From assembly GCA_013239625.1 (NCBI GenBank), contig MU053884.1:124001-188000 (forward strand): a stretch of 64,000 bases of DNA, written 5' to 3'. Made by a program: the position numbers and the translations under genes. The notes under the pieces are model-generated. The model saw only the letters and a list, made by a program, of their open reading frames with translations. It searched no databases and was not told the origin of the DNA. This DNA is from Lama guanicoe (Eukaryota). This document shows, one piece after another, positions 1 through 64,000 of this stretch; position 1 is the first letter of the stretch; each line of letters begins with the position of its first letter.

Positions 1-3000
1 TTTTGTTTTGTTTTCAGGAGGCCTGAGTTGCGGATGGGAAAAGAGTTGAGGGTGGGCTGAGGAAAAAAGTGACACTCCCTCTCCTCCCAGCTGAAACTGA
101 TGAACAATGAAATCAATTAGCTGTATCGGTATTTGACTAATAGAAGTCAGACAGCCCGAAATGTTATGCCCAATGGAATGTACTGAATTCACCTGCAGAA
201 TTAGGTACTTTACCAAGTAGAAGCAGCTTAGAGCAATCAGAAAAATCAGTCCTTTGATGAGATATAAAAAGAATATAATAACTTTTATTTCTGAAAATTT
301 TCTACGTTAAGTTGGGTAGAGCTAAAATTAATTTTCAAGCACCAGGAGTCAAGAGTGTGGGTGGTTCTGTAGGATCGTTATTCAGGGATGTTTCTAGACC
401 CTGCTGGAGTGGCTGAAGCTGGCAGGAAAAGACCCAGAGCCAGGATTTGTCATTCTAGGGTGTCCTCCTTAATGGTTCAATGTGGGAGCCCATGATTGGG
501 TTAACAAATTGTAACAGACCCCAGAAGCCTGTCAACATTAAGAAGAAAAAAATGTGCTTAGTAACTGCTTTCAAGCAAACACCTGTGCATCCTCACTTCT
601 GTCTCCTTGCCATAAAAAGCAGAGACAATGACTTGCTTGCATAGTTCAGGTTTTAGATTGCACTCTGCTCATTGCACAGCAATGACACAGGCCCTCAAAT
701 ATAAAAGCTGAGCGTGCATGCTGTTAGATAGTCTATTATCCCCCAATCAAGGACCTGGCTGGTCTGGTGGTCTGCTTTGTAATCAACATATCTAAAGAGT
801 GTATCTTGTTCCCCTCTCCCCATGACTTCCCTAAAGGTAAACAAAGCCTTTATACTCTTTGTGGATTCTACACTCTCTGTCTGATCCTGTCTTTCCCTAA
901 GTTCCTGTTTACTATCACACACCTGTGAATGACTATTTCCTTTGATTATACACAATAAATATGGGAGCATTTGAGAGGCTCGTGGAGTTGGCTCCCTACT
1001 CCCTCTAGATTTCTTAACTTTTTCCACAGTCTTGAGTAATGCATTCCGTGTCGGTAAGACTTCTGCCAGCCAGAACCCACAGTTCCAGGTGAGAAGGATG
1101 GAGGCTTTATCTCTCCTACCCAAGGGAGAGAGAGAAGAGAATTAAGATCTGCTCCCCGGTGGTCCCTTCCAGCCCCAGGGACACTCGAGTTAACCTGCAG
1201 CCTTCTGGCCTCTGCTCACAGGGCCTCTGTACCAGGGCTGACCGTAGCCATTTCTTCCCTTGTCAACATTTCCTGTGCCTCTCAGAAGTTGGTCTCTTCT
1301 CTGCAGTTCAACCCTGGCAGATGTGAAGGTGGTCTGTGTGCTGGTGGGTAGTCACTTGGGGACTGCCAGGAGCCATGCTGATTCTCCTGAGTCTCTCACT
1401 CGGGGTTACAGAACTGTCGAGCAATGGAGGAAGCCCATTCAGGTGAGGTCAACATAGAATTACATCACTTTCATTTTATTTTTGAATTTTCAGTGGAGAA
1501 ATTATTTGTAGCAAACTGTTCCAGATTTTCAGCCGCCTGCTTTCCTTACCACCATTTCCTTGTTGGCTCTGGTCTTGTTTTAAGAACCAAGTTTCTTCTC
1601 TGGTCATTTGTAGCAGCTGGGCTTGCCGAATCCTTGACCTGCATTTGAAGCAGAATGCTTCTTCATGATGTCTAACTGATTTTTCTTGTCATGTCTGAAT
1701 ATTTCATGTACACTCAGCAACTGTTTCAAGTGAAATGCTCTTGTCCAATTTCGGTTCACTCACATTTGCTGATCTGCTGCTCTCATGCTGTTGGCAATTT
1801 CTTCTTCCTGTAATAAAAGCAAGCAATTTGCATTTACTATGGGAAGGTACTGGCCCGAGGTGCTTTTGTTATTAACAGTTTTATTACAATTCACCCATTA
1901 TGGTGTACAGCGGATTTTACTCTATGCCCAGGATTGTGCATCCCAATCAATCTTTGAACATTTTCATCCCTCCAGCAGGAAGCCCCGTATGCATAAGCTG
2001 TCATTCCCATCTTCCCCATCCTCCCCCACCCCCAGGGAGCCACTCTTCTGTCTCTGTGCATTTTCCTGTACTGGGCATTTCATGTAAATCAAGTCACTTC
2101 ATGTAAGTGGAACCGTCTATTGTGACTGACTTCTTTCACACTTAGTAATGTTTTCAATATTTGTCCACGTTCTGGCCTGGGTCAGTACTCTATGCTTTGC
2201 TATTGCTGAATAATATTCCACTGCATGGCTGGGCCCCTCTGTTTACCCATTCATCACGTGATAGACATTTGGATTTTTTCTGCTTTTTGGCTGTGATGAG
2301 TAATGGCTCCGTGAATATTCCTGTAGCAGTTTTTATGTGAACATTTGTTTTCAATTCTCTTACGTGTGTGCCCAGGAAGCAAAATTGCTGGGTCATTCAG
2401 AAACCAAATGTTCAACTCTCTGAGGACCAGCTAGGCTGTTTTCCAAAGTGGCCACGCTATGTTACAGCCTCACCAGCAAGGGCTGCTGTTTCTGCTTCCT
2501 CTGTGTCCTCATTAGTGCTTGTTATTATTTTTTCTATTATAACCTATTGTAGTGAGTCTGAAGAGGTTTCTCCTAGTGGTTTTGACTTGATTACCATTAC
2601 AGCTAGTGATATTGAACACTGTTTCATTGTGCTTATTAGCCATTTGTATATTTTCCTTGAAAAATATCTTTTCAGATCAGTTATTCATCTTTTAATTAAG
2701 TTGCTTTTTTATTGTTGATTTGTAGGATTGTTTTGCTTGTTTTTTATCTGTTTTGTTTTGTTTCTTTTTTTTTTTTGGAATTTTGGAGATACAAATTCCT
2801 TATCAGATAAATGATTTGAAAAAATTTTCTCCTTTGTGTTGGTTTTTCACTTTCTGGATGATGTCCTTTGAAGCAAAGATTTAAATTTTGATGAACTCCA
2901 ATTTATCTCTGTTTTCTTTTTTCCTTGTGCTTTTGGGGTAATATTTAATATGTGAGGTATTTTATTTAAGCTTTTATATATAACATAACTAAATTATTAG

Positions 3001-6000
3001 GACCGTTCTAGGAGATGGGTGCTGTTGTTTTCCCCAGTCTATGGAAAGGAGAATGAGATGCAGAAAATTTCACTGACTTAGTGTCAAAGCTACCCAGTGC
3101 TGTGGGAATTCAGACCCTCATGATTTCCCTAGCATCTGTGCTCTTCACCACCATGCTCCACTCCTTCCTGGAATCGTTAATGAAAGTCTTTCCTTTTCTG
3201 ATTTGTTGTTAGTTATTTTCTCATTGCGGACTTCATCTCCTCATTTTCTTTACAGAGAGCTCAGTATAGGTTTATTTTAGGTCTCATGTAGGCAGAAGCA
3301 TTGCTGTCAGTTAACTTTTTTATTACTCAATCTCCAGTGATGATTGCTGCTAGTTGACCTAACCAAGTCATGCTTAACTCTTTCCTGCTCATGACAGTAA
3401 AAACAGTCATGACTTACAGAATGCTCAAAAAAGAAAGTACTTGATTGATTTTATTTTGCTAACCAATCAAACCAATCAAATAAAAACCCTGGAGTTGATA
3501 CAGACTATAAGCCCTCCAGAATAGGGTCACTGTCTTCCTTGTGTTTCATTTGTTTGGTCACAGTGTCTGGTTAGTGCCTTGCTGTCCTGCAGTTTTGTTA
3601 GGATACGGTGCTCGTGAATCATTGTAAGGACAGAATTTTGACAACACTCTGTGTTGTTCATTTCATGAGGGAAAAGATAATATAGAAATACTGCTTAGAA
3701 CTATTTTAAAACTAAGCTTGGAATTTTAAGAAAAGTTCAAGAAACCATACAAAGATCTTTTTCACTAATTTTAGATCTATCTGAGACACATTATGTTACA
3801 TAGCAGACTAATTTATCAACCTGATTTGACAAGAGGAGTATATTATTAATCATTTGTTTTAGTTGAAATATTCTACCTGGGATAATGTAATCAGTGCCCA
3901 TAAATGAAAAAAATGTTTGTATTTCTATGCAGTATGGGAGCAGACTTCATATGTTTCTATATAATATATATGACTGTGTTTTAATCTGTCTGTCAGTGTT
4001 TTTAAAGTTTTTCAGCAATGTTGTAACTTTATAATTCTTCTAAGAAATTCACCCCTGTGTCTAGTGCAGTTTGTACTGTGTATCCTATCTTATGCATGGG
4101 ATTCAACTCTCCTCTCAGTGAGGAATTTCCTCTCCTACTGAGTTAGTAGCACAGTTAAAGTAACTGTGATTTCTAGGCTTTTGCTCTCCATGTGTTTGCA
4201 GTTGGCTGTCAATTACAATTTTCCCTTTCTTGAGTTTTCATTGTTCAATTAGAATTTTTGTAAATAACTATTAATATGTTGCATCAGTATCCCTAGAAAC
4301 TTAATGTGTTTGTGCTTTTCAGTTTTCAATTTAGGAAAAATGTAAATGCACCCTTGTTTTAAGTAGTCCTTTTTCACTAGATTCTTGTTTACCTCTTTAT
4401 AGTTAAAATAATTTCTTCCCAATTAATGAATCAGTGTGCATGTTTAAAAGATACTTTACTTTTTATTTTTCTTATTGTAACAGTTATATTCATTGTAGAG
4501 AATTTAGAAAATAAGGATAAATACAGTAATAACTTCACAATGGCCTCTAATCTCAACTGGAGGTACAGTTGTAAGGCTTGAAATTGAGAGTTACAAGTCC
4601 TCTCACGATGTTCTTCTTTTTCAAGTACGTTTTGGTTACTAAGACCCTCGAATTCCCTTATGAATTGTAGCAGCAGCTAGTCATTTACTGCAGAGCAGCC
4701 CGCTGGGATTGTGATCGAGACCACGTTGAAGATACGGATCACTCTGGGGAGCACTGGTATTCCAAGAGCACTGTCTTCTGATCCATGAATGTGTGTGGTG
4801 TGTCTGTCCAGGTATTTAGGTCTTTTTAAGTTTTTTTTTCAACAATGCTTTGAGATTACAGAGTATTATTTTACTTAATTTATTTTTTATATTTTTGCCT
4901 TTAAACTGAGGACAAGTGTGCAAGGTACCGGGATCAGAATTACATTTGAGCCCCGCCACTTGCTGCCACCATGGTCGCTGCACTCTTGCTTCACCCGCTG
5001 TACAATCTTGCACAGTATAGGGCCTCAGTAACTCTCTCTTCAATGAATGATTATATGATTGTTGGATGATGCTTGAGATTCCTTGTGATAAATTTTTTTT
5101 TCCATCTTTCCCCAATTCTTAATTATGTCCTTTCTCTTCCTTACCTCCATCCTTGGTTTCAGCCTACCTGTGGCATTGATTTTTCTTGTCTGCAGACACT
5201 TCCTTTCATTGGTTCACCATAATGTTACATGTGGGTTGTGGAAACTTGCTAGATATCAAGAAAGAGCAAATTCATTGCATGCTAGTATTTTTAGAGTGTG
5301 TTATTCTTTTATTGATTGAAATTAAATCAGGCTGACCCCCTGAGCCCTCCTGTGAGCTCTTTTCGCCTTCCTACAGGTGGTACTGCTCTGATTGCTGCAT
5401 GTGGCCATACCCCAGTCTTGGTTTTGGAGTTAAGTCACCGTCAGTGGAGCCCTCTCGTTAAAAAATGAAGAGAACATTTGCTCCTACTCCTTGGTTTGGG
5501 ACTTGGATGACATGAAGTACAAGATAAAGAATGGAGCCCCACCTCATTCTGACCCCTGCTCTTTCCGTTCATTTTTCCAGGGGAAAAGAGTACAATTCAA
5601 CAGTATAAAGATTGATTGTGAGCTAATGAGATAGACAAGACAATTGATTATTTATTAAATATCCTTTCATGCCAGAAACAAATATACACACAAAAAGCAC
5701 ACAAAACACAGTAGTACCGTGGTTACTAACGTGGGTCCGAGTTCGAGTCCTGCTCAGGAGTGACCAGTCCTGTGAGATGGAGAATTGGTAGGTCGGCTTA
5801 GCCTCTCCCAGACTTGTTTTCTGTCCTGCAGAGACAGGGCTCGCTTGGCGTCCCCCCCGTAGAGGTGCTGTGGGGTGTAATTGACGCGCGTGGGCAGCCC
5901 GAGCACAGCTGCTCGTTCCTCGTAAGTGCAGGATAGCATAGCTTTAGCGGTGATGGCTTTATGACCGCCCCGTGTAGACTCTCAGTGCTCCAAAGGGATG

Positions 6001-6593
6001 CCTTGTGGTTTGGAGATGGGATTCTCACTTCTGTAAATTCCCAAGGATTGTGTTATTGCACCCTGCTGATTTGAAACTATTCTTTAGAATGTACATATTG
6101 TAGATATATTTTTCAACCATGCGTGCTTTTTTCTTTTATTTATAGTTCCACCATCTCATCACTTTATGAGACTTTTCATGGAATCCATGAAACAGTCCTA
6201 AGCTACCTGCCTCTTCACACTTCTCCGTGGTGGTTTTCTTCCCTGACTGGAAGAGGGTTTTGCATAGGAAATTTTCTTTGTTCCCCTTTTCTTGGAGTCT
6301 CACTGTCTCTCTGCCCATCTCTCACCTGTCCATCTGTCCATGTATTTACCCACTCATTCTTCTGACTTGTTCTATGAACCATTTGAGGCAGCTTACAGAA
6401 GAACAGATACCAAACAAACAGGTGAGAAAATCGGGCCAATTTCAGACAGTGAGGCTAGGAGGTGAGCCTGTGTGAGGGTTGCTGGCATGAGACACACGCC
6501 TCGCCCTGTGACTTATAAGATCGACAGCAAGAGTGTGCCTGTGGCTCCCAGCAGACACAGGGAAACAGGGTTTGTGGGAGATGCTCACTGGCT
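1..6593 (+). repeat. Segmental duplication, copy A (direct repeat of 57426-64000)
   Basis: Colinear match over 6.6 kb, e.g. ttttcaggaggcctgagttgc at 11 and 57436, and gtgggagatgctcactg at ~6575 and ~63982. Many substitutions and small indels, about 85-92% identity by eye. Confidence 0.97.
1865..2960 (-). mobile_element. Old L1 (L1MB-like) 3' fragment; paralogous copy at ~59295-60340
   Basis: Typical antisense L1M 3' UTR and ORF2-end text (gctgaataatattccactg, gccatttgtatattttccttgaaaaatatc, tccttatcagataaatgatttg). Boundaries approximate. Confidence 0.8.
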
Positions 6594-7293
6594 GTGAAAT
6601 AAATAAGTGGCTTAGGAGAAGCCCAGCCTTTCCAGCTACTAAGGCTTAGGAGAATATTTTAAGTGTCTTCCAAAATCAGAGTATTTCATCTTTTCTTTTG
6701 TCACAGTTCTACGTATAGTTGGTTACATTGTATACCTGGAAATTTCTCCAAAAACTGCTTCCGAGTCCCATGGCTCGGGAATGGGGTGGTTCTGCTCATT
6801 GATGGGTGTTAGCCCGAAACAGAAAATGACAGCCTCAAAGGAGCCTGGGATTTGACAGTTGTGCTTTGTCAGTACTGTAGAGTTCAAAAAATCCTTTCAC
6901 AGTTTCTCTCCATCTGAGGTGGCAGTGTGCTCTCTTACCAGCATCAGGAGCTCAGGGCCACGGGATGGTGGGTTCTGACTGCACTGCCGTCAAGACAGCT
7001 AGCTAGTCACTGCAGGTGTGGTGCTTTTACATAGGGAATTCCATGTTCTTAAGAAGAATGTTTCAACATGTAGTTAATTAACTGAGTTAATTAACATTTA
7101 GTAAATATGATGCTTTGTTGAAAAGACAGTTATAGGCAGAATATAAACTGTGAAGACTTTAAAAACTATTTCATTACTGAAATTTCAGTGGGGAAGATAC
7201 ATAGTTTATCTTATTTTTCCTCTCTTTTAAAGTAACAAAGAAACAAGACAGAAAAGGCAGAGGATGATTTCTGTTCTTCCTCTCGGCTTGCAG

Positions 7294-7422
7294 GTGCCCT
7301 CACCTCCAGTAGCATCAATCCAGACACCAGCACTGACACTGGCCATGTGTCAGTGCTCAGAACTGCCTCAGCCCTGAAGACACAACTGATAAATAGAAGG
7401 GGGCCACACCCTGTTACAGCAG
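7294..7422 (+). pseudogene. TRAPPC9: TRAPPC9-derived exon (approx. human exon 6), disabled
   Basis: Polypyrimidine tract plus cag acceptor; ag|gt donor. Translates ALTSSSINPDTSTDTGH/NCLSPEDTTDK*KGATPCYS versus recalled TRAPPC9 [40 protein letters not shown]. Has an 8-nt insertion frameshift and TAG at 7394-7396. Confidence 0.92.
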
Positions 7423-8549
7423 GTGCTCTCACTTTGTGGGTCCTTATGTAACTGCACGGCGTTATTCAGGATCGCCCTTTATACATTGTGTGACGCTGCT
7501 GCCGTGTCTCCTAGTTACTTGTTTCTGTAAGTATTCATGTATTATTCTCCATTGCGTGGTACTACACACCTAAAAATGATTTTTACAGATGTAAAATAAT
7601 GTGCATTTAATATAATAAGTTTGAAAAAAGGGGCAAAAGAGGCTATACTTGTCCCGCTTCTCAGAGATAATAATTAACACGTTAACATCTTTTTTCTGTT
7701 CTTTTCGTCATTGTGTATCACCTCTGTTATAAAAAACCAGTGAGCACTCTGTGCCTCTTTACTGTGTGGAGACCTCCATGTTCCATTCGGCTTATTACAT
7801 GTTTTCCTACAATATTCTATCTCCCCTGGCATGATTTTTACTGACCAGTATAGCATTTTGTCTTGTGGAGGCAACTTCCATTTTCCTTCGGACTTAAATA
7901 AACTTTTAAATTCCAAGTATACTTAACTGAAATACTGAAAAGAGAACTGTGGTGGTACAGGATGGCCCCTACCTCCCTTACCTTTATTTCCTGATAGTAA
8001 AAGTTGTTGAAAATTTGGTATATATATTTCATGATCTTTATGCCTATGACATACATATATATACACATGTGAGAAATCTATGTATACGTATGTGTATATA
8101 TGCTTTATTTAAAAGTGAGACCATACTATATGTTTTCTGCCGCTTGCTTTATTCACTTGGGTATATCATAGACGTCCTTCCACTCCAAACTCACCCAGTC
8201 CTTTCAGATAGAGTGGAGTGTTCTCCCAATGTGTGGGAGTGGTCTCTTGTCCATGGATACCTTTCGTGGGACAGTGCTGTGGACAAGGCCCTGGAACATG
8301 GCGAAACGCCGGCTCCCTCAGAGTCCGCAGCTCGCCGTGATTTACCGCATCATTGTCTTGATGGTGGACACTTAAGATTTCTCCATTTTCCACTGTCAGA
8401 AAAGATGTTTGACTGGCATCCTTCTTCTACAGACATTCCTGTGATCTTGTATGAGTATTCCTTTAGTTATGGCTTCTGGAAATTTAGTCCCTGGATGTGA
8501 CATTTACATTCATTACAGACTCCTTTCAAGTGACTCTAGAAATTCCTTC

Positions 8550-9960
8550 TCCAGTGGGGAATGAAAAGATGTGCAGTTAATTATGTAACAAATTCTCTAT
8601 CACTGGATATGATTTCACTTCAGTTTTCTTCCCACCATTGTAAACAGTGCTGTGTTAATGCCCTGATGGGTACATCTTTTTGAATGATTTTTTTTTCCTA
8701 AAGAAAACGATTCCTAGAAGTGGAGTTGAGACAGTGTGTATGTACGTTTTTCAGAGTTTACATATCCATTGACATTTCGTCCTCTGAAAAGGTCGCTCAT
8801 GGTTTATTCACCCACAGATGGACACTAGCTAGAATATCTTTTATAAATATTTGCCAACATGATGAGCAAAAGTGTTTTTTCACTGTTTCAGTTTGCATTT
8901 GATGACCAATGACGTATTGAGCATTCTTCACTCATTAGCCATTTGACTTTTTTAAAATGAATGATTCCTTTTTTCCTTTGCACACATTTAAGTGAGGGAG
9001 CTTCTTGTTGCTTTGTGACAGCTCTTTGTATGTTATGAACATTAACTTCTTGCCTTCATCAACATGTATCACAGAGCTTTTTCTTGTCATTTCTTGCCTT
9101 TCATTTTGTTCAGGAGGCTTTTTATTTTTGTTGTAGCTCAAAATATTCTTATGCTAGTAAATGTCTTCCTTATGGATTTAATCTTTGGCATTATTTTTAG
9201 AAATACTTTCTTATAATGGAATAAATCTCTTCTGTAGATTTTTTAATCTCTAAGATGGAGATGATAATAGTATTTGTTATAGTGAGGGTAAGTTGAGTTT
9301 ATAAGAGCAAAGAGTTGTATTTGCTGTTATTAGTACTTTTTAATATTTACATTACTCTCTGTAATTTATCCTGTGTCATTATGACAGGAATAAAATTTAT
9401 GCTTCCCAGGTGATTGTCTGTTGTCCCAGGACAATTATGGAAGTCACACTATTCTCTTTGATTTGAAATCCCACCTGTACCAAATACCTACATACACTAG
9501 AGTCTCTTTTTGAGCTCAACATAGTTCCTTCAATCTCCCATTCTTACTCCAGCACCATATCTTACATATTGTAAAAATTTATTTAATAACTGGCAGTCTG
9601 ATTTTTTTGATTCTTTTCTTCCATCCCAAATTTTCTTGTCTAGTATTATGACTTTATTATTCCTGAAGAATTCCAAAATATTTTGTTCAAGTTAAAAAAA
9701 ATTCAGATTGGAGTTTTCATGGTATTTTTTTGTAAGTTTTGAATTATTCTTAGGAGAAGTTACATCTTTATAAAACTGCTTTCCTCCATGCAATATGTCC
9801 ATGTCTCTGCATTCACACCTCTTACTTTACCCCTAAGTACAGTCCTGTACTGTCTTCATTTAGAACATGGGCATTATTTTTAATTCATTCCAGATTATTT
9901 TTTATGTTTTTGTTAATATTGTAAGTGATAATTTTTTGCTATTATATTTTTAAATGCTTA
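8550..9960 (-). mobile_element. Highly diverged L1M (L1ME-like) fragments
   Basis: Degenerate antisense L1 motifs (gtttgcatttgatgaccaatgacgtattgagcattcttc; gttgtcccaggacaattatggaag). Confidence 0.55.
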
Positions 9961-10966
9961 AAACTGACTTTTAGTAGGGAAGATTCGGTTGTAAATACTT
10001 ACTTTGCAAATTGTCATTTAAAATTGTAAGTATTAATTACTTGTTCCAGAATCCTTTCTTTTCTGTTTTTAAAAATTCGTTTCCAAGATTCTCAAAATGG
10101 TCATAGCTAACTAGTATAGGTAGGGAGACAAATCGAGAGAGGTAGTGTTGCTCATGTACAGACTGAGCAGTTTCATGGCTGCCTTTAGGCTGGAGAAGCC
10201 ACAGACGAGCCCAGGTTAGACAAGGGGTGGCTTTGTATGCACTTGAAAGCCAGCTTTCCTGCCTGTATGGTGGAGCCTGATGGGCGTGGCAGGTAGTTGA
10301 TCAAGGTCTGATCAAGGTCATTGGCTGCACAGAGTGCTGTGTCTGTGAGAACTAGCGACCATTGCCATGGGAAATGCTTGGTGCCAGGAACACTGTAGGG
10401 GAGCTGGAGAGCCTGTGTGTTAAGGATTTTCCAGTCCTGTGAGTGGGAAGGGCAGAGTCTGCATTCACATCTGAGTTTGAATTCATCTTCTTTAGTTTTC
10501 TTGTCCTCTGACTTTTGTCAAGTTATACATCATCTTTGAACTCCTGTTTTCTTGTCTCTCTAAACAGGAGAATAGCGGCCTGCTGCTAGAGTGTTTGATC
10601 AGGGTAAATGTTTTATGTCTAGAAAATGCCACATACAGTCCCAAGCTCAGTGAGAAATGGGCTGTCGACTCTTCCTCTGCATCTCAGTGCTCGACAAGAC
10701 ATCGGGGGAAAGCCAGTCCATAATATTCATGTGATGCAAGGAGGAAAAAAATTAGCATCTTGCCTTTCCCTTGCAGTATTCTTACTTCTTTGCTTCATTT
10801 ACCTCTTTCCTCCTTTACTCTCCCTTTTCACCTCCTCCACCAAAAGAGACTGAGACTCTCTCACAACACTAGATTCAAATTACTTTAAAAGTTTGCTCAT
10901 CCCCATGAAATGACTGTGATATAAAAAAAAATCTGTACACATCCCAGACTTGATTGTATTTGATTT

Positions 10967-10989
10967 ACACACAAACACACACACACACA
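10967..10989. repeat. (CA)n microsatellite, imperfect
   Basis: acacacaaacacacacacacacaa. Confidence 0.85.
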
Positions 10990-12343
10990 ATCAGGCTACC
11001 TCCCATTTGCTGAGGGAGAAGGACCACTTTTTCTGAGTTTTCATTCACTGAGTGCGAGAGCAAAGTCTCTTAAGCAAAATTTCGCCTGGCTTCGTGCATG
11101 TTTTTTTAAATTGGATTTCTGCCTTGTGTCCATAGAAATATTCTCCTATTAGAAGAGAGGAAGTGGAGACATAGAGATTCTGCTGAGATATTGGTGTCAT
11201 CATATTTGAGTTGGAAAGGACTTAAGACAGCATAGATTCGTAACTTCTTATGGGTGAGAATCCATGATAGTGTAACTTGAACAAGAACCAGGGTCTTCTG
11301 TCTTCGTGTCCACGTGGATGAAGAGGCAACTGGGTGGGGGGCGGCAGGGATCCTTCTTGCTTGTGATCCAGGGTCTTGCGTGTTTTCATTGCTCAACTGC
11401 CTTTAGCTTATTTCCATGTGACCTCTCATGGGAAGGTCACTCTGTCCTGATAGATTGAGTTTCTAATCAGCAAAAAGGTCTGGACCTACTCATGGGTCCC
11501 AGTGTTTTTCTGCTGACCTGTTGACACTTTATAAAAATGAGACGTAAGAAACTACTGGATATAAAATCCTTATTGTTTTAGTTTTCCCTGAAGTTCCATA
11601 GGAATGGGGTGCTGTCTCAGGCTGTCTAAGGCTAGATCTGAACAAAGACAGGGTGATAGGCTTTGCTGCTGGACCGTCCAGAGTCGAATGGGATTTCCAC
11701 CTTAGGTTTTAGAATCAAGCAGATTAGTTCAAATCATGCCTTTACCAGTTATTAGCTTTGTGACCTTGGGGAAGAAACTTTACTATTTTGGGGTCCATTT
11801 TTCTTTATCTGTAAATAAGTTCAGTATTTATTTTAGGGTTTTTGTTTTAGAATTAAATGAAATAATTCCTTCATTTATTCCTAAAGTACTGAACACATGG
11901 TTCTATGCTGGTGGCTTAGTAGTTGATTACTAAGGGACTCAGCAGTAAGAATGGGGGTGGGGGCCCCTGGATCATAGAGCTTATATTCCAGGATATGCCT
12001 GTAAAAGACTGGATGTGCAGTGGATTTTTAGTAAATGTCCACTTCTTTCCTAATCCCCATTGATTGTGTATTTATGTTTATACTAACATATGAAGAATTT
12101 TTTATTGCAATTTAAATCTCTTTGTAGTATTTAAAGTATGTAACTATAACAAAAATACATGAAATAAAATGATTTGAGTTTTATTTTCCTTTCAATAAGC
12201 AAAACAAAATAAAATACAAAAGAAAAGAAAAAGTTTTGAAGGAGTGGAAATAATTTTATTTCTGTGGAATCAACAACCTTTGTTAGGTTTTTCGGTTGTG
12301 TTGTTAAACAGCATATAAAATTGACAGGTTGTGACTTCAGTTT

Positions 12344-12554
12344 GGTTTTTTTTTTAACATTTTTTGTTGATTTATAATCATTTTACAATGTTGTGTCAAA
12401 TTCCAGTGTTCAGCACAATTTTTCAGTCATTCATGGGCATATACACACTCATTGTCACATTTTTTTCTCTGAGATTTATCATAACATTTTGTGTATATTT
12501 CCCTGTGCTATACAGTGTAATCTTGTTTATGTATTCTACAATTTTGAAATCCCA
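12344..12554 (-). mobile_element. 5'-truncated lineage-specific L1 3' end with target-site duplication
   Basis: Poly-T (antisense tail) followed by L1 3' UTR text (ttttacaatgttgtgtcaaattcc...tttccctgtgctatacag). Flanked by the 13-bp direct repeat gtgacttcagttt at 12331-12343 and 12555-12567. Confidence 0.85.
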
Positions 12555-12702
12555 GTGACTTCAGTTTTGATAGCTAGGTGAGTATAGATTCTTTTTGTGG
12601 TTGTCTTTGATGAATTATTTGCACTAGATCATAAATTATGTGCATGTTACATATTGGAAACAAGGAAACAGTGGAGACATACTACCTCCAATGCAGTCAT
12701 TT

Positions 12703-13240
12703 TGATACCGAGTTAAAACTCATTCTGCTCGCCGCATGACAGGCCAATAAACGATGAGATGAGGTGTTGGAGCAAGGAATAGTGAGTTTATTTGCAAAGC
12801 TGGCAGACCCAGAAAATGGCAGACTGATGTCCTGGAGAACCATCTTCCCCAAGTCAGAATTCAGTCTCCTTTTATACTAAAAAGGGGCAGGGGTGTGGTT
12901 GATTGTTGCAAACTTCTTGCTGTATGAATTGTTTGTCCTTTGAATCTGCTGTTCTTGCAGCTGTCCATGTGGATCAAATCATTGTGCCCCTGTAAAACCT
13001 CCAGGAAAACAAAGGTTATTCTCAATATTGCAACTTGCCATCTCTACATAAGTGCAGATGAGCTAACATCCTTAAAGATCAGAGCTTGGAGAATAGGCTC
13101 TCATGTAGATTTCAGGCTAAAGGCAACTTTCTTTTACAAATGGTGCAGATCTAGCAAGACTGAGACTAGAAAACAGGGCACAGGGTTAAAGCCAAAGGAA
13201 AAGATCTAACATGGGGTCAAAATTGTTCTTTTCTATTACA
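12703..13240 (-). mobile_element. Solo ERV1-class LTR (same family as 33318-33800)
   Basis: TG...CA ends (tgatacc...ttaca), near-perfect 4-bp TSD attt/attc, minus-strand TATA (ttttatac) and AATAAA (tttatt). Reverse complement aligns to 33318-33800. Confidence 0.85.
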
Positions 13241-14399
13241 ATTCCCTTTTCTGCTTCGTAGATAATTTTAGTAAGAAACATAGCAATTTTGTATTTTTGC
13301 TTTTTAATAAGCGATAAGTGGGCCAACTATATATTTGTGAGCAGGGATGCTGTGCGGGCAATGGGGTCACAGCAAACTTTTGTTGGGTGTGATCCAGCCT
13401 GCAACATGTCTGATGCGCCATGAGTGTTGGTGAGGGTCCCCCTAACCAGGGGCTCTCTTCAGGAACCAGCATATGGGCATTGACATCTGGAGACCTTATT
13501 TTTGACTGCTGGAATTTTTTTCAGGTACTGCAATTGAAAAATCACACCAGCTGGGGATGATTAGGGAAAAAAGGATAATGAAAAGGGTTTGGAGTAGAGT
13601 AGGAGAGAAGGACTTAAGATTACGGAGCCTGAGTGCTTGGCAGCAGGGCCTCGGGAGAGAGGGGAGCAGTGGAGGGGAGGAGCCTGGCTCCGGAACCAGC
13701 TCCTGCACCTGTCCCCGCACCCAAGCCACATAGCTTTTAATTGGCCTGGGCCACCTCTCTGGGCTGGATGTCACCCTGGGCAGAAACTTGAGAATCGAAG
13801 GTAAGGGGTGGGCAGCACTCACCTAGGGGGACACTGTGGATTTCGGTGAAGTCCACAGTGCCTTTTCTGGTCATGTGTCTTCACTTGATCTTTATCTAAG
13901 GATCTGAGGAGGAGGAGCAAGGAACTCAGAGAGAGATCCAGGAAGATACGCAACTGTGTAAAGAGATGACAAAGTGAACCGGGGAGAGAGGACTTTTGCA
14001 GCAAAGTAAAATGACCTCACAACAATTGCTTCAGAGCTGCAGGTGTGAGAGAGAATAAGCCTGTCTCGAAGTTCAGGGGACAAGCGGAAAGGAATGGCAA
14101 AATTTCCACTGACAATTGAAATTTTGTTAAATAGCCTGCTACTGTTGGTTGTACCACTTGAATGAATGCAGGCATATTTTTGTGGGCATTTATACATTCA
14201 CTCAACACCACCATCTCCTCGTGCCCCCAACGTGGATGGGCTTTCTCAAGCACAGTGCCCCACCTGCTTGGGTGGGCCATGCTGCGGGTCCTCGCCTGGG
14301 TCCGGGCTGCTGCAGGGCACTGAGTCCCCAAGGTGCGGCCTGTGATACACGACAGGAACATCTCTGCTCTTGACTGGGGGCCTCATTTTCTCCCTGCAG

Positions 14400-14523
14400 T
14401 GTAAGAATGATGGTAACTGAGTTAGAAGTATGCTTCCAACAAGCCCGTTTCCTCACCATCCAGAAGCGGGGCCTGGAAGTTTCCGAATTTCTTCAGAATG
14501 CGGTCTACATTCACCTTTGGCAG
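14400..14523 (+). pseudogene. TRAPPC9: TRAPPC9-derived exon (approx. human exon 7), frameshifted
   Basis: ttttctccctgcag acceptor and cag|gtgagt donor. [41 protein letters not shown] versus recalled [42 protein letters not shown]. Length 124 nt, 2 nt short of frame. Confidence 0.95.
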
Positions 14524-15329
14524 GTGAGTGTATGTCCTTTTATAAGTGGAGGAATTACTGCAGTTTTCCTGGAACTTACTCACCACTAGTCCATCTATTT
14601 TTCTGTGCTAGGACTCAGTATGGCCTGCTAAAAACTCTGCAGTCAGATCTTGAAACTCTGATGAAGAGGATTATTTATTTTATTTCTCTCTATGATAGCC
14701 TTTTACTTTCAAAATTCAGAATTTTTGGTTCTTCCAGGAATTTTTTGGGGGTTTGGAGAAACAAATGTGCTCTTACCATCTTTGGGACCTGTTGCATTTT
14801 GCTTCTCACCTGTCTTCTGCCACTTGTGAGGCGGTCCCATTTGTGACCCTGTCCAGGTTGTTCATGTTATAAAACTAAAAGTCGGTAAGAGTACAGTCCA
14901 TTTTACTCCAAAGACATTCCACAAATACTACTTAAATCTGGGTGTGGTTTTAAGAAGACAGAATAATTAGAATATGTTCTTGCAGGTTGCTAGTGCAAAA
15001 TCCCCTAATCAATAGTCTAGCTCAACATCTAAAATCTTTCTAATCTACCTTGGATTTGTATGGGTAAGTGATGCAGTTTGCTAAGAACCCAAGACCAGGG
15101 TCAGAATACAGGCTGGTGTAGATCAGCAGGTCCTCCTGAGCCAGTACTGTGTCAGAGGGCGGGGCTGAGGGTGAGAGGGCGGTGCTGAAGGGAGAGGGCA
15201 GGGCCTTGGGGAAAGGGGAGGGCCAAGGTGGACAGGGGTCCTGCCCTCCCTGAGCTGACAGTTTCATGGCAAACACCTTCACCAGGTGAAGAACTTGGAG
15301 TTTCTTCTAATAACAGTGGGTTTGAAAAG

Positions 15330-15740
15330 AGACTTAAAAGCACAGGAGTGACACAATCCCATTTGTCTGAAGTAGGGGAGAGCATCAGGGAGGTCACTTG
15401 GGAGACTCGTGAGTCCAGATGTGCAGTGTTGGTGGCTTCCACCTGAGCAGTGGGAGAGTCGGTGGGACAGTCACTGGCAAAAAGCTAACAGATTTTAGGC
15501 ATGTTTAGATAGTAAAAAGGAAAGTATGAATGATGTCTGTGAAGGTAGGATGGAGTAAGGCCCAGGTTTCTGGGTGGATTAATGAGGTAAATGATGGTCC
15601 TGCTGTGCTCTGAGGAGGGAAAGCTGCAGAGGGAGTTCTGGGGGATAACTGATGAGTTCAGCTGTGAGTAAAGTGAAAGGCTGTTAGATGTGTGGTCTTG
15701 GAGCTCAGGTGAGAGCCAGTAGCGAGTAGAGGGAGGGGGA
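15330..15740 (-). mobile_element. L2 fragment
   Basis: Antisense L2-like text (gatgagttcagctgtg...gatgtgtggtcttggagctcaggtgagag). Similar relics at ~44400-44700 and ~46600-47450. Confidence 0.55.
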
Positions 15741-17841
15741 AAGATTTTCAATTCATTTTGACTTTTGAACATATAAATAATTATGAGTAATGATATACTT
15801 ATACCTCTATATTCTGGATTTAAAACCCATTAACATTTTGCTATATTGACTGCAGAGGTTCCTAAAAATTTTTAATAGAAATAAAATAAATAGAAACAAA
15901 ATAATGGAGTTAATAAACATCTAAGAGTTGATGTGTGTCCTTGTATGTATTTTGAGACCTCATCTGTCTACAACATTAATCTATAAAAAGTTAACTGGTT
16001 TAGCATAAGAGTTAAACAGAGGGACGTGACACACAGTGTCGGGCCTTGAAGCTGATCTTCTCGGGCAAATTATGTAGCCTCTCTGTACCTTAGTTCCATC
16101 TTCTGTGATTGTCCCCAGGCCCCTCATCACAGGTGATTTCCTAGACAAGATGTTGGGTGGGAGGCTGCTGAAAGGAATAAGAAGTGGCAACTGCTAGGGA
16201 CACTGAAGAAAGAGACAAAAACAGATTAAAGCCGATAAACTCAGTACAAACAAATACCCTCAAAAGAGAAAGAATCCTGCAGTGTTTTGAGCCACTTAGA
16301 TTAAGGGAAACAAAATCACGTGGACCCAAAGCTCTTGAGCATATGAGTATTGTGGGTGGGAAGGTGTCATCAGAAAAGGGTTGAGAAAAGGTTTTTTGGT
16401 TTCCCTTGACATATCCAGTAAGGATGGGGAGTAGAAGTGAAAACCCCCCGCTTCACAGTGGAATCTGCAGTTTAGTGTGAAACTGACCAAACGTTGGAGA
16501 CCATTCATCAGCGGTGCTGGCAAATGAAGAGATTTCTGGTTTGGGTGGGGCACTTACTGTGACTTCCAGGTGACCTGCTGGCTGGGGGCTGTGAGGAGGG
16601 AAGCAGGTTTGCAGGGTGACCCGGGCATAATCCCTGGCTCTGAGGCTGCTGGTCTGACTATCAGACCTGGGCACCCGCAGTCCTAATGGGGCAGCTAGGG
16701 ATTTGGCCTGGGACACCTGAAATGCTGAGGGCGAGAGGAGTGCTTCCCTGAGGGGGTGTCCCTGTGGAGAGTGGAAACATCCTCCTGCAGGGGAGGAAGA
16801 GCCTCTGAGACGGTTGCCAGTTGCACAGGCAATACCAGCTTGAGAACGGAGGTTTTGGGGAGCCGGAAGTCATACAGTGGCCCTAGCAGCCTTGTTCCTG
16901 AGAAACTAGAGGAAGAAGAGGCTGAAAAGGCAGGCTAGGTTCAGACGCTGTGGTGAGTTATGAGTGACAGTAAAGGACTAGTCAGGCAGGCACGAGAGAA
17001 CCCTGTGGGCGTCCCAGCTGGGGCGTCACGCCGGAGGGAGGAGCAGAGTTATAGACTGTGCCACTTACTAGCTGTGTGACTTTGAGCAATATCACCCCAT
17101 CTCTCTCTATATATCTTCATCTGTAAAGTGACACAGTGACAAGATCGTGTCATCAGAAGGCTAAGTTTAGCTCTGATCCTCTGTGTCCAGTCCTGTCGGT
17201 GCTGCCCTGCAAGGTCCTGCACTGGCTGCTCTTACTCTGAGATGGGAGGTCATAGAGGGACATTGTAGCACCCGATGTCAGGAAGGGGTTGCTTTAAAAA
17301 CAGTCATGTAGTCGCCTGCAGCTGCAGACCTGCAGACAGGTTGGTTGATGGTTGTGGAGAGGACATTGGAGGACTTAGCATCGTCTTAAGACTTGTTTCC
17401 CTTGGGGACCAGAATTGCCTTTGCGGATTAATGTTGAAGATTTGGGCTTCTGGCAAAGCTGTTTTCAGGGATGGGCATATACGTAACATATCGTATAAAA
17501 TAAAATGCTTTTATTTAATGTGTGGGACTTTGCAGCTATTGGGAACAGCTCTGTTGGCCTGATCTCCACGGAGGACACTAGGGGTCAGCAGAGCGTGCAG
17601 GAGGGCAGGCATCCCCCTGTGCTTCTGTGGGGTGTTCTCCCCAGCAAGGCACTCTGGTGAGTTGACTCTTCTCTGAGTTTGGTTGCCAGATGAGCAGACA
17701 GCAAATTTATGATTTCTGGTGGGATTTTATAATGACAGGAAGAAAGAGGGACCCGTAGGTTTTTTGGACTAGAACACGCTTTTGGTTCCTGATCCAGTGT
17801 GTTCCATTACAGAATTGATGAGTTGTGTCTATTCTGGGACT

Positions 17842-18335
17842 TGTCAACTGAAATAAATATGCAGCCTGAAAGTTAAGAGTTATGCTTTTTTTGGCGGGAG
17901 GACTCGAGGAGTGATGACAGCCTTCAGATCTGTCTGAGGGGCTGCTTCCAAGAAGTAGGGGAGGAGCTAGAATTATATAGGAACTTCACAATAAAGACCA
18001 GGTGGTTGGAACTATAAAAGATTGCTTGTTATCTAAAGAAAAGCAGGCATCTCAAGTTCAAGAATTTAGTGCTTATCTATGTATGGGAGGAAGCAAACAT
18101 TTTTGCTCATTGAATTCATTCCTTTTACAAGCACCTAGCTATCTAAGGCCAGTATCCTGTCCTTTCTTATTTTTGGTCCCCTCAGAGGGCACCTTTGTGA
18201 GTGTCTGCAGAGGCTGGGCTGCAGGCATGTCCTCGGTGGGGGGTGGTGGCAGCTGCTGATGGCTTGGTTTCAGCATTCTTTGTTTACTGACATGGTTGCA
18301 GTATTTTCATTCACATTGTAGAATATTCGTTCACA
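17842..18335 (-). mobile_element. MER41-like ERV1 solo LTR
   Basis: tgtcaact...ttcaca ends with perfect 4-bp TSD gact. Internal text (aagaatttagtgcttatctatgtatgggaggaagcaa, gcacctagctatctaaggccagtatcctg) resembles artiodactyl MER41-type LTRs as recalled. Confidence 0.8.
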
Positions 18336-20137
18336 GACTGATTATGGATTATCTGGAACTTTGGAAAGGAACCGAGGTGGAATTACTGCAGATACCTTCT
18401 ACTTTAATAAGCCATGTACAAACATAAACACGGATTAAGCATACATTTTGATTTGGTGGTGTAGGGAAGGGATTCTGCACATTACAGGAGAAGGCAAGGC
18501 AGAATTCCTCTACTTCATAGGCAGGGACGTGAGTCCACCTGTCTTTTCTGTAGCAGTTTCTGAAAGCAGGTTATGGTAATTAACCAACAGTGACAAACAG
18601 TGGCACATATTGCATTTAAGAGCTGGACAGCTACAAACTTGTGTATTGGAGAGGTGGATAGGAGAGAGATGGAGCCTAGGCCTGGGCCCAGATTCAGGCT
18701 TAAATCGCCATTTCCTCACCATAGGGCCTTAGACTAGAATGTAATCTCCCTTAAACCGTTAGTGAATCTGTGAAGTGGGCATGACAATATTGGTTTCTTC
18801 CTGGGTGCGTTGTAAGTTGTAAAGAGTATTATAACACACATGAAGCACTTAACATGCTGGCTCTTAGCAGTATTCACTGTGGGTGGCCGCCCTGCTTAGT
18901 GTATGTCAGAGCCATAAAGGCAGCATGTGTCTGTAGAGGATGCACTGGTAGCCCCTGGTCTGGTTGTGAATTTGGTGATTTCCTCTAATCCTTGTAACTT
19001 TCTGTACCATGGGCACTTATTTTCATGGACAGATGAGGAATCCCAGGGTAAAGAAGACTGTGTAATTTGCCCAAAGCCAGACGATAATTTTGGGTGCAGG
19101 GGCTTCGGTTCAGCATGGGCCCCTGGGATTTCCATCTCCCTATTCAGCCCCAGAGCCTGACATGGGGTCGGATCTCTCCCAGCCCAGAATATCCAGCAGG
19201 CAGCAAGACACTCCTGGTCCTGTGCAGCTTGAGCAACAACTCCGGAGGAGAGGCAGGTTCTAAACTGATAAACATAAAAAGAGACGCCTGCAAACTGTGA
19301 TCAGCTCTGAGAAAGAAAGGAACACGTCTCGCCCTACAGAGTTGGGAGCTCTCCCGTTGGGGCTCCTGTGGGGGCGTTCATCTCAGCTAAGCAAGCTCTG
19401 CTGCTGCACCAAGGCAGGAAGGCAGGGCACGTGTGGCCAGCTAGGCAGGGCCTTGTTAATTATACTCATTCCCCATTAAGTGGCAGCTGTCACGGGCACT
19501 TACCTAGTAAACAGATGTCGGCCTTAGTCATCACGCACTTTGCTTGGTAGTTTTATTGGCCCCATCTTTGAGATGAGGTAATTGAAGCTGGGGAGTTTGC
19601 TGCATGCCCGTGATTACCTTGGAAAGACCCCCACTGGTGTTTTAACCTAGACTGGTGTGGCTGTCATGTTCCAGCAATGTGAATGGCATCGTGTAGCTTC
19701 TCCCAAGTGGTCCAAATGACTGACATTGATTTCCTTAATTCATAGGAAATGGTATGTGAAAGTAAGAGAAAAAGGTAGTGAGAAATTGTTTGGAAAACAA
19801 GAAAAACATCCAAAACTTCCCCAGCTGGGGGAGCGTACCCAGTGTCACCCACCCCACACACAGCCTGGCACCTCCTCCCTGCTGACTCCGTGTTCAGAAG
19901 GCACTCTGAGCCTGTGAAGAACATCTTGCCTCATGACACTGTTGACTAGGACCTGCTATCTCTCTGTTCCTGGTTAACACTCTCTTCAAAGCCATTTAAA
20001 TTTTATGCAGGTTCCTCCACTCAGATGTAAGAATAGCCTCTTAAACTTCTTGATGCAACTCCTTAATGAAGATCTTGCAAAGGAAAACTAGCCAAAATCT
20101 GGGAGGTATACATATAGTGACTGTAACCTCAGCACTT

Positions 20138-20597
20138 TGTCAGGTTCAGAATCAGAGGTGTGGGAGTCTCAGGAAAGGCTTTTCTATGGTAGAAAGGAGA
20201 AAGTGAAAGGACGCAGACTGTGTGAGACTGAAACATCTGGGTCCCAGCCAGCTAGGAACCTGCATTCAGGATGGTGTGTGGGGAGTGCAGAGTTCTCACA
20301 AAGAAAGAATTGGTGGGATGGGAGGGAGGACAGTTAGGTTCTTTACTGGAGAAGGAAAAAGTTGGCTGCACATTTCCTGGTTGAACAAGAGGACTGTGAT
20401 ATGATGTGCTTGTACTTTTGAGAGAAGGGTTTTATGGGGACAGGCCTAGGGAGAACGCTCTCTGGCTGGGGAGTCAGCACAACAGGGAGCACAGAGAACC
20501 TGGCAGACCACAGGGCCCCTGCTGGGGGAGGGGCTGTCCGCCAATTTGAGCCCTGGTGGCTGCTTCTGTCCCTTAGCTGGGGCCTCAGATCTCCCTT
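20138..20597 (-). mobile_element. Putative older LTR fragment truncated at the provirus boundary
   Basis: Starts tgtcagg, has an antisense TATA-like gggttttatgggg and a G-rich U3-like tract. Ends abruptly at 20597 and is not resumed after 26255. Family not recognised. Confidence 0.4.
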
Positions 20598-21111
20598 TGT
20601 TACGGAAATGACAGGCCAGCCAAGAAACAAGCACCACTCGGAGGGTTGCAGTACTCATATTTATTATGCCGGCGGGCTCAGAGGGGCTTCTGCTCAGAAG
20701 CTCTGAGCATCTCCAAGACGTGCACATGAGGTTTTATAGGGTTAATTACAAGTATGGGGCTATTAGCCAATGAGGTTCAAACAACAAAAAGCAAGGAATC
20801 AGTACACTGGAGCTTATCAATTTGGAACAGATTACGTTACTGACACTTGTTGAGCTTGGATTTATGAGTTAGCTTGTTAGCCCAGTAAACTGACACTAAA
20901 CTTTAGATTTACAATTTAGCCCGGCAGAACTTATATCAGTAAACCGACACTTATCACACTTAGATTTGTGACTGAGCTCGTTAGCCCAATAGACTGACAC
21001 TAAACTTCAGATTTATGAGTTAGCCCAGCAGAACTCAGATCAGTAATCCGACACTTGTTGCACTTAGATTTGTGACTTAGCTTGTTAGCCCAGCTGGGCT
21101 TTTCCTTCACA
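20598..21111 (-). mobile_element. 3' LTR of provirus
   Basis: tgttacgg...cttcaca. Adjacent to the antisense PPT. Minus-strand TATAAAA (ttttata) and intact AATAAA (tttatt). Two tandem ~104-bp U3 units. Confidence 0.97.
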
Positions 21112-21595
21112 TTCCCCCCTCTTGATGCTTTCACAACCCTTGTTGGAGTAAGCATCATCATTCACCTGTTGCAGAGGCTCATATTTGGAGGCTAAATTCT
21201 GAAGTTTTATAGCCTCTATCCGCTCACTGACAAAGCAGGTCAGGAAGTTTAGGACACAGGGCCCAAACAGCAGAACTGCAAAAATCAGGATTAAGGGACC
21301 TATGAACGGTGCCAGCCAGGAGGTCCAGCCCCAGGGGCCTGTCCATGGACTCTTATCTAAAATATGTTTTCTCTTTTCTACTCGGTCTTGTAACTCTTGA
21401 ACCATCCCTCTGACAATTCCTGATTGATTGGCATAAAACAACACTCTTCATTTAGGAAGAGGCATAGTCCCCCCTCTTTGGCCATGAGTAAGTCCAGACC
21501 CCTCCTGTTTTGTAAGACCACCTCGGCGAGAGAGTCAATCTGATTTTGCAGAGTTTTCAGGGTTTTTGCTATTTGTTGGAGATCGTGGCTGAATT
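21085..21595 (-). pseudogene. env: env TM remnant (SU deleted)
   Basis: [52 protein letters not shown] (immunosuppressive domain and CX6CC), a frameshift, then FYANQSGIV and the transmembrane helix LAPFIGPLILIFAVLLFGPCVL. Confidence 0.93.
21112..21124 (-). other. Polypurine tract
   Basis: ttcccccctcttg reads caagaggggggaa on the minus strand, immediately before the 3' LTR. Confidence 0.9.
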
Positions 21596-21623
21596 TACAT
21601 TTAACAGCTGCTTTGAGCTTTCC

Positions 21624-24105
21624 TCAAGCTTCGGCCCGTTCGTTGACTAGCCAGCTTCCAGGTGTGGCTAGAGCAGGGCTCGTCGATCTTTTTTGGTCCC
21701 TCTTGATCTTGATCTTGAGTGGGCTTCCAGGGACACTCTCAATTTTCCAGGGACCCTCCATCTGAGGTGCAGTTGCTCTCTTGATCCTGGAGTGGTGGAC
21801 CCAAGGAATGATTTTTGCAACTTTAACAGCTGTAGGAGTAGTTAATACCTCTAAATATGGTCCCTTTTATGTTGGTTTGAGAGGTTTTTTTTTCAATCCT
21901 TTACCCATACCTGGTCACCTGGTTTATGGGGATGTACTTGAACCCCTAATGAAATGGTTTTTTTTCTATTACCCAAACCCAAACTTTTTGTAGTACTTTT
22001 TCTAGTCCCAACATTTGTTGGTGGAGCCCTAAATTTTTTATTTTTGGGGTGGGGTTTCTCATTCTGACTAAAGGTGGCGGTCACCCATAGAAGATTTCAA
22101 AGGGAGAGTACCCAATATTAAATTTTGGGGTGCATCTAATTCGTAACAGAGCCAGGGGTTGAATATCCACCCAGGGGAGCTGGGTTTCTTGGCTGATTTT
22201 AGCTATAATTTGTTTTAGAGTTCTGTTTATTTGTTTTAGTTTCACTGAGCTTTGAGGCCGCTATGCTGTGTGCAGGTTCCAGCTGATGATGCTCAGTGTC
22301 TTTACCACTTGCTGTACAATTTCTGACACAAAGGCGGGTCCATTGTCAGACCTGATGGAGGTAGGCATTCCAAATCGAGGGATAACACCCCTGAGAAGAG
22401 CCTTTGTCACTTTCCTTGCTTTCTCTGTCCTGGTGGGCTAGGCCTTTACCCACCCTATGAAGGTGCAGACGAAAACCAGCAGGTACTTATATTCCTTACT
22501 GGGCCCAACTTTAGTAAAGTCCACTTCTAAATGTTTAAAGGGAGACAATCCACATCATTGTATTCCCATTGACCCAGTGAGCCCTTGTTTTGGATTGTTT
22601 TGTGCACAGAGCAAGCAGCGTTGGGAAACTGATGCACATAGAGTAGGGAGATGAGAAATTAGGAAATACCGCTTTAAGAGGGCCTCCAAAGCTGTTTTTC
22701 CCATATGTGTGGCTTCGTGCTGTTCTTGGACTAAACGATAAGCTAGACGTTCTGGGTTGAAAACCCTTTCATCTGTCATGATTTACCATCCGTCCTTTCT
22801 TTTTTCTCCTCGTTCAGCCTGTGCCCACTTGTTTTTGTCGTGACTATATTCTGGGGCAGTGGGTAGCTCTGGCGCTGCCATAACTTTAATTACTGAGTAT
22901 TTCCAGGCGGCTGCTTCTCTTGCCTTTTGATCAGCTAGCCTGTTCCCCTGGCTCACAGGGTCATTTTCTCTTTGATGTCTCTTACAGTGAATAACGGCCA
23001 CTTCCTTTGGATCCCATACTGCCTCCAGTAACTGTAAAATTTTTTCTTTGTTTTTGATTTCTTTTTCCCCAGCGGTCAAAAGTCCTCTCTCCTTATAGAT
23101 GGCTCCATGTACATACAAGTTTGCAAATGCATATTTGGAATCAGTGTATATATTGACTCATTTTCCTTTCCCTTCCCTTAGTGCCTGGACCAGTGCCCAG
23201 ATCTCTGCTCACTGAGCAGATCATCCTGGGGGAAGGGACTCTGTCTTTATTACCTCTTGGGTTGTTGTTACAGCATAACCTGCTCACCATTGTCCATCCT
23301 GTATGTAACTGCTGCCGTCTGTGAAAAGTTCCAGGTCTGGGTTTTGCAGGAGCTTGTCGGTTAGATCAGGTCTGCTTGCATACAACTCTTCAATGATTTC
23401 TTCGCAGTTGTGGTCAGGCTGTCCTTCCCCCTCAGGCAAATATGTGGCTGGGTTTAAGGTTCGCACAGTCTCTAGACGGACTCTTGGATTTTCACATAGA
23501 AGCCCCTGGTAGTGGGTCATCCTTGTGTTAGTTATCCATTTGTAACCTGGGCCGTTCATCAGGGACACCACAGAATGCGGCACTTTTAAATATAAAGTCT
23601 GTCCCAGTGTGAGTTTGTCTGCCTCATTGACCAGGAGGGCTGTGGCAGCGAGGGCCCGTAAACAGGGTGGCCAACCTGATGCTACAGGGTCCAGTCTTTT
23701 AGATAAATAGGCCACAGGGCGCTGCCATGGCCCCACATTCTGAGTTAGGACTCCAAGAGCAGTTTGGTCTCTTTTATGTACAAACAGATTAAACTCTTGT
23801 GTTACATCTGGTAAGCCTAGTGCTGGGGGTTGGGTTAGTAGTTTTTTTAATTGCCTAAAGGCATTTTCTTGTTTTGTTTTCCCATTTGAGGGTTTCTTTT
23901 CCTGATCCAGCAGTTGCTTCATAGAGGGTCTTGGCTGTTTTTGAAAACCCGGGGATCCAGATCCGGCAAAATCCAGCTGCGCCCAGGAACTCTCGCAGTT
24001 TTCTTTTTGTTTCCGGTCTGGGTATGGTGCAAATAACTTGTTTTCGTTCTGGTCCTAGGGCTCGGTGCCCCTCTGAGATAATAAATCCCAAGTGTTTGAC
24101 TGTCT
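21624..24105 (-). pseudogene. pol: pol remnant: RT thumb/connection, RNase H, integrase
   Basis: LREFLGAAGFCRIWIPGF, RPVAYLSKRLDPVASGWPPCLRALAA, LFTDGSS, VHGAIYKERGLL, HEATH...C..C zinc finger, GYSPFEIFYG and GPY module. Several stops and frameshifts. Confidence 0.95.
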
Positions 24106-24454
24106 TTTTGGCCTGGACCGGCTGAGCTGCTAATATCTTGCATTGTTCATGTCCATTTGAGCAAAACCAAATCCATGGGGGTAGAGTCTGGGCGATATTT
24201 AGCAAGGAGTCAATGTAAGGGAATTGATCTGGGTGGCCTGGGGTTCCAGTGATTATTTGATAGACTGTTCACACTGTTGCTAGGTCCAGAGTTTCTCCTG
24301 AGGGCCACCCGACTCCAAAGGCCGGCCATTTAAGCTCACATAAAGTGCGGAGCCTGCCAGAGGTCATTCGAATTTTACAGTTTCCTGAGAACCCTTTTTT
24401 GAAATTTTTGATCATGTAGTCTAGAGTGGTGGGTTTTGACTTAGAGCCTCCCTT
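24106..24454 (-). pseudogene. gag: gag matrix (MA) remnant
   Basis: GGSKSKPTTLDYMIKNFKKGF...LCELKWPAFGVGWPSGETLDL...GHPDQFPYID, gamma-type MA motifs. Initiator position reads AAG and there is one internal TGA. Confidence 0.9.
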
Positions 24455-25719
24455 TTTTTTAGATATTTAAGGATAATAGTCCTGTTGCTTTAGATGTTTG
24501 GGAAGGTAGCCTTTATATCTTTTTCTTCTTCACTCTTCAAAACACCAGAGTTCCCAGAGAGACTGCTCTCTTGCTGGGTCTATGAGTTATTTTAAGGCTA
24601 ACTTGGTCAGGGACTCTGGGTTCCAGTCACAGCTGATGTCTCTGGATCTCAAGGCCTCAAGCAGTTCCAGGGACTTTCTTCATAAAATCTTCTCTATATC
24701 CTGAACTAACGTATCAGGGGCGTGGGACTGACGGCAGATGGTAAAACAAATGGACAAGAAAAGGGACCTCTGAGGCCAGGTGAGCCCAGGCCTGAAGGAA
24801 TTTGTCTTCTAAACTTGAGTCCTGGGGGTCTGAGGGTAGGCAAAAGGGGCACTACTTGGGTCAGTTCAGTAGGGAACACTAAGTCTCGGGTGTTCTGTGA
24901 CAGAGTCAGGTAGGAGACTTTCTCAAAGAAATAGCATCCTAGCCTCCGAGCGCACAGGGGCATTGACTCATTGGTTGTCTATGTCCTTTTCTCTCCCAGT
25001 GTAGCCACCCTGTGCCGGTGTCGCAGACAAGACAAGGGAGGGTTTTTGTTGCGTCCGCCTGGCCGCTCCCCTCGCGGGGACGAAGGTGCCTCTTAGCTTT
25101 GGAGGGTCAGTATAAGCCGCTGACTCCGATCGGGACCCTGAGGGACTGATACCGCCCTGAGCCGTATGAGGTCACCACGGAACCGCAGGTTGGGACTCAC
25201 TCGAACTCCGTAGCACAATGTCGTGGAGCTACAAACTTGAGCCTGATCGCATGCTTCACAGGCCGCACCGCTCATTCCACACACACACACACACACAGAG
25301 AGGTTAATAACATTTTTCCCACCAATACAAATATCCTGTTTCCTGAAGGAGGGGATCAGTCTCCTCTTCTGTCCACTGGGACAGGACCTGATTTCTGAAC
25401 TGATTCCTGATTTTCCCGTCTGAAATACCATCAGACGGAGAGCCTGTAGGAGGGGATCAGCCTCCTCTTCTGTCCAATGGGACAGGACCTGTTTCCTCCT
25501 GGGGGATCCTAACTTGTCCGGACGGCCACCTGTTGAGTCTGTCCGTCCCTCCACGGAGTCTGGCTCTGGTTGTAGCCCAGCCACCCGGGGGGCCGAGTTG
25601 CCGTCACAAAAGAGAACCAGGAATAACGTCGGGCAGCGCCACCTCGTTCGCTGTCGGAGTCCCATCCCCCGGTCGGCCGGAGCCACCAGTCCAGCAGCTC
25701 AAGGGGCCGGCGTGGTTGT

Positions 25720-25737
25720 ATCTCGCTGGGGCCTCCA
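25720..25737 (-). other. Primer-binding site, tRNA-Thr
   Basis: Minus strand TGGAGGCCCCAGCGAGAT, 4 nt after the 5' LTR. Complementary to the recalled mammalian tRNA-Thr(UGU) 3' end ATCTCGCTGGGGCCTCCA. Confidence 0.88.
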
Positions 25738-25741
25738 GAAA

Positions 25742-26255
25742 TGTTACGGAAATGACAGGCCAGCCAAGAAACAAGCACCACTCGGAGGGTTGCAGTACTC
25801 ATATTAATTATGCCAGCGGGCTCAGAGGGGCTTCTGCTCAGAAGCTCTGAGCATCTCCAAGACGTGCACATGAGGTTTTATAGGGTTAATTACAAGTATG
25901 GGGCTATTAGCCAATGAGGTTCAAACAACAAAAAGCAAGGAATCAGTACACTGGAGCTTATCAATTTGGAACAGATTACGTTACTGACACTTGTTGAGCT
26001 TGGATTTACGAGTTAGCTTGTTAGCCCAGTAAACTGACACTAAACTTTAGATTTACAATTTAGCCCGGCAGAACTTATATCAGTAAACTGACACTTATCA
26101 CACTTAGATTTGTGACTGAGCTCGTTAGCCCAATAGACTGACACTAAACTTCAGATTTATGAGTTAGCCCAGCAGAACTCAGATCAGTAATCTGACACTT
26201 GTTGTACTTAGATTTGTGACTTAGCTTGTTAGCCCAGCTGGGCTTTTCCTTCACA
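25742..26255 (-). mobile_element. 5' LTR of provirus
   Basis: 514 bp with 6 substitutions versus 20598-21111 by manual alignment. PBS adjacent. Confidence 0.97.
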
Positions 26256-26446
26256 GTTATGGTTTTTAAGCTGTGTTTAAAAAATTTTTTAATTTCTCTT
26301 TTAGCAGGATGCTGAAATTAAATAAATATGTAAACAAACTTATCACACTTAAATGCTTTTATACATTTTAAGCTGTTTAGTAGTTAGTTAAAAACCTAAT
26401 TGAATAATAAATTGATAACATTTTTAAATTATTTTTTAATTTTTTT

Positions 26447-26536
26447 NNNNNNNNNNNNNNNNNNNNNNNNNNNNNNNNNNNNNNNNNNNNNNNNNNNNNN
26501 NNNNNNNNNNNNNNNNNNNNNNNNNNNNNNNNNNNN
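26447..26536. other. Assembly gap (90 N)
   Basis: Run of n. Confidence 1.
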
Positions 26537-26964
26537 CTGACCCAGGTTCTTGGTCCCCCTGCCTGTCAAAGCCAAGGCCCTCACTACTGTCTGCAGGGGA
26601 GCGAGTGGAGGCAGCTCTCATCAGTGCTGGCACCACCCTCTGAGTGGCAGTGACAGCAGTGACTGTCTGTGGACGTGCAAAGTGTTGTTCCAGGAGCTTT
26701 ACATGCATTCCTGCATTTAATAATTAAAGCCCTCCTGTGAGGAATCTTTTTATGTTTTTAATGAATAATACATTTTATTTTGATTTTGATTGACTTCAAA
26801 CCTCCGGAAAATTTACAGGAGTAGCACAATAAACACTTAGATACAGTTCACCTAAAAGGACACTATTTGGCCTTTTGTGTCTGGCTTATTTTAGCATAAA
26901 GTTTCAAGGTTCATCCATCTTGTAACCTGAATCAGTACTTTATTCTTTTGGTTTGATAATATCC

Positions 26965-28425
26965 TTTTTTTTTTAATTTATCTTCTATTTAAAAATATTT
27001 TCATTGTAGTCTAGTCAGTTTATAATGTTTCACCATTTTCTTGTGTACAGCAAAACACTTCAGTTGTATAGGAACATACCTGTATTCGTTTCCATATTCT
27101 TTTTAAACTTAAGTTACTATAAGATATTAAATATATTTTCCTGTGCTATACAGTATAAACATGCTGTTTATTCTATACATAGTCAATATCTGCAAATCTT
27201 GAACTCCCAATTTATTCCTTCCCACACCCTCTCCCCTCTGGTAACCATAGATTGTTTTCTATGTCTCTGTGTCAGTTTCTGTTCTGTAGATAAGTTTATT
27301 GTTTTGTTTCTTTGTTTTTTGTTTTAGATTCCACATGTGTGCCATCTCATATTGTGTTTTTCTTTCTCTTTCTGGCTTACTTCACTTAGAATGACATTCC
27401 CCAGGTCCATTCATGTTACTGCAAATGGCATTATTTTATTATTATTTTATGGCTGAATAGCAGTCTATTTTACAAATATACTACAACCTCTTTATCCAGT
27501 CATCTGTCAGTGGACATTTAGGTTGTTTCCGTGTCTTGCTATTTTAAATAGTGCTGCTGTGAACATTGGGGTGAAGGTGTCTTTTTGAATTACGGATCCT
27601 TCTGGATATATGCCAAGGAAAGGGATTGCTGGGTCATTTGGGAAGTCAATTATTTGTCTTTTGAGGAACCTCTATACAGTTTTCCACAATGGCTCCACCA
27701 AACGTCATTCCCACCACAGTGTAGGAGTGTTCCCTTTTCTTCACAACCTCTCCAGCTTTTATTGTTTGTGAACTTCTGAATGATGGCTATTCTGACTGGT
27801 GAGAGGTGATACTTGATTGTGGTTTTGATTTGCATTTCTCTGGTAATGATATTGAGCATTTTTTCATGTGCCAATTGGCCATTTGTATGTCTTCATTGGA
27901 GAAATATTTGTTTAGGACTTCTGCCCATTTTTGGATTGAATTTTTTGTTTTTCTTTCTTAGTAAGTGTAAAAGCTGTTTACATATTCTGGGAATTAAGCT
28001 CTTGTCAGTTTCATTTATTGCAAATATTTTCTCCCATTCCATAGGTTGTCTTTTTGTTTTGCTTACTCTTTCCTTTGCTATGCAAAACCTTGTAAGTTTA
28101 ATTAGATCCCACTTGTATATTTTTGCTTGTATTCCTATTGCTTGAGTAGACTGCTCTAGGAGAACATTGCTGAGATGTATGTCAGATGTTTTGCCTATGT
28201 TTTCTTCTAAGAGGTTTATAGTGTCTTGTCTACATGTTTCAGTCTTTAAGCCATTTTGAATTTATTTTTGTGTATGCTGTGAGGGAGTAGTCTAACTTCA
28301 TTTATTTACATGCAGCTGTCCAGTTTTCCCTACACCATTTGCTGAAGAGGCTGTCTTTACTCCATTGTATGTTCTCACCTCCTTTGTCAAATGTTCAATA
28401 ACCAAAAGTTTGTGGGACTATTCTT
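26965..28425 (-). mobile_element. Younger 5'-truncated L1 (ORF2 C-terminus and 3' UTR) nested in an older L1MB-like element
   Basis: Minus [48 protein letters not shown] matches the L1 ORF2 C-terminal region. Poly-T at ~26965. Confidence 0.9.
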
Positions 28426-28553
28426 GGTAATTTTGTTTATCCATTCATTGATAGATGCATATTGTTTGTAACTTTTGGCTACTCTGAATGATACTGCTAT
28501 GAATATTGATGTGCAATTTTTTGTGAGAATACGTTTTCATTCTGTTGGCTGTA

Positions 28554-28694
28554 CAGTTGGCCCGCCATATCTGTAGTTTCCACTTCATGGATCCAGATGG
28601 CTGATTGTAAAGGGACTCGAACATCCTTGGATTATGGTATCCAGGGTGGGGGGGTTCCTGAAACCAACCCCCCGAGGATACTAAGGGATGACTC
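28554..28694. mobile_element. MER2/Tigger-like Tc1-mariner MITE
   Basis: ta|cagttggccc...agggatgactc|ta: imperfect terminal inverted repeats with TA target duplication. Internal cctgaaaccaaccccc..ggatac resembles MER2. Confidence 0.7.
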
Positions 28695-29127
28695 TATATG
28701 TAGGAGTGGAATTGCTGAGCCATATATCTCTAATCTGTTGAGGAAACACCAGACTTCTCCAAAGAAGCTGCACCATTGTCCCTTTCCACTGGCCGCATAG
28801 GAAGTTTCTCTGCCTCCTGAACGACACTTGTTATTGTCCATGTTTTGATTATAACCCTTCTAGTGGGTGTGAAATGAGATGTCATTTTGATTTTGATATG
28901 GCTAGTGATGCTGAACATTTTTTCATATGCTTTTTCGCCATTAGTGTATCTTTTTAAATCCTAGGCAAATTTAAAATTGGGTCGATTTCCTTGTATTGTT
29001 CAGTTGTAAGCATTTGTTATATATCCTGGGTACTACTCTCTTATTAGATAAATGCTTTGCAAAATTTTTCTCCTATTCTGCATATTGTCCTTTCACTTTA
29101 GTTTTTTAAACATTAAAACAATTTCTT

Positions 29128-29212
29128 TATAGGGGAGGTAATTAGATGTATTGATTTATTTTATTTTTCTTGCTAAGCACACACTCTATAACTTGATATA
29201 CCCACTTCCCCT
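29128..29212 (-). mobile_element. Internally deleted tRNA-derived SINE (Vic-1-like)
   Basis: ggggaggtaattag...tgctaagcacacactctataacttgatatacccacttcccc, related to the copy at ~39.2 kb. Confidence 0.6.
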
Positions 29213-29370
29213 GTCATTTCACTTTCTTGATGATGTCCTTTGTAGGAAAAAGGTTTTACTTTTGGTGAAGTCCAGTTTATATTCTTTTTTCTTCCATCAC
29301 TTGTGCTTTTGGTATTGTATCTAGGAAACCAAAGCCTATCTTAGGACCACAAAGATTTATACTGTGTCTT

Positions 29371-29563
29371 NNNNNNNNNNNNNNNNNNNNNNNNNNNNNN
29401 NNNNNNNNNNNNNNNNNNNNNNNNNNNNNNNNNNNNNNNNNNNNNNNNNNNNNNNNNNNNNNNNNNNNNNNNNNNNNNNNNNNNNNNNNNNNNNNNNNNN
29501 NNNNNNNNNNNNNNNNNNNNNNNNNNNNNNNNNNNNNNNNNNNNNNNNNNNNNNNNNNNNNNN
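29371..29563. other. Assembly gap (193 N)
   Basis: Run of n. Confidence 1.
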
Positions 29564-32500
29564 GTAAGTTTTGCTGGATTTTATCGTGCCTCATAGATTT
29601 ATTTATCCAAACTTATGCCAGTACAATACTGACTTGAGTACTATAGCTTTTTAGTACACTTTAAAGTGAGTCCTTCAACTTTACTCTACTTTTTCAAGAT
29701 GGTTTTAGCTGTCCTCTGCACTTTGCACGTCCATATTAATTTTGGGATCAGTTTTTCAATTTTTCAAAAGAAGTCAGCTCGAATTTTGGTAGGGATTCCA
29801 CTGAATTTGTAGATCACTTTGGGGAGTCTTAACATTTTAACAATATTGACTACCATTCCATGAACATGGAATGACTTCCATATATGTAGATCTTTTAACT
29901 GTTATTTCGGTGATACTTCAAAATATTCAATGTACAAATCTTGTAAATTTTTGTTGAATGTACCTCTCATTTTATTTTTAATGCTGTTGTAAATGAAAGG
30001 CTGAACTTCTGAAGGGTGGGACTTTATATCAATTAGTGTATTTCTACGATTCCTTCACAGCAAACACCCTAGGTTTATATTTGCTACATAAATCTATCCA
30101 TAACTCTTCCCAACCTTGTGTTATAAGAAACCAAGACCCAGGTTAAGCTACCTGAACACCTATGTGGAAGTAAGAAATGAGACCCTTGGTTGGGGCTTTG
30201 TGCAGTTGACACTCAGAGCTTATTCAGGATGGCTTCATCTTAATTCCTTTTAAACGACCCTTTTGGTGTATTTAGTCAGATACATTAAGAGCATGCCCTT
30301 TTGATGTGCAGAGGAGCTAAGACTATCATTTTCAAATAATTTCTAGTGAGAGTGTTGTACTTGAAATCTAATTTGCATCAATATTTGAAGATTTATGTTT
30401 CAGGAGCTTTGACTAAAGAACACCTGTCTTTAAATGACAAATATCAAGCAACATGTAAGAGTTTGAGCAAACTGCCCCCGCCCCGTAGCGCTGGTTGGCT
30501 GCAGCTGTAACTGGAGTCAGCGCTTACCTCTCCCAGTACACTTGTGCTGATCTGCTCAAAGGAGTTCGTCCATCAGTTGTCAGAAGTCTGTTGGGCAAAG
30601 GCATAAAACATTGATAGAAGGTTTAAAGCTCACGTCTCTATTCATCACTGACTTTGCTAATTGGGTGCTTACACAGCTCACTTCACTGCCCTCCTCTGGG
30701 CTCAGGCTCCACAGTAAATAGCTGGTGAGACTCCCTCTTTTCCAGAAGAAGACACATTTAGCTGTTAGCCTTCTATACCTCGCCAAACTTAGAATTTTAG
30801 TTTGTTGTTTTAATTCTATTCTTGGTTGGCCATCTCCTGGCAAGAGAGACATTTTATCTCATGGCCATGTTTCAATTAGCTGTTACTGAGAATTGTTGAT
30901 CTGATCCATAGTGTATGTATTTTATTAACTTTTTAGAGTATTTATCATTTTTCTGTCATTGCCCTTTAATTTTGAATGTCCCTTCAAGTCTGTATCCTAT
31001 TTAAGTCCTTATTATTTTTTAATTAATAAATGTTTGTCAGTAGTTAAGAAAACAAAAGAAAAGAAAAAATGCACATGATATTAAATTTAGGAAATATCTA
31101 GTGTGCTTTCTGTCTCAGCAATGGAGGGTTCTAGAAACTCCTGAAGACCTTCATTACACAAGTTCCTTAAAATGCTGATTAAGAAATAAAACCTTCCTTC
31201 CTCATCTTTCAAGCTGCACCGCTAATTGTCAAGAAACTGAGGGGAAATCCTCAGAAGCTAAGACAAACCAGAAGGCAGGTATTCTGGGAGATACGCGAGC
31301 CTTAGAAGCACTCGGGTGCTGGCTAGCTCCTGAACTGAGTTTCAATTGCCCTGACAGGAGGGCAGGAGTTGAGCCCCAGGCCTCTCACACTGGGGGTTGG
31401 ATGGCTGATCTTATGTAAGGTCAAAGCCCTTTCCGAGAACCCTGGTTTACTAAAGTGTGAACTAGGGAAAAAAAATTCCTCAAGGCAAGAAAGGAAGGAA
31501 AGTTAATTTTGTTGGAAGATGAGAAAAATAACAAATCCAAAGGAAGGATATAGTTTAAAGCTGTTCTGGCATGAGAGCGACCACAAACTCCTGGCAGAAA
31601 AGCACAGCTATTCCTGGAATGAGAAGTTGTTTTTTGAATGAATCAGTGAACAGCCATTCTGAAAAAGACCTCCAGAATCTTGTGGATCAAGATAATGGAC
31701 TACAAACACCTCTCTTCCAAGTTCTCATTCAAATAGCCAGAAAGGATTTAAAGGAAAGAAGCCATAATCATAGTTATATTTATTGACTTTATTATATGCT
31801 AGGAATTCAGAGGTGACTATGGAGTTGTCTCCTCTTTTATGGACCTTACTTTCTCTTTGGGGAGACAACCTGACATTGTTGGGGAGCTTGGTGGAGGGAG
31901 GTGTTAGTCTGTTGCAATTAGCCAGGAGAGGAGATTAAGTAAGCAGTGAAGGGTGGGTGACATTTTTAGCTGAGGACAGTCTTGTTCTGTTGGCTTTTAA
32001 TTGTAGGCTCGATGAGCTGTCACTGGAGGGAATAGATAGATCTTATGGGGACTTAGCTCAGGCCTCTTTAGAATGGACAAGTGAACCTAGAGAAAGACAC
32101 TCAAATCTGTGCAGACATTAAAGTTCACTCGAACATGCTCCATCCCTGAGCCAAAGATAGGACAAATATGCAGCACTTCTTGAAGAGAGAGGAGTGGTTT
32201 TTAAGGTTCTCTAAGAATGAATCCCAGGGAAACGAGATGGCCAGTTGTCAAACTGTGACTTTGCTCTTTGGACGGTGTACCGACCAAGGGTATTGGTCTT
32301 TTATAGGTTTACATTTCTCGTTAATACATGTCAGGTGATGAGGACGTGGGCACAAGTGTTTGACACGTTGTCGAGGTGACTTTGGGTACCTGCCTAGAAG
32401 CACGGGCACAGTTGCGGCTGCGTCATACATCTTGCCGCCCATACCGTCCCCAGTCTCCGTGATCACGGCAGAGTGGTTACTTGTTCACCTGTCCGTCTCC

Positions 32501-32863
32501 TCTGTGACATCATAACCCATGAAAAAACCGGAGCGTATTAACTTGGCTTTCTTAAAATTCAAAGGAACAGATCAAATATGGAGTCAGATTTGTTCTTTCC
32601 TATTTCAGTAGTGCCATGGAGAAGGCACTTTGGACAGCTATTTGTAAGGCCCTGGAGGCTTTCTCTCTCAGCCTCTGGGCACCTCTGTTGAAAACCCTTC
32701 ATAGCTGTCTGGCCTGCTGTAAAAACACTCTGACTCTTTTGCCCTGAAGATGTGTTCTGTTTATAACTCATCTCTACTCCTTGGAAAACAACTTAATAAA
32801 AACTCAGTTGGTTTTCCACCAGCCATGGGCAGGGGTGAGGGATAACATGTTATTAATTTATAA

Positions 32864-32888
32864 AATAATACTACTAATGATAATAATG

Positions 32889-32925
<37 letters not shown>
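32864..32925. repeat. (TAA)n microsatellite
   Basis: aataatactactaatgataataatgataataataataa... It explains the poly-Ile and poly-Leu ORFs. Confidence 0.95.
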
Positions 32926-33317
32926 TAAAAAAAGAAGTCTTAAAACGGCCCTGGGCACATAGGAGAGAGTCAATAAATGCTTCCTGGCTTAAATCAATAG
33001 TGATGGCTCAGTGATTCCATGGCTGCAGTATTTGCTGATCTAGTTACTCCTTTGCTCCATTACACTTTTTTTTAACTAAAAAAGAAACACATGCATATGG
33101 TTAAAAAAAATTTAAACAGAGCACAAAAATACACAAGTGAAAGAAGTTTTCCTTCATCCTCTGTTCTTTCAGCCCTCCCTGGAAATGCCAATGTTTACTA
33201 TCCTTTGTGTGCTTTTCCAGATATGCTATGCACATTCCCACCTATGTATGTAAATTCCTTTAAAGTTTTACTTATTTTTAACTTAAAGGGATTTAAATCC
33301 TCAAGTTGCTTCTGCCG

Positions 33318-33800
33318 GGTAATAGAAAAGAACAAATCTGACTTCATATTAGATCAGTTCCTTTGACTTTAACCCTGTGCTCTGTCTCCTAGGCTTCATC
33401 TTGCTTGTAAAACAATGTTGCTTAGAGCCTGAAATATACAGGAGAGCATATTCTGAAGGCTCTGACCCTTAAGGATATTTAACACTTCTCCATTCATAAA
33501 AAGATAACAAGTTGCAGAATAGAAAATAACATTTGTTTTGTTGGATGTTTACACTGATTTGACCCAGGCAGATAGATGCAAGAACAAAGGATTCTAACAA
33601 CAAGGAATTCCTACACCAAGAAGTTTGCAACAACCAAGCACGTAGGAAAGGAGCCTGAATTCTGACTGGGGAGATGGTTTTCCAGGACATTAGTTTGCCA
33701 TGTAGGTCTACAGAAACTTACTATTCCACACCCCAATACCTGCTCTGCCAACTTATTGGCCTGTCTTGCACTGAGGAGAATGGATTTGGACTCGGTAACA
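33318..33800 (+). mobile_element. ERV1-class solo LTR (family of 12703-13240), TATA and polyA segments deleted
   Basis: gtaatagaaaagaacaaatctgac...ctcggtaaca aligns to the reverse complement of 12703-13240 but lacks its gtataaaa and aataaa segments. Confidence 0.85.
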
Positions 33801-33837
33801 CTCCTATGTACCTAGCAAACTGGGCACTGGAACTGAG

Positions 33838-34247
33838 TGTTACAGGAACAACAGGCCAGCCAAGAAACAAGCACCACTCGGAGCGTTGGAGTACTCAGAT
33901 TTATTACGCCGGCGGGCTCTGAGGAGCTTCTGCTCCGAAGCTCTGAGCACCTCCAAGAGGTGCACATGAGGTTTTATAGGGTTAATTACATGTATGGGGC
34001 TATTAGGCAATAAGGCTCAAACAACAAAAAGCAAGGAATCAGTACACTGGAGCTTATCAACTTGAAACAGATCACGTTACTGACACTTGTTGAGCTTGGA
34101 TTTACGAGTTAGCTTGTTAGTCCAGTAAATTGACACTAAACTTCAGATTTATGAGTTAGCCCAGCAGAACTTATATCAGGAAACCGACACGTATCACACT
34201 TAGATTTGTGACTTAGCTTGTTAAAGCAGCTGGGATTTTCCTTCACA
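33838..34247 (-). mobile_element. Solo LTR of the same family as the 20598-26255 provirus
   Basis: tgttacagg...cttcaca, 410 bp, perfect 4-bp TSD tgag. Aligns to the proviral LTRs but has only one ~104-bp U3 unit. Confidence 0.95.
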
Positions 34248-34884
34248 TGAGGACAGCTCTCCCACACCCAGGGACCTACTGTGAGCCCGTGATGGTTCCA
34301 CTAGGGTGGGGTGTGGTTTACCCAGGAGGGATGGGGACTATGCACCAACACTCAGGCAGTCTGCTCTGTCTGGGGCTCTGATCTTGTACCACCCGCTCTC
34401 CACCAGCTCAACACCTGGGACAGTGGAAATAAGGCAGAGATCAAGCCTGCTTGTTTCCCAGCGTGTAAAAGGGGGAATATGTACTATTCCCAAGGTAGTT
34501 CTGAGAGACAACACCTGCGGGTTTTTCGTTCACAGAGCAACAGAAAACCCAGCACCGCGTGGGGGCAATGGGTGTGATACCCATAGGGGTTCTGCAGAGG
34601 CATCGGATGGAGGGCTGGACCAGCAAGGTATAACTTGAGCTGCCAGCCTTGAAGGGTTAGAGAAGGGTACAGAGGCAGGACTGCCACCTCCTTCGGGGTG
34701 CCCCCAGAGGTAAAGCTTTTTTCTCCATCTCCGCTACTCCCCTCCCCTCTCCATATCCCTCCCTTCTCTCTGCTTTTCCTGTTCATCTGTCTCCCTCCAC
34801 TTTTTCCCTCCTCTCCTCCTCCTCCCATCTTCTCCATCCCTTGCTGCACCAGCTTCTCTCTCAAAATCCAGAGGATCACTGGCC

Positions 34885-35480
34885 CTCCTCCGCATGCGCA
34901 GTCAGTGCCTGCTGGACCGCGGTTTGGAAGCTCAATCTCAGATCCGGGGATTGGCACCAAACGCTTCTCAGCTCTGTCGCCCGGTAGGCCTTTGGCTCCT
35001 GCCCAGGGCCGGGCTTCTGGCTGTGGAAGTGCAAGGTGGGGGGCTCCCGGGAAAGGGGTCAGGCGGCTGCGGGAGGGCGGTTCGCCTGTCACAGCCCGCG
35101 AGGGCGCGAGTCAGCGTGTGTTCAGCTGAACTGCTCGGGCCAGACACCTCTGCCTGCGCCATCTGCCCCGGCGCCCTGGCCACACCTGTCCAGGGCCAGG
35201 TGTGCACCTGCCGCCTCTCGCCCCAGCCGGGCTCCCATCAGTCCGCGGCTGGCGTCACCTTTCCCTCTCCTGCCTGTGAGTCCTCCCCTCCCAGGCATCC
35301 TCTCCTCGGCCACTGACCTGTCCCCGCCCCTGGGCTGGCTGTCTCCTGGCGGTCGGGATCTGCAGACCCTGACAGGGGCAGGCGCCTGGGGCTGGGGCTG
35401 GCCTCTGAGCAGGGCTGCAGCTCGCGTCCCCACCCCCACACACGCTTTCTCTGCCCCGCGACCCAGGGGCTGCCCTCCTC
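34885..35480 (+). promoter_or_regulatory. CpG-rich promoter-like island with NRF1-like motif and candidate first exon
   Basis: High GC and CpG density, cgcatgcgca at 34891-34900, GC box ccccgccc at ~35322. Donor-like sites ccg|gtaggc (~34984) and gag|gtaagt (35641). Lies ~4.5 kb upstream of the TRAPPC9-like first coding exon. Confidence 0.7.
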
Positions 35481-36659
35481 TCCCTTTCCCGCTACCTGAG
35501 GACTAGCTCATTAGCGTGGGTGCTGCTCCCTGTGCTGAGAGCCCCCTGCTGTAAAGCCCAGCTTCTCCTGGTGGAGTTGGGAAAAGGGAGCGCCAGTGTT
35601 GAGCGAGCTTCTGTCTCCTCCCTCAGTGTTTCTGCCCGAGGTAAGTACCTTGAACAGTTTCAGGTGTTATGATGGCGGTGCTTGATGATGTCATTGCTTT
35701 TATAGTGAGAGGGATTACAGTGTTGAAAGCAGGGCTTGGTTCAGTTAAAAATGTGCTGAAGGCATGAGGCTGTGACATCCTGTTTCCTTCCATCTCCCAG
35801 GGTGAAACGTGTGACCGTCGATTTTAAAAAGATAGTTACAGTCCCTAACTAGCCCAGCCCAGCTAGTGTGTGTTAACAGGAACAGCACCACCAGAGGATT
35901 TGGAGACCTAGGGACATTGCAGTCCTAAAGAGCTCCTGGCACAGTTTGGTTTGTTTTGGTTTTTTGTTTTTCTTAAAATGTGGGGCAGACTAGTTTTATA
36001 GAGGGAAAAATAAATTGTCAAGAAATAGTTTTTCATATAACAGCTTTATTGTGATATTGTTCACACACCATGAAGTCCATACATTTAAGTGGTACAATTC
36101 AGCAGCTTTAACATATTCACAGTTAGGCAACAATTATTATTCCTGAACCTTTTCATCACTTCAGAAATAACAGTGGAAATGAATGACATATCCACCCCTC
36201 CCCAGTGGTGGTTCTAAAGATGTTTCTTGGCTATTTCTGACCATAGATTAATTTGTTACATTCCATGAAATATCTGGTAGGAATTCTAATCAGAATTGCA
36301 TTGAATCTGTCTATCAAAGCAGGAAGAATGAATGTCTTTATGGCATAAACTTCTTCTGCCCATGAATATATCTGGGACCCTATCTGTTCAACTGTCCAGA
36401 GCCTGGCCCATGGGAAGTGCTCACTAATTGTTGGGCTTGTGAATGATGAGATTTTGTACATCGTTAGTTGCAACTGTAGCCTTTCACAGAAGAGAAAGGT
36501 AACCTCAGTGAAGCCAAGTGACTCTCTAATGGTCAGAAAGAATGACAGTTAGTGCTGGAGTCATCCAGTGGACTTGGTGTTTGCAGCCAGTATTCTCCAC
36601 AAAATACAGCTAGGGGAATTAGAGTGTTCTTTTACTTTTTCTTAATGGCGTTGCTTTTA

Positions 36660-36950
36660 TTTTTACTAATTTTTTAAAATTATTTTTTATTGAAGTGTAG
36701 TAAATTTACACTGTTGTTTTCAGATGTACAGCAGAGATTCAGTTATAAACATATGCATATGTATATAAATATTTTTCAGAATGTTTTTAGTACAACTCGT
36801 TACAAGAAATAAAATATAGTTCCCTGTGCTATATAGAAGGTCCTTGTCATTTATTTTATATTTATTAATGTGTATCTGTTAATCCCCCCTTTCTTTCCTG
36901 CTAACCACAGTTTACTTTGTATGTCCATGAGTCCATTTCTAGCAGCACCG
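36660..36950 (-). mobile_element. L1 3' tail fragment
   Basis: tttttattgaagtgtagtaaatttacac...ttccctgtgctata, typical antisense L1 3' UTR. Confidence 0.7.
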
Positions 36951-39159
36951 TTTTTCCTAGTAATATATGCTGGTTGGCTGCTTTCAGTTTCAGTAATTCC
37001 ATCTTATCTCTGGGTGCTTTTCTTCTGATGGGCTTTTATGTGGTTTGCACAAGTAGTAATAGAGATCTGTATTTGGGAGAACTCCAGGCCTCGTGTAGTC
37101 CCTTGTACAGAGTGCCCACTGAGCTGATGCTTGAACTGGGAAAAAAGCACAGTAAATGTTGGAATTTCCACTATGGTTGATACTTCCAGGTTTCTATAAC
37201 CTGTTTAGCCCACCTTAATATTGGCTGCACCCATACTAGGTAATTTGGTGGAATTTCATGGTATGGTGGTGTAGAGACAGGGCCTTGTATGCTTCTTCTG
37301 TTTCCTTTTTCTAACATTGCTTCTCCTGGGCCTCAAGGATCCTGCCCCAGAAATGCCCAGGGCTGGCTTGTTACTGCGCTGAGGCAATATTTGTTAATAA
37401 GGCCCTTTCCTCATCTCTTCTGAGCCTCCATTTCCTTCTCTGCACAATGAGGGCTTAGACTAGATACGTGCTATTCAGTTTCTTTTAAAGCCATGTTTCC
37501 TTTGAGAAACAGAAAGTGCAAATCTCTCCTCCCATTCGAACCCTTTAGATTTTGACACATCTTCCAAGGAGTGACATAGCTCTTTGTGGAAAATCGATGT
37601 GATTGTGATTCCAGGTGGCACAGAAAAGACTCTTCAGAGATTTACTGCAGGGAGAGGGCAGGAAAGGGGCAGTATGTCACACTTTCTAGTTTGAGCACTG
37701 GAGCAGGGGCTTGGGTTTAAATACGATGTCTGACGTGGCCTCTCTCTAATCTTGTACAATATGTTAAACTTCTCTTCTTCAATTTCTTAATGTGTCAAGT
37801 TGGGGTGATAATACTTTAAGGCTTTTCGGAAACATTATACACATAGGCCGTTTGTGTCTCTGTAGGAACAAAACCTGCTAGGGAATCAGGGATTTCTTTA
37901 AAATAAAAGAAATCTTGTCCATAGCACTCTGTCTGTGCGTATTTGGAAGTTTCTAGAAGGTGAGGGTTGAGTCTAAAGTCCATCGTGGGACAGGTGGCCC
38001 ATTGTTTTCTGTGCCCCAGTTTGCCCCATCCTCCCCAGTCCTCTTCCTCTCAGTCCAGAATGAAGTTCCCTAGTAGATTTACACAGAGGTCTTGAGGAAA
38101 TGATTTCTCATTTTATTGTTTCACCAAGAAGGGCTTCCATCATGATCTCTGTGGTCAGGTTTTGGTGACCTGAAGGCTATGCAATTGGGGGTTTCTATTT
38201 AATAGAAAGAAAAATAATTACAAATACAAAATTAGACCTATGGTGTTGGCAGGGGCTCTTGGGAGTGGGGACCATTAACTTTGTTAGCTTCAGGTGCAGT
38301 GGCCTCTGGCCACGAGGACCCATCCTCGTGCTCTGAAGTTGGAGGGACCAGTGGGTTCGGTGGGAATGTTAACTGAATGTATCTCATGGGATGGGCTTTG
38401 TCCTATTTGTACTGTGTGTTCCTTATTTGAGGTAGTGAGCTCATTTAATCTCAATAGCCTCTTTAAAAATTAGGCTTTTTTTGTGAGATGAAATGTAGAT
38501 TCCCATGTAGTTGTAAGAGATAATATTGAGAGGGCCTATGGACAGTTTGCCCAATTTTCTTTATTGGTTCCACCTTGCAATGTTGGGGTACAGTTAATTA
38601 CTGACTCACTAACCCTTTGAGGTTTGTGTTATTGACCTCATTTCTATTTATGATTAAACTGGGGCTTAGAGAAGCACACAGTCCTGCCCAGGTCACCCAC
38701 ATGGTTAGTGTAGAGTCGGGTGGAACGTGGGCTTGGGATTTCCAGTCAGTACCATTATGATGTACTGTGGCAGGGAGCAGCGTCCACTTTGTATGTTTAT
38801 TCATTCATTCAACAAACATTTATTGTGTAACCTCTGTGGGTCACATGCTTTCATAGGGTTATCTGATTCTTCAGCAGTACTGAGAATCAGGTAATATTTT
38901 CATTTTTTTAATCTGAGAAAATTAGCTCTGAGAAGTTATAACTACCCCCAAAGCAAATATAGCTCATAAAGGAGCGATAGTAAATTTGTACAGTCTCCCA
39001 TTTTTATGCAGGTGGTACCCTAGGCGTTTCACAAATACAAACTTCCGTAATCCAGATATATTATTCTAAGGTAAGGATTTTATTTTTAATTGAACTATAG
39101 ACAAGTTTACAATGTTTTGTCAATTGCATGGTGTTTTTTGAATTTTGAATAAAAATATT

Positions 39160-39283
39160 TTTTGAGGAGGATAATTAGGTTCATTTACTTGTTTCATTTT
39201 TTAAAATGAGGTACTGGGGATTGAACCCAGGGCCTTGTACATGTTAAGCACGTGCTCTACCACTGAACTGTCCCATCCTCCCC
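39160..39283 (-). mobile_element. tRNA-derived SINE (camelid Vic-1-like)
   Basis: Minus strand ...agttcagtggtagagcacgtgcttaacatgtacaaggccctgggttcaatccccagtacctc with Pol III A and B boxes, followed by an A-rich tail. Confidence 0.85.
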
Positions 39284-39715
39284 ACGGCAAGTATTCTAAT
39301 CCATTATTCTGCAGTTTAGGAGTTCAAATAAATTGGAGTTGAAATCCAGATCTTTTGACCCCATTGTGGTTCTTTTCGTTATATTCTGCTGAAGTGGGGT
39401 GGGGAAAGCACATTCTTTGTTCATTTGTGTATTCAGCAGTTTTGAGCACTGACTTTGCATCAGGGTCTGGCTAGGTGCTTGAAACAGAAAACAAGAAATG
39501 ACCCTTCTCTACAGGGGCAGGAAGCCTAGACCAAAAGCTGGCTAATGTGAACCAAGCTACGGTAGCCATGTGCAGACTCTGAGGACAGACTGTACCCCCG
39601 GCTTTGCTTGGGTTTCCCTTGCCTTGTGGCTGGTACACACCAGGTCACCGCAACCCACAGGGGTCCACAGCCCACAGCAGAGTATGTACCTCGATCTCCA
39701 CTCCCTTCTCGGCAG

Positions 39716-40285
39716 GGCCTGCAACATGAGAATCCCTGACTATGTGCAGTGTGCTGAGTACTACGAGACTCTACCCGTGGTGGTCCAACCCGTGGGGATC
39801 ATTTCAGGATAATTTCTTTTGCATCTATAATCGAAACTCCTTGGTGAGCCAGATCAGCCCGTGCGGCTCCCTGTGGGCACTCTGTATCCACTACAGGCAC
39901 CACTATGTGCCCGAGAATGGGTGGAGTGACTTTCAGACCCACCGCAAGGTCGTGGGCCTTGTCACCATTACCGACTGCCTCTAGGCCAAGGCCTTCGAGA
40001 AGCTTCACGTGCAGAGGAGCTCTATGGCACCACGCTTAATGACTCTCAGCTCTTTGACTTTGTGCTGCATGGGGAGGTAGCCGAGCACCCGTGCACTGAT
40101 GTGACCTTCAGTCTACGAGGACTGCAGGGTGGTGGAGAAGAGGATCGAGGACTTCACTGAGTCACTCTTCATCTTGTTCAAGTCCATGTGGCTGGATGGG
40201 GCCCCCGAAAGTCTGGGGACAAGATCCCCCTCCTCTGCGTCCTGTTTGAGAAGGAGGACTTCATGGGACTGGATACAGACAGCAG
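39716..40285 (+). pseudogene. TRAPPC9: TRAPPC9-derived first coding exon (approx. human exon 2), unprocessed and disabled
   Basis: cag acceptor, 10-nt UTR, ATG at 39726. [26 protein letters not shown] / NFFCIY...[29 protein letters not shown] / [15 protein letters not shown] / [24 protein letters not shown], ending ag|gtaagt. Matches the recalled TRAPPC9 N-terminus. At least four frameshifts and a TAG at 39982. Confidence 0.97.
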
Positions 40286-40520
40286 GTAAGTCTGCCTGGA
40301 GGCCCGTCCGCCCTGGCTGTGTGCCAGGTTTCTTCCCTACATCCAGAAAGGGATCAGCAAGGAAGAGGGCAGTCTTGTAGCCAAGGAGGTAGGGAGGTGC
40401 AGCCCGCCTGTTTACAGACATTTAAAAGTGAATCCGCCTTTGTTTCAGAGAGATCCTTTTAGGGTTAGTGTGGACAGTTACTCCTGCTTTTCAGCCAGAA
40501 CACCTGGTGGGACCCCTTGA

Positions 40521-40853
40521 GTTGCTGTCCAATAGAGTAGCCACAGCCACTGATGCTAGGAGCTCTGGGGAGGAGGCTGCTCTGAGCTGAGATGTGCTGT
40601 AGGTCAAATGCATATCAGATGCTGAGACTTGTCTAGTAAAAAATGTAAACTATCTTGTTACTTTCTATATTGACTACATGTCAAAATGATAGTATCTTAC
40701 ATACAATAGATTAAGTAAAATCTGTTCTTAAAATCAGTCTCTAGTATTTGTTGTTTGTTTGTTTGTTTGTTTGTTTCTTTGTTTACCATTTTAAATGTGA
40801 CAACTGGGAAAGTTTCTTTACATGGCTGTCATTTCATTTCTGTTGGACAGCCT
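40521..40853. mobile_element. MER33-like hAT-Charlie DNA transposon relic
   Basis: gctgtccaatag...ttggacagc inverted ends with internal tgagatgtgctgta and tatattgactacatg. Contains a (GTTT)n tract. Confidence 0.75.
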
Positions 40854-43466
40854 GTCCTGGGACCGTCTCATCCCTTTGCTTATCAATGAGATGCTGAATC
40901 CCGAGACGCAGAATGAGGCGCTGGTTGAGCTGGGGGTGGAGCCGGGGTCTCTTGCCTCCCAGGCCCAGCACCTGCACAGCTCAGAACCTCTATTCCTGCC
41001 TGACAGCCACCATGCCAAGTTTGGACATCAGAAACACCGCCAGGGACTTCCGAATAAACTCTTTATGCAGGGAAAGGCGTATCACAGAGTATGGGACATT
41101 GCAGGGAAAGGTTCATTCTCACTTTGTCCCTATGATTAAGTCAATGGCCCCATTTTGCCTCGGAAGTGCAGACGAGCTATTCTGGGCTGCCTAACCCCCC
41201 CACCTTCTGCTCTGTTTCCCCATATATCTATCATGCTGTCCCTCGGGCAGAAGAGGGTGAGATGCCTTTCCTGAGAGGTGGTTCCCCTTTGCTGGGGAGA
41301 GTGAGGGAAGCTTTATCCCCCGGCCTACGGCCTTGAGCCTTGAGTCTGGAGAGTGCTCATGGTGGTCCCACAGGTGATGGTCAGAGGACCTGGCACGTGC
41401 TGCCAGGCCCGCTGTGGAGGCAGTGCTCTGAGATTCTTGAACTTACCTAAGATCAGATCCTACTTTCTGGTTGTTGGTAAGTTGGAGGAGAAGATGCCAG
41501 AGAATTGATAAAAAGAAACTCCAGACCAGCCCTGTGAGTGATAGGCACCGGGGACCCGAGTCCCACCTGCGTGTGGTGCCTGGTGGGCTCTGGACGAATT
41601 TGCAGTTTCTCCCAGACATGCCTCTATGGCTTAAGGTAGGGTAAGTCATGTAGTGGCCATGAGCTGTACTTCTCCTCACAGGGCCCTGTGATTTACATGC
41701 CTGCGCTCCCCTTCTGCTCCTTAGAGATAAGATGGCAGGTTTAGGAGCCTGGGCAGTGCTGAGGGCACAGCTGCCAGCACCGTGCTACACCGAGGCTGGC
41801 TGCATTCACCTCACCTTCTCCTCCTCCTGAGGCCCCAGGCATTAGTCAAGATAGGTGCATCAGTGCAACGTAAGCAGGGACCACATTCTCTCCCTGGACA
41901 GGCTGGTGGGTGAGCAGTGGAAGCCTTGAGCCCTGCCCCAGGCCCCTGGCCAGTGCCTCCTCTTTTGTCATAGGAGGCACTGGTGACATTTTTGCTCAAC
42001 AACTGCTTGGCTCTGAGTCTGCAGACCCACCAGAGAATGCCAGCTTGTTTTTGCCATTTGAAGTCTGACCTTGGGATTTGGCAGAGTAGCTGGATGTGTG
42101 CTTAGCCCATAGTGGTTCACACTGTCACCATTGTTTACCCAGAGCCTCGTGTACCAGGCATGGCTCTCGGCATCAAAATACAGCAGCGCATTAAACCTCC
42201 CTCCTGGTGGGTTTGTCTGTTTTGGTAACATAAGCACTCATCCAGCATCTGAACGTCCTTGAGAATTTGGCCAGTGAGCTCGGGTCAAGCATGTTCTCCA
42301 CCAGTCAATTTACTCCATTGTTGCTTTTGCTATTCCACAGTCATTAATTTTTAAAACAATGCTTTGGTTCAGGAGCACAGCCTAATTCTCTCCTGCTACT
42401 CTTGGTGGGAGTGAGTAAAACTATCCAGCCTTAAATGCGACCACATTTTGTGGCTCAAAAGCTGCCTAGACGCACCTAGGTGGAGTTTTTGTAAGGGGCA
42501 CTGACCACGTTGGGGTCCCCCAGCAACACTGCTCCCCTCAGGCCCCTGCCTTCCCTGGAGCAGGAGGTGAGGGTGGGTCTCACATTCCCCACGTCCCTGG
42601 CCTCACACACTCACGTAAATTCTTGTACATGCTGTCAAAGTCACTTTTGTTCTTGTGTGTTTCTAATTTTCTCTTGTTCCTCCTTTCCTTTTTTTTTTAT
42701 ATTCCGCTTTCTCTTGTACCGCCCTGTGAGCATGTTGTTGCGTCTGAAAAGGTGGTCTGTGCACACTCTGCATTGGAAATAGCCAGATTGCCCTCCGTGC
42801 TGTCTCCATCACTTTAAAAAGAAAATCTTAACAGTGGCCTTGATCCATGTATTATCCTAGTCATCTTTTTATTTTCTAATTTTTTGGAATATTTGCTTTG
42901 TTTGCATATCATCCACTGGTGTTTGATACCTGTTAAAATCCTTGCTTTGAGGAACCTGTTTCGTCTTCCTTATGTTAGGCACCCTTATTAAATTTGTTTG
43001 ATTGTTTTGAAGAAGTGAGATACGAATTGATTTAGGCGGCTGCTGAGGGATCCTTTTCATGCAGTATATAAACTTGTAAAGTTAAAGTCTGCGGCATCTT
43101 GCTCGATTCCTGCTTTTACACAAACGTGCTCGGCCCGTGGATCCTGGCTGTCGCTGTGTGACATGCGTGACGGCGCTTCCTCGCAGGTGGTCACTGGTGA
43201 GGAAGTGAGAGTCTCCGGGGTGAGCAGCTGCAGGGGACACTGTTGGAGGAAGCAATCACCATTTATTTATTTATTTATCTTTTGTATTCAACTTCCCTGT
43301 GCCATTTACTTTGCCTTGCCTTTATAAAGGGACAGAAGCAGGCGGGTCTAAAATCCATGCCACTCTTTTGTTCCCTTTACGAGGCTGGTTTTTCTGACTA
43401 TCAGGACAACATGGTCTTCTCCTAAGTAGCTGGCTCACCTGGATCTGGTGGACACAGGGACCGCTA

Positions 43467-43611
43467 ATGGGGACCGTAGCTTCCCCTCTGCTTCAGCCAG
43501 TAGGCTTTCAGAGCCGTGTCTGTGGTTTGCCTCAGCAGCCGTGCAGGCCTCCCTGCACTGCCCTTTAGTTTTAACCCAAGTTGGCAGTAAATAAAAAAAA
43601 GTGTCTGTTGC
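43467..43611 (+). repeat. 145-bp direct repeat, copy 1
   Basis: atggggaccgtagc...gtgtctgttgc, 3 mismatches versus 45958-46102. Confidence 0.97.
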
Positions 43612-45957
43612 CGCTGATGTCCACCACTGACGGCCGTGTCGTTAGTTTGCGGTAGTGAGTCCCCAACACCGCAGTCTGCCTTGAAGGAAGATGCTTTGTC
43701 CGACCAAGGACCTTGGATTCTCATCCCTACCCTTGTTCATCTCACCCGGGGGAAGGCTTTGGCAACCACCATCATGCTGATCATGAGGCCTTGTTTCTCC
43801 TTTCATGCTCTGGTCTAAATGTGGACACTCAATTTTTCACTGACTTGGTCTCGCTTGAGACACGCCAGACTTTCTGAATGAGTTTATCACATTCTGGGTG
43901 GGGAAAAGAGTAGAAGTAAGTGTCACAATTAAAAGGAGTCTAGGTTATCCGGGTTGGCAAATGCAGACTGGGATCTGTGATGGCTGGGCTGTGCCCTGGA
44001 CACAGGCGTTTCCCGTGGCTCCCGACAGCCCAGGGGTCGGAGTGAGAACAGACTTACCTGGGTTCCTCCATCCTCATCTGCTCACTGGCAGGTGAGTCGG
44101 CTAATTAGTAGCTCCCCCAGACCTCGGGTCCTTCAAAGCTCAAAACACGAGGGAAACTTGAGTCCCTTCTCCTGGGCCTCCTTTGTGAGAATCCAGTGCC
44201 TTCTGAGGTGACCAGCAGCAGGAGATGCCTCCCACTCCACGGAGCACCCTTCGGAGGACTGTGACTCAATGCACCATGCTGTGAGCTTGTGGGGTTATGG
44301 CCAAGGTCCCTGCAGAACCAGACTTGAGATGGGCTTAGCTACGGAAATAACAGGACTGATTCCAGGGCAGGGCTTGGGGGAGGGAACAGGGGAAATTGAA
44401 TTTGACCTCGAACACCTAGGTGGGTGCTGGGGCTGTTACTAAAATAGGGAGTCTGGGATGTAACTGCCTGGAATCGAATTCCAGAGTAAATGGTGGACAT
44501 GAGGCATTTTTAAGATGCCATTTCTCATCCAAGATAGGACTTCAAAGAGGCACTCGGTTCTATGAGTCTGGGGCTCAGGTGAAGGAGCCAGACTTGAGAT
44601 ACATTTTGGGAGTCGTCATTCCTAGTTGGTGTTCACAGCCTTGCATGTGGATGAGCTCATCTCGAGAGGTGCAGACTGAGGATGAGGGGGGCAGGGCTGT
44701 GCCTGTGTTTGAGGAAAGCCCCGACCATGAATCTTTGTTGTGTCATTCTGCGGCATTTGCGATTTTTGGAGTAATGCCATTTATCCTCATGGGGTCAGGG
44801 GGTGGGCAAGGCCAGCCAGGAAGAAATCTGAAGGGAGGGTCATGGCCACGTGTGTGTCTTGGGAAGATGCAGAGTCTGCAGGGTCCGGGTGGGTAGAATC
44901 CTCAGAAGGTGGAGTTGGATTGGGGAGTGGGGTGAAGGTAGTCACACTCACCTGTGAGGGAGGGAGGGAGTCCTAGGGAGTCCCCACCCTTCAGGATTTG
45001 CTTTCCCATGAAAAGAAGGCAATCAGACAGAGGATCTGAGGTGAGAAGGGATGGGCGCTGGGAAGGGAGCCAACCTGGAGAATGGTGCTTGGAAAGTTCT
45101 GGAATAGTCTCCCTGCAAATTAGAGTTAAGAAAACCCAGACTCTTAAGAACATTGACAGTGACTGGGAGAAGGCAGTTGTTTTTCTGTCTTCCTAAGGGT
45201 AAGGCATGTATCCAGGGATACACAAAGGAATCGGGCATTCTGTCCTGGGGACTTGATCCTTACTGGGGTAACAGTGCAAGTTTAAACGGGGAGAAGGGCA
45301 GCAGAGGGAAACTATTCAGGCCCCTGTTCAGGTACAAGTCGGCCGCCCTACTTGCATGTTGCATTCACACCCATGCCTCCCAGGTGGGCGGTGGCAGCCC
45401 CCTTTTGCAGATTGGGAAGCATTCTCAGAGGGGTTAAGGCATTGGTCCATTTAGCGGCTAGTAAATGCTGCAGCAGGATTCAAGCAGGGCCTTGTCAGAC
45501 TTCAAGGGCATGTTCTCTCTACTAATTCTGGTACCTCCCTGTTTTACCTGGAATGGTGAAGTGGGTCAGTTTTGGATCCTTTCAGACAAAGTACGATTTA
45601 AGTGCCTCAGGACTGTTTCACAAATCTCAGTGTTCTTTGATGGTTTGGAAGCACCGCAGTGCTTTACACTCCACAGATGTAAGGTCTTACTCCTTTGACG
45701 ATGACGTGGTTGCAAGTGACGTACAGGTGCAAAACCAGACTTAGCAGCTTCTGAAGGGAAACTCTCCAGTTCTCCCTTGATAGACTTTCTTCCACGGGAT
45801 GTAACTGTGCTGCAGCATAGGCCTGAGCTTTCCATATGGAGTGAGGGTTTGATATCCAAATTTATCATAAAACGGTCAGATGAAGAAAATCGACATTGAT
45901 AATTTATTTTTGGGTTTCATTAGTCAAGATATACTGTCAGTTAATGGCCCATATAGT

Positions 45958-46102
45958 ATGGGGACCGTAGCTTCCCCTCTGCTTCAGCCACTAGGCTTTC
46001 AGAGCCGTGTCTGTGGTTTGCCTCAGCAGCCGTGCAGACCTCCCTGCACTGGCCTTTAGTTTTAACCCAAGTTGGCAGTAAATAAAAAAAAGTGTCTGTT
46101 GC
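45958..46102 (+). repeat. 145-bp direct repeat, copy 2
   Basis: Matches 43467-43611 with 3 mismatches. Confidence 0.97.
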
Positions 46103-49100
46103 ACCCCACCACCAGGGCACCTGTCAGTGTGTTGGTGTGATTGCATTTATACAGTAAATGTAATCTGGGCTTCCTCAGCCCCACACAATCCAGTGCAGAA
46201 TCACGGGCTGTAGCCATCTCTTAGTCATGCAAATACTTGTAAAATTATATGATGCCAGAAAAGAAAGAAGAGAGAGAGAGATTGCCTCTATCAAATTTCC
46301 TTTCATTTCTAACTGCAAACTGTTCTTGAGCAGCTCTAGTTTCTTTGTATATGAATATATACATTGCTTTGCATGTAACCTTGGTTTTGGACTAGAACAC
46401 CAAGCTCTAGCTGTCTACAAGCCACAAAAATAGTAGTCAAATTGCACACGTGTGAAATAGTTTATTCTTTTTTCTGACAAAGAATCTTTGAATTTTGGAC
46501 TTGGGCTGTGATTCTTGCTTTATGCTTCCCCCATCCCTCTTGAAATCTCTCACTCCTTCCCACATGGCCCCCAATAGGTCGTGGTCTCAAAGGAGCAGGC
46601 AAACACCCAGTTGGTCAACATGCAGTGCTGCTATAGAGGGAGCCCAGCCAAGACTTGAAGGACATTATCAGAGAGGACTTCCTGGAAGAAATGGGCCCTA
46701 CATTCAGTTGTGAGGACAGAGTAAGAGTCAGCCAGGAAAAGGCACCAAGAGTGTGGCTTAGGTGGCAGGTGCAGCCTGGGCCGAGGCCTGGAGTCTTGTG
46801 GAGTGGGGATTGGGGGAGAGTGCCCTGTGTGGTCCAGGGTGGAGGGTGCCTCTGCTGGGGAGGCCCCTGGAGAGGGCCTGGGTGGAGGGCTTTGGAAGAG
46901 CTTGGGTTTTACTAGAACTGACACAGAGGAGGCAGTGAAGGGTGTCAGCAGGGAGTGACCCTCAGGAAAGGTACTTCTGGTTTTGCTTCTGATATTCTAC
47001 ATAAAGAAGGGAAGGGACGGGCGAGAGCAGGTATGTCTGTCCCTTCGAGACCCACACCTTAATTCATTTATTCTTAACACGCGCACTTCTGAGTGTCTAC
47101 GGGATAGAGGGTAGACCCACATTAGTAAGCAAAATGTATTTGCTTCTTGGGAGCTTAGCAGTGTCAGAAGTTGACTTAGCCTAGAATGTTCTAGGAACAG
47201 AGGAACAATTTGCGGAAGTTGGAGGGAGGGAAGGCTTCCTTGAGAAGCAGTCAAAATGAGCTTGGAGGCAAGTGGGAAGTAGCAGCAGGTCAGGGGGCCC
47301 CTGAGGTCACTGGGGACCTGGGTACTGAGGTGAGGCTGGGCGAGCAGTATTGGGGGTGTGGCTAGAACTCCACCAGGGAGCCTCTGAATGGTTTGAAGTG
47401 GGGTGATGTAAACAAATTTGTGTTTTGGGAAGGCTGCCTTGGCTCTGTGTGCGCACGTGCGTGCGGGTGTGTGTAGCGGGGAAGAGGGGGAGGGTGCCAC
47501 CAACTGGAGGGGGTCATTAGAAGACCATTCACAGGCTGGGAGGTGACCAGTGGGAGAGGGGAGTCCGGGCTGCTTGGGGATGGCAGGGGCAGTGTGGATG
47601 CCGGATTTCCTTATGGGGAGGGCTTGTTAGCGGGGCTGCACTAAGGGCGCCTTTGGCTGGAAGAAAACAGATGGAGGCTGCCATGAGGACTTTCCTCTTC
47701 TCTCCTTCCCTGCCTTGTGTGATGATCTTAGCTCAGCCAACATTTGGAACAGAAGGGCTAAGTTCCAGGGTAGCCCAGGACTTTGTTGAGCTCGTTCGAA
47801 TGAGACCGTATAGGATTTAGGTTTGTATTCAGATCTGCATATTCACTTAGCTAGAAACGTCCCGGCATTTGGATTTCCAGAGGGGTTTTTATTCTTGATA
47901 AAGATTGCTTTCTTGGTGAGAGGAAATTTAATACAGCTGCTGTCTTTCTCAAAAAATCATATCTTTCAAGAACTTTAATATTCAAAAGAATAGGAATATT
48001 TAAAAATGATAAAGTAAGGCTTTGGTGTAGTTTCTTTGGTTTCTGAGTTAATGTGGAGTTAGAGCCTTTGCATCACTTAATAGCACATCCTTGTCAGTAT
48101 TTGAAGAGCTGTTAGTGAGCGCCCCAGGCCCCACCTCTCAAAAAATCATTAAAGTTTGCTCTGAAATAGTCAGGTCATAATGTTCTTGTTTGCAGAAGCC
48201 AAATTGTTGTTTATAATATGCAGCATAGTTCCCTTTATAAAATAATAATAGGTTCAAAATTAAGAAAGTGGAAGATATTGATTTTTTTAAAGCTGAAACA
48301 TCAACTTTCTTGTGCTAATGTTGCAACTAGAAATTTTGAAAAGAAAAATCCTACTGTAATATCATCTACGTGGAATAAATATATGCCTTTCACGTTTGAA
48401 AAGTAACTGCGCAGTGGTTTTTGAAGTCAGGGCCATTCCAGCTAAGCTACTGGCAGTGATTGTTGGTGATTTTCAATGGCAGAGCCTAAATTTGCCTTCT
48501 TAGCTTTTTTTTTTTTTTGTACTGAGAAGGTTGAGTAGTGCTTTGCCAGCATGATTTTCGGGCAATTTGAGGGCAGATGTCGTGTTCCAGATTGGAGTTA
48601 TGGTGGTCTGATGCATATGATCAGATGTGTAGTTAAAGTGCTATTACTTGAAATAAGAGAAACCTAGAACATGGCTCTAAAAATACAGGATGGGGGAGGA
48701 GAATTTGCTGAGCTGCTTGCAGGGGGAGTCTTCTCAGGTGACTCCCTCACTGTGATTCCTGCCAATATCCGCCCAAGCCCTGCATGGTAGTCCTGCCGAA
48801 GCAAGCATGCACTTTGCTCAGAAATGCATGGAATTTCCTTGTGCCTCTGTTTGGTGGCTTTTTTTTTTAAAGCACATCTTGCCCTTTGCTTAAATGGAAT
48901 CCCTGCAAGTCACCTCTTACACTCATTCTTCTGGACCTCATCCATTCATAGCTGTTGAATGGATGAACAGAATGTAGTATCTCCATGTAGTGGAACATTA
49001 TTAAGATGTAAGAGTGAATAAAAAAGAAAAAATAATAAAGGGGAAGATGAAAAAGGCCACCTATTCTGGGAAGACCTCCCTGACTGCTCAACCGCCCTTT

Positions 49101-49184
49101 TCCATTTGAAACCCAATCCCTTATGCTCCACTCTACTCTTTTTGATAATACTTACCACCTTGTAAAAAACATTGTTTTCAAAAT

Positions 49185-49480
49185 AAAAAAGAGAGATGCT
49201 GATACCACTTCAACATGGACGAGCCTTGATAACAGCATGTTAAGTGAAAGGAACCAGACACAAACGGACACAAATTGTTGATTTCAGTGATATGAAAAGC
49301 CCAGAATAGGCACATGCAGAGGCAGAGAGCAGGTGATGGTTGCAAGGGGCTGGGTGGAAAGGGGTTAGGGAGTGACTGCTAGTGACAGGGGGTTTCTTCT
49401 TCGGTGATGAAGTGTTCTGGAAATAGATGGTGGTGAGGGCTGCACAACCGTGAGTGTGCAGAAGACTGTTGAGCACTGTC
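49185..49480 (+). mobile_element. L1MB-like 3' UTR fragment
   Basis: caacatggacgagccttgataacagcatgttaagtgaaaggaaccagacacaa...ggtgatgaagtgttctggaaatagatggtggtg. Confidence 0.8.
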
Positions 49481-50554
49481 CCTGGGAGTGCCTGTTGTTT
49501 GGGCGGCTTTATTCTGTTCTCACCCTGCAATGTGAAGAGTCATCTTGTGCTGAGGCCATTCTACTCGTGTGAGTGGTGAGACTCAGAGAGTTTTTAGTCA
49601 TGTTTCTATTTTCCCCCTTGCTATGTGTAGGGAAAAAAGGCTTAAGCCTGAGAAAGTGCTCCATCTGCAGAAATGTCTTTCAGTTTTGCATGGTGTAAAA
49701 CTCTTGAGAGCTTTTTAATCGTTGAGGACAGCCTGTAGAGGGAAACAGCCCATGAAGCCTGGGTGAGACCTGGAAGAGCTGCGCTTCCCTCCCTGACACA
49801 GGTGGGGATTTCACCCCCGTTCAGGCAGTGAAGGGCCCAGACCCATTAGTGGAGTTGACAATCTTGAATATTTATTGTATCCGCACTTCATCTTGGATAT
49901 TAATTTCAAGCTGAGTCAATTTGTGGCGGTAGCCTCATCCTACATCAGGAATTTATATTATCTGCTCTTTGAGGTGAAGACCAGATAGACTTGATTATTT
50001 AACAGTCTCCCTTGAATTGATATCTCAGATTCCTTTGTCAATAGCAAAACAGCAGAAATACAGACGGCCTTTAATGCCGATGTGACCTGGAACGGGTTTA
50101 GTCTCTGTGACTCAGTGGCCTTATCTGTGGTTGGGGAAGATGATAACAGTACTTCCCTCAGAAGGGCTGGTGAGGGGGAAGTGAGAAGCACAAATGGAGG
50201 ACTTACACGAGATGCTCATGAATGACCGTATTTAGTGCTCTCAGCCTGGTGAGGCCTCAGGGGCAGAGATGTCAGGACAGAGCAGTCCTAGCCGGAGCTC
50301 GATCCGTGTTGGCAGCTGTTATGATCACTGTCACCACTATGGGTAATCTGGTAGTTTTAAGACTTGGTAATATTAATTCATGAGTAATGTTAAAAGAGTA
50401 GCTATCTCACATCCAGTTTACATTGTTCTCAAGATTTCCTCTGAGAAATGGATGTTTTATTCTCCATCTTAAATCTGAATTGAGACTCTAAAAAAATTCT
50501 GTATTCTTCCATCTTTTTGCTTTAATTCTTCATTTCTTAAAAAGAAAAGTTTTT

Positions 50555-50635
50555 AAATAGAGTTACTGTGGACGGAACTGAGGGCCGCATGCATGCTAAG
50601 CACATACTCTCCCAAATGAGGTAGAATCTCCCCAT
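50555..50635 (-). mobile_element. Degenerate Vic-1-like SINE
   Basis: gcatgctaagcacatactctccc core, related to the 39.2-kb copy. Confidence 0.55.
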
Positions 50636-51407
50636 AATTTTTTTAAACTTTACTTTCTTAGTATTCAGAGGTTACAGGCCTCTAATTCTTTTTCTGGGGA
50701 CTTGTCTATGAACCTGTAAATCTATAATTAATGGACAAAACTTGGTTTATTAAAAAAAATCAATAGATTATTCTGCAATCCATCCAAAAGGAAATGCTCA
50801 TTGACATAAAATGTTTCTCCTTTATGGTGATATCTACTTTTTGGTCTAGGTTGATTTATTAACAGCCATCCTTATCATCATAATGACCAAACTCACTCTG
50901 AGAGGAAACCTAACTAAGGCTAAAATGCTTTCCTCATGTTTTACTTCATAGCAGGTGTTTGAGGGTAGGTATCAGAGTCTCATTTTTTGCATCTGAGTGA
51001 TTGAGATATGGTGCAGCTTGTCCCAAATCACACACAGGTGGCGGTGGCTAGCTCTGTGCTGGAACCTAGGCTGCACAGGATGCATTCTCAATTTCTCCTC
51101 CAATCAGCCTCACGTTGAGTGGTTTCCCGAACCCTGTGAGTCCATAAATGGCCGATTTTAGTGATCTCAACCTGATGAGGCCTTCAAAGGAGAGACACCA
51201 TTGAGAATGTGAGACAGAGTGGTATAAATTAAAATCGTACATTTTCACAAATGTTTTATTCTCAAGTAATGACTTAAAAAGTTAATATTTTTTATTTTAG
51301 TGCTCTGTAAGCACTAAAAACAAAACATTAAAAATAATTATAGCACAAAAGAGAAGTGGGCTTTGAAAGTCCAACCATTGCTAATGATGTTACTTGTTTT
51401 TCTCTAG

Positions 51408-51492
51408 TGGTCCATATTGACAGAAATACTTCCAAAGTCTGAATTGGATTTATGTAGTCTTATTATGAAAGGAAATGTTGTCAGTGAATATT
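51408..51492 (+). other. Exon-like segment of unidentified origin
   Basis: Branch-like ctaat, tgtttttctctag acceptor and t|gtaagt donor. One open frame, WSILTEILPKSELDLCSLIMKGNVVSEY, not TRAPPC9-like. Confidence 0.4.
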
Positions 51493-52595
51493 GTAAGTAA
51501 AATCTTGACTCTTTTCTTTTCTGATGATGAATATGTAAGTTGTTTTCAGGGCTTAAGTACATTTCCTTATTTGTGAAATTTGAGTAACATCATTTACCTT
51601 GTCTGACAGTGAGAGATAGACGCCTTGTATACAAAGCACCCAAGAGGTGTTTAATAAAAATGTGCTGTCACAATGACAGATATTTTTGAAGGATCAATTT
51701 TGAATACTAAAGAGGGTGGCTTATTTCTGATGCATATTCAATATGTATATATATGATATATATTAATATGGCTTAAAATAACAAGAATTCAATTTTTTTA
51801 TTGCAGTATGAAGTTTTAATGAAAACTGTATCATTCTAGTGAGACAGGGACAAGTTAAATTGCCTTAAGGAGTCTACCTTGAAGATTACACAGAATGTGT
51901 ATTGTTACAAGTCAGAATACATGTTGCTGTGTAACCATCCATACAGATTTTTAAATTCGTGAGATTCTGACCAGATCCATTAAGTTTAGAAAAATCCACA
52001 TGGATCATTTTCAGGGAATATGCTTCTCTCAATTGTGATTAAAGAAAATTTTGATTTTTCTTCCTACACACTTAACAGGTTTAAAATATCAAAACATTGA
52101 TTTGACATGTCACTTTTTTAATAGAGAGAATAAAGCTCATGCTGTTTTAATATGTAAATAAATGTTTTTGTATTTCAACAAACTTGTATGATTTCCTGGC
52201 TCTTTGAGAAGTACTTTGCAAGATACTTAGATTACTTACTGTTGGAAAAATACTGACGTGACTTTTATGAATATAGGCCTAGAACAGATCGGTTGGTTTT
52301 TGCTACAGTGCAAGACATGAGGCCTAGGAGAGTTTTGCTGCCGATTGCCAGAAGGACAGATCTCAGGTCTCAGTCTCCCCTCCTGTAAAATGAAGTGTCT
52401 GGACTGGATTCTTTCCTCTTCTAAGATGAGTTTCGATGAGCCTGTGTCTTTTGTATATATTCAGGTGTATTAGCAATATAAGATTAAATACTGAATACCC
52501 CATCTTTCCCCCGAAACAAAGTGCAGTGTGTGCTACATAAGCTGTTATTTATCTGATTCTCCTTTCTGATCCTAAAGGCAATTTTTGTATTGCAT

Positions 52596-52920
52596 GTTTC
52601 CCGGCAACCTGGAAGGTCTTTTTAGCAATAGGTGGCGCTATTGCACCTTCTTACAGTCTTAATTTTCCTGTTTGTAAAAGAAGGCTTAAACAACGTTATA
52701 TTATTTTGATTGCTTTGCTTAATGCTTCAGGATAGCACAATGTCCATTATGTCTGTCTAACTGAAAAAATTGTTCTACTTATATCTACGTTTTATTCTGT
52801 CACCTCGATGTGAACATTTCAGACATGCTGTGCAAACAATGGCAAAATCGGTCTTTTCTTCCAGTGTTAGAAACCAGTGAGCCGGAATTTTATAAAACAG
52901 CTAGAAGCGCCCTCTGGAGC
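52596..52920. promoter_or_regulatory. RFX X-box-like motif plus two convergent CTCF-like motifs
   Basis: gtttcccggcaac (52596-52608), gcaataggtggcgc (+, from 52625) and gcgccctctggagc (-, 52907-52920). Motif match only. Confidence 0.45.
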
Positions 52921-55669
52921 ACCTTAAAGCTGAAAAATGTATTGAGTTCCCTGAGTATTGACCCGCCGCTGTGTGTTAGCTAGTGGTAGGAGATTTGGTA
53001 AATATACGAAGAGGTATAGTTTTTTGATTTGGGTTTACGTGCACGTGCTGCCACTGAGCCACGTGAGCCTGAGTCAGTTCGTTCTGAGTTTTTCCCTCGT
53101 CTGTGAAATGGGGACACTCTTATCTGCTTTGTAGAATTGTGAGAATTAGAAATTATGTAGTGTTTAGCACAGTGGGTATGTCAAGAGGGCTCATAAACTT
53201 TAGCTGCTGTTTTGTGTGAAGCCATCATTTTATAGTCTTTGGCAATTGCTAAGAAACAGGAAAATAACAAAAGCTGGTTTTATGCTGAAAGATATTTGAG
53301 GAGGTTCCATAGTTCCTATACCCATAATTTAGCATCTGCAGTGTCAGAACTGTTACACAATCACCCTGAACCAACCTTAAGCCACAGAATTTTTTGTTAC
53401 TTCATATATGTTGGGGCTTAAGGGGATCCAATACTTATACACAGCAGCCAACAGAGAGATGACACTAAAGTGTAGGCAGGCAATATATGTCTTCTTTGTT
53501 ACTGATGAAGCCACTTTCTCTATGATCTTCAGGGCTGGTGGAAAATGCGTGTGATGATACTGTGTCCCAGAAGTAGAAACTCACACTTTCCCAGGTAACT
53601 CTGGGCCACAGCAAGCCTTCCCTTGATAGGATCTACTCCATCATGCACAGGGATGTCCTGCCATGGAGCTGAGAATCCCAGGGACTTCCCAAGGGTGGCC
53701 AACACTGGAGGGAAAGGAAGGGTTTCACATGCCCTGCTTGTCTCTCCGGACCCACACCTCACTCTTTTAGTGTGACGAGAGCTAGCTGTGGGCCAGGGGT
53801 CAGGGGTGTGAAGGGAGAAGCACTCTCCTTGGCCCAGAGGAGTGGGGAGGAGGCATCCCCTCCCTCAGTTTAAACAGGTGGTGAGGTGGAACAGAAAGGT
53901 GCTTCCCAATAGTTTATAAAAGGAGAAATAAGGATTTTCTTTTGGACTTAGACTAGCCAGGAAACACAGGAGATGATTAGAAAGGAAACTTGTAAATCAA
54001 TTTCATATTAAATTGACATTTTTTGAGCACCAAATATGTGCTACATTCTTTTCTGAGAGTTTTACAAAAATGAATCCTTCAAACTTCTCAACAAGTGAGT
54101 AAGGAAAGTTTGTTATCTCAGTTTTACAGTGTGGAAATTGAGGCACACAGAGGGCGAATAAGTTGGCCAAGGTCACAGAGCTAGTAAGTGGCAGGGCTGG
54201 TATTTAAATCCTGGCTGTCTGGTTTTGAGGCTCACAGAGTTGGGCTTTGGGTATTTAGAGGTATCTGCATCCCTGGATCTCTGTACCTCTGTGCATCAGT
54301 TAGCCCAGAAAGAACAGGGAAAGGAGAGTTGCACAGGTGCTCACAATCATGTCTCGGCCACTGTCCATGAAGAGTGCACCATGATTATCGTTAATTGTTT
54401 TCTAGGCAGTAGATCTGTTCATATAATGGAAATTTAGTCCATTGATTTAATCTAGAAACCCTTCCTGCTCTACTTCTGTCCATTCTTGCCATGTGACTGC
54501 CTGCCCGTGATTGGAACGTTGAGGAGAAAACGTACTCATGGTTGAACTTTGATATTTCAGTCTGGTTCATTGTTTCATATTTTCTGTTACATTAATAAGT
54601 TAAGTTTCTGGCTTTCTTGTATCAGTGTCTCATGAGTTTGGTTAATATGAAACCAGTCCATGGGAGCCCAGAGGTGCTGACGGTATAATTTCTGAGCATG
54701 CTGTGTCACTTCTACCCATGCAAACCTCACTGGAGGATATCCGCCTTCCTCACTGATTCCTCCTAACAGCAGGGTCCTCTCCCACCCCCGGATGTGAGGC
54801 TGGGAGCTCTCTGAATAGACCCGTCCGAGACTAAGTCCACCAATCAGAAAATGATGAAGTGCCTGGAAGTGAATTTAACAGAAGAAAAGGGCTTCCAGGT
54901 AGTCTGATGGGCTGTTCGAATCCATTTGGTGAAAAGCTGTCCACTATCTGTGGCTGAGCTGTTTCTTTGCTTTTGAAAATTCTGGATTAGATGAAGGGAT
55001 TTTAAAAAGCAGAAAGGAGTGATTTCAGGTGGTATATCCACACCAGTTAGAAGTGATGGATGACCGCCTCTGTGAGGCCTAAACAGAGTCTTACAAACTT
55101 CATAAAACAGCTTTAAAAGCTCTGCCATCTTAGTGCACTTCATATGGGTTCCAGTTCATCACTGGTCGCTCTGAGAAGTCAAATAATTGATGATGACAGA
55201 AAGGACACGGAGGCATCAAATAGATCTCAGTCATATTTCCTTTTTAAAGGATGTGGCACAGTGTAATATATATGAGCTGGTTTTTCACTGAACAATTTTT
55301 AGTGTTTTCTGGGACTCCCCAGTGCCCCGAGGTTCCATGCAGCTGGGTGTCCCCTCAGTGCAGCTCTGTCAGCTCTTGCTCTGTACTGACGTGGTGTCAC
55401 TGGGAGCAGGATGGTCAGCGTCCCCGGCTCTTCCAAGCTCCGTATCCTCATCTGTAGTGCCGGATTTCTCATCCGTGTCTACTTAGTATGGTTGCTGAGA
55501 ATCACACATGATGCTTATTAAGTCTGATTTCTGGTTGTCTCTGTGATTGGCATATAGTCAATATTTGATAGAAACACTTGTTTTTTTTATTATAATTGTG
55601 GCACCTAGATTGCAGTGGTTTTTAGTCTGCATTTTTTATAACTTTATTCTTATTCTTATATATGCACTT

Positions 55670-55765
55670 ATTTTTATTTATTTTTTTTGGAGGTACTGGA
55701 GACTGAAGGCAGGACATTGTGCATGCTAAGCAGGTGGTCTACAACTGAGTAATACCCACCCTCCT
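55670..55765 (-). mobile_element. Vic-1-like SINE
   Basis: tttttggaggtactggagactgaa...gcatgctaagcaggtggtctacaactgagtaataccc. Confidence 0.75.
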
Positions 55766-56620
55766 TGTCTGCACTTAAAAATAAATATTGCAATACACAA
55801 AATAGCTCTTAAACACTATCATGGAACACAGTCTGTGTATAGACAATTGAACACATATGCTATTTCAATAAGAATAAATGCTGTTGGGACATACCTTTCT
55901 GAATCTGTTAATGTGCTTAAAAGCGATCATAGCTAGTGATAAACAGGAGTCTTGGATCCAGTACTTCTTAGGGTCTGTTTTGCCATCTTGGGAATTTACA
56001 TTCTACAGAGAAGGCTAATTGGATCTCTGATATTTGGATGGTTTAGCAGATGATCAATGCTTTCAAAAGCTGACAGTTTTGTATATAAAACTAACTACAA
56101 AGTTATCTTCTAGAAGTTGGAAGTCCTAAGCTTGTGAAGTGCCCAGTAAACCAGGGGGTATGTGTCTGTGTGAACTTTTATTTGTGTGATTTCAGGAAGG
56201 TAGAAATAAGTTCCATATAGCCTTCTGACACCTTTCTCTTCCAGTTTAAGTGTAGGCATATATTTACACAAAGGAATTGATATTCCTTTGTCGTTTGTCA
56301 TATTAGTGGGAATAAGAGGTTCTCATACTTGTTTCAAAAGGGTTGAGGAGCATGAGTTTAGAAAAGGGGAGGAGAAAGAGGCAAGGAGGCAATTCACACT
56401 TGGTGCTGGATATGAGATACAGCAGCTTTACTTTTCTCTTTTTTCCTAAAGCAAACTGGCACTTAATTGTAGCATACTATTACACAGAATTGCTTTTCTG
56501 ATCAGATACAAGTGCCTCAGATTTTTCAAGGCAACATGAATGATGAAATATGTTTTAACATTTATCTTTAAAAGTAGTTTTATTTTTCAAGTTAAAGACT
56601 ATAGCCTGTTTTTCTTTCAG

Positions 56621-56647
56621 CGGTAAAGGAAATTCTCATTGATCTAT
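56621..56647 (+). pseudogene. TRAPPC9: TRAPPC9-derived 27-nt microexon (approx. human exon 5)
   Basis: gtttttctttcag|cggtaaaggaaattctcattgatctat|gt, 27 nt, phase 1-1. (A)VKEILIDL versus recalled GAQEVLIDP, and in the right order before the next unit's exon 6. Confidence 0.78.
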
Positions 56648-57425
56648 GTACATGATCTATGTGCTTGGTTTCTTTGGGTTTGTTTTTTTTTTAACTGCTT
56701 GTTTCCCTGTGGTGTGAGTGAATGTTTAAAATTTCTGGATTTTGAACTTTAGAACATGCTGTTTTATCAGAACTGTTAAATACCTGATTATTCTTTGGTC
56801 CTCATTTGGTGGGGCACCCTATTGATTTCTGTTGTCTGTTAAAGAGGGAAATTCTTCTTCTAGCCTGCAGATGATTAAATGAATGGTTTGCAGTGTGTCT
56901 TTAAAATTCTTTGAATTAATTGAGCATGTATGTCCAGGGAATTTTGAATTGGCTCATAGTAATGACTTCGTTTTGGTTCTGTGGCTTTTGGTCCTCTTCA
57001 CAAGAATTTGAATTCTCTGTTGCATTTTGTATACGTGTTCTTAACAGGGAAAGAAATTTTGCATTTTTTACAGAGGTGGGTTTTCCTACCCCCTCTGAAT
57101 ACCTTCTGTAATTGACACAACAAAAATCTGTTGTTGCAGTGCTTAAGTATTTCATAAACTATTTTTTGGCTTAACCAGAAACAATGACAATGAGTGATAA
57201 TTAAAAAGTACGAAAACCTTCCTTCCTTTGAAGAATAGAAGTCAGGTGGTCAGGCTCACACATGCTTTGTTCCTGACACACGTACTCTCATGTCATTCCA
57301 TTCCATGATTCGGAGATGGAGTTGCTTCAGGTTTATAGATATTTGTTTTAATATTTGTGTTGAATTCTTTCTCCAGGCTGATGTTTCCTGTTGGGTTTGT
57401 GGAAAGTGTAGAAGGGAAACAAATG

Positions 57426-60400
57426 CTTTGTTTTGTTTTCAGGAGGCCTGAGTTGCTGATGAGAAAAGAGTTGAGGGTGGGCTGAGGAACAGAGTGACAC
57501 TTCCTCTCCTAACGGCTGAAATTAATGAACAATGAAATCAATTAAGTGTATCGGTATTTGACCAATAGAAGTTAGAGGGCCCAAACTGGCTAGTTATGCC
57601 TAATGGAAAGTAGTGAATTCACCTGCAGAATTAGGTGCTTTACCAAGTAGAAGCAGCTTACAGCATTCAGAAAAAAATCATTCCTATATGAGATATAAAA
57701 GAATATAATATCTTTTATTTCTGAAACTTTTCAACGTTAAGTTGTGTAGAGCTAAATTTAATTTTCAAGCACCAGGAGTAAAGAGTGTGGGTGGTTCTGT
57801 GGGATCGTTATTCAGGGAGGTGTCTAGATGCTGCTAGAGTGGCTGAAGCTGGCAGAAAAAGGCCCAGAGCCAGGATTTGTCATCCCAGGTTGTTCTTCAT
57901 AATGGTTCCATGTGGGAGCACATGATTGGGTTAACAAATTCTAACAGACCCCAGCTGCCTGTCAACTTTATAAAGAAAACATATGCTCAGTATCTGCTTT
58001 GCAAGCAGGCGCCTGTGCATCCTCACTCCTGTCTCCTTAACTTAAAAAGCAGAGAAAATGCTTTGCTTGCATAGTTGAGGTTTTAGATAGCACTCTGCTC
58101 ATTGCAAAGCAATGACCCAGGCCCTCAGCTATAAACAATGGGCGTGCATGCTGTTAGATATTCTATTATCCCCAAAATAAGGAACTGGCTGGTCTGGTTG
58201 TCTGCTTTGTAATTCACATGTCTGAAGAATGTATCTTGTTCCCCTCACCCCATGACATCCCTAAAGATAGACTAAGCCTTTATACTCATTGTGGATTCTA
58301 CAATCCCAGTATCATCCAGACTTTCCTCAAGTTCCTACTTATTATCACACAACTGTGAGTGACTTTTTCCTTTGATGATACACAATAAATATGGGAGCAT
58401 TTGAGAGGCTTGTGGAGTTGGCTCCCTACTCCCTCTAGATTACTTAACTTTTTCCACAGTGTCTTGAGTAATTCATTCCGTGTCGGTAAGACTTCTGCCA
58501 GCCAGAACTCACAGTTCCAGGTGAGGAGGATGCAGGCTTTATCTCTCCTACCCGAGGGAGAGAGAGAAGAGAATTGAGATTTGCTCCCCCGTGATCCCTT
58601 CCTGCCCCAGGGCCATTCCAGTTCACTTGCAAACTTCTGGCCTCTGCTCACAGGGCCTCTATCCCAGGACTGACCACAGCCTTTTATTCCATGGTCAACA
58701 TTTCCTGTGCCTTTCAGAAGTTGGTCTCTTCTCTGCAGTTCAACCCTGGCAGATGTGATGGTGGTCAGCGTGCTGTTGGGCAGTCACTTGGGGACTGCCA
58801 GGAGCCATGCTGATTCCCCTGAGTCCCTCACTCAGGGTTATAGAACTGTCGAGCAACGGAGGAAGCCCATTCACGTGAGGTCAGCACAGCATTGCATCAC
58901 TTTCATTTTATTTTTGAATTTTCAGTGGAGAGATTACTTGTAGCAAACTGTTCCAGATTTTCAGCCACCTGCTTTCCTCACCACCATCCCATTGTTGGCT
59001 CTGGTCCTTGTTTTAAGAACCAGGTTTCTTCTCTGGTCATTTCTAGCAGCTGGGCTTCCCGAATCCTTGATCTGCATTTGAAGCAGAATGCTTCTTCATA
59101 TGTCAAACTGATTTTCCTATTTCTGAATATTTCATGTACACTCAGCAACTGTTTCAAGTGAAATGCTCGTGTCCAATTTCGGTTAACTCACATTTGCTGA
59201 TCTGCTGCTTTCATGCTGAGGGCAGTCTCTTCTTCCTGTAATAAAAGTTAGCAATTTGCATTTCCTATGGGAAGGTATTGGCCCAAGGTGCTTGTGTTCT
59301 TAACAATTTTAATACAATTCACCCATTAAAATGTACAGCGGTTTTTACTCTATACCCAGAATTGTGCACCCCAATCAATCTTAGAACATTTTCATCCCCT
59401 CAACAGGAAACCCCATATGCATAAGCAGTCATTCCGAACTTCCCCATCCTCCCCCAGCCCCAAGGAGAAAGTCTTCTCTCTCTGTGGATTTGCCTGTGCT
59501 GGACATTTCATGTAAATTCAGTCATTTCATGTAAATGGAACTGTCTATTGTGACTGACTTCTTTCACACTGAGTAACGTTTTCATTGTTTGTCCACGTTG
59601 TGGCCTGCGTCAGTAATCTCTGCTTTGCTATTGCTGAATAATATTCCACTGTATGGCTGGGCTCCACTGTTTACCCATTCATCAGATGATAGGCATTTTG
59701 GTTGTTTCTGCTTTTTGCATGTGTTGAGTAGTGGCGGCGTGAAAATTCCTGTAGGAGTTTTTATGTGGACTTTTTTTTCAGTACTCTTACGTGTGTGCCC
59801 AGACAGAAAAATTGCTGGGTCATTCAGAAACCAAATTTTCAACTTTCTGAGGACCTGCTAGGCTGTTTTCCAAAGTGGCCACTCTGTGTTACATCCTCAC
59901 CAGCAAGGGCTGTTGTTTCCACTTCTGTGTCCTCATTAGTGCTTGTTACAATTTTTTTGATTATAACCTGTTGTAGTGAGTGTGAATTGGTTTCTCCTAG
60001 TGATTTTGACATGATTTCAATTACAGCTAATGATCTTGAACATCGTTTCATTGTGCTTATTGGCCATTTGTATATTTTCCTTGAAAAACTCCTTTTCAGA
60101 TCCTTTATTCAATTTTTAATTGAGTTGTATTTTATTGTTAAGTTGTAGGATTTCTTTTTTTTCTTTTGGAGATACAAATTCCTTATCAGATAAATGATTT
60201 GAAAAAATTTTCTTCTGTGTGTTGTTTTTTCACTTTCTGGATGGTGTCCATTGAAGCAAAGATTTAAATTTTGGTGAACTCCAATTTATCTCTGTTTTCT
60301 TTGTTCCTAGTGCTTTTGGGGTAATATTTAATATCTGAGGTATTTTACTTAAACTTTTATATATAAGAAACAAAATTCTTAGGACCGTTCTAGAAGACGG

Positions 60401-63400
60401 GTGCTGTTGTTGTCCCCAGTCTATGGATAGGAGACTGAGATGCAGAAAATTTCACTGACATATCGGTTTCCCAGCTACCCAGTGCTGTGGGAGTTCAGCC
60501 CTTCATGTTTGTACCCAGCATCTGTGTTCTTCACCACCATGCTCCACTCCTTCCTGGAATCGTTAATGAAAAACTCTTTCCTTTTTTGATTTCTTGTTAG
60601 TTTGTTTTCTCATTGGGGACCTCATCTCCTCATTTTCCTTGCAAAGATCAATGTAGTTTTATTTTAGGTCTCATGTAGGCAGAAGCATTGCTATCAGTTA
60701 ACTTCTTTATTACTCACTCTCCAGTGATGATTGTTGCTAGTTGACTTAATCAAGTCATGCTTAACTCTTTCCTGCTCATGACACTAAAAACAGAGTCATG
60801 ACTTACAGAATGCTCAAAAAAGAAAGCACTTGATTGATTTTATTTTGCTAACCAATCAAACCAATCAAATAAAAACCCCGGTGTTGACACAGACTATAAA
60901 CCCTCCAGAATAGGGTCACTGTCTTCCTTGTGTTTCATTTGACTTCCTTGTGTTTGTTTGGTCACAGTGTCTGGATAGTGCCTTGCTGCCCAGCAGTTTT
61001 GTTAGGATACGGTGCTCGTGAATCATTGTAAGGACAGAATTTTGACAACAGACTGTGTTGTTCATTTCACGAGGGAAAAGATATTATAGAAATACTGCTC
61101 AGATTTATTTTAAAACTAAGCTTGGAATTTTGAGAAAAGTTCAAGGAACCATGCAAAGATTTTTTCACTAATTTTAGATCTATCTTAGACGCATTATGGT
61201 TACAGAGCAGACTAATTTATCAACTAGATTTGACAAGAGGAGTGTATTACTGACTATTTGTTTCAGTTGAAATATTCTACCTGGGATAAAGTAATCAGTG
61301 CACATAAATGGACAAATATATTTGTATTTCTATGCAATATGGGAGCAGACTCCATATGTTAGTATATAATATATATGATTGTCTGTTTTAATCTGTCAGT
61401 GTTTTTATAGTTTTTCAGCCATGACTTAAATTTATAATTCTTCTAAGAAATCACCCCCAATTCTAGTGCAGTTTGTACTGTGTATCCTGTCTTATGCATT
61501 GGATTCCACGGTCCCCTCAGTGAGGAATTTCCTCTCCTACTGAGTTAGTAACAGAGATAAATGAACTGTGATTTCTAGGCCTTTGCTCTACATGTGTTGG
61601 CAGTTGGCGGTCAATCACGATTTTCCCTTCCTTGAGTTTTCATTTTTCAATTAGAATTTTTGAAAATAACTATTAATATGTTGCAACGGTCTCCCTAGAA
61701 ACTTGATGTGTTTGTGCTTTTCAGTTTTAAATTTATGAAAAATGTAAATTCGCTTTTGTTTTTAAGTAGCCCTTTTTCGCTAGATATTTGTTTACCTCTT
61801 TGTAGTTAAAATATTTTTTTCCCAATGAATGAATCAGTGTGCATGTTTTAAATGATATCTTACTTTTTATTTCTCTTATTTTAACAGTAATATTCATTGC
61901 AGAGAATTTAGGAAATAAAGATAAACACAATAATAAGTTAAAAATGGCCTCTAATCTCAACTGGAGATATAGTTGTAAGGTTTGAAATTGAGAATTACAA
62001 GTCCTCTCAAGTTGTTCTTCTTTTTCAAGTACGTTTTGGTTACTGAGACACTCGAATTCCCATATGAATTGTAGCAGCATCTAGTCAGTTTCTGCAGAGG
62101 AGCCCACTGGGATTGTGATCGAGACCACATTGAACATACAGATAGCTCTGGGGATCATTTGCATTCCAAGAGCACTGTCTTCTGATCCAGGAATGTGCGT
62201 GGTGTGTCTGTCCAGGTATTTAGGTCTTCTTTAATTTTTTTTTCAACAATGCTTTGAGTCTACAGAGTAGTATTTTACTTTATATATCTTTTTTTTGCCT
62301 TTATACTGAGGACAAGTGTGCAAGGTACCTGTATCAGAAGTATATTTGAGCCCCACCTCTTGCTGCCACCATGGTCGCTGCACTCTTGTTTCGCCCACTG
62401 TACAATCTTGCACAGTATAGACCTCAGTAACTCTCTCTTCAATGAATGATTATATGATTGTTGGATGATGCTTGAGAGTCCTTGTGATGATTTTTTTCCC
62501 ATCCTTTCCCCAATTCTTAACTATGCCCTTTCTCTTCCTTTCCTCCAGTCTTGGTTTCAGCCTACCTGTGGCATTGATTTTTCTTGTCTGTAGACACTTC
62601 CTTTCAGTGGTTCATGATAATGTTACATGTGGGTTGTGGAAACTTGCTAGATGTCAAGAAAGAGCAAATCGATTGCATGCTAGTATTTTTAGAGTATGTT
62701 ATTCGTTTATCAATTGAAATTAAATCAGGCTTACACCCTGAGCCATCCTGTGAGCCCTTTTCACCTTCCTACAGGTGATACTGCTCTGATTGCTGCATAT
62801 GCACTTTCCCAGCCTTGGTTTTGGAGTTGAGTATGTCACCATCAGTGGAGCCCTCTCGTTAAAAGATGAAGAGAACATTTGCTCCTTCACTCTGTTTGGG
62901 GACTTGGATGAGGTGAGGTACCAGATAAAGAATGGAGCCCCAACTCATTCTGACCCCAGCTTTTTCCATTCTTTCTCCAGGGTAAAAGAGTACAATACAA
63001 CAATATAAAGATTGATTGTGAGCTAATGAGATAGACAAGACAACCGATCATTTATTAAATATCCTTTCATGCCAGAAACAAATGTATTATACACACAAAA
63101 AGCACATAAAGCATGGTAGTACTATGGTTACAATTGTGGGCCCGAGTTCGAGTCCTGCTCTGGAGTGACCAGTCCTGTGAGATAGAGAACTGGTAGGTCG
63201 GCTTAGCCTCTCCTGGACTTGTTTGCTGTCCTGCAGAGCTTGCTTGCTTGCGTCCCCCTCGTAGAGATGCTGTGGGGTGTAAATAATGCGCGTGAGCAGC
63301 CTGAGCACAGCTGCTCGTTCCTCGTAAGTGCAGGATAGCATAGCTTTTGCAGTGACAGCTTTATGACCGCCCAATGTAGATTCTCTGTGCTCCAAAGGGA

Positions 63401-64000
63401 TGCCTTGTGGTTTGGAGATGGGATTCTCACTTCTGTAAATACCCAAGGATTGTGTCATTGCACCCTGCTGATTTGAATCTATTCTTTTGAAAGTACATAT
63501 TGTAGATATATTTTTCAAGCATGCATGCATCTTTTTACTTTATTATTGATACTTGTACACTCTCATGTCTTGGTGTGACTTTTCATGGAATCCAGGAAAC
63601 AGTCCTAAGCTACCTGCCTCTTCACACTTCTCCGTGGTGGTTTTCTTCGCTGACTAGAAGAGGGTTTTGCATAGAAAATTTTCTTTGTTCCCCTTTTTTG
63701 GAGTCTCCCTGTCTGTCTGCCCATCTCTTACCTGTCCATCTGTCCATTTATCTACCCACTCATTCTTCTGACTTGTTCTATGAAGCATTTCAGGCAGCTT
63801 TCAGAAGAACAGATACCAAATAAACAGGTGATTAAATGGAGCCAAGTTTAGACAGTGAGGCTAGGAGGCAAGCCTGTGTGAGGGTTGCAGGCGTGAGACA
63901 CACGTGTCTGCCCTGTGACTTATAAATTCGACAGCAAGTGTATGCTTGAGGTTCCTAGCAGACACAGGGAAACAGGATTTGTGGGAGATGCTCACTGACT
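57426..64000 (+). repeat. Segmental duplication, copy B (direct repeat of 1-6593; runs off the window)
   Basis: Colinear with 1-6593, offset 57425 at the start and 57407 at the end. Confidence 0.97.

Follow-up and report, generated by a model that had tools for sequence, protein, structure and literature searches.

Human pericentromeric regions contain partial gene copies, such as fragments of NF1 and ABCD1, that keep their introns and occur on several chromosomes, usually as a handful of copies with >90% identity and no long tandem runs. The closest long-range array of a gene fragment is the Sp100-rs/Sp110 cluster (HSR/HEX) on mouse chromosome 1. According to the available text of its description (PMC13042054), the cluster consists of about 50 to >800 copies of large tandem segmental units that include the 5' part of a gene, and it occupies one locus with a chimeric gene, active SP100/SP110 and demonstrated transmission bias. 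For camelids, the accessible part of PMC13751797 describes pseudogene-rich blocks in alpaca (NEK10-, ATF5-, FMN2- and ABHD17A-like), interpreted there as neutral duplication followed by decay; the blocks are dispersed, lie on one or two chromosomes and are missing from camel assemblies. TRAPPC9 is mentioned neither in the main text of that paper nor in the one supplement covered.

Here we describe a camelid repeat derived from TRAPPC9 (NIBP), a TRAPPII subunit (PF08626 and related models) that is the source of the unit's promoter, its exons 2, 5, 6 and 7, and its introns. The aligned pieces have 52-65% amino acid identity with TRAPPC9; unlike the parent, the repeat family has lost exons 3-4 and everything after exon 7, carries frameshifts and stops, and is multicopy and unconstrained. 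Like the NF1 and ABCD1 fragments, the repeat is intron-bearing and present on more than one chromosome; unlike them, it appears in long tandem runs. It resembles the alpaca blocks as a multicopy gene fragment in repeat-rich camelid domains, but is apparently tandem, spread over many chromosomes and common to Camelus. It appears to share large tandem units, and shares the 5' part of a gene, with the Sp100-rs cluster, but lies on many chromosomes and has no intact product.

The window, that is, the whole 64,000-nucleotide stretch of guanaco DNA analyzed, contains the following features (exon numbering is that of the human TRAPPC9 gene):

2-6593, forward strand: intron-5 DNA of the left unit, paralogous to 57427-64000 (88.6% identity, K2P 0.106, 41 indels)
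7294-7422, forward strand: TRAPPC9 exon 6 relic with a frameshift and a stop, AG/GT ends retained
14400-14523, forward strand: TRAPPC9 exon 7 relic, the last parent exon detected (64% amino acid identity to pig TRAPPC9)
20598-26255, reverse strand: internally deleted, broken endogenous retrovirus with RT/RNase H and env remnants
26447-26536, no strand: assembly gap of 90 N on the path from exon 7 to the promoter
29371-29563, no strand: assembly gap of 193 N amid antisense L1-like fragments (L1 label assigned by eye)
33838-34247, reverse strand: solo LTR of the same family as the provirus (91.7% identity to the proviral LTR)
34750-35640, forward strand: right unit's promoter, with an eroded CpG island, and exon-1 region
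39207-39277, reverse strand: tRNA-like sequence (Rfam RF00005, 32.6 bits), no tRNA gene call
39716-40285, forward strand: TRAPPC9 exon 2 relic with the family's one-codon and four-codon deletions and more frameshifts
56621-56647, forward strand: microexon 5 relic of 27 nt with AG/GT ends
57427-64000, forward strand: intron-5 part of the right unit, from self-BLAST
63557-63673, forward strand: intron-5 stretch that alpaca models P0024, P0026 and P0027 use as a cryptic exon 5' of exon 6 (90-95% amino acid identity)

Self-BLAST of the window aligns its two ends on the same strand over 6,649 columns (E=0), with an offset of 57,425 at the start of the alignment and 57,407 at its end, in agreement with the offset of about 57.4 kb given in the initial annotation. 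The overlap is chiefly non-repeat intron DNA; two L1 copies were ruled out as the source of the end repeat, as L1-like DNA makes up only about 0.9 of its 6.6 kb. The full alignment contains 645 substitutions at 6,522 sites. Neighboring units have thus not been homogenized, and with 9.9% substitutions and 41 indels between the copies, the pair is not an assembly haplotype duplicate, as had been proposed from the sequence. The TRAPPC9 exons between the two ends are decayed and follow the order 6, 7, CpG island, 2, microexon 5, the circular permutation noted before. A unit therefore comprises promoter, exon 1, exon 2, microexon 5, exon 6 and exon 7 and measures about 52 kb (51.8 kb) without the provirus, which adds 5.7 kb here; the right unit's exon 6 is predicted about 700 bp beyond the window end (about 64,700). 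The window probably spans about 1.1 units of a long-range repeat that derives from a gene and occurs throughout the camelids.

The parent exons were located by tblastn and HMM tiling with mammalian TRAPPC9 queries, which locate residues 1-195, 296-336 and 342-378 at 39726-40286, 7293-7423 and 14413-14523, respectively. Mapping with pig, horse and bear TRAPPC9 gives exons 2, 6 and 7 with intact splice sites (39716-40285, 7294-7422 and 14400-14523, respectively). For microexon 5, just one of the 15 best matches, 56621-56647, combines AG/GT ends with a pyrimidine tract; its match score of 20 is not significant by itself. Splice sites are intact on all four internal exons, a weak hint of retained splicing. 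The CpG island (about 34750-35500) has a GC content of 0.70 and a CpG observed/expected ratio of 0.54, compared with 0.28 for the whole window, and intact GT donors follow 34983 and 35640, close to where camelid models exit toward exon 2.

HMM tiling with 49 orthologues gave no scoring block for parent residues 211-285 and 391-1147 in the window, nor in any of 90 camelid gene models. The earlier observation that nothing of the parent lies past exon 7 thus extends to the family, and because no block covers residues 211-285, exons 3 and 4 are missing too, a point that the initial annotation does not make; exons 3, 4, and 8 onward are absent from the unit. No intact host coding sequence was found in the unit among eight open reading frames run against Pfam, and neither a PDB search nor a Pfam search with the four exon pieces yielded anything. 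The fragment keeps introns and a promoter and carries frameshifts, stops and missing exons, as expected of an unprocessed pseudogene; the introns rule out a processed one, and the first reading of the locus as an unprocessed TRAPPC9 5' fragment stands. The 120 orthologue records listed of 700 include no camelid full-length TRAPPC9.

Whether the two ends of the window belong to adjacent units is a separate matter. Between exon 7 and the next promoter lie both gaps (26447-26536 and 29371-29563) and a 5,658-bp provirus whose flanks show no matching target-site duplication, so the window by itself does not prove that the units are adjacent. The join might be a scaffolding artefact that brought the tail of one copy together with the head of another locus, the family itself being real. 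The two gaps separating exon 7 from the promoter would fit this, as would the mismatched proviral flanks (the solo LTR at 33838-34247 has its 4-bp target-site duplication intact) and the end of the contig about 190 bp beyond the proviral LTR. We nevertheless regard an artefact as decidedly unlikely: the order exon 6 or 7, promoter exon, exon 2 recurs in gene models from other assemblies, on 13 scaffolds. The 514-bp proviral LTRs are 98.8% identical, which at 2.2e-9 substitutions per site per year (from a rate in the available text of PMC7305198) gives an age of about 2.7 Myr; the provirus is too young to be the founding junction and may instead be the trace of recent recombination or of a join made in assembly. 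The first bases of the solo LTR are also found in alpaca model P0200.

The head-to-tail arrangement can be followed outside the guanaco by way of annotated gene models. A search with the exon-2 peptide returned 30 matches, all camelid, in line with the lineage-specific origin suggested earlier; the set was enlarged by cluster look-ups and a profile search. Scaffold length serves as a proxy for chromosome, and the counts are lower bounds, based on the longest scaffold per record and on copies with an annotated open frame. Alpaca has 51 models on 21 scaffold lengths, 15 of them >20 Mb; two further alpaca lengths were added, and models occur on 17 alpaca scaffolds >20 Mb overall. There are 24 Bactrian models on seven scaffolds over 20 Mb, and dromedary has five models on one 613-kb scaffold and five on a 1.47-Mb scaffold; family models are present in C. 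bactrianus, C. dromedarius and C. ferus. The 46 distinct exon-2 peptides among 78 scorable models show that copies are many and set a lower bound on their number, and one identical exon-2 peptide is shared by 15 alpaca models across six scaffolds.

Many of these models step backward through the unit order. An automatic rule, by which exon 6, 7 or 2 is followed by exon 2 or the promoter exon, finds such back-steps in 27 of the 90 models (25 of them alpaca) on 13 scaffolds; the rule overlooks others (for instance Bactrian P0009), and in P0028 one of the steps is spurious, an artefact of alignment. Gene models are predictions but run collinear with their assembly, so that those stepping backward imply tandem units at those places, and the existence of head-to-tail units in other camelid assemblies is supported. 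The amplification proposed in the initial annotation is accordingly retained, with many copies and head-to-tail units elsewhere, but not as a single array, since the models are spread over many scaffolds.

Shared changes in exon 2 record the history of the family. The one-codon deletion is present in all 84 scorable models of the first set and all 19 of the second, and in none of the 120 orthologue records; the four-codon deletion is present in 75 of 75 and 12 of 14, respectively (rows unscorable for the one- and four-codon deletions number 6 and 15 of 90 in the first set and 12 and 17 of 31 in the second). An older sister subfamily (P0240, P0242 and P0248) lacks the full four-codon deletion and has nine stem changes in common with the main family; the 613-kb scaffold carries two of its members alongside main-family copies. 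A tree built over 103 columns from the window, 46 distinct peptides and four outgroups, with no camelid parent included, fails in all 200 bootstrap replicates to recover either genus as monophyletic, and a clade with good support (97/91) mixes both. Because the genera intermix, the radiation is older than the Camelus-Vicugna split, placed at >11 Myr in the accessible part of PMC13751797. An alpaca-only clade of 14 rows (100/99) has near-identical members, which, together with the peptide shared across six scaffolds, indicates that turnover goes on.

By a rough clock, the window pair is 24 Myr old from all substitutions and 17-18 Myr old from transitions alone. The claim that about 10% divergence reflects an old expansion is therefore half right: the expansion is old, as the mixing of genera and the 17-24 Myr range indicate, but the divergence does not follow a normal clock, because half of the changes are transversions.

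The native ATG of exon 2 at 39726 opens a frame that ends after 28 codons in the window copy, but in many models of both genera this frame stays open for about 104 codons. Some units could thus encode a selected, truncated TRAPPC9 N-terminal protein of 104-130 residues, and the array would be an expanding coding family, for which the recent spread of the near-identical alpaca clade might also speak. Gene models are ascertained for open frames, however, and conservation in the parent has no bearing on where the copies vary: there are 1.54 variants per column at 71 orthologue-invariant columns and 1.19 at 31 variable ones (p=0.28), and 15 of the 71 invariant columns are already altered in the family majority. 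Since variants are no rarer at invariant columns, the part of exon 2 tested retains no TRAPPC9 constraint; the loss was found over codons 1-104, in protein records. A coding family is accordingly very improbable, and the unit probably has no TRAPPC9 protein function.

The changes among copies are unusual in kind. Away from gaps, 289 of the differences between the repeat pair in the window are transitions and 292 are transversions (Ts/Tv 0.99, CI 0.84-1.17), and 103 are A:T<>T:A changes. For comparison, the available text of PMC10172114 gives human ratios of 2.06 for unique DNA and 1.78 for segmental duplications, and that of PMC7305198 gives 2.54 for camel genome-wide filtered SNPs; SNP ratios are not a strict equivalent of divergence between paralogs. 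The difference of the repeat pair from 1.78 is significant (p=2e-12). The ratio is 0.94 outside CpG, 1.01 at >20 bp from indels and 1.09 for isolated substitutions, and it is alike in L1-like, LTR-like and remaining parts; adjacent substitution pairs number 76, against 55 +/- 7 expected. Alignment error can be ruled out from the isolated and indel-distant values and from the agreement of two aligners, and an error in the guanaco assembly is unlikely, as protein records of other assemblies agree. In those records, single-step amino acid variants among paralogs, normalized for opportunity, give a family Ts/Tv of 1.10 (95% interval 0.76-1.54), with 1.17-1.19 on wider segments and 1.08 for held-out variants seen in the second set only (p=0.03 against 2.06). 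A T>A excess in the first set (19 of 165 chances) was not seen again in the held-out variants (1 of 144). The orthologue control gives 2.34, with a wide interval (1.0-6.0).

The stem leading from the parent to the family majority differs from the subsequent radiation, with 17 transitions to 1 transversion in the former and 59 to 75 in the latter (p=6e-5). A wider count, in which the radiation excludes variants equal to the parent state, gives 27:2 and 64:87. The sister subfamily (12:10, Ts/Tv 1.57) does not differ from the radiation (p=0.37). The share of transitions on the stem exceeds what normal decay predicts, so CpG decay may have inflated the contrast. The low Ts/Tv of the repeat copies is itself solid, and its timing and cause are suggestive; the contrast suggests a satellite-type mutation regime following amplification, the reference values being those of human DNA, camel SNPs and the orthologue records.

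Reduced transition bias is shared with human segmental duplications, acrocentric short arms, where the available text of PMC12724521 describes a tenfold rate and fewer CpG transitions, and active alpha satellite, with a Ts/Tv of 0.55 in the accessible part of a 2026 preprint (PMC13684623). The TRAPPC9 repeat, at about 1.0-1.2, is intermediate between human duplications (1.78) and alpha satellite. Unlike those compartments, it is a formerly single-copy gene sequence; its values are based on paralogs and millions of years, and its spectrum leans toward C>A and A:T<>T:A changes, not toward C>G.

We propose the following course of events. A segmental duplication would have copied TRAPPC9 from its promoter to intron 7 in the camelid ancestor, and the copy would then have acquired a frameshift and the one-codon deletion and lost exons 3-4, the four-codon deletion coming later. 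The order of the gene models and the mixing of genera support a second step, in which the unit, broken by then, multiplied head to tail and reached many chromosomes before Camelus and Vicugna split; subfamilies appear still to move from one chromosome to another. Unequal crossover is a probable means, as is ectopic exchange of the kind known from segmental duplications and from DNA flanking satellites. After amplification, the copies appear to have diverged at the measured Ts/Tv near 1, in the manner of satellite-type, probably late-replicating or recombination-prone DNA. Because the unit keeps its promoter and splice sites and has lost the gene end, RNA would be expected to run on, with exon 6, 7 or 2 spliced to the next unit's exon 2. 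Back-stepping gene models fit such run-on splicing; a circular RNA of one unit would have the same junctions. The run-on RNAs are most likely by-products.

These transcripts, or germline small RNAs, might instead be what the array is for, tuning TRAPPC9 or local chromatin. This view, raised in the initial annotation but so far not supported, could draw on the retained promoter island and splice sites and on predicted gene models, both the wrap-around ones and the many multi-isoform RefSeq ones (one Bactrian cluster has 14 entries on a single scaffold). Yet exons and introns show no sign of constraint, no young long inverted repeat was found in the window (the best is a 70% pair), and the only Rfam family there is the tRNA-like repeat. 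Pairing between array RNA and TRAPPC9 would be limited, because the copies differ from the parent at about a quarter of exon-2 residues; we consider an RNA role unlikely. LTR-driven sense transcription was ruled out, as both LTR elements are oriented opposite to the TRAPPC9 strand. The tRNA-like sequence at 39207-39277 is probably the head of a tRNA-derived SINE, and related copies occur at 50550 and 55690.

A selfish cluster of the Sp100-rs/HEX type would be a reading by analogy only, the 5' part of a gene being amplified in long units in both, with the recent spread of one alpaca subfamily as a further point of likeness. No intact protein or second gene was found in the unit, however, and the family is spread over many chromosomes instead of occupying a single locus, so that we hold this reading to be extremely improbable. 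A live, promoter-bearing macrosatellite, heterochromatic on many chromosomes, might also impose the transversion-rich regime while its transcripts feed needed or transmission-biasing small-RNA or chromatin signals; this, too, seems distinctly improbable. What the locus represents is, in our judgment, probably a camelid-wide long-range repeat of a gene fragment, likely with no function of its own.

RefSeq and GenBank annotate the copies individually as ‘TRAPPC9-like’, and a table in the accessible part of PMC10568864 lists the family with 0, 4 and 8 copies in three camel annotations; no peptide for the family is reported in that part. Our literature searches, with subscription journals mostly outside their scope, found no paper describing a TRAPPC9 array, the available text of a bioRxiv CNV paper (10.1101/2025.08.28.672513) contains nothing on one, and none of 93 candidates in a metagenome scan was a related locus. 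The suggestion that the system is undescribed thus holds for the papers searched but not for the annotations or that table. The low Ts/Tv of the copies and the contrast between stem and radiation appear to be new here.

For camelid genomics, the repeat is an annotation trap, with dozens of ‘TRAPPC9-like’ models swelling gene counts. In dromedary, TRAPPC9 has been put forward by two association studies as the candidate gene for chr14:31.1-31.4 Mb, in one of them along with POFUT2, and these signals probably fall in a pseudogene block. A plain clock is unsuitable for dating divergence in such arrays. According to the available text of the 2026 preprint (PMC13684623), the cause of the low transition bias of alpha satellite is unclear and other repeat families are wanted. 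Its ancestral state being known, its lineages being many and replicated, and a before/after contrast being at hand, the TRAPPC9 repeat would serve as a reporter of mutation spectrum, one that separates the effects of position from those of sequence on transition bias in repeat compartments.

Repeats of several kinds occur in the window, including a retrovirus and a solo long terminal repeat (LTR) of its family:

20598-26255, minus strand: gamma-like provirus, internally deleted, LTRs 98.8% identical
33838-34247, minus strand: solo LTR belonging to the provirus family, located ~500 bp upstream from the CpG island
12703-13239 and 33319-33800: inverted pair formed by an older repeat, LTR-like by eye, 70% identical
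43467-43611 and 45958-46102: 145-bp direct duplication in intron 2, copies 98% identical, 2.5 kb between them
39207-39277, 50550-50614 and 55690-55748: three related tRNA-like short repeats

As the near-identity of its LTRs indicates, the provirus is young. These LTRs contain 104-bp tandem units, and the primer-binding site resembles tRNA-Thr. Comparison of the two flanks gave no matching target-site duplication, so that the element may represent either recombination between two insertions or a join made in assembly. The solo LTR is apparently shared with an alpaca copy on a 96-Mb scaffold, to judge from only 5-6 residues of P0200, a predicted TRAPPC9-like gene model. Cryptic exons of this and three other such alpaca models (P0022, P0028 and P0266) are drawn from both repeats of the inverted pair. 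The tRNA-like repeats are probably a camelid tRNA-derived SINE.

Between parent TRAPPC9 and the family majority, T>C changes number 17 vs 10 C>T in exons 2 and 6 together (small numbers); one possible cause of this lean from A:T to G:C, in the few changes counted, is GC-biased gene conversion that preceded the radiation of the family copies. Three exon-2 copies (P0240, P0242 and P0248), which lack the full four-codon deletion typical of the main family, form an older sister subfamily, and two of its members lie alongside main-family copies on a 613-kb dromedary scaffold.

TRAPPC9 and POFUT2 are unlinked in human. Tables from two dromedary association studies name TRAPPC9 at chr14:31.1-31.4 Mb, and one of the studies names POFUT2 together with it (PMC10357240, Table 2; PMC8027435, table). 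Given the human arrangement, these hits probably fall within a pseudogene block.
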